A stretch of 64,000 bases of DNA, taken from the NCBI GenBank assembly GCA_044892505.1, contig CM097884.1, positions 156,178,001-156,242,000 of the forward strand. The letters run 5' to 3'. The DNA is from Schmidtea nova (lineage: Eukaryota). Within the stretch, counting starts at the first letter, position 1; each line of letters begins with the position of its first letter. A program made the position numbers and the translations under genes. A model generated the notes under the pieces. That model was not told where the DNA came from and made no database searches. It worked only from the letters and a program-made list of their open reading frames with translations. Positions 1 through 64,000 of this stretch are shown piece after piece.

Positions 1-864
1 ATGAATCGGTCCTTAAGTTTCGCTTTGATATTAAAAATATTTGAGTTGGTGCCTGAGTGTGTTGATACTATTCGGCAGGTTTCATTCCTCAGGTTTAATG
101 AAACCTCTTCCCATTTCCCTGGTCCTGATTGAATGTTTTACTGGTCCAACTGCAGGGCTGCTGACATTTTCTTGCTCGCTCTCCAAACGTCTTGTGATAG
201 AAGCACAGTTTGCTTGATTCTGGTTTTCTGATTGCTCGTCTGAGTGCATTCAGTTTTTCAAGCAGCATGGAAATCTCGCTGAATTTTTCTTTGTCTTCTT
301 CTGTTACGGCTGTTATGTTGTTTTTCTGACTAGTACATTTATTGAAGGCTATGATTTTGTCGGCTAGCATGGCTAAAGAGTAGAGATTGTTCTCTGGTTG
401 AGATAATAGAGAGGATTGTATGTCCTCTTAAGAACTCTTAAGAATATTTCACGAGCCATTGTGCCATTGGGATCGATAGTATGATCAAATAGCTGAAGAT
501 ATCTTTGGATTTGACGTAGGGCCTCCGTTGGCATTCTATCTCGCAATGATTGTTCCCTCATGATGACTGAAAGAGAGATATTGTTGTTCTGCGTGTAGTC
601 ATCAATGATAGCTGCTTTGAAATTGTTGTATGCCAGAGGGTTATTGCCATCTAGCAAATTTTGAAATTTTGAGAGTGTTTCAGATGGCAGGTTGCATATC
701 AAGTGGAAATATTTAGTGTCCTCCTCTGAGATTCTTGATAATTGAAAACTGGCATCGACTTGAGCAAACCATAGATTCCAATTGGCGAAGGGTGCTGGAA
801 TCTTGACAGAAACATTTGAGAGTTGAAGGCTGCTGACACCATTTATTATGTTATCGAAAGACAT
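1..864 (-). pseudogene. Ty3/Gypsy gag (frameshifted) and start of pol, running off the window edge
   Basis: ORF 373-864 has the N-terminal W..WF.Q.e..F.l..I..e.tky motif of invertebrate Gypsy gag. After a frameshift near 430 it continues in ORF 95-370 (LAMLADKI ... CFYHKTFGERARKCQQPC, the Cys/His motif of this gag class). The -1 frame stays open from 119 to the window edge. Confidence 0.8.
113..119 (-). promoter_or_regulatory. Candidate -1 ribosomal frameshift heptamer G GGA AAT at the gag/pol junction
   Basis: In-frame X XXY YYZ heptamer in the gag codons Q-G-N, five codons before the gag stop. The -1 frame (WEEVSLN...AKLKDRF) is open to position 1. Confidence 0.55.
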
Positions 865-1274
865 AAAACTCGTTTTTTTAAAAAATATATTATTATACTA
901 CAATTTCTAAATTAAAACAAAATATTTTTTTTAAATTTATTTGAAATATTAATTACAAGATAATTAATATTCCATTAAGGTAATAATAAAATCAACTTAA
1001 TAACAGAGCCGTTCTGTACTTTATGGGGCCACCTGCAACAAATTGAAATTGAGCCCCTCAGGTGAAAGTTATTCGCAACCAGTTTTTACTCACATATTTT
1101 ATAACAAATAATATGGCGACAGAAATCATATAAATAATTGACTTGTTGCATACAGTTTGATAACTTTAGAAGTGGTGTTTTCATATGAAAAGAAAGAATT
1201 CTCCAATGAAAAATAATTCTGATTTGGATGAATTGATAAAAGATAGTTGAATAGGTTGACGAAGCTTAAAATTT

Positions 1275-3295
1275 CGTTACCCCGTCAAAATAGCCCAGGA
1301 CAAAATAGCCCCGACAAAATAGCCCAGAAAAAAAAACTCAATTTATTGGAATTGTCAACATTTATTAATGAAATACAAAAAGCTGAAATGATTGAAACGT
1401 ATCCAAATCATCTCTGTATCGGTAATGAAACCAATCTATAAACATTATTATAATCTGATCTAATGGTTCACGAGGTTAGGTCAATAAACTTGTTTTAGAG
1501 TCAAGTTTACAAACATTAAAATAAAGTATTATGGATGGGAGCTGTCAATCAATCACTGAATCGTGCAGTACAATTAAAAAACGGTGCGATCATAAAGAAA
1601 ATCTTAATCAATTGAGTCAATAATTGCATTTTAATTTAAATAAAATTCGACCTCAACAACTAACTATGGAGCAAATAAAATCTCAGAAAGGAAAAGAGTT
1701 GCTATTAAACGATGGATTTCGCTATCGCAAGGCGAGAGTCAATGCTGATGGAAGTGCATCGTGGAGATGTGTCGAGGCCAATTGTAAAGGAAGACTGAAG
1801 GTAGTTGAAGATTCTGCCACAACGATTACCGAGCATGGTCATCCAGCTGACTTTTCGAAGAACGAAGCTGCCAAGTCAGTTGCAGGGGTGCAGAGACGTT
1901 CTGCTGAGGGCGTTGAAAAACCTCGTCAGATAATTCAACAAAGCACTGGAGGGATTTAGCTTGAGGCAGCACGACAACTACTAACATATACAGCATCTCA
2001 AAGGGCAATCGAATGAACACGGAAGAAAATCCAGAAGCCGTATCCTAATCCAGCTACCATCGCGGAAATTGTCATCCCAGGTGCTCTCAGAAGTACTATT
2101 AGAAATTCGAATTTCATTCTGTGGGATTCTGGAGAAGATGATGTCAATCGAATACTGATGTTCGGAACTGAAGAAAATCTTGTGATTCTAGAGCATCATC
2201 GACTTTGGTTCATGGATGGAACTTTCAAAGTGGCACCAGAGATGTTCTTCCAAGTCTTCACCATTCATGCATTGGTTGATAAATCAGCCCTACCTTTAAT
2301 CTCCGTTTTTCTACAAGACAAGAGTGAGGCATCATACATTCAGGTTTTCCAGAAAGTTTGCCAGCTAAAGCCAATATTTAACCCGCTAAGTATGATGGCA
2401 GACTTCGAAAAAGCCAGCCGGAATGCCGTGAGACATGTATTCCCAGCAGTTCAACTGGTTGGATGACTTTTCCATCTCAGCCTATGTTTATGGAGGAAAG
2501 TGCAGGAGCTTTATCTGGCTGAACGCTATCGTGACGATAAAAACTTCCGCGTACACATCAAAATGGTATTGGCCTTGAGCTTCGTTCCAAGTGTTGACGT
2601 CACAGATGCATTCGAAATGTTGGTGGAAAGTAGTCCAAAGGGAATGGAAACAGTTTTCGATTACTGGGAAGACAACTATATTGGACGACAATGAAGGAAC
2701 CACAGAGCAGCACATCTGTTTGCCGTCAATCAATGGACCATCCGTGATCGCGTCACTGATGGTTTGCCTCGAACGAATAATTCGGTGGAAGGATGGCATT
2801 GCAGCTTCCAACAAACAATAGACTGTCATCATCCATCAGTCTTCAAACTCATTGGACAGTTTCGGAAAGAACAGGATAAAGTGGAGATTGAAATCGCCCG
2901 TTTCCAGGCTGGCAACAGACAACCGGAAGCATCGAAGGGTAAATACGAGCAACTGAATCGACGTCTCCGTAATCTGGTTCCAACATACGATGACACAGAA
3001 TGTCTTGAATATCTTCGCAGAATTGCTTACAATCTGGCGATTTAAACTACTTTATTAACTTTTTTAATAGAATGATAAAATAAAAAGTTATTTAGTTGCA
3101 ATTTTTTAATTTTCTAGTAATCTCAATAAAATAGCTTTTTTAAACTTTATTAAACTTTTTGAGCCTTTATTTCATTAATAAATGTTGACAATTCCAATAA
3201 AATGAGCTATTTTGTCGGTGCTATTTTGTCGGTGCTATTTTGTCGGGGCTATTTTGTCGGGGCTATTTTGTCCTGGGCTATTTTGACGGGTTACG
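1275..3295 (+). mobile_element. Mutator-like (Phantom-type) DNA transposon
   Basis: Inverted termini ~1275-1375 and ~3170-3295 are built of 14-bp subrepeats (GACAAAATAGCCCC) plus a shared ATTGGAATTGTCAACATTTATTAATGAAATA block. They enclose a FLYWCH+MULE transposase. No convincing TSD was seen. Confidence 0.85.
1666..3045 (+). pseudogene. FLYWCH + MULE transposase with four in-frame stops
   Basis: Four track ORFs lie in one frame: FLYWCH-like (GFRYRK...WRC..NCKGRL...H.H), WFMDGTFK, MMADFEKA, G*LFH (GC.FH motif) and PRTNNSVEGWH. Stops are at 1957, 2014, 2464 and 2692. Confidence 0.88.
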
Positions 3296-4878
3296 GGAAA
3301 GAACACAGCTGCATAACCAACTCCCGGTAATAAAGGTAAGATAATAGGACAGGCGGGAATCAAAATCGCGATGATGGAAATCAACTACAAATATAGGATA
3401 TAAAAATTGACTGGGACACGATTTAAAAAATAAAAAGGCAATATGGCTCGAGAAACGAACAATAATTGATGCAAACTAGTTATTTCGGCTATGCCCGATA
3501 ACACTCAATAAAATCTCTATAATAAAATTCTATAATGTGAAAATTATTCAACTGTGTGTTAGCGGTGTGCTTACAATGAATAAAATCTTCATTATCGCAT
3601 ACACCGTATAACGATGAGCAGCATCTCCTATAATATAAAATGAGATTATACTATAGAAATTTCAAACACTCACCTGTGTGTGATCGTTGTTCTAACATTG
3701 AGTAACATCTTTTATTAGACAAAAAGGATAGAAAGATTTTGTAAAACACAAAAGGCATTATTTAGTAAAATATGCTTGCAAACTTTTAATGGGTGCTAAT
3801 TTAATCAATCACTAGCATCCAATTATAAATCTTCCGCACACAAAAAATTGGTATCTCCTTCCTTTTAATTATTTTTTATCGATTTTTAAAATGAAATTAA
3901 AAACAAAATCATTGAAAAAAAATATCTTTCAAGAGGACATATTGTAAGACTTATTTTTCATTTAATAATTAATTAAATTTTTTTATAGCAATTCCGATAA
4001 TTCTGAAAGCTCAACGTTAAGCTTTCGGGAAAACAATCAGCCAAATTTGTAAAAATTATTTTTTTAATATATAATTAAATCAAAAATTTTGGAAATAATT
4101 AATTTTTTTCCAATTTGTAATGAAATTCTGTAATTATTGTTTTTATGGCATATTTGTGTTGTAACGTGTTTTCTTGATGTGCTTTTGTTCATTTTTATTC
4201 TTAGATGTGTTTTATTTATTTTTTGATGGGTTTTTGATAGTAATTTGTTTAGTTGGTGTTTCTCTTTGCTAATTTTAAATTCACTTCTTGTGCGATCTCT
4301 ATGTGCTATCTTCCCACTGCGTTTAAACAAAAACTTGTTCGTTTGAATCTTGGCCCACAATTTCACATAAAAAATTATTTTGCAATGGAGAGATTAGCAA
4401 TTTCAAAAAATTTGTTAAAGATAAATTAAAAATAATCCATTGAATCTAATGATAAGCAGTATATTAGATTCTAGACTAATTTTCAATACACTTGAAATTA
4501 TTTTTCACCTAGTTACTCATTTAAATTCATTTCAGGAATCACAAAATTATTTAACAAAACAGAAATTTCATTATTAATTAGAAAATATTATAAAAAATAC
4601 AGGAATAACTCATGTTGAACAATTTGGTAAACTTATATTTTCACAACAATATGCAGCTATTTCCAAGAACTGCCTTTTTTGTAAAGACATAATGAAATTA
4701 AAACTTTAAAACTCATTTAAAAATAACAACATATTAATTACAAATATTAATTAAACACAAAAATAAATATTATACGCAATTTAGGATAAATTAAGAATAA
4801 ATTTGAAAGCATTGTTTTAATAATGATAATATATTGTTTCAAATTTTAAATTACAAAACAAACAATTTTTAGACAAAA

Positions 4879-5366
4879 ATGGTGTTAATAATGGGATTAG
4901 AAGGTTCAGCTAATAAAATCGGTGTTGGAATAGTGCTAGATGGAGAAGTTCTATCTAATCCGAGGGAAACGTACATCACACCGCCTGGGGAAGGTTTCCA
5001 ACCATCAGAAACAGCTAAACACCACCAATCACAAGTGATTGGTCTCATCCAACGGGCCCTACTAGAAGCAAATGTCCAATCGAATGATATTGATGCGATA
5101 GCGTTTACAAAAGGTCCAGGAATGGGTGCACCATTAGTTAGCGTTGCTGTGGCAGCTAGAACAATCAGCCAGTTGTGGAACAAGCCGCTAATAGGAGTGA
5201 ATCACTGTGTCGGACACATCGAAATGGGCAGACAAATCACCGGGGCCATCAATCCAATTTGCCTGTACGTGAGCGGTGGCAACACGCAAGTCATTGCTTA
5301 TTCTGCTAATTGTTATCGAATTTTCGGTGAGACAAATGATATAGCAATTGGAAATTGTCTAGACAG
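4879..5366 (+). CDS. OSGEP: tRNA N6-adenosine threonylcarbamoyltransferase catalytic subunit (KEOPS Kae1), exon 1
   Basis: [45 protein letters not shown] and [14 protein letters not shown] motifs. The exon ends AG|GTAATT (phase-2 donor). Confidence 0.97.
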
Positions 5367-5852
5367 GTAATTCACATCATAATTTGCCGAATATTTCTTT
5401 ATATTACTCTATTTCCATTTATTATTACTAATAATAATCAATATGCCTTGACAATTAATCAATAATTACAAACCAATTGTCGATAATTAGCATTAATATT
5501 TGTTATTGATTATTTATATTTATTGCTATAAAACTGTTGGAGAAATAAAAAAATCCATAAATCACATTTGACCATAAATGAAATTTATTGATTTCAATTT
5601 CCATGATTATTGATTATTTCATATTGCCGATTGTCACTGCATCATAAAATTCTTTCAACATGTTTTAATCAACATTTCACAGCTAGTTTCAATCGGAATT
5701 CTTTCGTAAACTATCTCATTCCACGCGTCGCGGTGGAAACCAGTGACAAATGGAAGAGCACAAATTTATATTAAAAATTCAAATTATAAATTGATCTTTA
5801 ATTTTCCTGTAAAATTTATTGCATAAATTAGGTAAAAATGATAAAAAAAATT

Positions 5853-7121
5853 GGCTAAATCCTAGAATAGCTTGTTTTAAATAAAATAACTTGTTTTATA
5901 AAAAATAGCTTGTTTTAAACCGAAATACAAAGATTCAAAAAAAATGTTAAAAAGGACCTTCAATATTTTTATGACCATATTAATTGTTAAAATCAACTAT
6001 TAAATAACACCTAACATAAATTTACTCAATAACTAACTCACGAAAACATAAAAGTAATTCGTTAAATACACGAAACTTTTCACAATTACGCCGAAATAAA
6101 AACTCGGAGAGATAACCAGCTAAATGAATTTCACGAGTGCCAAATTGATTTTTCAGTTTTCGTTTTGCATGCGACCAAGTGGATTCAATATTTTGTGTGT
6201 GCACTGAACGGTCATCGGGAGACACAAAATTAAGTGAATGATTAACGACAACATGGTTATAATCGGTATTATTTTGAAGTTGCCGGTAACTTGCCCATCC
6301 ATCGCTGATTACTCTCGTCCCAGGAAGAATCCGTGAAGTTATTATCCCCAAAAGTGTTTCGGCGTTCCTGTTTTCAACGGAAATCAGAAAGCAGCGTCCG
6401 CTAACTCGCTCATAAGCGCCGAAAACCCACCTCGACCCACGAAAACGACCTCGATTGTATTTTCTTTTAGAAAAACAGGATTCGTCAATTTCGACTTCAA
6501 TCGCATCACCGCCTTCACTGACACCACCTAAAAATTCCGTCGTTCGTGATAGGGCCAAACCGCACAATTCCCGCATATTTTTGCATTTTTCGGTCAAAGT
6601 ATTCTTGTTCAATGAAACATCTTCATATATTTCATCTTGCGTAAGATTTTTCGTCCATAAAAATTAAAGCATCATTTCATCTTTGAAGCTTAATTTACTA
6701 TCGGAAAAGTAACTATTTTTCCTAACGGAGAAAGCTTTACGGCATGGCAGACTACATGACCATGAATACCCATCAATACATTGTGCATTTTTAACAAGTT
6801 TCATGGACATTTTACATGTTTCACATGACCTTGTATTTGCAACAAGGCCGTAGCTAGCCATCCATTCCAATTGTAACAATTTCGATTGTGAAAATATGCC
6901 ATGCAGCGTGCTGGTTCTGATCTTGACGCTTTGCACGAGCGCAGAAGGCAGTACCGAATCGCTTATGTTCAATTTATTGTGTGGTTTTGACATGGGAACA
7001 CGAATATTAAATTTATTTAATTAACTTTTTAAAAGCGATATATATTTATATCGCGTTAAAACAAGCTATTTTTTATAAAACAAGTTATTTTATTTAAAAC
7101 AAGCTATTCTAGGATTTAGCC
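5853..7121 (-). mobile_element. Merlin (IS1016/ISXO2-like) DNA transposon
   Basis: ~66-bp TIRs start GGCTAAATCCTAGAATAGCTTGTTTTAA and contain internal AGCTTGTTTTA subrepeats. The flanks give only an imperfect TSD. Confidence 0.9.
6022..6993 (-). pseudogene. Merlin DDE transposase with one in-frame TAA (6664-6666)
   Basis: N-terminal CxxC...C..C zinc ribbon (CETC...CSLPCRKAFSVRKNSYF), then VEIDES, GTRVISDGWASY and HTQNIESTW. The two track ORFs are in the same frame. Confidence 0.9.
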
Positions 7122-9366
7122 ACAAATTTAATTAATAATTATAAATTGATATTTGTATTGATTATTCAATTATTCATGTATATTGACATTATTAATAATT
7201 ATGTCGACATATTTCATTTTTAATTATAATTTTTACTATCTATATATAATTTCCACTGGAAACAATTGATTACGAGGAACCCTAGTGCCAATAATTTACA
7301 TTTATATTTTCTGTCGATTCATTATTTGCACAATAATTGATGTAAAACTGTTACAGAACATAATGATCAATAAATCGAATTTGACCAAAAATGATAGCTC
7401 AATTGATTTATTTTGACATTTTTTACCGATAATTTCACGCTTTCGATTGACATTAATTCTAAATAGGATATTTTTCGGTTGTTTGCCACCCACTTTTATT
7501 TCACCTATGAATCTATGTACGTAATGAACTTTATTCACATTGTTGATCGAAAAATGGCAATTTTCAGTTATCTGCCTCCCATATAATCGAACTACAAAAT
7601 ATTCTTGTATTTAACCAGAACCCAAGAATAATGTCATCGTATTTATATTTTTGATGCCACTTAAGTAATCATTGAGTAGGATCATACAGTTCCACAGTGC
7701 GTTCGTATTTTCAGCACCAGTCTGGGATCTACGGAATGCTCAGCCTTCAAATGACCACATTCTCCAAGCATATCAAACGCTTTCCACTCATCCAACATAT
7801 AATGTCCGTTCCACGTTTAATAATGAACGATTTTTCGAAGGCGGGTATCCAGAAGTACTTGATTTTTGGATCTATAAATCCTTTTTTGTAAACTAATCTC
7901 TCGCGACCACTTTAATTAAAAAACCTGTCATTGTCGTAGTGATATTCACGAGTATATTGAAAAAATTGAATGACAAAACTAGTAATGTGGAAAGATTTAA
8001 ACAGCGTACGTATATTCCTAGTCTAGACATGCAATAAAAGTGTTTGTTGCTAGATGTGGAGAATGTGGAAACAACTAAGTGAGCGGTAGTTAACCAAAAA
8101 GAACGCAAATTAAAAATTAATCTTTTTAATTTTTACTAATAATTTCACGTTTATTGCTTAAATTATCTAGAAATGATAATATTTTTAATTAATTAATCTA
8201 AATTGATATTTGTATTGATTATTAAATCGGCATATTTATCCTTCTATTTCTCTATTAATAATGATTCACAATCACATTAATAAATTAAATTAGTTTCAAA
8301 TGCAGAAATCTGAAAACAAAATACTTTTCAACGTGAAAAATTTGTTCCAATAGGATTTTTTAAATATTTTTATTGTTGAGAAAATGAGTCTATTGTCTAC
8401 TACTAATGTCTGCTAAATACATTTTTGGTACTCGAATGTTAATTCACTCAAATTAAAAACTCAAAATAATACAGAGGAATGTTATGCTTCCTATTTTGAA
8501 AGTTTATAAGTGCTGATAGTTTTGATGTATTGATTTGATGTAACAATTTGAACAGTATTAGCCATAACGCTTCTTGTATTCATAGAATCTATTAATTGAA
8601 ATATGTTGATTTCAGATAATTCGTTTGTTATCATATTTACGATGATATGTCTAAACAAAATAATTAATTTGTCTGAGGAGTTTCGACAAATAATAATTAA
8701 TTCAATATAAAATCACACACACATATGTTATGGTTGAATTATTGTTATTTCTTCTTTCGAGCACATAGTGACCCCCTTTGCTGCTAATATATTGTTATTT
8801 TCGTGATGCCTGCGTGTATTTTTTTCGTACTATTATTATTATAATTATTATTATTTATTTTATTGTATAAAACGGTGATTCCTTGGTAGCAGCATTAAGT
8901 ATTAAATTAATTAATAAATAAGTAACAAAATAAGCCTTTGCTGCAAAAATAATTTTATTAAATGAGAAAATTTTCGATTATCAAATAATCCTCGTCAATC
9001 TCTAATTTGGCAAATAACTGGTATCTTCATTCATTCAGTTGTTTCTTTTTTCGTGATTTCTCTTCCTTTTCATTGGATGTTAATCTGATTAATAAATTTT
9101 TTAAATTCTTTGTTTTTTTAAATGTTTAAAAATTTAAAAATATAAAATAAAAACTCCAAAATTTTTAAAAATTTTTTTCTAAATTTCTTTTCGAATAAAT
9201 AGATTTATCCTTTTTTTTAAATTTAAAATTTTTATTGTCTGCATTCTACATTTTTAATTTTCTAACCCTTAATATTTGATTTTATTTTTTTTTATAATTT
9301 TACAATTTAATTATAATATATCTCTTTGAAAAGCCCATAAATTCTCTGTACTATCACTTTTCTTTC

Positions 9367-9441
9367 TCCATTTTTTTATATCTTCCTTTTACTTTTAAAT
9401 AAGAAAGTATAAAAGTAAAAGGAAGATATAAAAAAAATGGA
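9367..9441. repeat. Near-perfect ~31-bp inverted repeat with ~12-nt loop
   Basis: TCCATTTTTTTATATCTTCCTTTTACTTTTA ... TAAAAGTAAAAGGAAGATATAAAAAAAATGGA, with one extra A in the right arm. Confidence 0.85.
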
Positions 9442-12400
9442 AAAATCTCGAGAAATACTAATCCAGAAACGTGAACTCTACTGACAAAGTTCATTTTTCA
9501 AGAACAATAGAAAATACCAATTCCATACCAACAAGCACATAATCACGAAAATGAGACCAACGATTTGATCCGTTTGTTATAATCCGCGAGGAAGATCGTT
9601 GACCTTTATTTATCTTGCTATTAATGATAAAAGTTGTTGTTACATTCGTTCATTATTATTTGTTACGGTTTATTACATAACATTCTATACATACACAATC
9701 ACTCACAAACACAAAATAAACATAGCATCCACCCCAGCTGTCCCGAGAGATTTTTACTGGTGACTCTGCTGTGCTCTACAATTTCTTGACAATACAAATA
9801 AAATACTACGACATAAATAATAGAACATAATAACATCACAACTCAAATATATTTATTTGCCCATAATGTATTAGTCAACTTATTTGGAATTACAAGAATT
9901 ACCTAAATGAAACAGTTTAGCCGCACAATTCCCAAAATGTTTAGTCATTCCAAATAAATAGACTAGTATACCACATAAGTTTATTAAAGCAGCATACCGT
10001 TTTAATTATCTCAATGAGTTACTTCTTTTGAGATAAGAATTTATGTTTTATTAAGGCATTTTAAAAACATAAGTTTAGTTTTGAATTATATTTAATTACT
10101 TGAGAAAGTAGAGAGTGAAGGGATGATGAAAGAAAACATTACAAATAGTTCTGAAAATGCAATTCTTAAAGTGTTTAATTCTTTGCCAATTAATTTTAAG
10201 TCAATGCAATCACTTGGAATAGCTCTTCTTACATTTTCGGATCATCTTATGCTTGTGAATATCTGTTTTACACATTGCATTTTATTAAATCAGACAAAAG
10301 AAATAGACTTTCAGATGACTTGGGTGCTGCATGTGTTGCACTCAAATTAACGAAATATAAGCCATCATTTAACAAGTTATCTGATCCTTCACAACAATAG
10401 ATAATTGTAATTCAACATTTTTGTTAATAAAAATGATAAAAATACTCATCTAAAAGTCGTTTTTATTTATTGAAAAGTAACTGTCATGTTTATAAAAATG
10501 CTGGCACATTAGGATAGATGAAGTCATTTCGTGTTGCAATTGTGGCACGCAATCTCTAAAAGGTTCTCTATCACTGGCCTATATAATCAAGCCAAGTTAG
10601 AATATTAGAATATTAGTTGTATTTTCAGTTGAAAATGAAAAAACAAATAAAATTAAACCAACTGACAATTATTTTAGGAAAATTTATGCAAATTTTAATG
10701 TAATCATAATAAATGATTTTTTAAACTTGTCAACTTTTATTCCAATTTTGGTAACTAAGAGTTAATGATACACATTTAGTGGATCTGTTTTAGATGCTTC
10801 AGAATTAACAAAATATGCAATTTCAACAGCTTCTATTTCTCATGTACTCTTATTATCAATATTGTAATAAAATTAAGGAACAGCGTTTTTTGAGCTACTA
10901 AATAAAATCATAGGATTCCATGACAGCTGACACCGTGAGACAATTGACCCATGTTACAATTGAACCATTCTTAAAAATATTAAACTGACGATAATCCTTT
11001 CATGAGTCATGAAGAATTATGCCGATCTACTACTCAGGAATTGCAAACTTGAAATCGGACTTAAATTTTAGACATTTGTGCTTGTACCTCCATGTATACA
11101 TTCATTTCATTGTGGACTGTCTCAATAACATTCTTTGTATTAGCGCCAACATAATTCACTTTGCTCTTCATTTTGTGCGTTGATATTTTATGTATAAGCC
11201 ACACACACATATATATATATATATATATTATCCAACACAATAACTTTTATTTGAGTTTAACACAAAATTTACAATTATCAATAAAACTTTTCTCTATCTG
11301 CTATTTCCTATGTTTGATATAAGTCCTCCTAAAAGGAAGATTGCCTTTTCTGGTATGGACTATTTGATTGGACTAATATTATTATATTTACACGTTCTAA
11401 TATGCTAACCTCTTCGTTAATTCTGAATCGCCCACAACAAAATATTTATCTTCGACCAACTGAAAATTTGTTAAATTTCGATTTTTTATATATAGTTCTT
11501 TTTTACAGAACAAAATCATTAGATTAGAACTTAACGGGAGAATTTCCTATGAATCAACAAAATAATTAGTTATCTATCAAAATACAACGGCGATCGGCTC
11601 CAAATAATATGATTTATTTAACAGCTACTGCCCTGGCTCTCCATGCAGCTCGGTTTCCCATTAGATAATTAATTTTTTAATTAGTTAGCATTTTCTTAAA
11701 ATTTATTTGTGAGAACCCTCCATTGATTTTGTTTTATTATAATTGAATTCATCTAATCACCAGACCCATTTCTGTTCCCCCGCTAAATATTTAATTTAAT
11801 TAAGTTTTGCACTTTATTTGTTTTTTTGAATTTTGTGATTTTATTGATTTGCAAATTGTTTTCTGTGCATTTTATTTTTTATGCATTTTTAGTCAAATCC
11901 CAACAAAAACAGACACATGTTTTAATTTATTGACATCTAAACTTCGTTATTTTAAAAACACCTTCGATATCTAGTTAATTGTTCTATACTTCGAACAAAT
12001 TTAAAAAATTTTCATACTCCTTTGTCTTGCAATTTTTGCCTGCGTTCTTTTGCCGGCTGGTCTTTAAACGACTGTAACAAATTTATTTCTTATTTCTGTT
12101 TTTTTAACAGGAACCTCTAGCCTTGCTAATCACAATAAAATTATCATTTTCTATTGAATCCCCCAGTGTCATCTGCATTGTCTGTCAAATCGCACAATTG
12201 CCAACTCAATGTTACATCTCGGATTGTGTTCCCATGTCTTTCAACTTTGTAATAATTATCGTAATAAAATCTCTTAAATTTGTTGAATTTGTGGGACGGT
12301 TTCGACTTGACCCGTTTTGATTGGGTAACAATGTAATTTAATTTCTTGCACAATTAAAAGTAATAAAATTCATTTATAAAACATCTTTCGTATAATTGCT

Positions 12401-13018
12401 GCAAATTTATTCTTTTAACAGGGATTTTTGGAAAAATCTTTTGATATCATAAAATAAATTGTCAGATTTTTTAAACTTTATTGTTTTAGCAAAATTGTTA
12501 GATGACAGGAAATTTCTATATGTAACTAAATTGTTAACTGTCAGACATTATCTTACAATTTTAATTTACTAAACAATAGTAGATGCTGAATATAATATTT
12601 CATATTATTGGATATGTGATATTTAATGTTGTTGCTACGGAAATATCTTTTAATTCATATTTTTTTATGATATATTTTAAAATTTTAAAATTGGCGTTAT
12701 GACATTGTGAAACTATAATTACACGTATTCAATTTACCACTGTACGCAAATATTTATTAGCATCAGTGGACAATGATTAACTTCAATAAATTTTAGAAAA
12801 AGTGTTTCATATTGTCTTAGAAAAAATCGGTTAGTTGTTATTTCTTAGTTTTGATGTTTCTGCTAGTTTTAATATTTTTCATTTTCATAAAACTTTGAAT
12901 CCATTTTTTTTCCTTATTCCTTATTCCTATTTATTTTTCACCCAACGGCTCCTCAGATGCCTTGTCAACTCTATTGCTTCATAGTATGTATAAAATAAAT
13001 ATTTAATTAAATATTTAT

Positions 13019-13300
13019 TACATATTTTTAAAAATAAATATAGATCATTTTGAACAATAAGGCATAAATAAAAATTACTCCATTCATAAACTTTAAAAAT
13101 CTAACTTATAGAATTTCAGAAATTGACCGAAGAAAGCCATAAAAATGATGTAAATTATTTCATTTGGAATTTAATTAAGAATCAATTATAAATTCTTTAA
13201 GATCGAGTATATATCGACTTAATTATCTATTATGATAAATAATAATTTAAATCAAGTCATAAAATTCTAAAATTTATATTAATATCACATGATTAAATAT
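13019..13300. repeat. Dispersed direct repeat (~280 bp), second copy at ~19324-19600
   Basis: Both sites share TACATATTTTTAAAAATAAATATAGAT...GAAATTGACCGAAGAAAGCCAT...AATCAAGTCATAAA. Confidence 0.8.
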
Positions 13301-13633
13301 TTAATTAGTTTTTTTTGCTGTAACATCAAAAACTTCTTTTTAAATATTACTTGACTGTTTAACATCATTTTATAATTATCATTTCTATATCTACATTTGC
13401 GAATTCATTGTTTTCAAAAATTATTTCTAATTTTAAATATAAACTTTCTAGGGGTAATTTAACTTTATGCTCCAATAACATATTCAATTTTATAGCTTCG
13501 ATGAAACAAGTCAAACAAGATTGAGAAGTTTGAAAATATTCCTAATGTTCTTTACCAAAATATTAAATTTTCTAAAGTCCGTCATTTTCAAAATCATTCA
13601 ATTAGTATGAATCAGCAAATTAAGCAGCTGAAG

Positions 13634-16042
13634 CAGCGGTTCTCAAATTCTTTGAAATTTTCTGCGAGGCGGTCCCTTTAAAAATTGTTAGATAGCTTGC
13701 GGACCCCTAATAATAAAAGGTATAGCAAATAAAACATATATATTGAGAAAATATTACATCGTAAAAGTTAAATAACAATTTTAATGCGACGGATGCAGGC
13801 GTTTTTCCAGAACTAGAGCTTCTAGGTTTGGCTTTGTCTTGGCCAGTGCAACTCATTTGTCGCGCATAATCTATTTCTTGCTTTTGTTTTAATTGTAAGT
13901 AGTGTAGAAAAAGCCGACTCACCCTCATAGGTGGTTGCAAATGGAATGAGGACTTTTAGAGCCATCTTTGCAACATCAGGATAGGACAGTGCCATTTCAA
14001 TCCAAAAGTCACTACAGCAAGTTCCACGGAAAACATGTTTTGCACCCTCATCGTTTATTAAATCAATAAATTGTTCCTGAACTAAATTGTCGTCCGAGGG
14101 CAGGTCACTAATGGATACTTCAAATGGGTTAGTGATAAACCGATGAAGTTTTTCAAATTCTCGCAGATCAGGAAAATAGTGAGACATTTCTTTGCTAAGA
14201 ACGAATACATGCTGTTTCATCATTTCAAGAATATCTGCATCGACTTCAAGCTCATTTTCATCAATATATGTATTCAGCTGCGGAAATGGAGCAAAATTCT
14301 TATTCTCTAACTTTGTAATCCATAGTTCGAGCTTCATTTTGAAAGCCGTCAATTTTTCATGACAATGTAGCACTGTGATATCTTTTCCTTGCAGCGCCAG
14401 ATTGATATAATTCACGGATTCAAATATGTCTACCAAAAATGACAAGGAAATAAGAAAACGGACATCGGAGAATTTTGTGTGCATGTCTGGTTTGGTATCT
14501 TTCAAAAATTGCTGAATTTCTTTATGGAGTATAAAAACCCTCTTTAAAACTTTCCCTTTGGAAAGCCACCTCACGCGCGAGTGCAACAAGAGTTTTTCAA
14601 TTCCGGAATCACTTTCTTTCCATAACTCGGAAAACAAACGAGAGTTAAGTGCATTTGATTTTATGAAATTTACTGCTGTAATCACATGATTGAGAACATT
14701 TTTCAACTCGTCAGGCATGGTTTTTACCATTAAAGCTTGGCGATGAATAGTGCAGTGTGTACCAATCATGTTTCGGGATTTTTGTTTAACCAAAGTTTGA
14801 AACTCAGAACGACAACCAAGCATTGCTGGAGCACCGTCAGTACACACGCCAATAAGATTTTCCCATTTGATATCATGCGCTTCAAAGAATCTGTCCACTT
14901 TATCAAAGATTTCTTTTGCAGTTGTTCTGGTATTGAGAGTTTCACAGAACAAAAATTCATCTTCTAGGTGTTTATCATACGTATATCGTACGTAGACGCA
15001 AAGTTGTGCTAAGTTGGCGACATCCGTCGTTTCATCAAGTTGGATTGCAAAGGAGAACGTTGAGTTTTGAATTTTTGACACCACTTGCGACAGAATGTTT
15101 TCGGACATTTCTGCTATTCGCCTCCGAACAGTGTCGTTTGACAGGCAAACGTAACTTAGCTTGCTGAGCTCCGAACATCCCAGAACATTTGATATTATAT
15201 CTTTGCAGCAAGGTAATATCAACTCTTCTCCGATATTGTGTGGTTTTTGGGCCACAGCTATTTTCCTTGAAACCTCATAGGACGCCCTCAGACCAGCCTT
15301 AATGTTCTCCGACCAGATTCCTGTGTCATCAATCCTGGAGTTGTGCAGTCGTTCGGCTTGGCGCTTAAAGAAGTCGACATCTTTGGTCATTGAGCTGGGA
15401 TGCTTCGTTTCTAAGTGTCTCTTTAACTTGCCGGGTTTAAGAGAAGAGGGTGCCAGCACCTCAGAACACAAGACACACTGTGGTTTCTCTTCACCTTTCG
15501 AATTTATTACAGTAAACCCATGTTGTAAATATGAAATGTCATATCTCATTTTCTTTTTGGTGGGCATCTTAAATCTAAAAAAATCGATAAAATAAAATAA
15601 AATTATAAATTTATAAAATTATACAGCAAAAGTTAATGTTTATTATACCACAAACTGTTTACAAGAAAATAAAATACTAAATGTGATGCGTCGTTCACTC
15701 GGAGAAAATACAATTAAAGGCAAAGAATAAGCAGACAGGCCTGCTATATAAACCCTCGAGGTTGGACCGAGTCGAGGTGACAACGTTACAATTTTAAACA
15801 ATGACGTCACAAATTAGCATACAACCTCAACATGCACGCAAAATATTGGAGACACAAAACGCAGTTTTACCCCGTAAGGGGGCTAATGTTGAATTGATTT
15901 TTAATAACAGAAATGATTAAATTATTTTTTGATGTTTTTTTAAAATGATTTTAAAAATAAATATGCGTTAGTTTGTCGAGGTCCCACCGAAACTGCGTCG
16001 CGGTCCCCTAGGGGACCGCGGACCCCACTTTGAGAACCGCTG
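13634..16042 (-). mobile_element. hAT transposon, Buster/Charlie/SPIN-like group, full length
   Basis: 14-bp TIR CAGCGGTTCTCAAA at both ends, a perfect 8-bp TSD AGCTGAAG (13626-13633 and 16043-16050), and a subterminal palindrome CGCGGTCCCC..GGGGACCGCG. Confidence 0.97.
13781..15567 (-). CDS. hAT transposase (BED finger + DDE), frameshifted near the C-terminus
   Basis: KPQCVLC...KLKRHLETKH, QLDETTD, CTDGAPAM, HCTIHRQAL, VRWLSKG and TYEGESAFS. The expected tail VALAKTKPNLEALVLEKRLHPSH* lies in another frame ending at 13781. Confidence 0.92.
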
Positions 16043-18216
16043 AGCTGAAGCAATCTAATAAAATTTCAATGGAAGAGGGTAATGCTCAAATTGTTGGGTC
16101 AATCAAATAAAATATATAATATTTTGTCCAGATCATTTTTAATAATACCCAAAAATCATTTAAATATTATTTAATTAAAAATTTTAAACAGTGCACTAAT
16201 TTACATTATTATAAAAACAACAAATTTGTGCAGTAATAAAACAACAAAATTTGTAATTTTTGACAATTCTCATATTTTCTCCAGCGAATATTATCAAATT
16301 ATTTAGGTTTTTATAAATTTGAAAAGTTTTAAAACCGTTGCATTTTCAAGAATTAATAATATTTTCTTACTATTTTCTTATCATTTGAACATCTGCATTA
16401 AATTATATACATTATCGAAAAATTGTAATTTCCAAACAAATCAGCATATAAATTTAACCAACTACCTTTAATTATACTAAGTTGATGGCTTTTAAAATTG
16501 AAATAATGCACAACAACTTGCACTCTGATTGAACATTTTAACATATAAAATCCATAATTTTCATAGATCAATAAATCCAATATAATCGAAATGGTGGATT
16601 ACCAATAGGTGTTTGATCTTTGTTTCCATGATCATAACTGTCATTAACCATGATTCCCAAGGTTCATCATGTCGTTTCCCACCGAATTTACCTGTAAATG
16701 TGTGACTGGGAGCATTTGCGTTGGTACTATATACTAGGGTTGTTAAAATACGTAGGCGGTGAGCGCGCTTATCGCACTTCGCGCCTGCACCCTACCTATC
16801 ACCTGATCTGTCTCTAGATGACATTTTTTGATTTCAGTGAAAACATTATACCGATTTCTTTCCTGTACATTTAAAGTGGTAGAGCTATTGATAAAAATTA
16901 TTTGAGTTCAAATTCTATTCGAAAACGCTACATGCTGATGGTCTGTAAAATCGCTTAACATATGGTACTGTTATTTATTTCGTGTCGTTTGATTTATTTT
17001 GGTGGACTTTCCTTTCAGCCACTTTTGAGTACAATTTCCTTTAATTATTCTCGGTTTTAGATGATCAACCTATATCACGACTTGATTTTTTCCGAAGACC
17101 ATTTGGTCAACCGGAGCGTGACCCTGGTCTCTCACAAACTGATCTCGAAAGGAAGAAATGTTGTATATTTTAAATATTTTAGTGGAAATGAAAATTTCTC
17201 ACATGTTTAATATGAAATTAATGTGGCTCAGTACAAATATACATGCTTGATCTACTTTTCTATTTATAATTTTATAAGCAAATGTTATTAGTAATAAAAT
17301 TATTACTAATGGTCTTTTTCTTTAAAGAAATATAAAATATTAAATGAAATAAATAATTTATTGAACTAGATTTAAAAATAAATCTATAAATCCAAGCGTG
17401 TATAATTTATGTTAAAAATAAATTATATTACTAAAACAAGTCAGATAATATTTAATTAATTTCATCTCGTATTTAAGACACAAAATTTGCCAACAATCAA
17501 TAACTAGCTCATAACCTCAATTTCTAGCACCCTTGTACCGAGTTGTTTGATACTAAATTGTGCCGCATATTCAAATAGATCATCATAAAATCAAAACTTC
17601 AGATACTTAAATTAGCCCATCACAAATGCCAATATAATTCAACACTTCCTATCATATGTACTCGACTCTTTGTAACAAAAGTATTAATTTTATATTTTTG
17701 AATTTCGACTTTAAAAAAAAATAATATTTACACGTGCATACATGTGATTAAATTCTATTATTCTAAAATTTGACCAATACGAACAGATTTATAGACATGA
17801 GCTGTAAAACTGAGTCGGTTCACTACTCTGGGCGAGTTCATCCTTTAAAGCTTGATTTAGATGTAGCAAGTTCTTTTCATTAATTTCAAAGCCCGAATCC
17901 CCTCAAGCATCAAATGTTGCTATCCACTGAGCTTATTCCAACTGTCTTCTACAAGTATTTCTATGTTAAGTTTTCTTAATATAGATCACTTTATCTCTTG
18001 GCGACTATTTTCTTTGCTACCTTCAATTTTACTTTCTGATACGATTTTATCAACTTACCAACTCGCCCAAAGCGTATAATAGATAAATATTAAATTTATT
18101 TTTATTATCCATTAATTTTGACGAATCATGGTATCTCGGAATAATTCTTTAAGTCGAGCTAACTATTATAAACAAACCTAATTCTATGTTAAACAAATTT
18201 TGGTTTACATCAAAAT

Positions 18217-18925
18217 GGCGCCCCCCCCCAAAACATCAACTTCTAGAACATCAACTACTAAAAAATCAACTTTTAAAACATCAACTGTCAAAAACATCAA
18301 CTGACTAAAACATCAACTGACTAAAACATCAACTGTCTAAAACATCAACTGTCTAAAACATCAACTTACTAAACATCAACTGCAGTTAATAATAATTAAT
18401 AATAAATAATTAATAATAATAATTAATAATAATTAATTAATAATTAATAATAATTAATTAATAATAATTAATTAATAATTAATTAATAANNNNNNNNNNN
18501 NNNNNNNNNNNNNNNNNNNNNNNNNNNNNNNNNNNNNNNNNNNNNNNNNNNNNNNNNNNNNNNNNNNNNNNNNNNNNNNNNNNNNNNNNNNNNNNNNNNN
18601 NNNNNNNNNNNNNNNNNNNNNNNNNNNNNNNNNNNNNNNNNNNNNNNNNNNNNNNNNNNNNNNNNNNNNNNNNNNNNNNNNTTAATAATTATTAATAATA
18701 ATTAATAATAATTATTAATAATAATTAATAATAAATTATTATTTAAATTGTAATGAAATTCAATGTTTTATATTGTTGATGTTTTAGATTGTTGATGTTT
18801 TAGCCAATTGATGTTTTTGACAGTTGATGTTTTTGACAATTGATGTTTTTGACAGTTGATGTTTTAGGGTAAAAAGTTGATGTTTTCGTAGTTGATGTTT
18901 TAGAAGTTGATTAAATGGGGCGACC
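18217..18925. mobile_element. Foldback-type non-autonomous element spanning an assembly gap
   Basis: Left arm of tandem AAACATCAACTG(T/A)C subrepeats and an inverted right arm (GTTGATGTTTT), GG...CC ends, an AATTAATAAT low-complexity core, and an N gap at 18490-18681. Confidence 0.65.
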
Positions 18926-20536
18926 CGAAAATTTTGATAATAAAATATTTCATAACTTTTACAATTTTCTTATTTATAACAAGTTAATACTCGATTTTGG
19001 ATTGGACAATTGCAATTCATCTAGTAAAAAGTAATTCTGATCAAAAACTTATTTTAAATAATTTTCTTAAAAAAACGTACTTGTTTCTCGAGGATATAAT
19101 TATGCTTACCAATGATATTTGGAAACACTTTGAATCTTATTTGTATTTTGAACATTAATTTTACTTAATAAAACAATAATAATTTAGATTATATCTTTAT
19201 CAAAAATTAACAAATATTATTATAAAAATATTACTGATTCATATTTTATTCTAAATTATTACATCTTAATTACAGTAAAATTAATCGTATTCAGTGAATT
19301 GCAACAACCTAATATTTATTTATTACATATTTTTAAAAATAAATATAGATAATTTTGAACAATAAGGCATAAATAAAAATTACTCCATTCATAAACTTTA
19401 AAAATGTAACTTATAAAATTTCAGAAATTGACCGAAGAAAGCCATGTAAAATGTTGTAAATTATTACATTTTGAATATAATTAAGAATCAATTATAAATT
19501 CTATAAGATCGATTTAATAGTTTATGATAAATAATTAATTTACATAAATCAAGTCATAAAGTTAATATTAATATTAAATATGATGATTATTGTTTAAAAA
19601 AACTGCAATAATTTTGATAAATCAAATGACCAACAAAAATATTATTATAAAATTCTCAACATTCGAACTAAAAATAAACTACAAAAATAAATGCAAGTTT
19701 GTGGTTAGAAAATGTTCCATTGATGTGATATGCATGCATGTGTATGTGTGTCCTGAAGGGATATTGCTTAGCTGAGTCTACATAATATCTAATTGCTCTC
19801 TTAGGCAAATTGTAATTAAAGTTCTCTTGTGCTAATTTCTGCGAATTTACCTAGAATAGTAACAATATTGAAAACAAGATTTATGCTAGATAATTTCTTT
19901 ATGCTAGATAATATTTCGAAAATCAATGACAAAAATAATATACACAAAGATAACATGAAAATATATATTTAAACAAAGTTGAGAAAATATAAAAAATGTA
20001 AATGCCGTAAATGTCGCTCATCATTAAAATGTTTGATTTACAGTATCAAAAGTTTTACGTAATCTTGATCATTCATTAATTTTCAGTCTGAATTAATTCG
20101 CCTCGAGTTGTTGAAGTAAGAAGCTCTAGAGCTTTACGTCACGTTTTAGCAATAGCTTATCGCCTAGCTTAATAATGCTTAGCTGATGATAATTCTCGAG
20201 CTACATGCTGACACTTTTCAGTTGTTTACTATTTTAAGCCAATTGGTGAGCAGTGACAATATTGCTTCTTAAATTCTAATTGTCTTTTCTTCTTTGCCAC
20301 TAAAGAGCCTAGTGACCATTTTTTCTGTTTAGATATCTATTTATAATCAGCAAATTCATATTAATCATAGAATAATTTGGTGTTTGTGGTTCAAATAGAC
20401 TCCAAAAAATTACAATTTCAGAAATATAAGAATATAAATATTTCTTTTCTGAAATTAATTAAGAAATTGCATCAATGTATCTCACTTCTCACATCTTACA
20501 CGCCATAGCAAATTAGTTTCTGATTTTTGATTTTAG

Positions 20537-21059
20537 ATTCGCCCGTGTAATCAAGCTGTCTAATGATCCGAGCCCTGGTTACAATATTGAAGTAATGGCG
20601 AGAAATGGCAAGAAACTTGCCGAATTACCGTATATAGTCAAAGGAATGGATGTATCTTTTTCGGGAATTTTGACACATTTGGAAGAGAAAGTTGAAGAAT
20701 GGACGAAATCAGGTGAATTCAATCAAGCTGACCTTTGTTTCAGTTTGCAAGAAACAATGTTTGCAATGCTAGTCGAGATTACCGAGAGAGCGATGGCACA
20801 TTGTAATTCCAATGAGGTTCTCATTGTTGGCGGAGTCGGGTGTAATTTACGGTTGCAAGAAATGATGGCGGAAATGGCTAAAGAAAGGGGAGCAACTTTA
20901 TACGCCACAGATATGAGGTTTTGCATAGACAATGGGGCGATGATTGCAGTTGCAGGGTGGCGAATGTTCCAAAGTGGCCAATTTACTACTCTAGAAGATT
21001 CCTGGATTACTCAATCTTTTCGAACTGATGAAGTTTTTGTTGGCTGGAGAAATGATTGA
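20537..21059 (+). CDS. OSGEP: OSGEP/Kae1 exon 2
   Basis: [72 protein letters not shown] and FRTDEV.V.WRND*. Confidence 0.97.
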
Positions 21060-24000
21060 TTTATTGAAATAAAATATTCAATAATTCATTTCTTTCTTTT
21101 TTTATTTAATAATCAATTTTAATTATAATTGATTCTTTTTATTTGACTAGGTCAATATATTTATTTATTTAACATGCATTTTCGACGTAGCTTTTTTCTA
21201 AATGTTTTTTGATCAAACTTAATTTACTATAATATAAATAAAAAAAATTGAATAATTATTTAATTTTTAAGGATTAAAGCAATCAATATTTTCGGACATA
21301 AAGATTGTGTTTGCTGAATAATGATTGATTTATTGAAATGAAATATTTAATAATTCATTTTTTCCCAATTTTTATTGATGAATTTTAATTATAATTGATT
21401 CTTTTTATTTGACTATAGATCAATATATTTATTTATTCGACATGAAATTTCTTGCAGCTTTTTAAAAAATGCATTTTGATCAATCTTAATTTACTATAAT
21501 GTAAATAAAAAATTGAATAATTATTTATTTTTAAGCATTAAATATAGGTAGCATTAGAAATTAATCTTTTCGAACATATAAAGTTTTTGTTTGCTGGAGA
21601 TAGATTGATTTATTAAAATAAAATATTTAATAATTCTATTCGATATTTATTAATCAATTTTAATTATAATTGATTCTCTTTATTTGACTATAGATCAATA
21701 TATTTATTTATTCGACATGAAATTTCTTGCAGCTTTTTAAAAATGCATTTTGATCAATCTTAATTTACTATAATGTAAATAAAAAATTGAATAATTATTT
21801 ATTTTTAAGCATTAAATATAGGTAGCATTAGAAATTAATCTTTTCGAACATATAAAGTTTTTGTTTGCTGGAGATAGATTGATTTATTAAAATAAAATAT
21901 TTAATAATTCTATTCGATATTTATTAATCAATTTTAATTATAATTGATTCTCTTTATTTGACTATAGATCAATATAGTTATTTATTCGACATGAAATTTC
22001 TTGCAGCTTTTTAAAAATGCATTTTGATCAATCTTAATTTACTATAATGTAAATAAAAAATTGAATAATTATTTAATTTTAAGCATTAAATATAGGTAGC
22101 ATTAGAAATTAATCTTTTCGAACATATAAAGTTTTTGTTTGCTGGAGATAGATTGATTTATTAAAATAAAATATTTAATAATTCTATTCGATATTTATTA
22201 ATCAATTTTAATTATAATTGATTCTCTTTATTTGACTATAGATCAATATATTTATTTATTCGACATGAAATTTCTTGCAGCTTTTTAAAAATGCATTTTG
22301 ATCAATCTTAATTTACTATAATGTAAATAAAAAATTGAATAATTATTTAATTTTAAGCATTAAATATAGGTAGCATTAGAAATTAATCTTTTCGAACATA
22401 TAAAGTTTTTGTTTGCTGGAGATAGATTGATTTATTAAAATAAAATATTTAATAATTCTATTCGATATTTATTAATCAATTTTAATTATAATTGATTCTC
22501 TTTATTTGACTATAGATCAATATATTTATTTATTCGACATGAAATTTCTTGCAGCTTTTTAAAAATGCATTTTGATCAATCTTAATTTACTATAATGTAA
22601 ATAAAAAATTGAATAATTATTTATTTTTAAGCATTAAATATAGGTAGCATTAGAAATTAATCTTTTCGAACATATAAAGTTTTTGTTTGCTGGAGATAGA
22701 TTGATTTATTAAAATAAAATATTTAATAATTCTATTCGATATTTATTAATCAATTTTAATTATAATTGATTCTCTTTATTTGACTATAGATCAATATATT
22801 TATTTATTCGACATGAAATTTCTTGCAGCTTTTTAAAAATGCATTTTGATCAATCTTAATTTACTATAATGTAAATAAAAAATTGAATAATTATTTATTT
22901 TTAAGCATTAAATATAGGTAGCATTAGAAATTAATCTTTTCGAACATATAAAGTTTTTGTTTGCTGGAGATAGATTGATTTATTAAAATAAAATATTTAA
23001 TAATTCTATTCGATATTTATTAATCAATTTTAATTATAATTGATTCTCTTTATTTGACTATAGATCAATATATTTATTTATTCGACATGAAATTTCTTGC
23101 AGCTTTTTAAAAATGCATTTTGATCAATCTTAATTTACTATAATGTAAATAAAAAATTGAATAATTATTTATTTTTAAGCATTAAATATAGGTAGCATTA
23201 GAAATTAATCTTTTCGAACATATAAAGTTTTTGTTTGCTGGAGATAGATTGATTTATTAAAATAAAATATTTAATAATTCTATTCGATATTTATTAATCA
23301 ATTTTAATTATAATTGATTCTCTTTATTTGACTATAGATCAATATATTTATTTATTCGACATGAAATTTCTTGCAGCTTTTTAAAAAATGCATTTTGATC
23401 AATCTTAATTTACTATAATGTAAATAAAAAATTGAATAATTATTTATTTTTAAGCATTAAATATAGGTAGCATTAGAAATTAATCTTTTCGAACATATAA
23501 AGTTTTTGTTTGCTGGAGATAGATTGATTTATTAAAATAAAATATTTAATAATTCTATTCGATATTTATTAATCAATTTTAATTATAATTGATTCTCTTT
23601 ATTTGACTATAGATCAATATATTTATTTATTCGACATGAAATTTCTTGCAGCTTTTTAAAAAATGCATTTTGATCAATCTTAATTTACTATAATGTAAAT
23701 AAAAAATTGAATAATTATTTATTTTTAAGCATTAAATATAGGTAGCATTAGAAATTAATCTTTTCGAACATATAAAGTTTTTGTTTGCTGGAGATAGATT
23801 GATTTATTAAAATAAAATATTTAATAATTCTATTCGATATTTATTAATCAATTTTAATTATAATTGATTCTCTTTATTTGACTATATATATCAATATATT
23901 TATATCAATATATTTATTTATTCGACATGAAATTTCTTGCAGCTTTTTAAAAAATGCATTTTGATCAATCTTAATTTACTATAATGTAAATAAAAAATTG

Positions 24001-24600
24001 AATAATTATTTATTTTTAAGCATTAAATATAGGTAGCATTAGAAATTAATCTTTTCGAACATATAAAGTTTTTGTTTGCTGGAGATAGATTGATTTATTA
24101 AAATAAAATATTTAATAATTCTATTCGATATTTATTAATCAATTTTAATTATAATTGATTCTCTTTATTTGACTATAAATCAATATATTTATATATTTGA
24201 CATTAATTTTCGGAGCAGCTTTTTTAAGTGCTTTTTGGTCAATTTTAATTTACTATAATGCAAATAAAAAATTGAATAATTATTTAATTTTTAAGCATTA
24301 AATATAAGTGGCATTAAAAATCAATCTTTTCGGACATATAAAGATTTTGTTGGATGAATGATTGATTTATGCAAATAAAATATTTAATAATTCAATTTTT
24401 AGTAATCCATTTTGATTATAATTGATTCTCTTTATTTGACTATAAATCAATTTATTTATTTATTTGACATTAATTTTCGATGCAGCTCTTTTTTATTAAT
24501 GCTTTTTGATCAATTTTAATTTACTAAACCATAAATAAAAAATTGGATAATTATTTAATAATAAAGGATTAAAAAGACAATATTGATAGATCACGTAGAT
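21011..24600 (+). repeat. Tandem satellite, ~13 units of ~274 bp, derived from the OSGEP 3' end
   Basis: The GCTGGAGA anchor recurs at 21593, 21867, 22141, 22415, 22689, 22963, 23237, 23512, 23787 and 24078. Central units are nearly identical and edge units are diverged. Confidence 0.97.
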
Positions 24601-25567
24601 TCAACATAATTTAAATTACAGATTAATTTGTGCTTCGGTCAATATTATATTTATTTTAATATAACACGATAAATCAAACAAGTTTCTAATCCGTGCTTTT
24701 GGCACAAATATTTTTCCCAATGGTCTTGAAATGCTCTTTTTTCGTTTGGATTTTCAAGATACTCCTGCCATTATGGGTAATTAAGTTTTAATAAATGAAT
24801 ACTTTATCAAACACTAATAATAATTAAATATATAAAAAATGTTGAGTTTATTTTATATAATTTTCAGTAGGAACTTTTTCTCTGACTCCGTGTTCTCTTT
24901 AAATAATCAATGGCTTTACTCAACACAGAAATAATCTTTATTAAGACTAAAGTTTTCACAACAATTTACAATTTTTTTATCCTACGGCAGGGATCCCAAT
25001 AACAAACCTCCTCAAGTGCAACTATATTTCTTTTCACAAACGAACCGTCAAATCCTTGCACGGCTCTGTTTGAATTATTCCACTAGTTACTCTCGCTTAT
25101 GCTGGGTTCATGGAGGGGTTAGATGAAAAATGTTCTAACAATGACTAGCGATCCCTCATCCATGATCATGCATAAAATTGCAATTCTACACTCAAGCGCC
25201 CTTGATTATTTCCCTATATAATCAAGTTGGTGATGCGCAGGGTGGTTAAACAATGATGGGCAGGTGAGCACTATCGCTAGTACTACTCCCCATTTATGTT
25301 TACGGGTTCATTGCTGCCGTTAGAAGGACTTATGCTTTAATCATCTACTTGTGTATTCCGCGTTAATCTTTCAGAAAATTTATTTTTATCATTTCTCAGT
25401 CTGCGAGAAGTATTTCAACGAATGCTCGCTTAATTATTTTGTTATCTCTATTCGATATTTTGTAAACTGAATTTATACTTTTGTTCTATCTTTATCTAAT
25501 CATTGGTAAAGTTAATTAAATCAATTCAAATGAACGATAAAATTCTTAAGCCAATACAACAATTTAT

Positions 25568-26164
25568 TTAATTTCTAATGAGTTCGGTAAAAACTCCCGC
25601 CGGAGGAAAAATCTCCGTCAATAATGCCTCCTCGGTCATCTGATGTAGACCATCTACTTGGCTTTGTAATCGCTGGGCAAATAATTTTCTCTGTCTCCGC
25701 CGTTTCTGCCCAATGCGCTTGCGTTTCTGGTGCGCAGTTGCCGGTGAGGTGGTTGAATTTGCTGCAGGAGCTGTCTCATTCCGACTTTCGAGTAGATCGG
25801 CGACATCCGTGCCAATGGAATTTACCGTCTTCTTTTCGGATGTCCAAGCTTGGTACGTAACCGGACGGATTTGCTCTCTGAGCTCCTTCTCAATATATGA
25901 GGCAGTTACGGAATGGAGGCATTTTCGGAGTTCTATCTTTGTAGCCTCCCATTCCATTTGGTAATTGGCTGCAGTCTGCTGGGCGCGCTCGGTTTTACTG
26001 ATTTGCTCCTTCATTCGGGCCGGAGCAAACCAGCTTTTGCGCAAATATTCAATCTGTGCCTCTGCTTTGATCAATTGTGCCTTGAGGAGACCCAATTCCT
26101 TGTCCTGGGCTCTCCGAATCCGCCACATCTTTTCCAATTCTCTCTGCATCAAATCGGGGTTCAT
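25568..26164 (-). CDS. LTR-encoded 198-aa protein: coiled coil + Arg-rich basic motif
   Basis: Intact in both LTRs (copy at 52148-52744). It contains KRKRIGQKRRRQRK and has AG one base before the ATG. Confidence 0.7.
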   Translation of the reverse strand: MNPDLMQRELEKMWRIRRAQDKELGLLKAQLIKAEAQIEYLRKSWFAPARMKEQISKTERAQQTAANYQMEWEATKIELRKCLHSVTASYIEKELREQIRPVTYQAWTSEKKTVNSIGTDVADLLESRNETAPAANSTTSPATAHQKRKRIGQKRRRQRKLFAQRLQSQVDGLHQMTEEALLTEIFPPAGVFTELIRN

Positions 26165-26355
26165 TCTATAATTTATTCAGGATATTTACTCTATGATTTA
26201 ATTATATGAAAATTAAAATCTGATCATAGGATTATTAGGTCACGAATATGAACTATTAAAATGCGAAACAAAACAAAAAAAAATATAAATAAAAAACAAA
26301 ATTCACTAATGAACTATAATATTTTAATACAATTTCAACATTTGTTGATCAGTTT

Positions 26356-26835
26356 TCATCTTCGAAACAAACAATGCAATTCGCTGTTAATCGGTTTCTG
26401 ACGCAGACGAGCCCAGGAAAACGCAGGTTGTCCTTTCTGGCATTCCTTGCCGAACGGTTTTCGCGGTAGGAATTCGTGCAGACCCAATCGGCATAGCTCT
26501 CGACGGGGGATATGCCCCCAATAAATTACACGGCTTGTCCGTCCATCTGTGTCCTTGATCAGTACGACAAGTCGGCCAAATTTGTTCGAGTACGGCCTTT
26601 GAGAAATCGGCCAGTTCGGTCCTCCTCGATAGAGTATTTCATCGTTTCCTCCGTCCCAGATGGAAAACGGGCACTTTCGACCGAACCCCTGTCGCCACTT
26701 ATATATCTGGCAGTTGAGGGTTCGCAATATCGATGCCGGTAGATCCTTGAGCTGCGAGATATTTCCATTTCGTAGATTCCCTTGTTCCATATTCCGTAGT
26801 TGAGTTAATTGATTCATAAGTTCAGCTGTCGACAT
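26356..26835 (-). CDS. LTR-encoded 159-aa protein of unknown function
   Basis: ATG directly after an AG. The 5'-LTR copy (53041-53415) is truncated by a CGA/TGA difference. Confidence 0.6.
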   Translation of the reverse strand: MSTAELMNQLTQLRNMEQGNLRNGNISQLKDLPASILRTLNCQIYKWRQGFGRKCPFSIWDGGNDEILYRGGPNWPISQRPYSNKFGRLVVLIKDTDGRTSRVIYWGHIPRRELCRLGLHEFLPRKPFGKECQKGQPAFSWARLRQKPINSELHCLFRR

Positions 26836-28436
26836 CTATATTATATTTATTGGATATAAAATATACGAGTTAAGGGGGAAATTCGTTGCTAATTTAATTA
26901 TACTGTATATGATCACAAAAGTTACTTAAAAATAAGATTAATTTGATTTCTCTCCGCCGTGATCTACCACGGTCGGAATAAAGAGTTCATAATTAGTCCT
27001 GTGCTATATACAGCATTCAGGAATTATCACATTTAATCAAGATTTCCGCGCTATATACAGCGGTCGGATTATAACTTGGGAACCGCGCCATATACGACGA
27101 TCGGCCTATTTTTAGTAACTAATTTTAATTTGGATTTTCCGACGCATTCCATCGCGATCGGAATTTATCGATATTAAAATTTTGTAGGCGAGATGCTGAT
27201 TCCGAATGAAATCGGACTTTGGACTACGTTGGATTTTCTCATTCCAGCGAAATTATTCAAATTTATTTTATTTGTTGCTCACTGTTTTTCCATGCGGGAG
27301 GTTCCATTTCAATTCAATTTACTAAAATTTAAAGAATGAACATGCCCTACCATGGGGTGTCCCTCCTTATCAATCCGCCCTCCGCAATCTCCCTATTTGG
27401 CCCTCGACCTCCGTCCGTTGTGCAACCCAGAATTAAATAATTAGTAAATGGTCTGTACTAGACTAAAAATTCAATCAAATTTTCTAAATAAAATTCCACA
27501 TCTAAACTAAATAATAAAAAGGTTGAACCGCCATGTGAGACCCTGAGGCCCCACAACGACGACTCGGACTCCCTCGCCGCGTGAGCAGCATAGGAAGTAT
27601 AGCTATATGCATTTAAGTGTCAATAAAATAATCAATGAAAAAATAAAATAACGTTTACATATAAAATTTTAATTAAATAAAAATCATGGGTACATCATAT
27701 AAGATAAAAAATAACAAAATTACTTCCGTACTTGAATATGTGATTCCTTGTATGAAATTCGGTTTTTTCAAAAATTTACTCAAATCAAAGTTTAGTCTTG
27801 ATCTTGAGTGAAAAGTAAACGTCTATGTCTGTGATTTTTGGATCGGTATTTATACTGATCCGTCTGGTTGGATTGACCAATCAGGATCAGGCCGTCCTTC
27901 AAAGTATTTTTATTATTTTAATCTAATCTAAACATTATTTTGTTTCCTTTTCCGGTTTCTCGCTGGGTGGTCCTGATTTTCCAAGTAATTGATTAATTAT
28001 TTGTACTATTATTTTATTTAATTCTATTTTTTCTTATTTCAGGCCCCCCTTTGCGGTTGTTTACCGGTTTATTTTCAAAATTTCCTTTTACTGAAAATTT
28101 ATCAATTATTATTTGTCGTTTTATTGTTATTTTTAATTTGTTTTTCTTGCTATTTTTATTTTTATTATTTCTTTATTGTTTCATGCTTTTGTTCGTTTTA
28201 TTGTGTTTTTAGGTGATTTGGCGGGCCCAACATCACCCGGGGACCCCTAAAATTGCGTCCCGCAATTAATTATACATAAGTACTTATATTCATCATCCAT
28301 AAAAAGTTTTATAAAGTTATACATGCAAAGAAAAAATCACATAAGGTGATCGAATTTATACATATCATAAAGTTTGTCACTAAATAGTCAAAATGTAATG
28401 ATTTGTCACAATAGTTCGACGAGTTTATCATAATGT

Positions 28437-29006
28437 TTATACAATTTGTTCGATCGTCTGGCTCGCTTGGGGTTGAGTTCGGGTCCTCTCGTTGATCATT
28501 TGTAGCTCGTAGTGGGTTTGAATGTGGTTGAGATGGCTCCTTATTCGTCTTTGAGCTCGGTTATCTCGTCTGGAGGTTTGGTTGTAGATTTTCTGCTTTT
28601 GTTTTAGGATTTTTATTCTATATGAGGCAAGCAGGATTGTGATTGCGATGATAGTTGTGCTGACTGCTAGGATTATGATGATTGCTATGATCCATTTCTC
28701 TTGATATTCTATTTCAGCTTGGGATAGGCTTTTTATGGGTTCTCTACCTTCTTTCAGGATTTTTCGGGTTTCTTCTAGTTTCAGTTGTTGATTATCGAAG
28801 ATTTGTTGGATTTGACGATCTTGATTGTGGGGGAATTTCTGTCGGAATTCGTTGATTTCTTTAATTACTTCTTCGATTAGGCTGTCTACTTTCTGATAGG
28901 TTTTGTCGGGTAGAACTCGTAATTGGGTTTCGGTTAGTTGTAGATCTTCTCTCTGTAGGGTAATGGTTGTTAACCATAGGAGTGTTGCTATTGCGAGCTT
29001 TCTCAT
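28437..29006 (-). CDS. 189-aa predicted type I membrane protein
   Basis: Start MRKLAIATLLWLTTITL (signal-like), a helical ectodomain, TM WIIAIIIILAVSTTIIAITILLASY and a basic cytoplasmic tail. Confidence 0.75.
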   Translation of the reverse strand: MRKLAIATLLWLTTITLQREDLQLTETQLRVLPDKTYQKVDSLIEEVIKEINEFRQKFPHNQDRQIQQIFDNQQLKLEETRKILKEGREPIKSLSQAEIEYQEKWIIAIIIILAVSTTIIAITILLASYRIKILKQKQKIYNQTSRRDNRAQRRIRSHLNHIQTHYELQMINERTRTQPQASQTIEQIV

Positions 29007-29081
29007 TTCTTTTATACATCGGTCAATACAGCTTGACACTTTTTATTTTACATAATTTATTTACACTTGGTTTCCGCACAT

Positions 29082-30143
29082 TTATACAAGGGTTTCGTTG
29101 GGTTCGTGAAAACCTTCGTCTTGAGGTTCCACCTGATTTATGGGGAGTGGCATCCATATTACCGTGCTCCTCCACATTTCGACTTCTTCTCGGTATGTGT
29201 GGGATATCTGGATCTCTTCATCTAATAAGTATTCCAGATAGTTCGCCTGTTCTGTTAGGGTTTCAATTTGTTTTTCTAGTTCTGCCAATTTTTTCTCTCT
29301 CTCTTCCTTCTCCATCATTTCGGTTACTGCTGCTGTGATACTTGTTTCTTTTATTGGTATTGGTTTTTCTGCCAACTTCTTTCTCAGTTCTTCGTTTTCT
29401 TTTGTCAAATTTGTTATGTTCTCTTCATAGCTCTGCCTCGTTTCTTCCAGTCTTTCTTTAGTTCTTTTTAATTCTATTTTCTTCTGGGTGATCACTCCTT
29501 GATATCCATTTATGTCTCTTTTCATGTTTTCCTCCTTGTGATTCCACATTCCGGTCAGCATACCTTTTAATTGTTCTTGATTGGCTAAATCTTCTCCCAT
29601 TCTTTGTACTTGATAAGTTAATTCTTTTATTTTCTTGGCTTGTTCTCTGATGAGTTGTTGTCTTTTCTTACTCCATACTTTATTTGACGCTTCTTGACTG
29701 ATCTTTTGCCCTAATTCCTCTTTTAATTCATCGATCTCTTTAAACAGTTTCCAATCATCGCTGTACGCTGTTCGTTCTATTATCTCCCTTGCTTCCTTGT
29801 AAGAGTCTTTTGCCTCTTTCTTCCAATATCTTGCTTGTTCTGTGATTGACTGAATCTTATGGTCTGTTTTTATTTGTTGTCTATCCCTATCCTCTCGTCG
29901 CTCTTTCATCATCTCTTTGTAGTATTCGTTTTGTTGTCTTAGCAGTTTGTAGACTTCTTCTATTTTTTCTCGACTTCTTTGATTCGTTTTCTCGGCTTCT
30001 CTTAGTGCTTGGGTTTGTCTTTCCAATTCTTCCTGTTTTCGATAATAGGCATGAATCCATATCCCAATCCGCTCCATGTGATTTCTGATCATTTCGTCTT
30101 GATGTACTGTTACTTCTTGTAAGGTTACTTCTATATTTCCCAT
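29082..30143 (-). CDS. 353-aa long coiled-coil protein
   Basis: Uninterrupted ORF with E/K/Q/R-rich heptad-like sequence and the same A-rich codon style as the rest of the element. Confidence 0.8.
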   Translation of the reverse strand: MGNIEVTLQEVTVHQDEMIRNHMERIGIWIHAYYRKQEELERQTQALREAEKTNQRSREKIEEVYKLLRQQNEYYKEMMKERREDRDRQQIKTDHKIQSITEQARYWKKEAKDSYKEAREIIERTAYSDDWKLFKEIDELKEELGQKISQEASNKVWSKKRQQLIREQAKKIKELTYQVQRMGEDLANQEQLKGMLTGMWNHKEENMKRDINGYQGVITQKKIELKRTKERLEETRQSYEENITNLTKENEELRKKLAEKPIPIKETSITAAVTEMMEKEEREKKLAELEKQIETLTEQANYLEYLLDEEIQISHTYREEVEMWRSTVIWMPLPINQVEPQDEGFHEPNETLV

Positions 30144-30256
30144 TTCTATAATTACAGATAAAAAGAATATTTAATCATTTTTTATTTTTATTGTTTTTGA
30201 TTATTCGTTAATTCATATTGTTTCTATACATTTTATTTACATGGTCACTTCCTTCA

Positions 30257-31633
30257 TTACGCCAACCATCCTTTTCTGTCTGTTTTCTCATGCCTCTCCA
30301 TCTCTATGTATAGCGTGTCTGCATATAGTCGCTCCCATAGGTTTTCTTTCCTTATAAACATTGGTTCTCCTGCTGCTAGTCCGCATTCTGTTGTTGGTTT
30401 TTCGCTCGTACTGGTATGTTTGTCTGTTTCAAAGAACTTTTCTACTGGTTTTCCCATACTTTTGATTCTTATAATGACTCCTACTTTCAAGGGCCATTCT
30501 ATTAGGTCATCGTATTCTCCTTTACATAGTGAGAAGAATATTGACACGTGTGTTCCTTGTCCTCTTCCGTCTCCATTTGGGTATACTTTCAATCTTATTT
30601 TAACCCCGTTTTTCCATAAATAAAATGGTGGGCTTATTACTGCTGTTTTCGTCATATTTCTGGCTTCTGCTAGTTTGTCTCTGAAATCTGTTACTTTCCA
30701 TAGGTAAGGTGCGATTGGTAAGTCCCTTCTTTCGTCAATTTCTCGTATTAATTGATTATATTGTATTTTCATTCCTTTTCCTAATTCTTCTATGGCTATT
30801 ATTTTCTTTTCCATTTTTTCGCGAGTTAGTTCAAACTGCTCTCTTGTTTCTAGTAGTAAACTCATCATTATCTTATGTGATTCTACTTCTTTTTCTAATT
30901 TCTGGATTGTCTGTTCCGTTCCTTTTGTCGTTTCGTTTGACATTTCCACATGCGTTAGTGCTGCTTCTTCTAGGTGTTGTTTCATTGATTGCCGCGTCCG
31001 CTTTTCTTTGCATCCCTGTTTGTTATATGGACATTCTCTTGGTCTTTCGGTACATACTTTCCAATGTTCATGTAACTTTACTTCTTCTGTTATTTCGCAA
31101 TTGTTTGGACATTTACTTACATATTGTCTACATACTTTCTCCTCTGTTATATTCAAGTGTTCCTCTTCGATTTTTCTCCTTGTTTCTCGGGCTTCACAAT
31201 ACTCGCATGCGATTTCTTCTTCTTTACATTCTTCCTTGTGTTGTTCTCTCTTCTTTAGAATTATTGTCTGTTGGCACTTCTCGCATTCGGTTCTTTTCTC
31301 CTCGCACTTTTCCATATGGTTTTCTAGATTACTTATTTGTCCTTGCCATGTACAAGGTGTATTTACGCACTCCGTTGTGGTGCTCATAATTTCTCTTTGG
31401 GTTGCTTTGTCCGTTCTGGTTTCGTCCAACACTATTCCTCCTTCTTTACGTTCTGGGCATGTTGTTGTTCCGGTGGTATCTAATTCTTGTATACATTTTG
31501 TACATATTCTACATCCACATATCGTTTGTCTGGGTTCTCGTAATAAATTGTTACATTTTCCGCATGTGAGCCTCTTGCTCCATTTTCTGTTTTCTAATCT
31601 CAAAATTTCGATTATTCGTTCTTCTCTGTCCAT
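30257..31633 (-). CDS. Full-length TRAF-family protein (RING, TRAF zinc fingers, coiled coil, MATH)
   Basis: RING CGKCNNLLREPRQTICGCRICTKC and about five Cys/His fingers. MATH domain YLWKVTDF...SPPFY...YPNGDGRGQGTHVSIFF...GEYDDLIEWP...DTLYIEM. No introns. Confidence 0.95.
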   Translation of the reverse strand: MDREERIIEILRLENRKWSKRLTCGKCNNLLREPRQTICGCRICTKCIQELDTTGTTTCPERKEGGIVLDETRTDKATQREIMSTTTECVNTPCTWQGQISNLENHMEKCEEKRTECEKCQQTIILKKREQHKEECKEEEIACEYCEARETRRKIEEEHLNITEEKVCRQYVSKCPNNCEITEEVKLHEHWKVCTERPRECPYNKQGCKEKRTRQSMKQHLEEAALTHVEMSNETTKGTEQTIQKLEKEVESHKIMMSLLLETREQFELTREKMEKKIIAIEELGKGMKIQYNQLIREIDERRDLPIAPYLWKVTDFRDKLAEARNMTKTAVISPPFYLWKNGVKIRLKVYPNGDGRGQGTHVSIFFSLCKGEYDDLIEWPLKVGVIIRIKSMGKPVEKFFETDKHTSTSEKPTTECGLAAGEPMFIRKENLWERLYADTLYIEMERHEKTDRKGWLA

Positions 31634-31726
31634 TTTCTACAATAATATATACATTCGACTTGTCATTTATTTTTGGATTTTTCTTGTTTTTATTTTTACA
31701 TATTTATAGTTTTCCGCTTTATTTAT

Positions 31727-32083
31727 CTATGGCTCATTCGTTGAATCTGGTTCCGCTTCGTTGTTTAATCTATTTATTACCCAACTCATCCATCCTTCTT
31801 CGGATCCTTCTCTTTCTCCTCGTGTTAAATGGTTTATTTCTATTGCTTGTCTTTGATTGGTGTTGCTTATCGTTTGATTTTCTCTGGTGAGTTCAGTTAT
31901 CGCTCTTTGTTGTTCTTCTATTCTGTGTAATTGTTCAAAACAGTTGTTATAACTTTCTGATAATAACATTTGTCTTTCCGCTAATTGGTTCTGTAATGAG
32001 TTGACTGTTCGTACTAATAAATCACATTGTGCTTTCCATCTCATAGCCATAGTTATTTCAGTTGTTTCGTCCTGTTCGGTCAT
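31727..32083 (-). CDS. 118-aa coiled-coil protein with C-terminal Trp-rich amphipathic segment
   Basis: Heptad-rich core, EGWMSWVINRL near the C-terminus, and AG three bases before the ATG. Confidence 0.7.
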   Translation of the reverse strand: MTEQDETTEITMAMRWKAQCDLLVRTVNSLQNQLAERQMLLSESYNNCFEQLHRIEEQQRAITELTRENQTISNTNQRQAIEINHLTRGEREGSEEGWMSWVINRLNNEAEPDSTNEP

Positions 32084-32208
32084 TTTCTAAATTATATACA
32101 TCATTTACTTTGTTTTTCTAGCTTTTTACAATTTTTATAATATCGATACCCATACTATTACGGTAATGCTTTGTTATTTACACTATTATTTACAGTCATA
32201 ATCCGCCC

Positions 32209-35200
32209 CTATACCATCATTATCGTCTTTTCCTCGTATCGTTCTTCATCTTCTATTTGTTTCCAGAATTCTTTACCTTTCGTTCTTCTTTGAAATTTTT
32301 GCTGTATCTCTTCTGGTATTTCTATTCTTTGCTTCATAATTTTAATATCTGGCCATTGTATGGCTGTCGCTTTGTTTCTCTTTCTGTATCTCCAATATAC
32401 TATTATGCTTGTCGTCAGTATTCCATATGCTATTAATATTCCTATACTCATTAATCCTATTATTGTTTTTCCACGGTTTGTTGCTTTGATTTTATTCTGA
32501 TTCGCTTTAATCTCATTTTGGGTTTGAGCCTCTGGCTTCTTCTCCTTCTGTACTTGATTCTTGACTTTGTTCATTACTTCTTGTGTAGACCAATGGCGGT
32601 TTAGTAGTTGTTTGACGTTATTTTCTTTTGTTCGGTTTTCCATGTTTCCTGGTTCGATCTGTTGTTGTAGTTTCTCTGAGATCTGATATAATCCGCATTC
32701 TGGTTTTTCTGAACCTTCTCTGGTGAAGGTACATATCGCGTATGTCCTATTTACTTCCATTTTCTTTAATTCGACTTTTTCCTTATTCCCTATTTCTTTA
32801 CAGTGGGTTAGGTTGTCTTCTTCCCCTTCTGGGTTATGCTTTGTCCAACATATTCCTTTAACTGTTTGATCGAGTCCTGTTATTGTCAGGGTTCTTTCTG
32901 TCTTTGTTAATTCTTCTTCATCGAATTTCAGTATCTCTCCTTTTTGAAATGTCTTGCACTTTTCTATTCCGGGTTGATCTTCTTGGATTCCTTTCTCCCA
33001 TATACATATACTTCCTTCTTCATTCATTTGTATTTCTTGTATTTCGATTTCCTTGTTTGTTTGTGATTCGTCGCTTGTCTGTACTTGGTATTCCTTCCTT
33101 GGTTCGTTGTATGTTCCCCAGCATAGTTTGTTGCTGCTTGTTTTTCTTATTGTTATGGCCATTTGTTCTATTATTATTCCTCTGTCAAAACGTTTGGACA
33201 TTGCTAGTATTAATGCTATGCATACGCACTCCTGTGGGGGTGATATTCTTTCTCTCGTTTTATTGGTGCTTCTCTCCCCTTCTCTTGGTTTGTTCGTTGT
33301 ATTTTCCTTCTGAGTTGCTGGTCGATCTATTGTGTTTTTGATCTCTTTCTTTGTTGGTTTTACTTTGTACCATTCAAGTCTGGGCGTTTCATATTTTTGA
33401 CATACGACTGTCTTAGGTAGCCCTGACTTCTTTTCCTTTCCTATTATGCATATCCGATGCATGATTCCTCTATCCATCCCTTCTATTCGTATTATATCCT
33501 GGTCGGATTTTCTGATTATGCATTTTAGTGGGTTATCTTTCCCAATTGGTTCATCCTCCCTATTCCAGCATATTTTCTCGACCTCCTGGACATTTACTAT
33601 TTTTATCCCTGCTTGTAGGTTTGTTGCTTCTTCCCTATTGATTAATGTCAATATTATTGTTAGACCCAACCATTTTGAACTCTGCGGTAGGCTTCTGGTT
33701 CGCCTTTCATATTTTTTCTCTTCGCCTTTAATCTCTTTTATTTCCTTGTCTTTGTTGTTTATTCCTAGTTTTCCGCTTTTCGCTTCTTTCTTATTTGGTT
33801 CTTCTCGTGCTTTTTCTTCTAGTATTTCTACTCCATGGCTTGTATTATCTATATTTAGCCATTGGGTTGTTGATTTTCTTGGGCTTATCTTGCGTAGCCA
33901 TATAGCTGATAACGCGATTATTACTGGTATGGTTGCTGTTAATATTCCTAAGCCGATTAGTTCTTTAATTTCTTTATTCTTGTCTGTTTGTATAGGTTCG
34001 CTTTGGTTGAACATTATTCCGTATTGTCCCTTTAGTTTTCTCATTAATTGTTCTCGTTCCTCTTGCTTTCTTTTGACTTCTTTGATAACTTCTTCAGGTG
34101 TCCATTTTGCTTGAGGGTCGGTTATTGTTTTTTCTACGTTCATTTGTTCATTCGTTTGGCTTAGTTCCCTGAATTCGAGTTTCCTTGTTATTCCTTTTGA
34201 TGTTGCGTTCGCTGGTGTATAGTAGGTTTCGCATCTTTCTTGTTGGTTTCCTAGTGCGTCCGTTTTTTCTATTGTACATACTTCGTACTCGCTATTAAAT
34301 TGTAGTTTTTCGATCTTGATTTCTTTATTTGTTTTTCTGCACTCTCTTGATTGTCTTCTTATATGTTTTTGGACTATTATCCAACATATCTCCAATGTTT
34401 TATTCTCTATTTTCCATAATGTCAGAGTTGCTGATGTCTTTTTCTCGGGTTTTGTCGTAACTTCTTGGCTTATCGGTTGTTTATTGTTTTTAAAGGTAGT
34501 GGTGTACTTCGGTTTCCCTTTGTTTCGTTGTCTTCTTTTATTTTTTCGTGTTATCGTTTTAGTTCTTGTTCCGGATGAAGTGGTGTATATTCCGCATTCT
34601 AGATCGTTTATCGTTATCTGATCATTTTTCTTTACCAGACATATTTCGTAAGTTTGTTTCCTTTCTAAACCTTTTATTTGTATCGTCGTTGCTCCTGTGC
34701 TTGTTCGACATTGTGGTGTCTTTCTTTCATTCGTCTCTTTTTCGTACTTCCTCCAGCATACTCCTTTCACATTTGGTTCTATTTCTTTTATTTCTAATGT
34801 TATGTTTAGTTTCTGCTTGATTTGTTTATTTCTCTTCCTCGTTCTCCTTCTGAACTTTATTACCTCTCCAGGTTGGAATGTTTTACATTTTGTGGTACCT
34901 TTCTTGTTCCTCTCTTTTTCAAGTAGGCATAGTTGGTACATCTTGTCTGCTCTTACTTCGGATACTTTAATTACTTTGTTTGTTGTTGGCTTTCGACTTT
35001 TCCTTATTTCGTTTACACCGATTTCTTCGTCATTCCTCGCCCAACATTTTATGTTAGTGTTCTGTGTATCTTCCACTTCTGTTATTGTCATAGTTTCAAT
35101 TTCTATTCCTTCCTCTAATCGTTTTATTATTATTAGTATGAGTGCTAAGCATAATACTTCCATTTGGTAAGACACTCTTTCGGTTTCGTTTGTGGCCACT

Positions 35201-35640
35201 CTTGCTTCGGGCCTCTTTATTGTAATTCGTATAGTTGGTGTTGTTTGCTTATCTATTGCCTGGGGTTTTTTGTTTTCTGTTCCCTGTGTCTCTGTTCTTC
35301 CGCATTTTCCAATGATGTAATCTCCTTTGGGTGACTGTTGTATTGTCATGGCTGCTTTAGGTGTTTGGTATTTTGCACATGCGATTGTGTTGTGTGATCT
35401 TGGATGCATTTGTTTCCTAACGGTGCATATTTTGTACCAGGTATCTAGATCTAAGTCATTTATCTCTATGATTTCTTGCTCGTGTTCTGAGATTCTGCAA
35501 TCCATCGGGCTATTTTGTTCCGTGACTTTGTCCTTTTTCGACCAACATACTCGTTCGATTCCTTTTGCGTTTTTTATTTGTATTATTGCCCTTTCTTCAC
35601 ATGTCATTCCTTGACTTGGATTAATTAACGTTATAATCAT
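32209..35640 (-). CDS. 1143-aa membrane protein with about seven FN3-like Cys-containing repeats and two TM segments
   Basis: Repeats of CW...C...I..L....Y.IC...C (e.g. IEINDLDLDTWYKICTV, IQIKGLERKQTYEICLV). TMs are LIGLGILTATIPVIIALSAIW and IIGLMSIGILIAYGILTTSIIVYW. The FN3 assignment is by motif resemblance. Confidence 0.75.
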   Translation of the reverse strand: MIITLINPSQGMTCEERAIIQIKNAKGIERVCWSKKDKVTEQNSPMDCRISEHEQEIIEINDLDLDTWYKICTVRKQMHPRSHNTIACAKYQTPKAAMTIQQSPKGDYIIGKCGRTETQGTENKKPQAIDKQTTPTIRITIKRPEARVATNETERVSYQMEVLCLALILIIIKRLEEGIEIETMTITEVEDTQNTNIKCWARNDEEIGVNEIRKSRKPTTNKVIKVSEVRADKMYQLCLLEKERNKKGTTKCKTFQPGEVIKFRRRTRKRNKQIKQKLNITLEIKEIEPNVKGVCWRKYEKETNERKTPQCRTSTGATTIQIKGLERKQTYEICLVKKNDQITINDLECGIYTTSSGTRTKTITRKNKRRQRNKGKPKYTTTFKNNKQPISQEVTTKPEKKTSATLTLWKIENKTLEICWIIVQKHIRRQSRECRKTNKEIKIEKLQFNSEYEVCTIEKTDALGNQQERCETYYTPANATSKGITRKLEFRELSQTNEQMNVEKTITDPQAKWTPEEVIKEVKRKQEEREQLMRKLKGQYGIMFNQSEPIQTDKNKEIKELIGLGILTATIPVIIALSAIWLRKISPRKSTTQWLNIDNTSHGVEILEEKAREEPNKKEAKSGKLGINNKDKEIKEIKGEEKKYERRTRSLPQSSKWLGLTIILTLINREEATNLQAGIKIVNVQEVEKICWNREDEPIGKDNPLKCIIRKSDQDIIRIEGMDRGIMHRICIIGKEKKSGLPKTVVCQKYETPRLEWYKVKPTKKEIKNTIDRPATQKENTTNKPREGERSTNKTRERISPPQECVCIALILAMSKRFDRGIIIEQMAITIRKTSSNKLCWGTYNEPRKEYQVQTSDESQTNKEIEIQEIQMNEEGSICIWEKGIQEDQPGIEKCKTFQKGEILKFDEEELTKTERTLTITGLDQTVKGICWTKHNPEGEEDNLTHCKEIGNKEKVELKKMEVNRTYAICTFTREGSEKPECGLYQISEKLQQQIEPGNMENRTKENNVKQLLNRHWSTQEVMNKVKNQVQKEKKPEAQTQNEIKANQNKIKATNRGKTIIGLMSIGILIAYGILTTSIIVYWRYRKRNKATAIQWPDIKIMKQRIEIPEEIQQKFQRRTKGKEFWKQIEDEERYEEKTIMMV

Positions 35641-35675
35641 TGTTAGTAATAGTAATTCTGGTTTGAAGAATGGTT

Positions 35676-38600
35676 TTATGGTTGATTTATAACCTGTTCT
35701 TTGGGTGTCATTTTTATCTCCTTGGTCGTTTGTTCCTTGTTCTCTCTCTTCATCTCTTTGTTTTTCGTCTTCACCTTTCTTTCCTTCCTTGTCTCGTTTT
35801 CTTCTTTATCGGGTGGTTCGTGATCGCTTGAATTTTCTGAGTTGTTACCGTCGTCACTATCTGTGTTGTCATCTCCCCCTGGCTCGTCGAAAATGTCGTC
35901 CTCGACATTGATTTCTTCTATTAGTTTCGCATACGCTAATGTCGTTAGATTACTTGCCTCAAATTCTTGTGTTTCTACCTGCTCCGGTATTACTTTGTTA
36001 GTGGATTTATGTTCCAAGATTTCCTTTTTGGCCTTGATCCAATTGTTGATGTATGTCTTCATCAATTCTTTCCATTTGCCTGTGTATTTTTCCTCTTTCG
36101 GGCTGGTTGTGATTTTTAGATCTTTTCTTTCCATAAACATCTTCAATATCTCTGGCCATTTATACGTTATTAAGGCACTTCTTATACACCAGTTTTGGTT
36201 ATGTTCTGTAAACTTATTAATCCTGAATGCTGGTTCGTTAGTATTAGGATTTATCCACGTAAGTATTGATTCTGTTAGTTCGACGTTGTTCATCATTGCT
36301 AGTACACTGGGTTTCTTGACCGTATCAGTTAGGTGATCTATTTCTTCCTGATTTGGGACGGTTTTAATGAAATTGACCATTATCCAATTGTGTGTTAATA
36401 ATGCTACATCCAATATCGAATTATCTTTATCTGTCTTTCCTGTAAGTCCTGCACCTGCTTTGTATAGTTCTTCTAATACCTTTGTTTTCGTTTTGGCCCT
36501 TGCTGCAAATACCATAAGTGTATCTCCTTTCTCGTCTATCATATTCATATTGCTTCCGCAATTTAGCATTACTCTTGCAATTTCCATTACTTTCCTATCT
36601 TTGCCATTTCGTAGAGCTCTATGTATGGGCATTATTCCGTCTTTTGGTAATAGGAATGTTACTGGCATCTCCTTTTTTATTATTACTATGTCGTTACCAT
36701 TGTATGTTCCTTTTGCGTATGCGTGTACTTTTTCAACTAATGCGCCGAGTATTTCCAGTGCATGTTTACTATTCTCGAATTCCGGTAACAATTCTTTTGC
36801 TTTTTCTTGTATCGCATCTAGTCTAGCTTGATATGGTGCTTCTGCTTTGAAGAGTGGTGTGAGTTTCTTGTTACTTTCTCTTTCTTTTTTCTCTAAAACC
36901 TGTTTGCATTTTTCGGGATGGTTTAAGATTTTTACTAATTCCTCATATTCGCTTACTATCATCTGGTATTTCTCGTTAAAATTGTTTATGTCTTTGTATG
37001 TTATTAGTTTATCAAGTGGTTTCGCACACCATTTCCTAATCTTATTGAATAAGGCTTCCTTCTCTTTATCGAATTTGTATTCTTCTTCATTCTTTGTGAT
37101 GTTTATGTTTCCTCTGTCTAATAAGGTTAGTAATGTCTTCTGATCACAAGTAAATTTCAGAAGATATCTTAACAGCGCGTTTTGTCCTTCGCTGTATACT
37201 TCGTTTATGTCTAAGACCCATGTATCCTCTTCTGGTCGTTTCCATTTGATTAACTTACGGATCGTGTTGCATTTACCAATTTTGATTGCCTCTTTGATAA
37301 TGTCTCTTTTAACCAATTCGTCTATCTCCCAAGTGCAGTTAGCTATTATGTATTTCAGCATTGGTTGGTGAGAACTCCATATTACGTGATTTAGCACTGT
37401 TTTGTCCTCTCTATCTCGTTCTGTCCAACTGAAATGAGCTTTTATCAATAGATCTATCATTTCTTTATCTGCTTGGTGGATTGCGGCTGTCATTAATGGA
37501 GTTTCTTGTTCCCGATTCCCTACGTCCAAGTTTTGGTTTGTTTCTTTTGCGATTTTTAGGAATTCTTTTGCTCTTTCAATGTTTTTACACTCTATCGCAT
37601 TATGTAAGGCTGGTTGTCCTCCTACATCTTTCAATAAGAGTATTTCAGGGATTTTTTCCAATAATTCAGAAATAATTGGTTCGGTTGGTAATCCTTGTGC
37701 GTAACGGCTAATTATATGTCTAATATCCCTTGATATGCCTGCTTCGTCTCTAACATGCCATCTTCCCATTATCTCTCTCGCCTTCAATATGATTTCTTTA
37801 TTTCTGATTTCCTTTTGCCTTATTTCTGCTTTGTCGTCTTCCGTTACGTTAGCTCTGAGCATATTTATCCTGGCTGTTTGTGATCTAGTTATTATTCGAT
37901 TTTCTGGTGTTGTAGTTATCGTTTTAGGCACCTTCTTACATCTGCAGGTGTTTACATATATGGGTCGTATTAACGGTCGATTTATTAGCTTAACTTTGAC
38001 ATTATTGTCCTTTTTGTATATAATTTCATAAGGTCCTTTCCCAGGTCTTTGGAGTTTCTTAACAGTTCCTGGTATTATTTCGGGAGTTTCTATTATCACC
38101 CAATCTCCTGGTTTTAGATCGTTCGCTTTAACATTTTTCTTCTGGTCATGTAAATCCTTATAACTTTCCTGATAAAATTTAATGTTGAGTTCTGCCGTTT
38201 TCCATATTTCCTGCATTCTTTCTTTGAATTTGGTTACGTAGTCGTCATCTTCCATATATTGCGATAATGGTGGCTGATACTCTAAATCTATGGGCATGTT
38301 GCATTCTCTTCCATACATAAGTTGAAATGGGCTTAGTTTTGTTGCTGCATGTATCGACATTCGGTATGCCATTAAACATAATTTTATATATTCGTCCCAA
38401 TCAGTCTGATGTCTGCTGACGTAATTTGATAACATTCTGATCAATGTACCATTGAATCGCTCCGTTTGTCCATTCGTTTGCGGGTGATATGGTGAAGTTC
38501 TCAATTTTGCTATTCTGAAATAGTTTGTTACCTCGTTCAATAACTCACTCATAAAATTAGTTCCTTGGTCTGTGAGTATTTGTTTTGGAGTTCCGTATCT

Positions 38601-41600
38601 GCAACATATTTCTTCTACCAAAATTTTTGCTACGGTTTTTGCTTTTTGGTCTTGCATGGCAAATGCTTCCGGGAATTTCGTCAGATAATCCGTTATTACC
38701 AATATATAAATATTTCCGTTTAAACTTTCTGGTAATGGTCCTATTACGTCCATTGCTATAGTTGTCATTGGCTCTGCTGGTATCGGCATTGGTTGTAGCG
38801 GGTTCTTCCATTTCTTCCCACTATCCTTTCTGGTTGCGCAAGTTAGACAATTTTTAATCCATTCTTTTATATCTTCTTCCATTGTTCGCCAATAATATTT
38901 TTGTCTCATACGATTTATTGTCTTCTTCTCGGACATATGACCTCCTAATTTCCCATCATGGTACTGGATCATTATCTCTTTCCTTCTGTTTTCCGGTAAA
39001 CACATCAATCTCTTTTCTCCGTCTTGTATTAACAACCATCCTTTATTTATTATGTAGCGATGTTGATATTTTCCTATATGTTCCTTTAGTTCCTTATTAT
39101 CCTTGAATGCCTCCATATTTCGAGACGTTAGGAACTCTATGATCTGTCCTAATTCTTTGTCTTCCTGTTGATCTTTCTTTAACTCACTAAAATCCAAATC
39201 TTCCGCTATTAACACACAAATTCGTTGTACATCAGGATCGGTTAATTCCGGAAATGTCAGTCTTGACATACAATCTGCATTCGCATTCGCTTTTCCTGAT
39301 TTAAATTTTATGTCCGGTGAGTACTCCTGTAACTGCATTGCCCATCGCATTAATCTACTGGATGTTTCCTTGTGCTGTCCTAACCATACAAGCGGTTGGT
39401 GATCTGTTGTTATGCAGATGATGTGACCCCATAATAAATATTTAAAATGTTTTATTGCTAGTATAATCGCTAATGCTTCCCGTTCTGTCCCTGAATAATT
39501 TTTCTCATGCTTTTTGAATGTCCGGCTATAATATCCGATTACACGTTCTTTTCCTTCGTCGTCGTATTGTCCTAATACGGCTCCTGCTGCATATCCGCTT
39601 GCATCTGTTGCAAGTAGGAATGGCTTCTTAAAGTCTGGGTGTACTAATATGGGTGCGGTTATCAGTTTATCTCTCAATGTTTCAAAGGCTGTTTGCTGTT
39701 CGTCCCCCCATATGAATGATACATCTTTCTTTACCAGTTCCTGTATAGGCTTTGCGATTCCGGCGTAATCTTTTATAAACTTTCTATAGTATCCACATAA
39801 TCCGAGAAATTCTTGTATTTGGGTTATTGTTTTTGGTACTGGGCATTCTTTTACCTTGTCGATATTTCTAGGATCCGGTTCTTTTCCTTTTGCTGACACT
39901 ATATGTCCTAGAAATGTTACTTTCTCTTTTGCCCAATCACACTTGGATGGCTTGAGTTTTAACTTCCATTGTCTAAGTCTAACGAATACATCTCGAATAT
40001 CTTGTATGTGTTGTTCAAATGTACTAGAGTAAATCAATAAGTCGTCGATGTAGACCATGCACTGCTTTATTCCGTGGGTGACGAAATTCATGCATCTCTG
40101 AAATGATGCTGGTGCGTTCGTTAATCCAAATGGCATTTTTCGAAATTGATATAAATCTCTCCCGATGGTAAAGGCAGTTTTCTCTTTATCTTCTTCCTTC
40201 ATTTTTATTTGCCAGTATCCGCTTTTCAGATCTAACGACGTAAAATATGCTGCTCCCTGTAAGGTTAATAACATTTCATTGATGTCCGGTAATGGGTACG
40301 TATCTCGTTTGGTCACTGTATTCAATCTTCGGTAATCTATACAGAATCTCTGTGTTCCGTCTTTTTTCTTTACCATTACCACTGGAAATTGCCAGGGTGA
40401 ACAACTTGGTTCGATTACTTCTGCATCCAACATTTTCTTCACTTCTGCTTCTGCTACTGCTTTCTGTGCTTCCGCTAATTTGTACGGCCTTAATGCAATT
40501 GGTGTTTCATCTGTTAATGGTATTGTATGTAGTGTGACATCACATGTTCCTAGATCTAAATCGGATGCTGCAAATATATCCTTATACTCTATCAGTAGTT
40601 TTTCTAACTGCTTCTTCTGGTCCTCATTTAATAATTCACTATCAATATTCCAGGTTGGTTCCTTATCTTTCTCTGCCCCTTCTATTGGTAGTTCGATATC
40701 CATCATTGGGGTTAATTTACCTAATCTTTCGTTTTCGTATATTATTTTGTCCTCTTCATCGAAGTTTACTACGTTTATTGGGATTTCTCCATCATCGTTT
40801 ATGTTAACTAGTCCTCTTGCCATTGGCAACGCTTTCCTTTTCTCGAATCTCTTACTTGGTTCGAAAATCATATCCCCTTGGATTGTCGGATCTATTTTTA
40901 CGTAACATATTTTCTCCTTTCTTGCGGGTATTATCATTTGCTTTGAACTCGTCACTTTGGCTTCTATTGCGCATATTTGTCCTGTGCGATCCTTTAGTCT
41001 CATTGTTCCGAGGTCGATTACAATCTCTTTAAATAATGCTGGCATCAAATCTGTTCCGATGATGCAAGGTACGCTTAATGCTGGTATAACTGCTACGTAT
41101 GTATCGATTTCCGTGTTTAAGTGGCGTATTTTTACCCACCATCTTCCTGCTACTTCTACAACTTCTTTGCTACATGCAATTACATGGACGTTTGTCCTTT
41201 TTATATCTCGTCTTTGCTCTTGTGGTATCCATTTGATGTCGATGGCGGAAATGTTTGCTCCAGTGTCGATCATTGCTTCGATTTCTCTTCCGTTAATTTC
41301 TATTGTCGTGGTTAGTACTGGACCTGTGTTTGATGACATTACTGCGATCGTGTGTGTATCTCCTTGTGGATCTACGCTTCTACATCTTCTCATTTTATAA
41401 TCTTCTGGTATCATGGGGTATACATTTGTCATTGGCATCATTTGCATCGTGCTATTTTTTCCTCCTTGTAGTGGTTCTTGATACATGGTTGGTGGAGGTG
41501 CGTAACATTTCCATGCGTCGGCTGGATTCTTTTCGATGTATTGTGGTGCTTGGTTCTTATACACTTGTCCTCCTTTATAGTCGTCATCGTCGTCATCGTC

Positions 41601-43394
41601 GTCACTCGAATCATGTTGGGTTTTATATCCTTTCATCCTCTCCCATAAACCTTTTCTTTCTCTCTTGAGCTGTTGTCTTGCTTGTTCGTCATTCATTATC
41701 TTTTTAAATTTTCGTCCTACTTCTTCATCTGTTCCCTTCATTTTTGCTAATATCTTTAGGAGTCTTTTTATTCGGTGGATATCTTTTGAGTGACCGTGTA
41801 ACACCATCGTTTTCGCAAGGAATGGTAAAAACCCTACTACCATTTTCCAATTCACTTTCTTTTCTCTCTTGTAGATATCGAAACATGCGAGCATTTGCGT
41901 TATTATCACTCTGACGATTTGTATTATTAATATAACCCCCAGTATTCCAGCCATCATTTGTCCGAATATCAGAAATCTTCCCCACATTGCTTTCATCATA
42001 TTTTCTGTGGCTTTCTTGAAGTGTGCTGGTGACAACAACCGTTCATAATTCGGTCCTTCTCGATAATCCGTTCCTCCCGTTATCGTTACGATATTTGACA
42101 GTAATGCTTCTCTTCTTGCCGGGAATAATATATTCTGCCTTGCTGCTTCTAAATCTTTCGGACTATATATTCCATTGTTTGAGACATCTACGTCGCTGAA
42201 TTGCCTATCCTTTGACAACTGCATTAGCTCGAATTCTCTTGGTGCTATCACTTCGGATCTTCCTGGGAACATAACCCATTTACCATCTGGTTTTTGATAA
42301 AGCGGTCCATACGCATTACTACAGTTGAATGGATTTGGTTCAAACCCTGGTGGATTGATGATTCTCGTCACTGGTTGAACGTATCGTACTTTTCCTTTAT
42401 AATCGATTTCTAACTCATTTGTACAGGTTCCAGGTTTCAACTGTGTTGTTGCTGCTAGCGATGCGTGTGTCTTTTCGCAGATGTATACGTACATTGCTTC
42501 TCCGACCACTCTTCCGAAATGTCCTTCTCTCAGTGGTAATAATGGCATCGCGCTATCTGGATTCGTAATCGCTACTGCCAACTTTGTCTTTAATATTTCT
42601 CGATTCAGTATACAATCATTGTTTATTAGATCGTAGTACACTTTTTGTAATGAGGCTTGTCCTCTATGGAATAGGAAATCCATTTTATTATTCACATACA
42701 GGTGTAGTTTGATATCCATTGTGTCGATTTTGGGTTTCGCATTCGGCACTTCTTGTTTTGACACATATATTCCTGGATAATTCGTTTCGTATACCGTTGT
42801 ACTACACTTAAGGGTTGCTTTCCCTTTTATGAACCTCATTCCCACATCCTGATTTGTGGTTATCAACACTGTTGGTGTGGCTCTCATCTCTATCCGTTTT
42901 TCTCTATGATCCGGTTTCAGTTGTCTTTTATTCTCCAAAGCTTCCTTGAGATGCTTTGCTCTAGCTTTGTCGTCATCGTCTTCTTCCTGAAACGTTTTTC
43001 CTTGGATTTCGTCGAACTGTGCTCCTTGTAGCAGTTGTAATTGACATTCGTTCACCTTTGGTTTGTACACTAATGTTGACATTCCCGTTTGACACATGCT
43101 CCTGTCGATTTTACACATGGATAACGTTTTCATTTCTCCCGTTGTTGGTTCGAAGAATGCTTCATAGCTTTTTAATTCGACTATATACGTATCCATTACT
43201 ACTAGGTTGGTTGCGGGTACTCCGAATATCGGGTAGGTTTCTCCCTGACAATATCCTTCTCCTCCCGTAATCCGTCCTGCTACATAGTACGTCTGTTGCA
43301 TCATCATTCCTGGCTTTCCTCTTATCTTGATTTTATCTCTTGTTGTTACTTCTCCATGTTTAAACAGTGCTTTGCAGTCTTCTCCTTGTAACAC
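35676..43394 (-). CDS. 2572-aa segment: envelope C-terminal part - protease - RT - RNase H - integrase - ankyrin repeats
   Basis: PR MIDTGAN (~41260), RT LDLKSGYWQI/MPFGLTNAPASFQR/YIDD (40041-40052), RH LATDAS...TEREALAI...TDHQPL. IN HDGKLGGH...CLTC, AMDVIGP, TDQGTNF, NGQTERFN, GPY (~38030). Ankyrins GQPALHNAI, ETPLMTAA, IMPIHRAL, GDTLMVFAA. Confidence 0.96.
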   Translation of the reverse strand: MLQGEDCKALFKHGEVTTRDKIKIRGKPGMMMQQTYYVAGRITGGEGYCQGETYPIFGVPATNLVVMDTYIVELKSYEAFFEPTTGEMKTLSMCKIDRSMCQTGMSTLVYKPKVNECQLQLLQGAQFDEIQGKTFQEEDDDDKARAKHLKEALENKRQLKPDHREKRIEMRATPTVLITTNQDVGMRFIKGKATLKCSTTVYETNYPGIYVSKQEVPNAKPKIDTMDIKLHLYVNNKMDFLFHRGQASLQKVYYDLINNDCILNREILKTKLAVAITNPDSAMPLLPLREGHFGRVVGEAMYVYICEKTHASLAATTQLKPGTCTNELEIDYKGKVRYVQPVTRIINPPGFEPNPFNCSNAYGPLYQKPDGKWVMFPGRSEVIAPREFELMQLSKDRQFSDVDVSNNGIYSPKDLEAARQNILFPARREALLSNIVTITGGTDYREGPNYERLLSPAHFKKATENMMKAMWGRFLIFGQMMAGILGVILIIQIVRVIITQMLACFDIYKREKKVNWKMVVGFLPFLAKTMVLHGHSKDIHRIKRLLKILAKMKGTDEEVGRKFKKIMNDEQARQQLKRERKGLWERMKGYKTQHDSSDDDDDDDDYKGGQVYKNQAPQYIEKNPADAWKCYAPPPTMYQEPLQGGKNSTMQMMPMTNVYPMIPEDYKMRRCRSVDPQGDTHTIAVMSSNTGPVLTTTIEINGREIEAMIDTGANISAIDIKWIPQEQRRDIKRTNVHVIACSKEVVEVAGRWWVKIRHLNTEIDTYVAVIPALSVPCIIGTDLMPALFKEIVIDLGTMRLKDRTGQICAIEAKVTSSKQMIIPARKEKICYVKIDPTIQGDMIFEPSKRFEKRKALPMARGLVNINDDGEIPINVVNFDEEDKIIYENERLGKLTPMMDIELPIEGAEKDKEPTWNIDSELLNEDQKKQLEKLLIEYKDIFAASDLDLGTCDVTLHTIPLTDETPIALRPYKLAEAQKAVAEAEVKKMLDAEVIEPSCSPWQFPVVMVKKKDGTQRFCIDYRRLNTVTKRDTYPLPDINEMLLTLQGAAYFTSLDLKSGYWQIKMKEEDKEKTAFTIGRDLYQFRKMPFGLTNAPASFQRCMNFVTHGIKQCMVYIDDLLIYSSTFEQHIQDIRDVFVRLRQWKLKLKPSKCDWAKEKVTFLGHIVSAKGKEPDPRNIDKVKECPVPKTITQIQEFLGLCGYYRKFIKDYAGIAKPIQELVKKDVSFIWGDEQQTAFETLRDKLITAPILVHPDFKKPFLLATDASGYAAGAVLGQYDDEGKERVIGYYSRTFKKHEKNYSGTEREALAIILAIKHFKYLLWGHIICITTDHQPLVWLGQHKETSSRLMRWAMQLQEYSPDIKFKSGKANANADCMSRLTFPELTDPDVQRICVLIAEDLDFSELKKDQQEDKELGQIIEFLTSRNMEAFKDNKELKEHIGKYQHRYIINKGWLLIQDGEKRLMCLPENRRKEIMIQYHDGKLGGHMSEKKTINRMRQKYYWRTMEEDIKEWIKNCLTCATRKDSGKKWKNPLQPMPIPAEPMTTIAMDVIGPLPESLNGNIYILVITDYLTKFPEAFAMQDQKAKTVAKILVEEICCRYGTPKQILTDQGTNFMSELLNEVTNYFRIAKLRTSPYHPQTNGQTERFNGTLIRMLSNYVSRHQTDWDEYIKLCLMAYRMSIHAATKLSPFQLMYGRECNMPIDLEYQPPLSQYMEDDDYVTKFKERMQEIWKTAELNIKFYQESYKDLHDQKKNVKANDLKPGDWVIIETPEIIPGTVKKLQRPGKGPYEIIYKKDNNVKVKLINRPLIRPIYVNTCRCKKVPKTITTTPENRIITRSQTARINMLRANVTEDDKAEIRQKEIRNKEIILKAREIMGRWHVRDEAGISRDIRHIISRYAQGLPTEPIISELLEKIPEILLLKDVGGQPALHNAIECKNIERAKEFLKIAKETNQNLDVGNREQETPLMTAAIHQADKEMIDLLIKAHFSWTERDREDKTVLNHVIWSSHQPMLKYIIANCTWEIDELVKRDIIKEAIKIGKCNTIRKLIKWKRPEEDTWVLDINEVYSEGQNALLRYLLKFTCDQKTLLTLLDRGNINITKNEEEYKFDKEKEALFNKIRKWCAKPLDKLITYKDINNFNEKYQMIVSEYEELVKILNHPEKCKQVLEKKERESNKKLTPLFKAEAPYQARLDAIQEKAKELLPEFENSKHALEILGALVEKVHAYAKGTYNGNDIVIIKKEMPVTFLLPKDGIMPIHRALRNGKDRKVMEIARVMLNCGSNMNMIDEKGDTLMVFAARAKTKTKVLEELYKAGAGLTGKTDKDNSILDVALLTHNWIMVNFIKTVPNQEEIDHLTDTVKKPSVLAMMNNVELTESILTWINPNTNEPAFRINKFTEHNQNWCIRSALITYKWPEILKMFMERKDLKITTSPKEEKYTGKWKELMKTYINNWIKAKKEILEHKSTNKVIPEQVETQEFEASNLTTLAYAKLIEEINVEDDIFDEPGGDDNTDSDDGNNSENSSDHEPPDKEENETRKERKVKTKNKEMKRENKEQTTKEIKMTPKEQVINQP

Positions 43395-43714
43395 GATTGG
43401 TCTCTTTCCGTTCCTGGCATGACAATTGCTGAATAATGTCCTCTCCCGCAGTAGAATGCGAATCTCGTCTTCTGCACTTTACATTCATTCACCATTGTCT
43501 TTATGAGTTCTGCTTCTTGATACACGTGGTACCATTGTTCCTTTTTAATCTTTTGCAACTCTACTGGAGTCGCATCTTTGCATTGCTCCGTACCTCTCAA
43601 TGAATACTTTTCTCCTAACTTCATTTGGTCGCAATCAAACACTTCGAATGCTGTTGCGCTATCGGTGCTAATCATCCAAATCAACATCATCATTATTATA
43701 GCACTCAGATTCAT
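41760..43714 (-). CDS. Class III fusion-type envelope glycoprotein (chuvirus G / herpes gB-like), split by a -1 shift at ~43400
   Basis: Signal MNLSAIIMMMLIWMISTDSATA|FEVFDC, then YSL...C, VYQ, FYCG..HY, VAG...CQG, NNK...LYYDL..NDC, GEAMYVYIC, VQPVTRII, GIYS..DL and TM WGRFLIFGQMMAGILGVILII. Family recognised from memory of the motif series. Confidence 0.82.
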
Positions 43715-45550
43715 TGATGACTTTGCGTTTCCTGTTCCTGCTTGTTCTTTTCCTAACTCTTCCAATATTTTTTCGAATTTCTTTTTCATATTCTTGGCTT
43801 GTGTTTTCTTCTGGTTAGTTTTTATAAATGTTTCCCATCCTCCTTTGTTAATGACGTATGGTTCTATTTCTCTCGCTATAATTTTTGCGGTATTTTTTAT
43901 ATGTCTCTCTAATGCAGTGGGTTTTGGTCGACCTCTACTCAGTGTCAACAGATTGTAGATCGTGTATGCAATAGCTATTACGTATTTGTTATCTGTTTCC
44001 GCTCCTTCTGTCAGTTTCTTTATTAACATAGTGGTTCCTTGCCAGTCTAAGTGATTTGATTTCGTCTTCTCTTTTATGAATTCCGGTAAGATGGGTGCGA
44101 TTGCGCTGTGTAGTGACTTCGCCTTTTCGCTTATCTCCGTTATACGCCAGTATTTTCTTAATTCCGGATCAATTATTGCCAATAGTTCCATTATTGTTTT
44201 CGATATCCATTCCTCCCCTTGACATATTGGTGTTGTCTCTTTTTCTTTCATCTCTGCGATTTTGTTTAATTTCTTTAAACATAATTCCCATTGATCTTGT
44301 CTCTTTTCATCCTTATTTCTGATAACTACTGTTGCTGGGTCTGTCTTGGGTCTACCTCGAGGTCGTTTATCCATTCCTGTACCTGTTTCCACAAACCTTG
44401 TTGCTCGTCCGGTTTCTTCGGTGACATCTCTTGGTTCGTTAGCTCTTTCTTCTAACCATCTTTCCATTTCTTGTGTTAATTGTACATTTTCGACATTCGC
44501 TCCTCTCGTTTCATCTTCCGTCAAATCGTTTACCTCTTCTATTATTATCTCTTCTTCGACTTCTGTTTCTCCGGTGTTGGTTACTTGTATTGTTGTAGGT
44601 AGTTCTTGTATTCTTTCGAAAATGTTATCGTCCTTTTCCCTTGTTAATTCGGTTAATTCTTCTATCATATCGTCGCTGTCTGTAAATATTTCGTCCACGT
44701 CATATGGTTGTGGTGGAGTCCTTTCTCTATTTCCTCTGGGTGTTGTCTCAGATCGTCTCGAACTTGTCCCTGGTGTTAGTGCTGATTTCATCGGGCTCGG
44801 CGTACTTATACTTCCGTGTGGTTTATGGTTTTCTTCTTTACGTTTCAATGGTTGACCCGCTATTGCTTCTACTGTCAAGGTATTCATGAGGTCTAATTGT
44901 GCTGGCGTTATTCCAATCTCTAAACTGTTATCTAATGATCGTCCTTGGTGTTGTAAATGGAATGGTGGTTCGTATCTCAATTTCTTTTTAATATCTCGAA
45001 TTTTTTCTGCTATTCCTACCCAGAGCTCTTCCTTATCCTTGTTTGGATATATTATTCTTAAATGTACTTTTTGTGGAATTTCTTGCGAGAATTCTTGATT
45101 TCTCCATTTCCTAATTACGTGGTCTAGTTGTTCCGGGCACCACTCGTTAACTCTTTTATATTCCGCGATTGCTTTTGCTACTTTACGTAAGCATGTTATA
45201 TCCTCCCCATTTACCACGAAAAAATCTGTGAGACCCTTTATTACTTTTCTCTTACCGTGCGCATTAGTTTTTAATATTTCGACGAATTCTTCCGTTTTTT
45301 GCTTTTCCCTTTCCAACCACATAGCCGCGGTTTCTGGTCCATCTAGGTCTATTGGCGTAGCTTTCCTTGTCACCATGCAAACCCTTCCCATCTCTGGTTC
45401 GCAGTCATCTTCAATTCCTCTTTTATATTCTTCTTCATATTCCCCTTCTTTTGGTTCCCAACATTTTCCTTTCTCGTTCCATTGTTTTTCTACGGGTGTT
45501 CGTATTCGTCTGTTGAGATTGAGTTCTTCTAATACATTTTCCCACTCTGG
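43346..45550 (-). CDS. Polyprotein segment with AT-hook, Bcl-2-like domain and envelope N-terminus
   Basis: In frame with the upstream ORF across the TAG at 45551-45553. It carries KRPRGRPK (~44345-44368), EPYVINKGGWETF (~43830-43865) and the envelope signal peptide. Confidence 0.8.
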   Translation of the reverse strand, partial: PEWENVLEELNLNRRIRTPVEKQWNEKGKCWEPKEGEYEEEYKRGIEDDCEPEMGRVCMVTRKATPIDLDGPETAAMWLEREKQKTEEFVEILKTNAHGKRKVIKGLTDFFVVNGEDITCLRKVAKAIAEYKRVNEWCPEQLDHVIRKWRNQEFSQEIPQKVHLRIIYPNKDKEELWVGIAEKIRDIKKKLRYEPPFHLQHQGRSLDNSLEIGITPAQLDLMNTLTVEAIAGQPLKRKEENHKPHGSISTPSPMKSALTPGTSSRRSETTPRGNRERTPPQPYDVDEIFTDSDDMIEELTELTREKDDNIFERIQELPTTIQVTNTGETEVEEEIIIEEVNDLTEDETRGANVENVQLTQEMERWLEERANEPRDVTEETGRATRFVETGTGMDKRPRGRPKTDPATVVIRNKDEKRQDQWELCLKKLNKIAEMKEKETTPICQGEEWISKTIMELLAIIDPELRKYWRITEISEKAKSLHSAIAPILPEFIKEKTKSNHLDWQGTTMLIKKLTEGAETDNKYVIAIAYTIYNLLTLSRGRPKPTALERHIKNTAKIIAREIEPYVINKGGWETFIKTNQKKTQAKNMKKKFEKILEELGKEQAGTGNAKSSMNLSAIIMMMLIWMISTDSATAFEVFDCDQMKLGEKYSLRGTEQCKDATPVELQKIKKEQWYHVYQEAELIKTMVNECKVQKTRFAFYCGRGHYSAIVMPGTERDQSCYKEKTAKHCLNMEK

Positions 45551-48205
45551 CTAAATTCGCCAATTTCGATAAATTTCTACTATTTGTTGTAATTTGCGCA
45601 CAACTTCTTTCCGTCGTTCCCGTTCTTTTTTCTCGTCTTTAGCAGTTTCTCTTGGTGTATCGTCCATTCTGCTAACGTGGATGGTTTGGTGATTATCCCA
45701 TATACCGATTTTATATAGTCGTCTCTCATCGTGATCCCATAATACATGTTCGTTGTATTGTATGATTATGTCGTCTTCCCATTCGTCTTCTGGTTCTCTT
45801 TGCACTAGTGTCTCGTTGATGACATTTATTAATTCTTTAATGGTGCAGTCCGCTACCACTTCGATTTCTTTGGTGTCTTCATTAGGTAACTCTACTGAAA
45901 TTTTTAGATCTGTTATTTTCCCTTGTCTGAACATTGTTTTTCCCATTTTTGCGATTAATTTATCGTGTGAGATTTGTGACCATCTCGTGTGACTTGTGTC
46001 ACGTATGCACTCAATACATCGTTTCAATTTCTCGTATTCGCTTCTCATTAACTCTTTTCTATGTTTTTTGACTTGTGGTATGATTTGTTCTATCAGGGAA
46101 TTTAGATTCTTTCGTAAGACTCGTTCTTTCTCGTATTCTAACCGAGGTTTTATTCTCCTTTCGAAGCACGTGTTTGCCTCCCTTGCAACTTCTTGTAGGT
46201 TTTCTTCTTCCTTTTCATCACATATTGATAATAGGGTTATTTCTCCTGGCCATATACCTGTTTCTACTAAGTGCGTTCTTTTCTTTACGAGTCTATTCTG
46301 CGAATAGATGAATTTGTTTTTATATGAACTCCCTAGTCTGTCCTCTACCCATCTGTAGATATCATCTGTAAATGGAGTTTTGATCCAGATTCTTGGTGTA
46401 GATGTATTTATTATTATTGAGATGGTGTAATTGAGAAGTGGTTCCTCTATTAATTTCCCTACGTATCGATTCAACATGTCTACTTCCCGGTCTTGTAACC
46501 ATTCTTTGTAGTTCATTTGTAATAATGCTTTCATGAATTTCCGATATTGTTTCTTGTCCATGAACTCTTCGTTATATATTACTTCTAGCGAGTTATCTAG
46601 TAATTTCTGGATTTCATCTACTTTTATCTGTGTAGGTTCTGAGGTCTTTATTACTTCTCTCTCTTTATTTTCGTCTTCGGATTCGTTTAATATGTCTCCT
46701 GCTAGGCTACTGATATCACTATCTTCTTCTTCATCGGAAAACTCTCTGGTGGTATTTCTTAACATATTAATATGTGCTGTTTGGTTCGTTTCTCCTTGTA
46801 TATTCTCCGTTGGTTCTGGTTCGTTTTTGTCAATTTCTGGTGTTGGTTCACTCTTGTCCTCTATTACTTCGACTTTTTCCATTTTCTTTCCCAACTCGTC
46901 TATCTCTTTTAAACGTCTTCTTATCATTTTTCCTTCAAATATTCGCCGGATTCGGGTTTCGTGACGTATTGGTGGTGGTATTTCTTCTGGTTCTATTTCT
47001 TTAATTCTCATCACATTTCTTTTTGTTTCTACTACTCCCATGTTTTCCCATATATCCGTTAATTTCAATTTTACTGATGGTGCATCTCCTATTTGTAAGA
47101 ACGCTTCTCTGGGCAGCTTCGTTACTCCTGGAATCATCTGGTTTACTTTGTTGAATAATACTTTCACTTCTTCTTTTACGTTATATTGAAACCTAAACAC
47201 ATGGTCGTTGGGCATTATTACCATCATTCCTTTTTTCCAAATTTTCCTTCTCTCTTCCTGGTTTATCTCAGTTTCCCCTTCCTTTTTTATTTCTTTTTCT
47301 ACTTCTTCATCTTTTTGTACTATCTCTTTTCGACTTTCGTTGTCGGCTGGATTTGGGTCTATCGAATTCATTTCTAGTGTGGTTTCTTTCTCGCGAGTGT
47401 CTGTTTGGTTTGTTGCTCTTAGCATGTTAATTCTTAGAGGTTGTCGTTCTCTTTCTTTCTGTTTTTGTTCATCCTCTCTTTGTATTCTTGCCCATTCCTG
47501 AGCGTGTCGTGCCTGACTTTCTCGATTCAATCGTTCGTTTTCGCTTTCTATTTTTCTCATCATGCTAATTTGCTGTTGATTGGTTTGCGGATTTCCTCTC
47601 GTCGTATTGTTTATAAGTTCCGTCAATCTTTGGACTTCTTGCATTAAATGTATTTCTTTGGGGGTGGTTTTGTTCTGATTATTGTTATTATTGACTTGTT
47701 GGTTCCCATAATCTGGTCGGTTTACGGTATTTGCTTGATTTCCGTAATTTGGTCGGTTCCCATTACTCTGCCAGTTTCCTCGTTGATTACTTTTTTGTCC
47801 GCAATTTCTTGAATAGTGACCAGGTCGTCCGCAATTAAAACAGATTATTGTAGAACATCTGCTTTCCGAGTGTCCTTTAACTCCACATTTTCCGCAATTC
47901 AAATTTTGATAGCATTCTTGCTGCCAGTGTCCTAACTTCCCGCATGTTTTACATTGTTTTGTTTGTCTTTGAGGGTTGTAATTGTTTTGGCTTTCAAAGT
48001 TCTGCACTTAATTTCCTTCATTCCTTCGTTGAGGGGGTGGTCGGTTTAATTGTTGCGAATTTGGAATGTGATTGTTGAGATTTACCTCTGGTTCGGTTTG
48101 TGCTGTGTCCATGGCTAAATAAATTCTGCCCTCACTTCCTATCATATGCAATTCAAATCGGTTAGCTGTTTCTAACGATTGATCTATGGTTTGCATCCTT
48201 GACAT
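45551..48205 (-). CDS. Gag C-terminal part: three CCHC knuckles and extension with ubiquitin-like domain(s); in-frame TAA at 48008-48010
   Basis: CKTCGKLGHWQQEC, CGKCGVKGHSESRC and CFNCGRPGHYSRNC (~47810-47955). UBL-like LKISVELPNEDTKEIEV...TIKEL...L...GIWDNHQTIHV (~45670-45910). Confidence 0.85.
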
Positions 48206-49245
48206 CCTACTTGCGCTCTTATGTCGGGTCTTCTTAATCCTCCTATGAAGATAGCTGCCATTAACTCCTCGTTTATTGGACCTCCATCCTTGAATACCGA
48301 TTTTGCTAATTTTTTCAGTTCGCTCGCGTATACCGCATTAGATTCATTCATCTTTTGTTTCCTCATTGAAAATTCTATGAATGCCTCGCTTAGCACTTTA
48401 TTTATTCCAAATGTTTGTTGGAAAAAGTCCTTTATCGCTGTCCAGCTTGTAGGTGGATTGGTACCATTTTTCGCTTCCAGATATAGGTCCAATGCACTAT
48501 CTTTCAAATATAACTGAATTCTGCTTACCGTTGTTTCAGCTTTCCACTTGCATACCTCCACGAATATGCCAAATTCTTTTAAAAAGGTTTCTAATTTACT
48601 CGCATCTCCGTTAAACGGTTCTCCTGAAAATTTATCCTTTATTTCTTCTCTTGGTTCACCCATTTCAATTCCGCTGTCTTGAGTTATTTTACTTTCGTTT
48701 CCTCTTGTTTCTAGTTCGTTGTTATGTTCGTCTTCCGTTTTACTCGAGCTTGAATCGCTTTCTGTTTCTCTTATTCCTTCGTTATCTGATATTATACTTT
48801 CGTTATCACTCGCGTTGATTTCTATCTCTGGTTCTACCTCGTTTTCTACTTCTTCGATATTATCGTTGTTAGTTTCGTCGATTTCTCCTTCTTGTTCTAT
48901 CTCGTGTTCTATTTCTTCGATATTATCGTTGTTAGTTTCGTCGCTCTCTATTTCACTTGCTTGGTTCTCCTTGGGTTCGGCTTGGTTTTCTTTGTTACTT
49001 GAGCTGTTGCTTATTATTGACAATTTATCGTTTTCGGTAATCGATTTATCTCTTATTATTTTCCTCGATTTACTCCCTTGTGGGTTATCTTTGCCGGCTT
49101 TCTGCTTTTTTGTTGATTTTGTTGTAGTACTGGTTTTGTCTTTTTTGTTAATGTTGCTACCGACTTTCTTTTCCGTTGGCTTTACTACGACACTCTTTGC
49201 TCCTTTTCTCAAGGGGATTACTTTTGTATACTCAATTTTCTTGTC
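48184..49245 (-). CDS. Gag N-terminal/capsid part, no nearby ATG
   Basis: Basic then acidic low-complexity N-terminus. Capsid motifs FNGDASKLETFLKEF...LYLKDSALDLY...SW..IK..F..TF and MHR-like KQKMNESNAVYASELKKL, then FIGGL. Confidence 0.85.
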   Translation of the reverse strand, partial: DKKIEYTKVIPLRKGAKSVVVKPTEKKVGSNINKKDKTSTTTKSTKKQKAGKDNPQGSKSRKIIRDKSITENDKLSIISNSSSNKENQAEPKENQASEIESDETNNDNIEEIEHEIEQEGEIDETNNDNIEEVENEVEPEIEINASDNESIISDNEGIRETESDSSSSKTEDEHNNELETRGNESKITQDSGIEMGEPREEIKDKFSGEPFNGDASKLETFLKEFGIFVEVCKWKAETTVSRIQLYLKDSALDLYLEAKNGTNPPTSWTAIKDFFQQTFGINKVLSEAFIEFSMRKQKMNESNAVYASELKKLAKSVFKDGGPINEELMAAIFIGGLRRPDIRAQVGCQGCKP

Positions 49246-49824
49246 CTATCTCTTATCGTGTTCTGATTCTTCTTGCTTGATTGATTGATTTGATTGATTT
49301 GTATATCTAAAATACAAAGGTCCTCAACGATACATTATTGTTATCGTCGCGCTTTTATTCCCTTTCTTTCGGGATTACTTATTACTGGGTTTTCATTATT
49401 TCCCAATTCCCAGATTCCCCTTTATTTTTAGTCTATTTAAATTATCTATAGACTGGTCACAATTATCTATTTACGTCGTAATAATTATCTATGTTTTATC
49501 AAATCGATTACTTTTCCCACAGTTTCCCAATTTATTGGTCGCTCGAGCGCTCTAATTCCCTGAGTCTTTCTGACTCGTTTACCATTATTTTATCATCTCT
49601 ATTCATTATTCCCTGCTAGCAATCGTTTTACTCATTCTGCCGGTTGCTCCGGTCAGCTCAAATCTCTACTATTCTCCTTGCATGCTTTACTTAAGGTTGC
49701 ATAATCAGCTTTACTCGCATTTTCTTAACTACTGGTGCGCACTACTCTAAATCTCGTCGACGATTATACTATGGGTCTATATTCCCCCTGTTACTATTTA
49801 TCCGGATATCTCTATAATTCACTA

Positions 49825-50085
49825 TGGCTCTTCTGGCCTCAATTTTATATCTCACATGGCTCTATTGGCCTCATTTTACTATCTCAAATGGCTCTATTGG
49901 CCTCAATTTAATCTCTCAAATGGCTCTATTGGCCTCAATTTAATCTCTCAAATGGCTCTATTGGCCTCAATTTAATCTCTCAAATGGCTCTATTGGCCTC
50001 AATTTAATCTCTCAAATGGCTCTCGTGGCCTCAATTTAATCTCTCATAACGCCTAGCTAGGTCATTCACTATGGCTCATTGGCCT
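49825..50085 (-). repeat. 32-bp tandem array (~7 units) containing CCAAT boxes
   Basis: Unit TGGCTCTATTGGCCTCAATTTAATCTCTCAAA at 49857, 49889, 49921, 49953 and 49985 plus degenerate units. The minus strand reads GGCCAATAG. Confidence 0.95.
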
Positions 50086-50086
50086 C

Positions 50087-50409
50087 AACCCTTTTTTTCA
50101 AGGGACAAACCGCTAATAACCCTTTGTTTCAAGGGACAAATCTCCTAACCCTTTGTTTCAAGGGACAAATCTCATAACCCTTTGTTTCAAGGGACAAATC
50201 TCCTAACCCTTTGTTTCAAGGGACAAATCTCATAACCCTTTGTTTCAAGGGACAAATCTCATAACCCTTTGTTTCAAGGGACAAATCTCTTAACCCTTTG
50301 TTTCAAGGGACAAATCTCATAACCCTTTGTTTCAAGGGACAAATCTCCTAACCCTTTGTTTCAAGGGACAAATCTCATAACCCTTTGTTTCAAGGGACAA
50401 ATCTCCTAA
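50087..50409. repeat. 29-bp tandem array (10 units + 1 degenerate)
   Basis: Unit AACCCTTTGTTTCAAGGGACAAATCTC(A/C/T)T with an internal CCCTT/AAGGG inverted repeat and no spacers. Confidence 0.97.
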
Positions 50410-50885
50410 CTTTACTTAACCGGTTAATCACAATTCCCTACTTCGCTAGCGATTAAAATTTCTCAGCTGAGTTATAACTACTTCTATGCGAGCTGACTAT
50501 GCACCTTTTATTCTCTCAGAATTGTCGTTTATCTCTGTATTCTATCATAACTATTCCTGATCAGTCTGCTTCAACTTTTTATTTATTTTTCTCTATGCGC
50601 GCTTTACTCCATCAAGATTTCCCTATCTCTCTCCCCAACCAAAATATACAAAAAGATCGCGTTGGTCCATTAATGCAGGATGTGGTGATCAATCACATCA
50701 CAAAAACTTTCCAACATTTGCGATGGGCCCCTTTCTATACACCTTGAATAAGTTGATCAATCGGTACCTCCCAATGGATTCCTATCGGACTACTTTGCAG
50801 TAGCTCAAAAATTATTTATATATGACAATTGTACCCATGATTTCCTTATTAATAAATCAATAAAATTCCATTCAAATTTCATTTA

Positions 50886-51347
50886 TTATAAATACACAAT
50901 AATTTTATCGTCAATCATCAGGTTGCACATAGGACATAGGTCGCGCTTGCTGGCACATATTTTACAAAAACGAAAATGTCCACAAGGTAAAAACATAATT
51001 TGTATCTCGGTATCCTCGCATATATAGCACTGTCGGTATTTTTTCGCTGCTTCTACCCCTTGCGCCCTCCATCGATTGTATGTTGGGGTTAATTGTTGTC
51101 CTATTTGCCTGAACTTAATGTTTAGTTCTGCATCTTCTAATCGTGCTCTGTACCATTTGTAGCGGGTCTTTATGTCGATTTTACTTGTTCTTTCTGTTAT
51201 CTTTATTAATTCCTCTGTTTCCTCAGTCTGTGTTGTGGGTTCCTGAAATTCAATTTCTCTAAATCGGTTTATTTTCTTGCCAATCGTTTCTAATGTTTCG
51301 CTTTCTGTGTTGAGAAATTCTTCGATTTCCTTCAGTTTTTCCTCCAT
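50886..51347 (-). CDS. 153-aa protein with C-terminal IAP-type RING finger
   Basis: CYICEDTEIQIMFLPCGHFRFCKICASKRDLCPMC...I..KI.VY* matches the C-terminal RING pattern of IAP/MDM2-class E3 ligases. No BIR motif seen. Confidence 0.9.
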   Translation of the reverse strand: MEEKLKEIEEFLNTESETLETIGKKINRFREIEFQEPTTQTEETEELIKITERTSKIDIKTRYKWYRARLEDAELNIKFRQIGQQLTPTYNRWRAQGVEAAKKYRQCYICEDTEIQIMFLPCGHFRFCKICASKRDLCPMCNLMIDDKIIVYL

Positions 51348-51656
51348 TTACTGAATAAATAATTGTTTTTAACTTTGTTATTTTTATCATTTCTAAAGTA
51401 GTAATATGTTTCGTTTTGTATCTTTTGATATTTATCAATCCTCCCCGTGTTTCCGAAAATTGTCGTCCCGACAAATTATGCATGCATTTTGATTTTTAAA
51501 TTCACTTTTGTTCACTGTCGTGTTGTTATTTAATTTTTATACAATAATTTACATTTAATTATAACCTTTCTGTTTTTTATTAAATTAATTGACCTGAGCA
51601 TTTTAAACCTCTCTGCAGATTTTACGTTTACATTTTTCCGATAAAACGAAGTTGAT

Positions 51657-51673
51657 TCCCGGCTGAGCCCCCA
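51657..51673 (-). promoter_or_regulatory. Primer-binding site, tRNA-Pro
   Basis: Minus strand TGGGGGCTCAGCCGGGA, 6 nt from the LTR end, closely resembles the known tRNA-Pro PBS TGGGGGCTCGTCCGGGAT. Confidence 0.88.
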
Positions 51674-52147
51674 AATTTATGCTGGGTTCATGGAGGGGTT
51701 AGATGAAAAATGTTCTAACAATGACTAGGGATCCCTCATCCATGATCATGCATAAAATTGCAATTCTACACTCAAGCGCCCTTGATTATTTCCCTATATA
51801 ATCAAGTTGGTGATGCGCAGGGTGGTTAAACAATGATGGGCAGGTGAGCACTATCGCTAGTACTACTCCCCATTTATGTTTACGGGTTCATTGCTGCCGT
51901 TAGAAGGACTTATGCTTTAATCATCTACTTGTGTATTCCGCGTTAATCTTTCAGAAAATTTATTTTTATCATTTCTCAGTCTGCGAGAAGTATTTCAACG
52001 AATGCTCGCTTAATTATTTTGTTATCTCTATTCGATATTTTGTAAACTGAATTTATACTTTTGTTCTATCTTTATCTAATCATTGGTAAAGTTAATTAAA
52101 TCAATTCAAATGAACGATAAAATTCTTAAGCCAATACAACAATTTAT

Positions 52148-52744
52148 TTAATTTCTAATGAGTTCGGTAAAAACTCCCGCCGGAGGAAAAATCTCCGTCA
52201 ATAATGCCTCCTCGGTCATCTGATGTAGACCATCTACTTGGCTTTGTAATCGCTGGGCAAATAATTTTCTCTGTCTCCGCCGTTTCTGCCCAATGCGCTT
52301 GCGTTTCTGGTGCGCAGTTGCCGGTGAGGTGGTTGAATTTGCTGCAGGAGCTGTCTCATTCCGACTTTCGAGTAGATCGGCGACATCCGTGCCAATGGAA
52401 TTTACCGTCTTCTTTTCGGATGTCCAAGCTTGGTACGTAACCGGACGGATTTGCTCTCTGAGCTCCTTCTCAATATATGAGGCAGTTACGGAATGGAGGC
52501 ATTTTCGGAGTTCTATCTTTGTAGCCTCCCATTCCATTTGGTAATCGGCTGCAGTCTGCTGGGCGCGCTCGGTTTTACTGATTTGCTCCTTCATTCGGGC
52601 CGGAGCAAACCAGCTTTTGCGCAAATATTCAATCTGTGCCTCTGCTTTGATCAATTGTGCCTTGAGGAGACCCAATTCCTTATCCTGGGCTCTCCGAATC
52701 CGCCACATCTTTTCCAATTCTCTCTGCATCAAATCGGGGTTCAT
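52148..52744 (-). CDS. 5'-LTR copy of the 198-aa Arg-rich-motif protein
   Basis: Identical to 25568-26164 except N/D at residue 67. Confidence 0.65.
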   Translation of the reverse strand: MNPDLMQRELEKMWRIRRAQDKELGLLKAQLIKAEAQIEYLRKSWFAPARMKEQISKTERAQQTAADYQMEWEATKIELRKCLHSVTASYIEKELREQIRPVTYQAWTSEKKTVNSIGTDVADLLESRNETAPAANSTTSPATAHQKRKRIGQKRRRQRKLFAQRLQSQVDGLHQMTEEALLTEIFPPAGVFTELIRN

Positions 52745-52935
52745 TCTATAATTTATTCAGGATATTTACTCTATGATTTAATTATATGAAAATTAAAATC
52801 TGATCATAGGATTATTAGGTCACGAATATGAACTATTAAAATGCGAAACAAAACAAAAAAATATATAAATAAAAAACAAAATTCACTAATGAACTATAAT
52901 ATTTTAATACAATTTCAACATTTGTTGATCAGTTT

Positions 52936-53415
52936 TCATCTTCGAAACAAACAATGCAATTCGCTGTTAATCGGTTTCTGACGCAGACGAGCCCAGGAAA
53001 ACGCAGGTTGTCCTTTCTGGCATTCCTTGCCGAACGGTTTTCACGGTAGGAATTCGTGCAGACCCAATCGGCATAGCTCTCGACGGGGGATATGCCCCCA
53101 ATAAATTACACGGCTTGTCCGTCCATCTGTGTCCTTGATCAGTACGACAAGTCGGCCAAATTTGTTCGAGTACGGCCTTTGAGAAATCGGCCAGTTCGGT
53201 CCTCCTCGATAGAGTATTTCATCGTTTCCTCCGTCCCAGATGGAAAACGGGCACTTTCGACCGAACCCCTGTCGCCACTTATATATCTGGCAGTTGAGGG
53301 TTCGCAATATCGATGCCGGTAGATCCTTGAGCTGCGAGATATTTCCATTTCGTAGATTCCCTTGTTCCATATTCCGTAGTTGAGTTAATTGATTCATAAG
53401 TTCAGCTGTCGACAT
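52936..53415 (-). pseudogene. 5'-LTR copy of the 159-aa ORF, premature TGA at 53041-53043
   Basis: A single-base difference from the 3' LTR copy turns CGA into TGA. Confidence 0.6.
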
Positions 53416-55173
53416 CTATATTATATTTATTGGATATAAAATATACGAGTTAAGGGGGAAATTCGTTGCTAATTTAATTATACTGTATATGATCACAAAA
53501 GTTACTTAAAAATAAGATTAATTTGATTTCTCTCCGCCGTGATCTACCACGGTCGGAATAAAGAGTTCATAATTAGTCCTGTGCTATATACAGCATTCAG
53601 GAATTATCACATTTAATCAAGATTTCCGCGCTATATACAGCGGTCGGATTATAACTTGGGAACCGCGCCATATACGACGATCGGCCTATTTTTAGTAACT
53701 AATTTTAATTTGGATTTTCCGACGCATTCCATCGCGATCGGAATTTATCGATATTAAAATTTTGTAGGCGAGATGCTGATTCCGAATGAAATCGGACTTT
53801 GGACTACGTTGGATTTTCTCATTCCAGCGAAATTATTCAAATTTATTTTATTTGTTGCTCACTGTTTTTCCATGCGGGAGGTTCCATTTCAATTCAATTT
53901 ACTAAAATTTAAAGAATGAACATGCCCTACCATGGGGTGTCCCTCCTTATCAATCCGCCCTCCGCAATCTCCCTATTTGGCCCTCGACCTCCGTCCGTTG
54001 TGCAACCCAGAATTAAATAATTAGTAAATGGTCTGTACTAGACTAAAAATTCAATCAAATTTTCTAAATAAAATTCCACATCTAAACTAAATAATAAAAA
54101 GGTTGAACCGCCATGTGAGACCCTGAGGCCCCACAACGACGACTCGGACTCCCTCGCCGCGTGAGCAGCATAGGAAGTATAGCTATATGCATTTAAGTGT
54201 CAATAAAATAATCAATGAAAAAATAAAATAACGTTTACATATAAAATTTTAATTAAATAAAAATCATGGGTACATCATATAAGATAAAAAATAACAAAAT
54301 TACTTCCGTACTTGAATATGTGATTCCTTGTATGAAATTCGGTTTTTTCAAAAATTTACTCAAATCAAAGTTTAGTCTTGATCTTGAGTGAAAAGTAAAC
54401 GTCTATGTCTGTGATTTTTGGATCGGTATTTATACTGATCCGTCTGGTTGGATTGACCAATCAGGATCAGGCCGTCCTTCAAAGTATTTTTATTATTTTA
54501 ATCTAATCTAAACATTATTTTGTTTCCTTTTCCGGTTTCTCGCTGGGTGGTCCTGATTTTCCAAGTAATTGATTAATTATTTGTACTATTATTTTATTTA
54601 ATTCTATTTTTTCTTATTTCAGGCCCCCCTTTGCGGTTGTTTACCGGTTTATTTTCAAAATTTCCTTTTACTGAAAATTTATCAATTATTATTTGTCGTT
54701 TTATTGTTATTTTTAATTTGTTTTTCTTGCTATTTTTATTTTTATTATTTCTTTATTGTTTCATGCTTTTGTTCGTTTTATTGTGTTTTTAGGTGATTTG
54801 GCGGGCCCAACACTTACAATTGTAGAGGTCTCGAATGTTTATAATCAAATCAGAAGTCAAATTTTGTGATTAGATTTTTAATAAAAATTACTAATATATC
54901 CACTGAGCAATTACACCAAATATCACAAATAGTTTATTGATCTTTTATGAATTTATTTTTATAAATGTGTCCTACTGTATGCATGTTCTTTAGTGCGTTC
55001 TATATGTAAATGTTTCTTGATAAAGGTGTTGGACGTTTTTGTACTGTTCATATGATTTAATTTTCTCGCAGAATTACCGTTTGAGATATTTTTTGTCGCA
55101 AAAGTTTTTGGTTTCAAAAAATTTGTGGGCACTTCAATTACTTTTTTATCCCTTTATATTGTTGGGTTATTGG

Positions 55174-64000: not shown

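What the first reader, a model, noticed from the sequence alone, without database searches (positions are those of the whole stretch)
25100..54812. Young 29.7-kb enveloped Gypsy element carrying an apoptosis/innate-immunity gene set
Seen: complete LTR-PBS-gag-env-pol-LTR structure, TSD and near-identical LTRs, plus TRAF, IAP-type RING, Bcl-2-like, ankyrin, ubiquitin-like and FN3 membrane modules. Established: large DNA viruses use vBcl-2, IAP, ankyrin (IkB-like) and E3-ligase genes against cell death and NF-kB/TNF signalling, while typical Gypsy elements are 5-10 kb; the closest size precedents I know are plant Ogre and planarian Burro elements. Inference: this behaves as a complex, possibly infectious invertebrate retrovirus with a host-control toolkit.
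Basis: partly seen in the sequence, partly recalled or inferred. Interest (0 to 1): 0.97.

Follow-up and report, generated by a model that had tools for sequence, protein, structure and literature searches.

The report
Known giant planarian-type Burro retroelement copy
The 29.7-kb element is real and recently inserted, but it matches the published Burro family of giant Gypsy retrovirus-like elements of planarians, whose cell-death and ubiquitin gene set is already described, and this copy's main gene is interrupted three times.

Summary
The structure is there. Two 3,133-bp LTRs differ at 5 positions, end in TG..CA, and are flanked by a 4-bp target duplication. A tRNA-like primer site is followed by gag, env and pol on the minus strand. 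Tools confirm a full TRAF homologue, an IAP-type RING (no BIR), ankyrin repeats, a mononegavirus-type fusion glycoprotein between gag and pol, and a membrane protein with seven Ig/FN3-like repeats. The Bcl-2-like and ubiquitin-like modules could not be confirmed here.

Jurka (2007), Grohme et al. (2018) and Arkhipova and Yushenova (2019, PMC6431247) describe Burro/GYPSM1 of Schmidtea mediterranea with the same layout: three CCHC knuckles, MATH/TRAF, SUMO-like, BCL2-like, in-frame env, ankyrin, IAP/RING and Smc. A 2026 study, cited in PMC13465017, reports an anti-apoptotic role for the Burro1 IAP region.

This copy's gag-env-pol gene carries two frame changes and one in-frame stop as assembled, so infectivity is unsupported for it. 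The source species and sibling copies could not be reached. The only candidate new detail is the module after pol: an FN3-like membrane ORF and a stand-alone TRAF.

The parts
25096..25099 (.). Target-site duplication (CTTA), left copy
   Evidence: the same 4 bases directly flank both outer LTR ends
25100..28232 (-). 3' LTR in element orientation, 3,133 bp, TG..CA ends
   Evidence: 99.84% identical to the other LTR (5 mismatches, 0 gaps)
25568..26164 (-). 198-aa sense ORF inside the LTR (second copy at 52148-52744, 1 residue different); no known family
   Evidence: no Pfam hit and no exact record
26356..26835 (-). 159-aa sense ORF inside the LTR (shorter in the other LTR); no known family
28233..28252 (-). 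Short G-rich tract next to the 3' LTR, in the position of a polypurine tract (inferred)
   Evidence: read directly from the sequence; not tested further
28437..29039 (-). 200-aa ORF: coiled-coil region followed by one transmembrane segment (28605-28703) and a basic tail; function unknown
   Evidence: (no Pfam hit)
29082..30143 (-). 353-aa charged coiled-coil ORF; probably the 'Smc'-type hit reported for Burro
   Evidence: only a weak Filament hit; PMC6431247
30257..31633 (-). Stand-alone full-length TRAF homologue: RING, TRAF zinc fingers, coiled coil, MATH/TRAF-C
   Evidence: MATH_2 6e-21, zf-TRAF 3e-8; TRAF3 2e-23, TRAF6 RING-ZnF 3e-13; 23-27% identity to animal TRAF2/4
31727..32083 (-). 118-aa ORF, no assignable family
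32209..35640 (-). 1,143-aa ORF made of two tandem halves. It has seven Ig/FN3-like beta-sandwich repeats with invariant C-W..C..C, and transmembrane segments at 33886-33972 and 32389-32472.
   Evidence: alignment A1; pLDDT 73; FN3, monobody, Ig and pilin sandwiches, best E 5e-3
35676..49212 (-). gag-accessory-env-pol-ankyrin polyprotein gene, 4,512 codons. It is broken as assembled by 2 frame changes (one in gag, one in env) and 1 in-frame stop (in the accessory stretch between the zinc knuckles and the Bcl-2-like candidate).
   Evidence: published Burro1 ORF1 is a single 4,873-aa frame (PMC6431247)
48232..48513 (-). Gag capsid-like domain (Retrotrans_gag, weak)
   Evidence: 4.5e-4; gag of metagenome relatives, 25-33% identity
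47801..47953 (-). Three CCHC zinc knuckles (nucleocapsid)
46988..47260 (-). Ubiquitin-like candidate 1 (weak)
   Evidence: FERM_N 0.14
45623..45940 (-). Ubiquitin-like candidate 2 (weak)
   Evidence: Ubiquitin_4 0.1
44837..45124 (-). Ubiquitin-like candidate 3 (weak)
   Evidence: profile of the three against a UBX domain, E 0.5
43712..44254 (-). Bcl-2-like candidate: all-helical, with a BH2-like stretch at the position expected from Bcl-xL; not confirmed
   Evidence: E 1.4; no Pfam hit; 0 hits; pLDDT 51; uninformative; a BCL2-like motif is reported for the family in PMC6431247
41871..43720 (-). Env: internal signal-like hydrophobic segment, ectodomain of the mononegavirus/chuvirus-type fusion glycoprotein family, and a C-terminal membrane anchor (41871-41984); carries one frame change
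   Evidence: PF24664, 3e-58 and 6e-7; contiguous in relatives
41037..41309 (-). Retroviral aspartyl protease
   Evidence: RVP 2e-7
39897..40373 (-). Reverse transcriptase
   Evidence: RVT_1 4.5e-37
39321..39710 (-). RNase H
   Evidence: RT_RNaseH 2e-37
38427..38996 (-). Integrase (H2C2 zinc domain and catalytic core)
   Evidence: 3.6e-20, 7.6e-11
37335..37667 (-). Ankyrin repeat block 1 in the post-integrase extension
36366..36728 (-). Ankyrin repeat block 2
   Evidence: DARPin/ankyrin matches, 1e-11
49824..50410 (.). Two tandem arrays in the leader (32 bp x7 and 29 bp x11)
   Evidence: tandem repeats are drawn in the published Burro maps (legend quoted)
50886..51347 (-). 153-aa ORF upstream of gag with a C-terminal IAP-type RING; no BIR
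   Evidence: zf-C3HC4_3 1.2e-11; XIAP, cIAP1/2 and ML-IAP RINGs, 1.5e-9
51654..51673 (-). Primer-binding-site-like 20-mer starting TGG, 6 nt after the 5' LTR; its complement reads like a tRNA 3' end with CCA
   Evidence: read directly from the sequence; the tRNA is not identified and no tRNA gene is in the window
51680..54812 (-). 5' LTR in element orientation
54813..54816 (.). Target-site duplication (CTTA), right copy

Best explanation
This is one recently integrated copy of a Burro-type giant Ty3/Gypsy endogenous retrovirus-like element, in an AT-rich genome that is probably that of a dugesiid planarian.

Shown:
- LTRs, target duplication, a tRNA-like primer site and PR-RT-RH-IN in Gypsy order.
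- A fusion glycoprotein of the mononegavirus/chuvirus type lying between gag and pol within the same long gene.
- Accessory genes on the same strand, with the same A-rich sense-strand bias as pol.

Inferred:
- The element is transcribed from the 5' LTR and reverse-transcribed from the tRNA primer site.
- Its giant polyprotein is threaded through the ER membrane. An internal signal-like segment would put the Env ectodomain in the lumen, and the Env anchor would return protease, RT, integrase and ankyrin to the cytosol. The viral protease and signal peptidase would cut it.
- The IAP-type RING, TRAF homologue, ankyrin blocks and the reported Bcl-2-like/SUMO-like modules act on host ubiquitin, TRAF and cell-death signalling to keep the expressing cell alive.
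- The Ig/FN3-like membrane protein is a surface or adhesion factor.

As assembled, this copy cannot make the full polyprotein, because it has 2 frame changes and 1 stop. The kind of element and its gene set are already published.
For: - LTR pair, target duplication and termini.
- Primer site.
- Domain order and env.
- Three CCHC knuckles, as reported for S. mediterranea Burro: and PMC6431247.
- TRAF. IAP-type RING. Ankyrin.
- Signal and anchor segments.
- The sense strand is uniformly A-rich from 28 to 50 kb. Plus-strand AT skew is -0.30 to -0.53, strongest over the accessory ORFs. It is about -0.05 to -0.12 in the two windows lying wholly inside an LTR and within about 0.1 of zero in most of the left flank.
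- No internal long repeats suggest a nested insertion.
- The nearest pol relatives (42-49% identity) also carry PF24664 env upstream of PR in one ORF, and some also have CCHC and ankyrin.
- Literature: Burro/GYPSM1 has the same domain set, total length above 30 kb, thousands of copies, and env in frame between gag and pol. Burro1 is expressed and controlled by piRNA (PMC8532177). The Burro1 RING+BIR region is reported to protect stem cells from caspase-mediated apoptosis (Lee et al. 2026, as summarised in PMC13465017). GAG-ENV-POL Gypsy elements occur in Platyhelminthes (PMC13524379).
Against: - The source species could not be identified, and no Burro reference sequence was available, so nucleotide-level membership is untested.
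- The layout differs from the published text description of Burro1. Here TRAF/MATH is a separate ORF after pol rather than inside ORF1. The RING ORF lacks a BIR. A dUTPase-like domain between PR and RT was not detected.
- The Bcl-2-like and ubiquitin-like modules were not confirmed here.
- The total length of 29.7 kb is slightly below the '>30 kb' quoted for Burro.
- No sibling copy was reachable, so conservation of the accessory ORFs within the family rests on the literature and on composition.
- All functional steps are inference.
Confidence: 0.82

Rival explanations
1. An undescribed Burro-like subfamily, or a Burro relative in another flatworm species. It would have its own arrangement: a RING-only ORF before gag, a full TRAF after pol, a tandem Ig/FN3-like membrane protein and LTR-borne ORFs. 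This would make it a new member or variant rather than a copy of a described family.
For: The TRAF position, the absence of BIR and the undetected dUTPase-like domain all differ from the text description of Burro1 and of the Dugesia tigrina element. The FN3-like ORF is not mentioned in PMC6431247. No exact or close protein is present in 15 billion sequences.
Against: Burro-2, -3 and -4 are described as carrying the same motifs plus BCL2-like, and their maps show several ORFs. I could not see those maps or sequences. The protein collections evidently lack planarian transposon ORFs altogether, so the absence of hits says little.
Confidence: 0.3
2. One reading: a currently infectious, complex invertebrate retrovirus represented by this intact provirus.
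For: The LTRs are near-identical. An env with signal and anchor segments is present. The accessory ORFs are long and open. The family is reported as active and abundant (PMC8532177).
Against: The gag-env-pol gene of this copy has 2 frame changes and 1 stop, one of the frame changes inside env, whereas env is contiguous in relatives. There is no evidence of particles or horizontal spread. Intragenomic retrotransposition explains the copy equally well.
Confidence: 0.12
3. The three interruptions are long-read assembly errors, and the copy is in fact coding-intact.
For: With only 5 LTR differences in 3.1 kb, about 20 substitutions would be expected over 13.5 kb. Three disabling changes among them are somewhat many. 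AT-rich, homopolymer-rich genomes assembled from noisy long reads often carry indel errors (general knowledge).
Against: One of the three is a stop codon rather than an indel. No read data are available here.
Confidence: 0.3
4. The accessory genes do not belong to the element. They would be host genes or another insertion caught between two LTRs, or a misassembly.
For: Typical Gypsy elements are 5-10 kb. More distant gag-env-pol relatives in metagenomes lack the RING, TRAF and FN3-like ORFs.
Against: All the ORFs are intronless, on the same strand, and share the element's strong A-rich sense bias. There are no internal LTRs, terminal repeats or duplications. The same domains are published as part of Burro. 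The target duplication and matching LTRs define a single insertion.
Confidence: 0.04

Closest known systems
[quoted passage not shown] 2018; Arkhipova and Yushenova 2019, PMC6431247)
   Same: Size class of about 30 kb with an internal region of 23-25 kb. Gag with three CCHC knuckles. Env of mononegavirus type between gag and pol in the same gene. PR-RT-RH-IN followed by ankyrin. MATH/TRAF, IAP-type RING, Smc-like coiled coil, a reported BCL2-like and SUMO-like module, tandem repeats in the map, and an AT-rich host.
   Different: Here TRAF is a separate ORF after pol, the RING ORF has no BIR, and no dUTPase-like domain was detected. A 1,143-aa Ig/FN3-like membrane ORF is present that the review does not mention. 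Sequence identity to the library entries was not testable.
GAG-ENV-POL env-carrying Ty3/gypsy elements of Platyhelminthes, Nematoda and Bryozoa (PMC13524379; Sacco et al. 2022 as cited there)
   Same: Env placed between gag and pol, and a Gypsy pol. The env belongs to the glycoprotein group that the paper calls HSV/gB-type, and it describes the chuvirus-like glycoprotein as structurally gB-like.
   Different: Those elements are catalogued by their three core ORFs, and no cell-death or ubiquitin accessory set is discussed. The fold class of this env was not tested here.
Unnamed metagenome polyproteins P0016-P0036 (ENA/JGI), for example P0021 of 4,057 aa
   Same: 42-49% identity over PR-IN. PF24664 env lies upstream of PR in one ORF. 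Gag and CCHC are present, and ankyrin in P0021.
   Different: No RING, TRAF, FN3-like or coiled-coil ORFs at the two loci examined. The hosts are unknown.
Mosquito BEL/Pao elements with a captured chuvirus-like glycoprotein (Dezordi et al. 2020, PMC7642597)
   Same: An LTR retroelement that acquired a glycoprotein of the Jingchuvirales/Mononegavirales type.
   Different: A different retroelement superfamily, an env not fused into the polyprotein, and no accessory toolkit.
Anti-apoptotic and NF-kB-modulating genes of large DNA viruses (baculovirus IAP, viral Bcl-2, poxvirus ankyrin proteins)
   Same: The same kinds of host-derived modules (IAP-type RING, ankyrin, possibly Bcl-2-like), presumably used to keep the host cell alive. 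This is a resemblance in function only.
   Different: A retroelement rather than a DNA virus. The IAP-like ORF lacks BIR, and no function was tested here.
Ogre elements of plants and foamy-like fish endogenous retroviruses with accessory ORFs (as reviewed in PMC6431247)
   Same: Oversized LTR retroelements with extra ORFs.
   Different: Ogre's size comes largely from its LTRs, and it has one or two unknown ORFs. The fish elements reach about 17 kb. Neither carries this gene set.

Membership tests
Ty3/Gypsy (Metaviridae) LTR retrotransposon | Paired LTRs with TG..CA ends and a 4-6 bp target duplication | tested here: met
Ty3/Gypsy (Metaviridae) LTR retrotransposon | Pol domain order PR-RT-RNase H-IN | tested here: met
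   positions along one open frame
Ty3/Gypsy (Metaviridae) LTR retrotransposon | Primer-binding site complementary to a host tRNA 3' end | tested here: inconclusive
   a 20-mer starts TGG and has a tRNA-like complement. No tRNA is available to match.
Burro / GYPSM1 | Giant size (internal region up to 25 kb, total above 30 kb) | tested here: inconclusive
   29,713 bp in total and 23,447 bp internal. This is in the range but just under the quoted total.
Burro / GYPSM1 | Gag with retrotrans_gag followed by three CCHC knuckles | tested here: met
Burro / GYPSM1 | Env homologous to mononegavirus fusion glycoproteins, located between gag and PR in the polyprotein | tested here: met
   (PF24664, 3e-58); interrupted by one frame change in this copy
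Burro / GYPSM1 | MATH_TRAF_C, IAP/RING, ankyrin and Smc-like modules | tested here: met
   The coiled coil is weak only. TRAF lies in a different position from that described for Burro1.
Burro / GYPSM1 | BCL2-like, Ubi2/SUMO-like and dUTPase-like modules | tested here: inconclusive
   only sub-threshold signals, and nothing for dUTPase
Burro / GYPSM1 | Nucleotide similarity to the Burro1-4/GYPSM1 reference entries; host is S. mediterranea or another dugesiid | not testable with these tools
   No reference sequence or source genome is reachable. Protein collections lack these ORFs.
IAP (inhibitor of apoptosis) proteins | At least one BIR domain | tested here: not met
   no BIR by Pfam and no BIR signature in any frame of the window
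IAP (inhibitor of apoptosis) proteins | C-terminal RING of the IAP type | tested here: met
TRAF family | N-terminal RING, TRAF zinc fingers, coiled coil and C-terminal MATH/TRAF-C | tested here: met
Bcl-2 family | Helical bundle with BH motifs, recognisable by profile or fold | tested here: inconclusive
   The region is predicted all-helical (pLDDT 51). A BH2-like stretch matches Bcl-xL at the equivalent position with E 1.4. There is no Pfam hit and no homologue among 1.84 billion representatives. Foldseek is uninformative.
Fibronectin type III domain | Seven-strand beta sandwich matching FN3 profiles | tested here: inconclusive
   The sandwich fold is supported but not distinguished from Ig or pilin folds. 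Pfam Fn3_Dep-1 scores 17.6 bits against a cut-off of 26.
Env-carrying GAG-ENV-POL Gypsy elements ('errantivirus'-like, PMC13524379) | Uninterrupted gag, env and pol ORFs flanked by LTRs | tested here: not met
   The order and LTRs are met. The ORFs of this copy are interrupted three times.

The most novel reading that the evidence does not exclude
The part of the element after pol may be a module that has not been described for Burro or any other retroelement. It comprises a tandem Ig/FN3-like type-I membrane protein, a complete stand-alone TRAF, a coiled-coil protein, a tail-anchored protein and two ORFs carried inside the 3.1-kb LTRs. The hydrophobic segment ahead of Env may serve both as Env signal peptide and as membrane anchor of the preceding Bcl-2-like domain. 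This would make the copy a new Burro-like variant with a second surface protein.
Probability: 0.22. Interest if true: 0.45.

Novelty: already known. Interest (0 to 1): 0.22.

Why it matters
Burro-type elements are unusual: retrovirus-like elements three to five times normal size that carry cell-death and ubiquitin-pathway genes. They are a recognised example of host-transposon interplay in planarian stem cells. That importance belongs to the published family, not to this finding.

This copy adds a clean, dated insertion with exact boundaries. It also adds domain-level checks and a description of the post-pol ORFs, including fold-level evidence for Ig/FN3-like repeats. This could be useful for annotation, but it does not open a new question.

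Tried and rejected
1. Sibling copies. Exact look-ups of 11 ORFs, a word-based protein search with TRAF, a metagenome scan with TRAF and a viral-contig scan with env all found nothing close. The within-family conservation test could not be run.

2. Source species. No tRNA or Rfam hit. The host Kae1/OSGEP exons are too short for the length window of the protein search. The species is left as an inference from AT-richness and Burro-like features.

3. Bcl-2. Pfam, PDB sequences, 1.84 billion representatives, single-sequence AlphaFold and Foldseek left it inconclusive.

4. Ubiquitin-like. Pfam and a three-segment profile against PDB gave sub-threshold signals only.

5. Env against PDB sequences and against proteins of 300-950 aa: no hits. 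Only the Pfam family and the long polyproteins match.

6. A profile of the FN3-like repeats against PDB sequences gave nothing. Compared with the ORF at 56399-57088 it gave a probability of 0.8%, so this was rejected.

7. The element against the rest of the window. There is no nucleotide match. The only protein-level match is an older, unrelated Gypsy pol fragment.

8. A nested insertion or host-gene capture between LTRs was rejected on composition and the absence of internal repeats.

9. The bacterial promoter/terminator scan of the LTR is not meaningful for a eukaryote.

10. Grohme et al. 2018 and Lee et al. 2026 are not held. They are cited only through papers that summarise them.

Full report
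**What is there.** A direct repeat of 3,136 bp with 5 mismatches and no gaps brackets the region. The 4-bp duplication CTTA lies on both outer sides. Every long ORF is on the minus strand, so 51680-54812 is the 5' LTR. Six bases inside it lies a 20-mer starting TGG, whose complement reads like the 3' end of a tRNA with CCA. The tRNA itself could not be identified. A repeat of this length and identity, with a matching target duplication, is not a chance feature.

**Gene content, in element order.**
- A 153-aa ORF whose C-terminus is an IAP-type RING. Pfam zf-C3HC4_3 scores 1.2e-11. The best PDB matches are the XIAP, cIAP1/2 and ML-IAP RINGs at 1.5e-9. There is no BIR, and no BIR signature in any frame of the window.
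- Two tandem arrays in the leader.
- One very long gene of 4,512 codons (35676-49212). Along it Pfam finds Retrotrans_gag (weak), three CCHC knuckles, a fusion glycoprotein of family PF24664 (Monjiviricetes_fusion, 3e-58), retroviral protease, RT, RNase H, integrase and ankyrin repeats.
- Env is preceded by a signal-like hydrophobic segment and followed by a membrane anchor.
- After pol come five more ORFs: a 1,143-aa ORF, a 118-aa ORF, a full TRAF homologue, a 353-aa coiled-coil ORF and a 200-aa coiled-coil ORF with one membrane segment.
- The TRAF homologue has MATH at 6e-21 and zf-TRAF at 3e-8. It matches TRAF3 TRAF-C at 2e-23 and the TRAF6 RING/zinc fingers at 3e-13. It is 23-27% identical to animal TRAF2/4.
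- Each LTR also holds two sense ORFs with no relatives.

**The less certain modules.**
- The 1,143-aa ORF consists of two tandem halves with seven repeats of about 90 aa that share invariant C-W..C..C. Using the seven repeats as their own alignment, AlphaFold gives a seven-strand beta sandwich (pLDDT 73). Foldseek finds FN3 domains and monobodies, but also Ig V domains and pilins, at E of 5e-3 or worse. 'Ig/FN3-like membrane protein' is therefore justified, and 'FN3' as a family is not.
- The Bcl-2-like candidate lies just ahead of Env. It has no Pfam hit and no homologue among 1.84 billion representative proteins. A low-confidence all-helical model (pLDDT 51) gives meaningless fold matches. 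The only hint is a BH2-like stretch aligned to Bcl-xL at the equivalent position, at E 1.4.
- Three ubiquitin-like candidates share a small motif but reach only E 0.1-0.5.
- No dUTPase-like domain was detected between PR and RT.

**State of this copy.** The gag-env-pol gene is not one open frame as assembled. It carries two frame changes, one in gag and one in env. It also carries one in-frame stop, in the accessory stretch between the knuckles and the Bcl-2-like candidate. In the nearest relatives, env is contiguous in one frame. None of the three sits at the classical gag/pol boundary, so programmed recoding is unlikely. Assembly error cannot be excluded without reads. The LTRs differ at 0.16% of sites, so the insertion is young in relative terms. 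I give no absolute date, because no substitution rate is known for the host.

**Do the accessory genes belong to the element?** Yes, on present evidence.
- They are intronless and co-oriented.
- They share the element's marked A-rich sense strand. Plus-strand AT skew is -0.42 to -0.53 over 28-36 kb and -0.30 to -0.44 over pol. It is about -0.05 to -0.12 in the two windows lying wholly inside an LTR and within about 0.1 of zero in most of the left flank.
- There are no internal LTRs or other long repeats.
- The direct test, presence in sibling copies, could not be run. The source genome's element ORFs are absent from every collection I could query.
- More distant gag-env-pol relatives from metagenomes (42-49% identity in pol) lack the RING, TRAF and FN3-like ORFs. 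The toolkit is therefore specific to a narrower lineage.

**Comparison with what is known.** Arkhipova and Yushenova (PMC6431247) summarise Jurka 2007 and Grohme et al. 2018. Burro (GYPSM1, Burro1-4) of Schmidtea mediterranea exceeds 30 kb, with internal regions up to 25 kb, and occurs in thousands of copies.
- It encodes Gag with three CCHC knuckles, MATH_TRAF_C, a SUMO-like domain and a BCL2-like motif.
- It has an env 'in-frame between gag and pol' with hits to mononegavirus fusion glycoproteins.
- It then encodes PR, a dUTPase-like domain, RT, RH and IN, plus ankyrin, BIR/IAP, RING-type and Smc motifs and further accessory ORFs.
- The authors already propose integrated proviruses that 'meddle' with apoptosis and ubiquitination.

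Burro1 is expressed in a tissue-specific way and is controlled by piRNA (PMC8532177). Lee et al. 2026 is summarised in PMC13465017. That summary reports that the Burro1 RING+BIR region protects stem cells from caspase-mediated apoptosis, and that the family expanded in Dugesiidae and Geoplanidae. GAG-ENV-POL Gypsy elements with gB-type Env in Platyhelminthes, Nematoda and Bryozoa are catalogued in PMC13524379.

**What differs and what remains open.** Compared with the text description of Burro1:
- TRAF is a stand-alone ORF after pol rather than part of ORF1.
- The RING ORF has no BIR.
- The dUTPase-like domain was not found.
- The total length is 29.7 kb.

These points fit either one of the less-documented subfamilies (Burro-2 to -4) or an undescribed relative. 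I could not decide, because no reference sequence was available. The host is inferred, not shown, to be a dugesiid planarian. The evidence is 26-40% GC in the flanks, the three-knuckle Gag and the Burro-like content.

**Mechanism.** The retroelement architecture and the identity of the Env, TRAF, RING and ankyrin modules are shown. The rest is inference:
- LTR-driven transcription and tRNA-primed reverse transcription.
- A membrane-threaded polyprotein in which the internal signal places Env in the ER lumen and the anchor returns PR-RT-IN-Ank to the cytosol.
- Accessory proteins that act on host TRAF, ubiquitin and cell-death signalling to keep expressing cells alive.
- An Ig/FN3-like surface protein.

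**Verdict.** This is a real, well-delimited, young but interrupted copy of an already described kind of element. Interest is low for novelty, although the family itself is remarkable.

2. The script output lists the lengths of its open stretches. Both indirectly locate the interruptions.

Noticed in passing
window 21100-24500: A 274-bp satellite with about 12 head-to-tail copies, 96-100% alike in the centre of the array. It ends about 600 bp from the element's 3' LTR.
   Followed up: no
window 4879-5370 and 20595-21059 (+): Two large exons of a host Kae1/OSGEP gene (Pfam TsaD 9e-43 and 6e-27). They are separated by about 15 kb of intron packed with transposon ORFs and the N gap at 18490-18681. 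The element sits about 4 kb downstream of the last exon.
   Followed up: partly
window 13822-15567 (-) and 6022-6612 (-): An intact 581-aa hAT-type transposase-like ORF and an ISXO2-like DDE transposase ORF, both inside the OSGEP intron.
   Followed up: partly
window 1624-3045 (+) and 373-864 (-): Pieces of a FLYWCH and MULE transposase, and a DUF7041 gag-like ORF.
   Followed up: partly
window 57614-58945 (-): An older, degraded RNase H-integrase fragment of a different Gypsy family, 29-35% amino-acid identity to the element's pol. The adjacent ORF at 56399-57088 is not related to the FN3-like repeats.
   Followed up: yes
window 25568-26835 and 52148-53415 (-): Two sense-strand ORFs inside each 3.1-kb LTR (198 aa, and 159 aa that is shorter in the other LTR). 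They have no homologue or Pfam family. LTR-borne coding capacity would be unusual if real.
   Followed up: partly
window 43646-43720 (-): The hydrophobic segment directly ahead of the Env ectodomain follows the Bcl-2-like candidate. It sits where cellular Bcl-2 proteins carry their tail anchor, so one segment might serve both roles (inference).
   Followed up: no
L001 and L002 (ENA ERZ25039515 contigs): Metagenome contigs carrying gag-env-pol relatives. L002 also holds fragments of bacterial-type ABC/MacB/YknX genes, and L001 a DNA_pol_B_2 (Maverick-like) ORF next to the element. The host is unknown, and chimeric assembly or horizontally acquired genes are both possible.
   Followed up: no
window 61931-62275 (+): An ORF made of a repeated peptide unit of about 22 residues, reflecting a local tandem DNA repeat.
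   Followed up: no

What the first reader, a model, noticed from the sequence alone, without database searches (positions are those of the whole stretch)
25568..51352. Every stand-alone ORF has an AG 0-3 nt before its ATG: a retroelement operon resolved by (trans-)splicing
Seen, 7 of 7: RING TTCAG|TAAATG (51347); 118-aa TTTAG|AAAATG (32083); TRAF TGTAG|AAAATG (31633); 353-aa TATAG|AAATG (30143); 189-aa AAAAG|AAATG (29006); LTR ORFs TATAG|ATG (26835) and TATAG|AATG (26164). The 3' cluster has 75-125-nt AT-rich spacers, most with AATAAA, and host OSGEP also has TTTTTAG|ACAAAAATG. Established: this is the layout of SL trans-spliced operons in nematodes, flatworms and tunicates. Inference: the element uses host SL trans-splicing, or alternative splicing from a common leader, to express a polycistronic accessory cassette.
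Basis: partly seen in the sequence, partly recalled or inferred. Interest (0 to 1): 0.86.

Follow-up and report, generated by a model that had tools for sequence, protein, structure and literature searches.

The report
Giant retroelement splices its accessory genes
A 30-kb virus-like jumping gene, probably of a planarian flatworm, carries seven small extra genes that each have an AG just before the start codon, kept in distant relatives, and it likely makes a separate message for each by splicing from one short leader exon in its terminal repeat; no RNA data were available to test this.

Summary
All 7 stand-alone ORFs of this 29.7-kb Burro-like LTR element have AG 0-3 nt before the ATG (6 of 7 YAG; shuffle product 9e-6). 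In four more distant families of the same genome, 13 of 15 accessory ORFs have YAG within 7 nt (2.8 expected), with TAG/CAG swaps and a changing gap to the ATG. T lies at -5 in 17 of 20 sites. These are very likely 3' splice sites, and an eighth lies before gag.

The AATAAA claim fails (chance level). Instead a paired TGTA(A/T)A box sits 12-21 nt after the stop in 13 of 15 cassette spacers.

The LTR holds a CCAAT/TATA promoter, an ATG-free ~100-nt leader and a GTAATT donor like the host's, kept across LTR variants. So cis-splicing from a common leader is my first choice (0.5). A hybrid with spliced-leader trans-splicing of the 3' cassette is second (0.27). No RNA run was listed, so every splice is inferred. 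The family is known; I did not find this expression layout in the papers I could read, but the main 2026 Burro1 paper was not held.

The parts
25100..54812 (-). Burro-like giant gypsy LTR element, 29,713 bp, TG...CA ends, 4-bp target duplication TAAG
51680..54812 (-). 5' LTR, 3,133 bp, 5 mismatches to the 3' LTR
25100..28232 (-). 3' LTR
54427..54461 (-). predicted promoter: ATTGG (CCAAT box) and TATAAATA; same layout in family B; 3' LTR copy 27847-27881
54304..54409 (-). predicted ATG-free leader exon (start site not mapped)
   Evidence: inferred
54298..54303 (-). candidate 5' splice site GGAA|GTAATT (3' LTR copy at 27723); a second donor-like word about 55 nt upstream
26356..26837 (-). LTR ORF1 (159 aa, no Pfam hit) with TATAG|ATG; 5' LTR copy 53041-53415 ends early at 124 aa
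25568..26167 (-). LTR ORF2 (198 aa, no Pfam hit) with TATAG|AATG; 5' LTR copy 52148-52744
50886..51352 (-). RING ORF (153 aa, C3HC4) with TTCAG|TAAATG
49295..49320 (-). eighth acceptor-like site TGTATTTTAG| (G at 49307), followed by 643 nt without any ATG up to the gag ATG at 48663
32209..48663 (-). gag - fusion glycoprotein - PR-RT-RH-IN - ankyrin polyprotein, broken in this copy (frames end at 48184, 45551, 43346, 35676)
32084..32208 (-). spacer 1: paired TGTAAATA at +14 and +26 after the stop; acceptor G at 32087
31727..32083 (-). 118-aa ORF, no curated family
31634..31726 (-). spacer 2: TATAAATA then TGTAAA at +26; acceptor G at 31637
30257..31633 (-). TRAF ORF (458 aa; zf-TRAF, MATH)
30144..30256 (-). 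spacer 3: TGTA(A/T)A at +15 and +26; acceptor G at 30146
29082..30143 (-). 353-aa ORF, likely coiled coil
29007..29081 (-). spacer 4: TGTAAA at +16 and +29; weak AAG acceptor, G at 29009 (TAG in 12 of 32 siblings)
28437..29006 (-). 189-aa ORF with hydrophobic N-terminus and one likely membrane helix (by eye)
4879..21059 (+). host OSGEP, two coding exons; intron 5367-20536 (CAG|GTAATT ... GATTTTAG|) used as host control

Best explanation
The AGs are likely 3' splice sites, and the element likely makes one message per accessory gene by cis-splicing from a short ATG-free leader exon in its 5' LTR to one of eight acceptors, as complex retroviruses do. Shown: acceptor-like YAG before each start, kept across families; a CCAAT/TATA box, ATG-free stretch and GTAATT word in the LTR; a paired TGTA(A/T)A box just after the cassette stops; purifying selection on the ORFs. 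Inferred: transcription starts about 30 nt after the TATA box; the spliceosome joins the donor at 54303 to the chosen acceptor, removing the 3-4 upstream ATGs of each spacer; the paired UGUA box is a CFIm-type 3'-end signal, so each cassette ORF acts as an alternative last exon; unspliced RNA serves as the genome. The acceptor step I put at about 0.9; the choice of cis over trans for all eight sites at about 0.5.
For: Out-of-sample families B, C, D, E: YAG within 7 nt of the first ATG in 13 of 15 (2.8 expected, P 2e-8), within 3 nt in 10 of 15 (1.5 expected); T at -5 in 17 of 20 sites over all five families (5.8 expected). Orthologous sites swap TAG/CAG and change the gap while synonymous sites are near saturation. 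A matrix from 11 host-type introns ranks five of the seven sites and the gag site in the top 2.1% of 2,331 AGs. Donor GT unchanged in 21 of 21 aligned LTRs where 10% of flanking letters vary; a third LTR variant (7 of 31 loci) has an unrelated leader but GGAA|GTAATT at TATA+134; family B has AAG|GTAATT at TATA+108; the host OSGEP donor is CAG|GTAATT. Of 4 LTR copies lacking G after the exon end, 3 keep GTAA one base on. Families C and D put CCAAT-TATA-leader-GTAATT-short intron-acceptor before their single accessory ORF, a plain cis layout. dN/dS 0.07-0.27 for the four cassette ORFs. PMC4558846 (passages) reports an LTR donor spliced in cis to an SL acceptor in a tapeworm and states that cis donors out-compete the SL.
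Against: No RNA junction was seen or could be sought. A donor word within 150 nt and with no ATG before it arises by chance at about 0.15 per region; E's candidate lies 350 nt out, and TATA boxes were picked by eye. A and B are kin, as are C and D, and E is a distant kin of A, so families are not fully independent. Reaching the last acceptor needs a 25-kb intron past seven acceptors and several 3'-end boxes. The 189-aa site scores poorly in this copy (rank 59%) and LTR ORF1 only top 10%; other AGs score higher than the claimed sites. Spacers of 73-263 nt match flatworm operon spacing, where cis-splicing is reported to be lowest (PMC12582326 section 11; PMC8629364 passages). The UGUA reading is untested and the fixed distance from the stop is unexplained.
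Confidence: 0.5

Rival explanations
1. Hybrid operon: the LTR donor serves the near acceptors (LTR ORF1, ORF2, RING, gag), while the 3' cassette is cut at the paired UGUA boxes and each freed downstream piece, now without a donor, receives the host spliced leader. One transcript would yield five messages.
For: The paired box marks 13 of 15 spacers that precede another ORF, and is absent after RING, both LTR ORFs and the last cassette ORF. Spacer length fits operons (peak about 100 bp in Macrostomum; 300 bp or less in parasitic flatworms). SL genes are reported in Schmidtea (PMC10899757, PMC7346339 passages). No good donor lies inside the spacers.
Against: The flatworm SL ends in AUG, yet gaps are a multiple of three in only 11 of 22 sites, two of them with an immediate stop, and orthologous sites change frame; this is weak, since natural SL targets are often out of frame (recalled). 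Kin C and D use an internal promoter and cis intron. Efficient internal cleavage competes with genome RNA. The SL gene was not searched for in G000.
Confidence: 0.27
2. All eight acceptors are SL trans-splice sites and the LTR GTAATT is incidental.
For: Sites resemble the UUNYAG motif of flatworm SL acceptors; a single donor word has a chance of about 0.15.
Against: Donor kept at a fixed distance across three LTR variants and family B; an upstream cis donor is reported to out-compete the SL.
Confidence: 0.07
3. Each ORF has its own small internal promoter, or is reached by reinitiation or readthrough; the AG and the TGTAAATA are DNA elements (initiator, forkhead- or TATA-like) and no splicing occurs.
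For: TATA-like words lie in spacers 1 and 2 of A and spacer 1 of B; C and D do have internal promoters.
Against: YAG with T at -5 is a splice signature; the TGTA box is tied to the upstream stop (14-20 nt), not to the downstream ATG (53-249 nt); each A spacer holds 3-4 upstream ATGs; no CCAAT-TATA-donor module was found near the cassette in A or E.
Confidence: 0.1
4. Splicing is as in the best explanation, but the paired TGTA(A/T)ATA is not a cleavage signal: it is a Pumilio-type site or a shield against nonsense-mediated decay beside each stop, and all messages end in the 3' LTR. (This overlaps the best explanation; the figure is for the box alone.)
For: Most boxes read TGTAAATA, matching the PUF element UGUAHAUA (recalled); AATAAA is not kept; the 14-20 nt offset lies just outside a terminating ribosome (recalled); only 2 of 30 host-type TRAF ends have the box.
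Against: Paired UGUA is a documented CFIm signal in mammals (PMC10476966 passages; its spacing there is 5 nt, here 7-13), and several boxes overlap AATAAA.
Confidence: 0.35

Closest known systems
Burro / GYPSM1 giant gypsy elements of dugesiid planarians (PMC6431247 section 7)
   Same: About 30 kb, huge polyprotein with N-terminal gag and CCHC knuckles, mononegavirus-like fusion protein between gag and protease, ankyrins, TRAF/MATH, tandem repeats, accessory ORFs, many copies.
   Different: TRAF is a downstream stand-alone ORF here (in the polyprotein in S. mediterranea Burro1, upstream in D. tigrina); no BIR in this family (family E has a BIR-RING ORF); two ORFs inside the LTR. That section says nothing on splicing.
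Complex retroviruses and the adenovirus major late unit (recalled)
   Same: One leader with a major donor, many acceptors each just before an accessory start; in adenovirus also alternative poly(A) sites.
   Different: A gypsy-type element of an invertebrate; ORFs do not overlap and are set apart by short AT-rich spacers with a paired TGTA box; no Rev-like export system identified.
SL-resolved operons of nematodes and flatworms (PMC8629364, PMC12582326)
   Same: Same-strand ORFs about 100 nt apart, 3'-end-like signal then acceptor.
   Different: A conserved cis donor lies upstream on the same transcript; no SL reads shown; the genome RNA must stay uncut.
ta-TRIM of Echinococcus (PMC4558846 passages)
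   Same: Flatworm LTR element whose LTR starts transcripts that are cis-spliced, once onto an SL acceptor.
   Different: Tiny and non-coding; the acceptors are host genes, not its own cassette.

Membership tests
Burro-like gypsy elements | about 30 kb with long LTRs, many copies | tested here: met
   29,713 bp, LTR 3,133 bp; 92 scored TRAF matches at 95-100% of 4,425 candidates
Burro-like gypsy elements | single ~5,000-aa polyprotein with N-terminal gag and CCHC knuckles | tested here: met
   5,487-codon frame in one of two siblings; Retrotrans_gag below cut-off, zf-CCHC E 2e-9
Burro-like gypsy elements | fusion glycoprotein between gag and PR-RT-RH-IN, ankyrins after | tested here: met
   PF24664, RVP, RVT_1, RT_RNaseH, rve, Ank_2 in that order
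Burro-like gypsy elements | TRAF/MATH in the polyprotein or an accessory ORF | tested here: met
   accessory ORF 30257-31633
Burro-like gypsy elements | BIR, BCL2-like, ubiquitin-like and dUTPase-like motifs | tested here: inconclusive
   No Pfam hit in family A; the review found some only by HHpred; BIR-RING in family E
Burro-like gypsy elements | sequence kinship to Burro1-4 and a dugesiid host | not testable with these tools
   No Burro reference held; OSGEP hits at 65-78% across eukaryotes do not place the host
SL-resolved operon | acceptor before each downstream ORF, short spacers | tested here: met
SL-resolved operon | 3'-end formation inside each spacer | tested here: inconclusive
   AATAAA at chance; paired TGTA box enriched but function untested
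SL-resolved operon | SL exon joined at the acceptors | not testable with these tools
   no RNA holder listed
SL-resolved operon | no usable cis donor upstream | tested here: inconclusive
   conserved donor in the LTR, none convincing in the spacers; depends on cleavage
Common-leader alternative splicing unit | promoter, ATG-free leader and conserved donor upstream of all acceptors | tested here: met
   by sequence only
Common-leader alternative splicing unit | leader-acceptor junctions in RNA | not testable with these tools

The most novel reading that the evidence does not exclude
Burro-type elements run a true eukaryotic operon: a retrovirus-like element cuts its 3' cassette at paired UGUA boxes and has the host spliced leader cap each downstream piece, using a portable stop-box-acceptor module that lets it add genes such as TRAF and the BIR-RING inhibitor of apoptosis one by one.
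Probability: 0.3. Interest if true: 0.82.

Novelty: new variant of a known kind. Interest (0 to 1): 0.6.

Why it matters
Burro elements are among the largest LTR retroelements, and a Burro1 BIR-RING protein is reported to protect planarian stem cells (seen only as cited in PMC13465017). How such an element expresses seven or more small genes has not, in what I could read, been described. The layout gives exact, cheaply testable junctions and suggests a reusable module (stop, paired UGUA, acceptor, ATG) that also flanks the BIR-RING gene in family E. Two of the genes sit inside the LTR behind the same promoter, so solo LTRs could express them. If the spliced leader is used, it would be a retroelement borrowing host trans-splicing.

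Tried and rejected
RNA test: no RNA holder listed. The four runs of unknown kind were laid on 25097-36200: contigs cover the spacers; none of the 15 joints shown (4 more hidden) or the 12 rows of table 5c (5 hidden) joins the donor to an acceptor; one loose end looks like a transposase adapter (recalled), so these are probably DNA libraries and say nothing on splicing; their depth was not used. Spliced retrocopies: the exon-end motif followed by A/T gave 0 sites (18 with GT) and, shortened, 7 sites: 4 LTR copies and 3 unrelated, none spliced; only two LTR subfamilies were probed, so power is low. AATAAA as signal: rejected. Absence of TGTAHATA from the polyprotein: not significant (0 against 0.7). 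Sibling conservation of AG as proof: weak, since 28-56 of 65 spacer columns are also invariant. RNA-derived proteins with an SL-born N-terminal extension: the TRAF search returned 5 distant proteins, none from this family. Atlas searches for both LTR ORFs gave nothing usable. OSGEP search did not place the host. Earlier scan findings: none. Papers not held: Lee et al. 2026, Rossi et al. 2014, Grohme et al. 2018.
Full report
What the element is. The finding lies in one LTR retroelement on the minus strand, 25100-54812, with 3,133-bp LTRs that differ at 5 places, TG...CA ends and a TAAG target duplication. Pfam gives, in order, a weak gag hit, a Monjiviricetes fusion glycoprotein, protease, RT, RNase H, integrase and ankyrins, plus a RING ORF before gag and a TRAF ORF after the polyprotein. 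In the window the polyprotein is in five pieces; one of two full-length siblings has a single 5,487-codon frame, so the seven short ORFs are the true stand-alone ones. This is the architecture of planarian Burro elements (PMC6431247 section 7, read in full). The planarian host is inferred from that; OSGEP did not place it. The four cassette ORFs show dN/dS 0.07-0.27 against 8-17 of 20 siblings, and pairwise dN is well under dS for RING and the LTR ORFs, so they are likely translated.

The observation. AG ends 0-3 nt before all seven ATGs, as YAG in six. Of 582 sense ATGs, 32% have AG and 13% YAG in that range; local shuffles give a product of 8.7e-6. Among close siblings the AG changed once in 418 letters, RING swaps CAG/TAG, and the weak 189-aa site is TAG in 12 of 32 copies; by itself this is weak, as most spacer columns are also invariant.

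Out-of-sample test. Family searches led to four other families, fetched. B has the same cassette at 34-52% protein identity; E is more distant (26-36% for four ORFs) and adds a BIR-RING ORF and three others; C and D are 16-17-kb elements with one accessory ORF. Taking the first ATG of each accessory ORF, one copy per family, YAG lies within 7 nt in 13 of 15 (2.8 expected) and within 3 nt in 10 of 15 (1.5 expected); the 7-nt range was chosen after seeing B. The misses are in E: one has its YAG 18 nt up, the other has TTTTAG one base before Met19, which restores a 95-nt spacer. T stands at -5 in 17 of 20 sites with a YAG (5.8 expected), a position not used to pick them. One further family-C-like copy (G) had no YAG before its first ATG and was not in the count. 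A matrix from 11 host-type introns, ten of them TRAF paralogs placed by eye, ranks RING, 118, TRAF, 353 and LTR ORF2 in the top 2.1% of 2,331 AGs, LTR ORF1 at 10% and 189 at 59%. It also ranks an eighth site, G 49307, sixth; it is present in 18 of 18 siblings with a found gag start (20 fetched), has a counterpart in B, and is followed by 643 nt without ATG (4-8 expected; 17 of 18 siblings have none). I take the sites as 3' splice sites at about 0.9.

What supplies the 5' end. The LTR has ATTGG at 54461 and TATAAATA at 54434, then no ATG up to GGAA|GTAATT at 54303; family B has the same boxes and AAG|GTAATT 108 nt after TATA. The host OSGEP intron starts CAG|GTAATT and host-type TRAF introns GAA|GTAAA. 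The GT is unchanged in 21 of 21 aligned LTRs. Of 31 loci, 27 gave a TATA box and all 27 are ATG-free up to their first donor word, at +131-142 in 18, +75-84 in 8 and +129 in 1; seven carry an unrelated leader with GGAA|GTAATT at +134 and new YAGs before both LTR ORFs. C and D place their own CCAAT-TATA, ATG-free leader, GTAATT and a short intron before their accessory ORF. Against this: such a word arises by chance at about 0.15 per region, E's candidate is 350 nt out, and kin are not independent. No spliced retrocopy was found. Passages in PMC8629364 and PMC4558846 state that an upstream cis donor prevents or out-competes SL addition.

TGTA(A/T)A begins 12-21 nt after the stop in 13 of 15 spacers of A, B and E (0.28 expected; the motif was seen first in A, and E alone gives 6 of 7, P 2e-10), mostly with a second copy 7-13 nt on; its distance to the next ATG varies from 53 to 249 nt. 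It changed in 2 of 992 letters among siblings against 278 of 10,106 elsewhere in the spacers (copies are related). It is missing after RING, the LTR ORFs and the last cassette ORF, and follows 2 of 30 host-type TRAF stops. Paired UGUA is a CFIm 3'-end signal in mammals (PMC10476966 passages); a Pumilio site or decay shield is the alternative (recalled). Untested.

Mechanism. Most likely (0.5) one LTR promoter makes a long RNA that is left whole as genome or spliced from the leader to one of eight acceptors, each cassette ORF ending at its own box. Second (0.27), the donor serves the four near acceptors and the 3' cassette is cut and SL-capped: the box sits only where another ORF follows, and the spacing fits flatworm operons. 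The gap to the ATG is a multiple of three in 11 of 22 sites and shifts between orthologs, which neither needs nor excludes the SL's terminal AUG. Pure SL (0.07) and internal promoters without splicing (0.1) fit worse. No RNA run was listed and the runs laid were uninformative.

Novelty. The family is known. Searches for Burro with trans-splicing, subgenomic RNA or a common leader (listings seen) and passages of PMC8532177 and PMC13465017 showed no account of how accessory ORFs are expressed. Lee et al. 2026, Grohme et al. 2018 and Rossi et al. 2014 were not held, and the first may describe the B-IAP transcript. Verdict: a real, conserved splice-acceptor cassette in a known giant element; new variant of a known kind; interest 0.6.

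Noticed in passing
window 55160-56024 (-): Solo LTR of the 17-kb family C, 92.7% identical to a family C LTR, about 350 nt upstream of the 5' LTR.
   Followed up: partly
window 48664-49245 (-): An open, ATG-free frame of 194 codons (basic then acidic) in frame with gag, 173-197 codons in 17 of 18 siblings and 121 in family B; family E starts a similar acidic stretch with ATG right after an acceptor. A non-AUG start is possible.
   Followed up: partly
window 25568-26835 and 52148-53415 (-): Two ORFs of unknown function inside the LTR, in at least three diverged variants under purifying selection; family B's 1.7-kb LTR lacks them.
   Followed up: partly
G000:C1 near 14.84-14.86 Mb (L083-L086) and two more copies: Family E: about 25-kb element without a long pol frame in the copies seen, with RING, TRAF, BIR-RING and further ORFs; at least 150 scored BIR matches in the genome, most in a 399-codon frame.
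   Followed up: partly
L063-L070: Families C and D have a 32-nt GT...AG stretch just before gag that may be a micro-intron (seen by eye).
   Followed up: no
window 51660-51679 and 28233-28262 (-): Primer-binding site resembling tRNA-Pro (recalled) and a GC-rich stretch before the 3' LTR, both alike in families A, B and E.
   Followed up: no
window 49792-50460: Tandem arrays of 32-nt and 29-nt units between RING and the gag acceptor.
   Followed up: no
window 27322, 27463, 27507 (-): Further strong acceptor-like sites in the LTR between the donor and ORF1; possible extra leader exons.
   Followed up: no
window 5367-20536: 15-kb OSGEP intron holding ORFs and inverted repeats that look like DNA transposons; a 274-bp tandem array follows the gene at 21011-24573.
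   Followed up: no
G000:C2 405-455 Mb (L013-L042): Large cluster of host-type TRAF/MATH genes, many with ~45-nt A-rich introns.
   Followed up: partly

Follow-up and report, generated by a model that had tools for sequence, protein, structure and literature searches.

A complete TRAF gene among the accessory genes of a multi-copy Burro-like Gypsy element

TRAF proteins carry TNFR/TLR signals onward; they trimerise through their coiled coil and MATH domain, bind receptor tails, and signal by their RING or by recruited IAPs. The planarian Burro/GYPSM1 elements have reportedly been reviewed by Arkhipova and Yushenova. According to the accessible part of PMC6431247, these elements exceed 30 kb, have an env between gag and pol, and carry CCHC knuckles along with MATH_TRAF_C, BIR, BCL2, ubiquitin-like, and ankyrin domains; the polyprotein measures about 4,900 to 5,100 aa. 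Their MATH_TRAF_C cargo was described between 2007 and 2019, the S. mediterranea elements having the domain within their polyprotein and the D. tigrina element having it in an accessory ORF upstream (PMC6431247, in part). Burro1 is described as highly abundant and active and is upregulated on SMEDWI-2 loss (PMC8532177, in part), and its B-IAP reportedly protects stem cells from apoptosis (cited in PMC13465017).

The planarian TRAF family is reported to be greatly expanded, with counts of 121 TRAF/MATH domains (PMC6109357) and up to 282 MATH contigs (PMC7586133), and in the accessible portions of both papers the origin of this expansion is unexplained. TRAFs are not linked to elements in that portion of PMC6109357, nor are transposons or Burro mentioned in that of PMC7586133; the accessible parts of PMC11410931, PMC7958881, and PMC13238120 hold nothing on a TRAF-element link. 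A literature search, with Grohme 2018 and Lee 2026 outside its scope, returned no paper joining the planarian TRAF expansion to the Burro MATH domain; a narrower search on MATH-bearing retrotransposon accessory genes turned up PMC6431247 and PMC6109357 and nothing else. What the present locus adds to earlier reports, which in their accessible parts concern a MATH domain only, is a complete, apparently selected TRAF in a 3' cassette, and a prior mention is possible.

The window (the whole 64-kb stretch of DNA that was analyzed) contains a Burro-like Gypsy LTR element at 25100..54812 on the minus strand, 29,713 nt long with ends TG...CA and flanked by a 4-bp target-site duplication (25096-25099 and 54813-54816). 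All stranded features of the element given below lie on the minus strand. The 5' LTR (51680..54812) and the 3' LTR (25100..28232) are each 3,133 nt and differ by 5 mismatches and no indel; ORFs of 198 and 124 aa are contained in the former. Located 6 nt inward of the 5' LTR is a primer-binding-site-like stretch (51655..51673), which may be of the tRNA-Pro type; no tRNA gene was found in the 64-kb window. In sense order, the element reads LTR, primer-binding-site-like stretch, RING ORF, repeats, gag, polyprotein middle, env, protease, RT, RNase H, integrase, ankyrin repeats, and five ORFs.

The upstream accessory ORF (50886..51347, 153 aa) ends in a C-terminal RING of the zf-C3HC4_3 kind (Pfam E=1e-11), presumably IAP-like, and no BIR domain was found in it with Pfam. 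Tandem repeats (32-nt x7 and 29-nt x11; 49824..50410, no strand) separate it from the gag portion of the polyprotein (45551..49245), in which Retrotrans_gag and three CCHC knuckles (zf-CCHC) were recognized and which is interrupted by a frame change near 48190 and by in-frame stops at about 48008 and 45551. The polyprotein middle (43346..45550) holds the start of the fusion glycoprotein and a candidate BCL2-like helical region, with a frame change before 43307. The following 2,543-aa ORF (35676..43307) encodes a Monjiviricetes-type fusion glycoprotein (env), protease, RT, RNase H, integrase, and ankyrin repeats (Ank_2, E=2e-14); the env match in Pfam (PF24664, E=3e-55) covers residues 140-480 of this ORF, which runs on into PR-RT-RH-IN. 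Two frame changes and as many in-frame stops break the polyprotein of the window copy at four places, and its gag-to-ankyrin span of about 13.6 kb is in pieces. The window copy is a decayed but recent insertion; its young LTRs around a broken interior point to a defective copy that was probably mobilised in trans.

Other repeats surround the element. A satellite with units of about 274 nt (21011-24573) ends about 500 nt before the 3' LTR, and inverted arrays of a 16-nt unit (18226-18920) flank an assembly gap of 192 N (18490-18681). An ISXO2/Merlin-like transposase ORF (6022-6576, minus strand) lies between 83-nt inverted repeats (5852-5934 and 7040-7122). On the other side, at 56019-58945 (minus strand), is the remnant of a second, distant Gypsy, with RNase H and integrase pieces of 29-50% identity to the element pol and an ORF faintly like the FN3-like ORF described below (E=0.015).

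With Pfam, no BIR, polyprotein MATH, or dUTPase-like domain was detected in the window element, and it was therefore filed as Burro-like and not as one of Burro1-4. BCL2-like and ubiquitin-like domains before env gave no Pfam, PDB, or atlas match. A model of the polyprotein middle (pLDDT 40) had no significant fold match; 28 of the 46 weak rows listed (E 1.5-7.8) were Bcl-2 chains, which are common in the PDB, and a BH2-like word was seen by eye. Residues 81-192 encoded at 43346-45550 (minus strand) weakly matched ribosomal protein S18 (E=0.003), possibly by chance. The best pol match reached 48% among those compared, and there was no Burro reference sequence among the matches. The best-scoring pol relatives, P0011 and P0012 (48-51%), also extend past the integrase into extra sequence; P0012 is labelled a bacterial MAG protein and is likely a mislabelled animal element. 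From published descriptions and domain order, the element is classed as a Burro-like giant Gypsy. The preliminary description had missed this Burro-type identity, and MATH_TRAF_C cargo in such elements had already been published (PMC6431247, in part).

Five ORFs follow pol, in the order 1,143 aa, 118 aa, TRAF, 353 aa, and 189 aa. The first (32209..35640) has repeated FN3-like modules and hydrophobic stretches, its FN3 assignment being a lead (Pfam E=0.004, atlas scores up to 0.81), and resembles two tandem FN3-repeat membrane proteins; its product might serve the adjoining TRAF as a partner receptor or a decoy. The 118-aa ORF (31727..32083) matched no family above the cut-off. The TRAF ORF (30257..31633) encodes 458 aa without an intron and comprises RING, zinc fingers, coiled coil, and MATH; no second TRAF was found in the window. 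It is followed by a coiled-coil-like ORF of 353 aa (29082..30143) and by one of 189 aa (28437..29006) with N-terminal and internal hydrophobic stretches (by eye) and no family.

Pfam identified the MATH domain of the TRAF (MATH_2, E=6e-21, residues 310-445; TRAF-mep_MATH, 3e-19) and its zinc fingers (zf-TRAF, E=3e-8), while the RING was weak (zf-C3HC4_4, E=0.008). Against the PDB, the MATH domain matched TRAF3/2/5/1/4 (best E=2e-23, TRAF3), and residues 21-150 matched RING-zinc-finger constructs of TRAF6/5/2 (best 3e-13). An AlphaFold model built on a 20-row alignment (mean pLDDT 86) had RING, zinc fingers, helix, and MATH sandwich, with the coiled coil as a single 78-residue helix (225-302, block pLDDT 89-96). 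Judged by its sequence and model, with MATH, coiled coil, and zinc fingers all present, the protein is a TRAF2/3/5-like member of the family. In its RING, a Cys replaces the His ligand of canonical TRAFs, a trait common to its relatives. The RING of the window copy has seven of the eight zinc ligands, the eighth being absent; all eight are present in P0133 and P0158, and contigs from all four DNA runs (see below) differ from the window at the lost codon, so that the loss is apparently private to the window copy. The Cys/His ligands of the zinc fingers are invariant or nearly so across the 20 alignment rows. The preliminary description had claimed all TRAF modules in an intact ORF; the single frame, the lack of introns, and the presence of every module were upheld, and the claim must be amended for the RING of the window copy, which is short of its eighth ligand.

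These features bear on whether the protein could act as a dominant-negative decoy, forming mixed trimers with host TRAFs or occupying receptor tails without passing the signal on, and thereby damping innate responses against the element. The weak Pfam RING, the absent last ligand in the window copy, and residues aligned to the TRAF2/3 receptor-binding groove that are partly altered relative to the PDB structures (their receptor-binding roles are our assumption) would all suit a decoy, as would the ankyrin repeats in pol if they were IkB-like. Decoy TRAFs, however, typically have no RING. The named planarian TRAFs have the His-to-Cys replacement too, which makes it a trait of the lineage; the ligand loss seems confined to one copy, and the zinc-finger ligands are conserved as described. 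RING and zinc-finger ligands kept across relatives that are about 35% alike favor a working adaptor over a decoy, and we consider the decoy reading doubtful, if worth keeping in mind.

The TRAF ORF shares the codon style of the element. A occupies 72% of its four-fold sites, and its RSCU correlated with that of the env-pol ORF at r=0.93, compared with 0.30 for a hAT transposase ORF outside the element; this hAT-type ORF (13822-15567, minus strand) encodes 581 aa. The closest full-length relative of the TRAF had 36% identity (HMMER, best 150 of 5,831), and partial relatives had 42-44% identity over the N-terminal part among the matches listed. Both the A-rich codon style and the long residence in the element that had been proposed from the sequence are borne out by these values: codon use is as in pol, and the best full-length database match is 36% among the matches listed. 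The gene is neither unique to this copy nor near-identical to a host gene, being multi-copy and 36% identical to its best full-length match among those listed. Recent passive capture was rejected because there is no close host match among those listed and the codon style is fully changed, and a spliced host gene within the element because of the single frame and element codon use. An assembly chimera was also rejected, since contigs 9 and 24 bridge the TRAF end and spacer in diverged copies and composition is continuous. Within this multi-copy, Burro-like Gypsy element, the full-length, intronless TRAF is an established accessory gene.

Copies were examined in the contigs of four DNA runs, representing at most three samples from one study. 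In all four runs, contigs (605-1,257 per run) covered all 30 bins of 29900-32300, and in run X3, 290 of the 1,257 were under 90% alike. Summed contig depth is no copy number; even so, values in the thousands, reached in runs with 312-528 million letters, argue against a single-copy gene. Among the contigs of the four runs, none joined the TRAF to pol in another copy. Stretches of 109-763 nt within the TRAF are missing from several contigs, most of them of low depth, and copies with deleted TRAF segments may exist.

For variants, the best-supported 40 of 414 rows were used, 30 of them in the TRAF and 6 in neighbouring ORFs, with 4 spacer rows excluded. Of the TRAF sites polymorphic among copies, 14/21 were synonymous, against an expectation of 26.7% derived from the observed mutation spectrum (P=1.5e-4, best 40 of 414 rows); the corresponding crude omega among copies was 0.18 on the same rows, picked by support. 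At a further 9 sites, nearly all depth was unlike the window; 3 of these were synonymous, giving a near-neutral omega of 0.73, and the missing RING ligand falls in this window-private class. The difference between the two site classes was not significant (Fisher P=0.12). Indels were concentrated in the two spacers (9 of the 12 rows listed, out of 22), and the 3 rows within the ORF offset each other. A dN/dS of about 1, named beforehand as an outcome that would count against the preliminary description, was not what was found, polymorphism among copies being mostly synonymous (crude omega 0.18, best 40 of 414 rows). This crude omega suggests that the TRAF is kept by purifying selection among copies.

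The same data bear on a passive passenger, in which an old captured cDNA would be drifting and the synonymous excess would reflect biased variant sampling. Such a reading could appeal to the use of the best 40 of 414 variant rows, to the near-neutral window-private changes, and to the relatives P0148 and P0158, which as predicted proteins have lost the MATH end. It is at odds with the synonymous excess (P=1.5e-4), with the concentration of indels in spacers, and with an open frame, zinc ligands, and MATH core that were kept despite full compositional change and that persist at no less than 64% divergence from database TRAFs (full length, among the matches listed). We regard it as extremely unlikely.

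Names were looked up for 30 proteins. In a FastTree analysis of 122 rows, comprising 121 of 158 matches (37 were left out, with lengths outside 330-620 aa), the window TRAF fell in a 20-row group with support 98, mostly with the Cys-for-His RING. A TRAF phylogeny had been suggested in the preliminary description; in an IQ-TREE analysis of 32 rows picked from the FastTree result, the window TRAF nested among planarian TRAFs, in a planarian-type clade of 21 rows (support 100/97). Named members of its clade are Dugesia japonica TRAF2-like A and Dendrocoelum lacteum TRAF-2, -4, and -5, and its nearest rows are P0133, P0148, and P0158 (support 99/97). Among 160 rows, only these three reach the amino-acid bias of the window TRAF (0.32-0.43 versus 0.35; next 0.23, median 0.07). 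They are probably element-borne too, and the shared A-rich composition may pull them toward the window row, inflating the grouping. The named planarian TRAFs had a bias difference score of 0.08-0.17, against 0.35 for the window protein, and since they have no element-type composition, a genuine host group probably also exists. A word-based protein search returned 10 TRAFs, all distant, and an extended search 9 proteins, none with an RT or integrase domain (weak evidence either way). The placement points strongly to an ancient capture, in which an mRNA of the planarian TRAF2-like group with the Cys-for-His RING would have been reverse-transcribed and taken up by the element. The TRAF relatives point just as strongly to a planarian as the host.

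Metagenomes were also scanned for TRAF, yielding 22 loci, of which only one, L002, was cassette-like; tblastn of the element's other ORFs against the 22 loci gave no match. On L002, a contig of 8.2 kb, the cassette occupies 1-6730 (plus strand); its ORFs are intronless, A-rich, and all on one strand. Two of them encode RINGs and one a coiled coil; another, of 153 aa, has a zf-C3HC4_3 RING at its end, and the rest are a TRAF, two further short ORFs, and one resembling an RNase_T (DEDD) exonuclease. No pol was found on this 8.2-kb contig. Its TRAF belongs to another planarian-type subclade than the window TRAF, and no relative of either was found among viral contigs. A third TRAF, P0144, has a first 50 residues that match a Gypsy integrase C-terminal stretch (E=1e-13 versus P0012); it is possibly a second element with a TRAF right behind the integrase, or a gene-model join. 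The three TRAFs occupy three tree places. A single clade was rejected (p-AU 7e-8), as was a six-row A-rich group (5e-4, AU test), the groups having been named after the tree places of P0144 and the window row were known. This suggests that TRAF was captured repeatedly by planarian mobile-looking elements, with L002 and P0144 as candidate settings only. A wider proposal, of at least three complete-TRAF captures, SL-trans-spliced operon-like cassettes, a large share in the planarian TRAF expansion, and a role in stem-cell survival like that of the Burro1 IAP, is put forward tentatively and is in our judgment improbable as a whole.

It is plausible that element copies inflate planarian TRAF counts. 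The flow could also have run in reverse, with much of the planarian Cys-RING group carried by elements or descended from them, and with element transcripts or domesticated element genes behind the named "host" TRAFs; this concerns origin and is compatible with the functional readings. The three mobile-looking settings at three clade places would fit, and P0196 is sister to the L002 TRAF, both grouping with the named Dendrocoelum TRAF-2, and the records of the named members give no genomic context. Against this, the named planarian TRAFs have no element-type bias and so have not long resided in such an element, and Smed TRAFs are essential (PMC7586133, in part). Reverse flow on this scale is considered unlikely. 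The significance of a selected full-length TRAF in a high-copy element is that a link between the TRAF expansion and Burro becomes testable via LTR-flanked loci. Results from planarian TRAF RNAi and expression may partly report on retroelements.

A separate RNA is required for any gene located 3' of pol. Just upstream of the 118-aa, TRAF, and 353-aa ORFs lie a T-rich tract and, no more than 3 nt from the start codon, an AG. This pattern, defined after the spacers had been inspected, was found at 3/476 sense ATGs in 28437-49245, all three being accessory starts. The other three of the six accessory starts (RING, FN3-like, 189 aa) missed it. In L002, which serves as an independent check, AG directly preceded the ATG at 4/4 starts checked. 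The spacer 5' of the TRAF (31634..31726, 93 nt) has the T-rich tract, an AG abutting the TRAF start codon, and polyA-signal-like words; that on its 3' side (30144..30256, 113 nt) has polyA-signal-like words and, at its end toward the next ORF, an acceptor-like sequence. Across spacers of 35-204 nt (28233-35675), such words were enriched (7/17, P=4e-7; 8/57, P=3e-4). Flatworm operons have a spacing peak of roughly 100 bp (PMC8629364, in part), which the 75-125-nt spacers fit. An acceptor-like AG before the ATG was seen at several starts in an operon-like layout, and the LTR ORFs start at 52744 and 53415. With moderate confidence, a spliced subgenomic RNA is predicted, from which the TRAF would be translated by way of the acceptor abutting its start codon; splicing would take a cis route or spliced-leader trans-splicing, and either fits.

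As to function, the element TRAF is predicted to be a pro-survival TRAF2/3-like adaptor, a reading to which we assign a probability of roughly 0.55. It would act as an adaptor and RING scaffold, working beside the RING, ankyrin, and possible BCL2-like products of the element, and would tilt death-receptor and innate signaling to survival in element-active cells, which on surviving would pass the element on. The simplest reading of a whole, selected TRAF accompanied by RING, ankyrin, and possibly BCL2-like products is that it works toward the pro-survival end that B-IAP serves. In planarians, Smed-TRAF RNAi led to more cell death (PMC7586133, in part).

A protein of the opposite effect has a viral precedent. 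The statement in the preliminary description that viruses usually bind TRAFs and do not encode them was too strong, as iridoviruses and giant viruses encode TRAF-like proteins, and the highest-ranking named viral protein among the structural matches listed was an iridovirus TRAF. ISKNV ORF111L is a TRADD-binding protein and an inducer of caspase-8 apoptosis (PMC3352826, in part). By analogy, the element TRAF might be a pro-apoptotic or lytic helper, late caspase-8 death freeing env-bearing particles, and the element does encode an env. Yet the viral matches are 18-21% identical, the other cargo points to anti-death functions, and a germ-line or stem-cell element would gain little by killing its cell, which makes such a helper highly unlikely. 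The pro-survival adaptor would extend the view of Burro to that of a retroelement with a death-control gene kit like that of large DNA viruses.

Compared with known systems, the element TRAF resembles ISKNV ORF111L and other iridovirus and giant-virus TRAFs in being a TRAF in a mobile genome that would act on host death signaling; the viral proteins differ in belonging to large DNA viruses, in their 12-28% identity in the listed matches, and, for ORF111L, in being pro-apoptotic. With the planarian TRAF2-like proteins (Dugesia japonica, Dendrocoelum lacteum, Smed-TRAF-2A/B), it has in common the zinc-finger pattern, a supported clade, and the Cys-for-His RING in rows spanning the RING (P0149 starts after it), whereas identity is 27-31% and the planarian proteins have no A-rich amino-acid bias. 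Burro1 B-IAP is likewise a Burro accessory protein derived from host death-control genes, but it combines BIR and RING and is animal-tested (PMC13465017, in part), whereas no BIR was detected by Pfam in the window RING ORF. The window element shares with Burro1-4/GYPSM1 and the D. tigrina element a size of about 30 kb, Gypsy PR-RT-RH-IN, a CCHC gag, tandem repeats, ankyrin repeats, an env of mononegavirus type that lies between gag and pol and is in frame with the latter, and apoptosis/ubiquitin cargo including MATH_TRAF_C. It differs from these elements as described in that its TRAF is complete and has an ORF of its own, one of the five that make up the cassette after pol.

Follow-up and report, generated by a model that had tools for sequence, protein, structure and literature searches.

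The 64-kb window of Schmidtea nova DNA that we analysed contains a Ty3/gypsy LTR element of 29,713 bp on the minus strand (25100-54812; Table 1), in which an internal region of 23.4 kb lies between two LTRs that differ by 5 substitutions in 3,133 bp and zero gaps (99.84% identity), and which has at least 86 sister copies. The pol order, PR-RT-RH-IN, is that of Ty3/gypsy (Metaviridae), Gag has the capsid domain (a match below the Pfam cut-off) and CCHC knuckles of this group, and the best long matches are K02A2.6-like gypsy polyproteins. The primer-binding-site-like 18-mer may resemble a tRNA-Pro site; no clean polypurine tract was found in the element, and there are zero tRNA genes in the window. 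Sibling sets in the comparisons below consist of best-scoring matches only, the best 40 of 189-609 candidates per search.

Table 1. Features of the element, listed in its direction of transcription.
Feature	Positions	Strand	Remarks
5' LTR	51680..54812	-	3,133 bp, TG...CA ends; 4-bp target-site duplication TAAG
Primer-binding-site-like 18-mer	51656..51673	-	begins TGG, 6 bases past LTR
Upstream accessory ORF, 153 aa	50886..51347	-	C3HC4 RING finger, PF13920, E 1.2e-11
Two tandem arrays in leader	49824..50410	-	32-mer x7, 29-mer x11
Three-codon uORF (ATG 49335)	49324..49335	-	ATG and stop each in 29/29 siblings
Splice-acceptor-like site	49307..49316	-	5' edge of 672-nt AUG-free stretch; use putative
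Open AUG-free codons, 194	48664..49245	-	above first in-frame AUG
First in-frame AUG (48663) and Gag capsid-like domain	48184..48663	-	PF03732, E 4.8e-4, below cut-off; cut by break 1
Break 1: frameshift	overlap 48184-48337 (~48205)	-	siblings open 29/29
Break 2: premature stop	48008..48010	-	stop at codon in 0/29 siblings
Three CCHC zinc knuckles	47801..47953	-	PF00098, E 1.1e-8
Break 3: premature stop	45551..45553	-	stop at codon in 0/29 siblings
Possible Bcl-2-like domain	43751..44263	-	BH2-like motif only
Env	41799..43714	-	fusion glycoprotein of Monjiviricetes type with internal signal-like stretch and transmembrane helix; interrupted by break 4
Break 4: frameshift	overlap 43346-43478 (~43400)	-	28/29 siblings open; one with stop elsewhere
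PR, dUTPase-like remnant (weak), RT, RNase H, integrase	37900..41309	-	
Ankyrin-repeat region	35950..37800	-	PF12796, E 8.9e-12, match 37338-37607
Break 5: frameshift in acidic pol/FN3 linker	overlap 35676-35805	-	28/29 siblings open, one unalignable
FN3-like membrane module 1	33850..35676	-	signal-like stretch, about four Cys/Trp repeats, transmembrane helix
FN3-like membrane module 2 and polyprotein stop	32209..33690	-	30% identical to module 1, E 9e-44
Accessory ORF x1, 118 aa	31727..32083	-	coiled-coil-like; separate in siblings; pN/pS 0.08
Accessory ORF, TRAF-like (RING, TRAF zinc fingers, MATH)	30257..31633	-	PF22486, E 6.1e-21; pN/pS 0.15
Accessory ORF x3, 353 aa	29082..30143	-	coiled-coil-like; pN/pS 0.06
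Accessory ORF x4, small membrane protein	28437..29006	-	pN/pS 0.26
3' LTR	25100..28232	-	contains two ORFs (26356-26835; 25568-26176)

An unbroken frame of 5,646-5,736 codons, more than chance would give, runs through 19 of the 72 best-scoring sibling matches in the order Gag-Env-PR-RT-RH-IN-ankyrin followed by two FN3-like membrane modules, and its stop is present in 18/20 siblings, the other two being unalignable there. Below AUG 48663 the pairwise pN/pS values along this frame, which are not mutually independent, range from 0.02 to 0.26, versus 0.90 in a leader control; purifying selection acts along the whole polyprotein frame. Other Env-bearing families in G000 likewise hold Env within frames of up to 3,401 codons.

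The tail of this frame resembles fibronectin type III domains weakly (Pfam E 0.0049; Atlas leads 0.82), and a search of 1.84 billion proteins with the FN3-like region returned 3 matches, all of them fn3-repeat proteins (E 1.8e-7 to 6.2e-4); no homologue reached E 0.001 among 7,999 scored candidates of lengths 628-2001. Each module also has an additional hydrophobic stretch (at 35166 and its counterpart) that could alter the predicted topology. A separate FN3 gene starting at ATG 35640 was considered and rejected, as that ATG is kept in only 23/29 siblings and has no acceptor-like site ahead of it. The Bcl-2-like, ubiquitin/SUMO-like and dUTPase-like parts occupy the same places as in the Burro elements discussed below, at E 0.07-2 or with no match; six of seven PDB matches to the first are to Bcl-xL and fall on a single motif, without reaching significance (E 1.5-2), and an Atlas search with it gave no usable match.

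In the copy studied here the frame is interrupted five times. A preliminary description had proposed a single polyprotein running from ATG 49335 to 32209, a span of 5,709 codons, masked by in-frame stops at 49324, 49246, 48008 and 45551 and by three frame changes; the ATG is indeed in frame with gag, all four stops are present, and the frame changes are all -1. One very long masked ORF is also what the siblings reveal, because five of these lesions, the three shifts and the 48008 and 45551 stops, are peculiar to this copy and occur in none of the 29 best-scoring siblings (one of them unalignable at pol/FN3). The other two stops do not hide it: they occur in 29/29 siblings and lie outside the family's frame. 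Single-base deletion, the lesion suggested for the shifts, fits breaks 1 and 4, where siblings are one base longer (29/29 each), and does not fit the pol/FN3 interval, where siblings are longer by 19 bases (20/29) or 10 bases (8/29; one unalignable). At this last place the FN3 frame is open for 55 codons upstream of ATG 35640 and includes the hydrophobic KPFFKPELLLLTMIITL stretch, as described before, and in 28/29 siblings a single frame, which includes the KPFFKPELL stretch, continues from pol through to the FN3-like region, rather than the two being separately initiated.

Taken together, the absence of the breaks from siblings and the unbroken sibling frame indicate that the single-polyprotein reading holds and that of programmed recoding fails. 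Stacked -1 frameshifts and readthrough could set Gag:Env:Pol ratios, and the common direction of the shifts would suit such a scheme, as would a slippery heptamer, T_TTA_AAC, at 43364 in the overlap of break 4, which by arithmetic lies in the upstream frame and which the preliminary description, reporting no canonical heptamer, had missed. In siblings, however, this heptamer lies outside the translated frame, an A-rich heptamer at 48315 in the first overlap is out of frame, and the third overlap has none. Moreover, break 4 falls at no domain boundary and bisects the Env ectodomain, a single Pfam glycoprotein domain (PF24664 positions 5-113 before it, E 6.3e-7, and 243-579 after it, E 5.5e-59). 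With none of the five breaks found in any sibling, programmed recoding is refuted for the family, including the readthrough once suggested at 45551, and we regard it as exceedingly improbable as an account of the breaks; a low leak in this single copy would not be under selection. Very probably the locus is a giant Ty3/gypsy element of Burro-like type that has been disabled, while in its sister copies a single frame of ~5,670 codons spans Gag, Env, Pol, the ankyrin repeats and both FN3-like modules and likely yields one polyprotein.

The breaks themselves would mostly be mutations acquired after insertion, so that this copy would make at most a truncated Gag. The LTR divergence predicts ~14 post-insertion substitutions over 17 kb, and the copy carries 12 private non-synonymous changes plus two stops. 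Among 20 copies examined in overlapping stretches, 4 lack a break, 11 have one and 5 have two to eight, at positions that vary between copies. It is unlikely, although conceivable, that the locus is unbroken and that errors in the assembly consensus produced all five breaks or some of them. Two of them are one-base shortfalls, the commonest long-read error, and five is a high load for such young LTRs, as the median sibling has one and only 2/20 have five or more; the LTR pair, moreover, has no indel (a chance of 0.33 at the ORF's indel rate), which leaves room for assembly error at the two one-base sites. Against this explanation, one break spans 10-19 bases and two are substitutions, the private non-synonymous changes agree in number with the expectation from LTR age, and siblings within the same assembly range from none to eight breaks. 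The available read contigs pool all copies and so give no view of this copy's own alleles.

Where translation begins is a separate question. As the stops at 49324 and 49246 are each present in 29/29 siblings, ATG 49335 heads a three-codon uORF and not the polyprotein; although the ATG is in frame and shared by 29/29 siblings, 7/29 change frame between the two stops and no third-position excess appears near the ATG or these stops, and the chance that it opens a 5,709-codon ORF through all four stops is practically nil. The acceptor-like TGTATTTTAG that ends at 49307 was correctly recognised in the preliminary description and is conserved, its 10-mer being identical in 28/29 siblings and among only 6 of 725 YAG sites to pass a T-rich filter, but it cannot supply a coding exon as the spliced gag start once proposed, because the shared in-frame stop at 49246 lies downstream. 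No splice-type joint at 49306 was found in the copy-pooling contigs over 29760-49750 (four runs of unrecorded kind from one study). Below this stop, 194 codons are open up to the first in-frame AUG, 48663, which is present in 29/29 siblings.

We consider it likely, from the pattern of variation among siblings, that 48664..49245 is translated from a near-cognate start, for which ATT 49236, present in 29/29 siblings, is the candidate; a spliced leader combined with such a start would account for the arrangement. An antisense ORF at 48683-49288 was examined as a source of the constraint and treated as a shadow (no Met, pN/pS 0.58, stops in 4/29 siblings). The simpler possibility, that AUG 48663 is the sole start (~5,490 aa) and that the codons above it are an AUG-purged 5' UTR, is a real if lesser one. 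It draws on the conservation of this AUG and on the jump in constraint there, from a pN/pS of 0.36 above to 0.02-0.03 below, on two other Env-bearing families whose AUG-free leaders are just as long (766 and 698 nt) but leave none of the three frames open, and on a third-position excess that is marginal in the AUG-free stretch (27/61 sites, p 0.049). Yet upstream of AUG 48663 the gag frame has one stop in 214 codons versus 21 and 18 in the other frames, the pN/pS of 0.36 compares with 0.85 and 0.93 in the other sense frames, and length variants are multiples of three in 14/16 variant copies, unlike those in the leader. We view as improbable, more so than consensus error at the breaks, a third arrangement in which the open frame gains its AUG through an acceptor at 49245 or slightly below it, either from a cis exon or from a flatworm spliced leader. 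The shared stop at 49246 is a TAG directly after which the frame opens, T-rich AGs stand just ahead of most accessory AUGs, and flatworm leaders are described as ending in ATG (PMC12582326); however, the bases ahead of this TAG are purine-rich, and use of the strong site at 49306 would leave such an AUG out of frame.

Under the favoured explanation, a disabled copy of a one-frame element, the intact polyprotein is predicted to be cut by signal peptidase and by the element's own protease. Internal signal sequences would direct Env and the two FN3-like modules to the ER lumen, with Gag and Pol left in the cytosol, giving a 1:1:1 output without recoding. The most tentative steps concern initiation: splicing to 49306 may strip the AUG-rich leader, after which ribosomes may use a near-cognate start around 49236 or continue scanning as far as AUG 48663. 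Of the two ORFs in the 3' LTR, that at 25568-26176 is open in 19/20 siblings and without a match in one. A more ambitious proposal, which we put forward as speculative and rather unlikely, is that this family is an endogenous retrovirus-like agent with the expression strategy of a complex virus. Its leader would be spliced and cleared of AUGs, and in combination with a near-cognate start this would yield two Gag-polyprotein forms. One chain of 5,700 aa with at least five ER-membrane crossings would free, on either side of a cytosolic Pol, Env and two FN3 surface proteins acquired by capture, which would act as decoy receptors or adhesins. Each of seven accessory genes, RING and TRAF among them, would have an acceptor of its own, served by cis-splicing or by the host's spliced leader. 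In murine leukemia virus (MLV), glyco-Gag is made from a near-cognate upstream start with leaky scanning to the Gag AUG, and complex retroviruses express accessory genes from spliced mRNAs; these belong to a different family, and both features are predicted here from sequence alone.

Planarian Burro elements already provide a precedent for a giant gag-env-pol ORF: their ORF1s of 4,873 and 5,140 aa carry env in the same frame as gag and pol, between the two (PMC6431247). Burro1-4/GYPSM1 of Schmidtea mediterranea and a Burro-like element of Dugesia tigrina, as described there, are similarly ~30 kb long with an internal region of ~25 kb and one huge ORF1, and share a Gag with three CCHC knuckles, a mononegavirus-like env between gag and pol, ankyrin repeats, MATH/TRAF, accessory ORFs, and weak Bcl-2-, ubiquitin- and dUTPase-like signs at the same places (PMC6431247). 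In comparison with that account, the frame here is longer (5,646-5,736 codons) and has two FN3-like membrane modules at its end, TRAF has a gene of its own downstream rather than lying inside ORF1 (Burro1) or upstream (D. tigrina), and the upstream ORF encodes a RING (PMC6431247). None of the element's 13 scanned ORF pieces matched the BIR domain noted in Burro1-4, and we therefore call it Burro-like without assigning it to Burro1-4. Anakin elements of mosquitoes also combine an LTR retrotransposon with a negative-strand-virus glycoprotein, from chuviruses, but are BEL/Pao rather than Ty3/gypsy, and the abstract that describes them mentions neither a giant polyprotein nor host-like cargo (PMC7642597). 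The ENA/MGnify polyproteins P0003 (3,771 aa) and P0004 (3,761 aa) and families in G000 (3,393-3,401 codons) read gag-env-PR-RT-RH-IN in one frame and are 46% (Env) and 44-45% (Pol) identical to the element, with the ankyrin region and FN3-like tail unmatched. New in comparison are an FN3-like tail that is likely membrane-bound and a likely non-AUG start: the Burro account in PMC6431247 does not include the tail, a TRAF gene in downstream position, the AUG-free leader or the start problem, some of which Grohme 2018 and its supplements may cover, and our literature search on FN3 cargo or non-AUG starts in such elements, and on later Burro work, gave nothing relevant beyond that account.

Our findings remove the false lead of stacked recoding signals and indicate that what was annotated as six genes in this copy is a single gene in decay. 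They point to an expression scheme with an acceptor at 49306, a start near 49236 and acceptors ahead of the accessory AUGs. It has been proposed that Burro-like elements are integrated proviruses which interfere with apoptosis and with ubiquitin signalling (PMC6431247), and the present element adds to this little-studied class, in which dozens of young copies allow selection to be measured for each cargo domain, including the FN3-like tail and the accessory ORFs.

The preliminary description proposed that one very long ORF, opening at an ATG at 49335 in the gag frame, is masked by single-base deletions and point mutations. Its coordinates hold: the ATG is in the gag frame, stops end at 49324, 49246, 48008 and 45551, the three frame changes are all -1 (overlaps 48184-48337, 43346-43478 and 35676-35805), and the FN3 frame is open for 55 codons above ATG 35640. 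It erred in finding no canonical slippery heptamer, as T_TTA_AAC occurs at 43364, where arithmetic puts it in the upstream frame. All of this falls within a 29,713-bp minus-strand LTR element with the target-site duplication TAAG and LTRs that differ by 5 substitutions and 0 gaps over 3,133 bp. Pfam recognizes in its polyprotein a weak Gag capsid, CCHC knuckles, a Monjiviricetes fusion glycoprotein, PR, RT, RNase H, integrase and ankyrin repeats, and four separate ORFs, one TRAF-like, lie downstream of this ankyrin-bearing polyprotein.

Features of the element and its surroundings in the window
Feature	Position	Strand	Remarks
5' LTR	54812-51680	-	TG...CA
3' LTR	28232-25100	-	TG...CA
RING accessory ORF	50886-51347	-	C3HC4; in leader, between primer site and gag
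LTR ORF 1	25568-26176	-	copy in 5' LTR too; no Pfam match; open in 19/20 siblings, 1 no hit
LTR ORF 2	26356-26835	-	copy in 5' LTR too; no Pfam match
hAT-family transposase ORF	13822-15618	-	598 codons; Spin-doc zinc finger
Decayed RNase H and integrase pieces	57878-58755	-	different gypsy element
IS1595/ISXO2-like DDE transposase	6022-6663	-	83-bp inverted repeats at 5852-5934, 7040-7122
AT-rich satellite	21013-24557		274-bp unit, 13 copies; 540 bp from 3' LTR
MITE-like inverted repeats	1278-3293 and 18226-18920		

Sister copies (siblings) came from four DNA searches of one genome, in each of which the best 40 of 189-609 candidates were considered and 30 loci fetched, 29 of them siblings, a sample biased to close relatives (93-99% identity). 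They do not share the five internal breaks. The region of the 48205 shift is open in all 29; the stops at codons 48008 and 45551 occur in none, with a different stop near 48008 in two; and the 43400 and pol/FN3 regions are each open in 28, the exceptions having a stop elsewhere and not being anchorable, respectively. The pol frame, with its KPFFKPELL stretch, continues through pol/FN3 in 28/29, and ATG 35640, from which FN3 might be separately initiated, is present in only 23/29. The 43400 shift splits the glycoprotein profile (positions 5-113 before, 243-579 after), which argues that it is a lesion. Single-base deletion accounts for the first two shifts, where siblings are one base longer, but not for pol/FN3, where they are longer by 19 (20 copies) or 10 (8 copies). 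A protein search with hand counting gave open frames of 5,646-5,736 codons in 19 of 72 sibling matches and one further with a flagged stop; module 2, the second of two FN3-like membrane modules ending the polyprotein, matched in 86 siblings. Among 20 copies picked from hit lists and read as separate overlapping stretches, 4 carry no break, 11 carry one and 5 carry 2-8, at positions that differ from copy to copy; the accessory ORFs remain separate.

Judging by LTR divergence, ~14 substitutions should have accrued across 17 kb after insertion, and this copy has 12 non-synonymous and 18 synonymous private changes besides the two stops, a pattern that fits what recent neutral decay over older selected change would leave. 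Three indels in 17 kb versus none in 6.3 kb of LTR are not inconsistent with this (p 0.33). Assembly error may instead explain the two one-base breaks, as five breaks are at the high end, reached by 2/20 siblings, and the read contigs over the region merge all copies.

The masked ORF does not extend to ATG 49335, as stops 49324 and 49246 below it are, like the ATG, each in 29/29 siblings, 7 of which switch frame between them. The main idea of the preliminary description thus proves correct for five of its seven breaks, and its start incorrect. The first in-frame AUG, 48663, is likewise universal, and above it lie 194 open codons, free of in-frame AUGs in 27/29. The gag frame there has 1 stop in 214 codons, where the two alternative frames have 21 and 18; its pN/pS is 0.36, the other sense frames giving 0.85 and 0.93, and it shows a third-position excess (p 0.049). 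Length variants are in frame in 14/16, and the leader behaves otherwise. Among 528 AUGs, the 672 nt from 49335 to 48663 are the widest interval free of AUGs (second widest, 282), and 4 of 2,000 dinucleotide shuffles have no AUG. An acceptor-like site at its 5' edge is identical in 28/29 siblings, and ATT 49236, in the GAAA context of accessory starts, is invariant in 29/29. In two other Env-bearing families (one copy each) the longest AUG-free gap, 766 and 698 nt, also precedes the polyprotein AUG; these gaps are closed in all frames, and only one has a T-rich AG bordering it on the 5' side. A T-rich YAG lies within 6 nt upstream of 10/528 AUGs, including four of five internal accessory starts, although this filter was set after the sites were seen and stops and T-rich spacers precede ORF starts in any case.

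We infer an expression scheme in which splicing would bypass the 43 AUGs of the leader, near-cognate initiation with leaky scanning would then start the polyprotein, and accessory genes would use their own acceptors. A rival source of the start would be a spliced leader, if the host is a flatworm, as flatworm spliced leaders end in AUG (PMC12582326). ATGTAT recurs on the minus strand at 49335, 32097, 31650 and 29020, lying a few codons upstream of the gag acceptor and of the accessory ORFs x1, TRAF and x4, and forms uORFs of three to five codons in three of four cases. TATAG directly precedes the AUG of both LTR ORFs, the second of which encodes 159 aa in the 3' LTR versus 124 aa in the 5' LTR.

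Computed pairwise over 20 copies, whose pairs are not independent, pN/pS is 0.90 in the leader control, 0.03 in capsid, 0.11 in the knuckle region, 0.08 in the Bcl-2-like region, 0.03 in Env, 0.02 in Pol, 0.10 in ankyrin, 0.18 and 0.26 in the FN3-like modules and 0.06-0.26 in accessory ORFs. All cargo is thus kept up during replication, the contrast to the leader being large despite the non-independence. Leader positions 49254-49803 differ between copies ~3x less than synonymous sites (0.03 versus 0.08-0.17), which suggests RNA-level constraint, possibly a packaging signal.

The two modules are 30% identical (E 9e-44), and both combine a signal-like start with Cys/Trp repeats and a transmembrane helix. 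A two-module profile matched 3 of 1.84 billion proteins, all fn3-repeat proteins, and leads from the Atlas protein search were FN3 proteins at 0.82, under its own bar; the tail is likely FN3-like. Gag is predicted to face the cytosol, Env the lumen, Pol and the ankyrins the cytosol and the modules the lumen; an additional hydrophobic stretch in each module could alter this arrangement.

No report of the FN3-like tail, downstream TRAF or leader anatomy was found in a literature search that did not cover Grohme 2018 and its supplements. Unnamed gag-env-pol proteins of 3,770 aa occur elsewhere, and the searched genome also carries other many-copy gypsy families with Env, whose frames span 3,393-3,401 codons, with AUG-free leaders of 700-770 nt and a downstream ORF of ~470-480 aa. 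Planarian Burro elements, as described in PMC6431247, exceed 30 kb, encode an ORF1 of 4,873 and 5,140 aa with env placed between gag and pol in the same frame, and carry MATH/TRAF, ankyrin, BCL2, BIR and accessory ORFs. Our element matches Burro in size, in having a single ORF, in where env lies, and in its knuckles, TRAF and ankyrin. It gives weak signs of Bcl-2, ubiquitin and dUTPase, and Pfam found no BIR. It functions as Burro does, Burro-like is the most apt name for it, and its giant polyprotein is a trait already known for that class.
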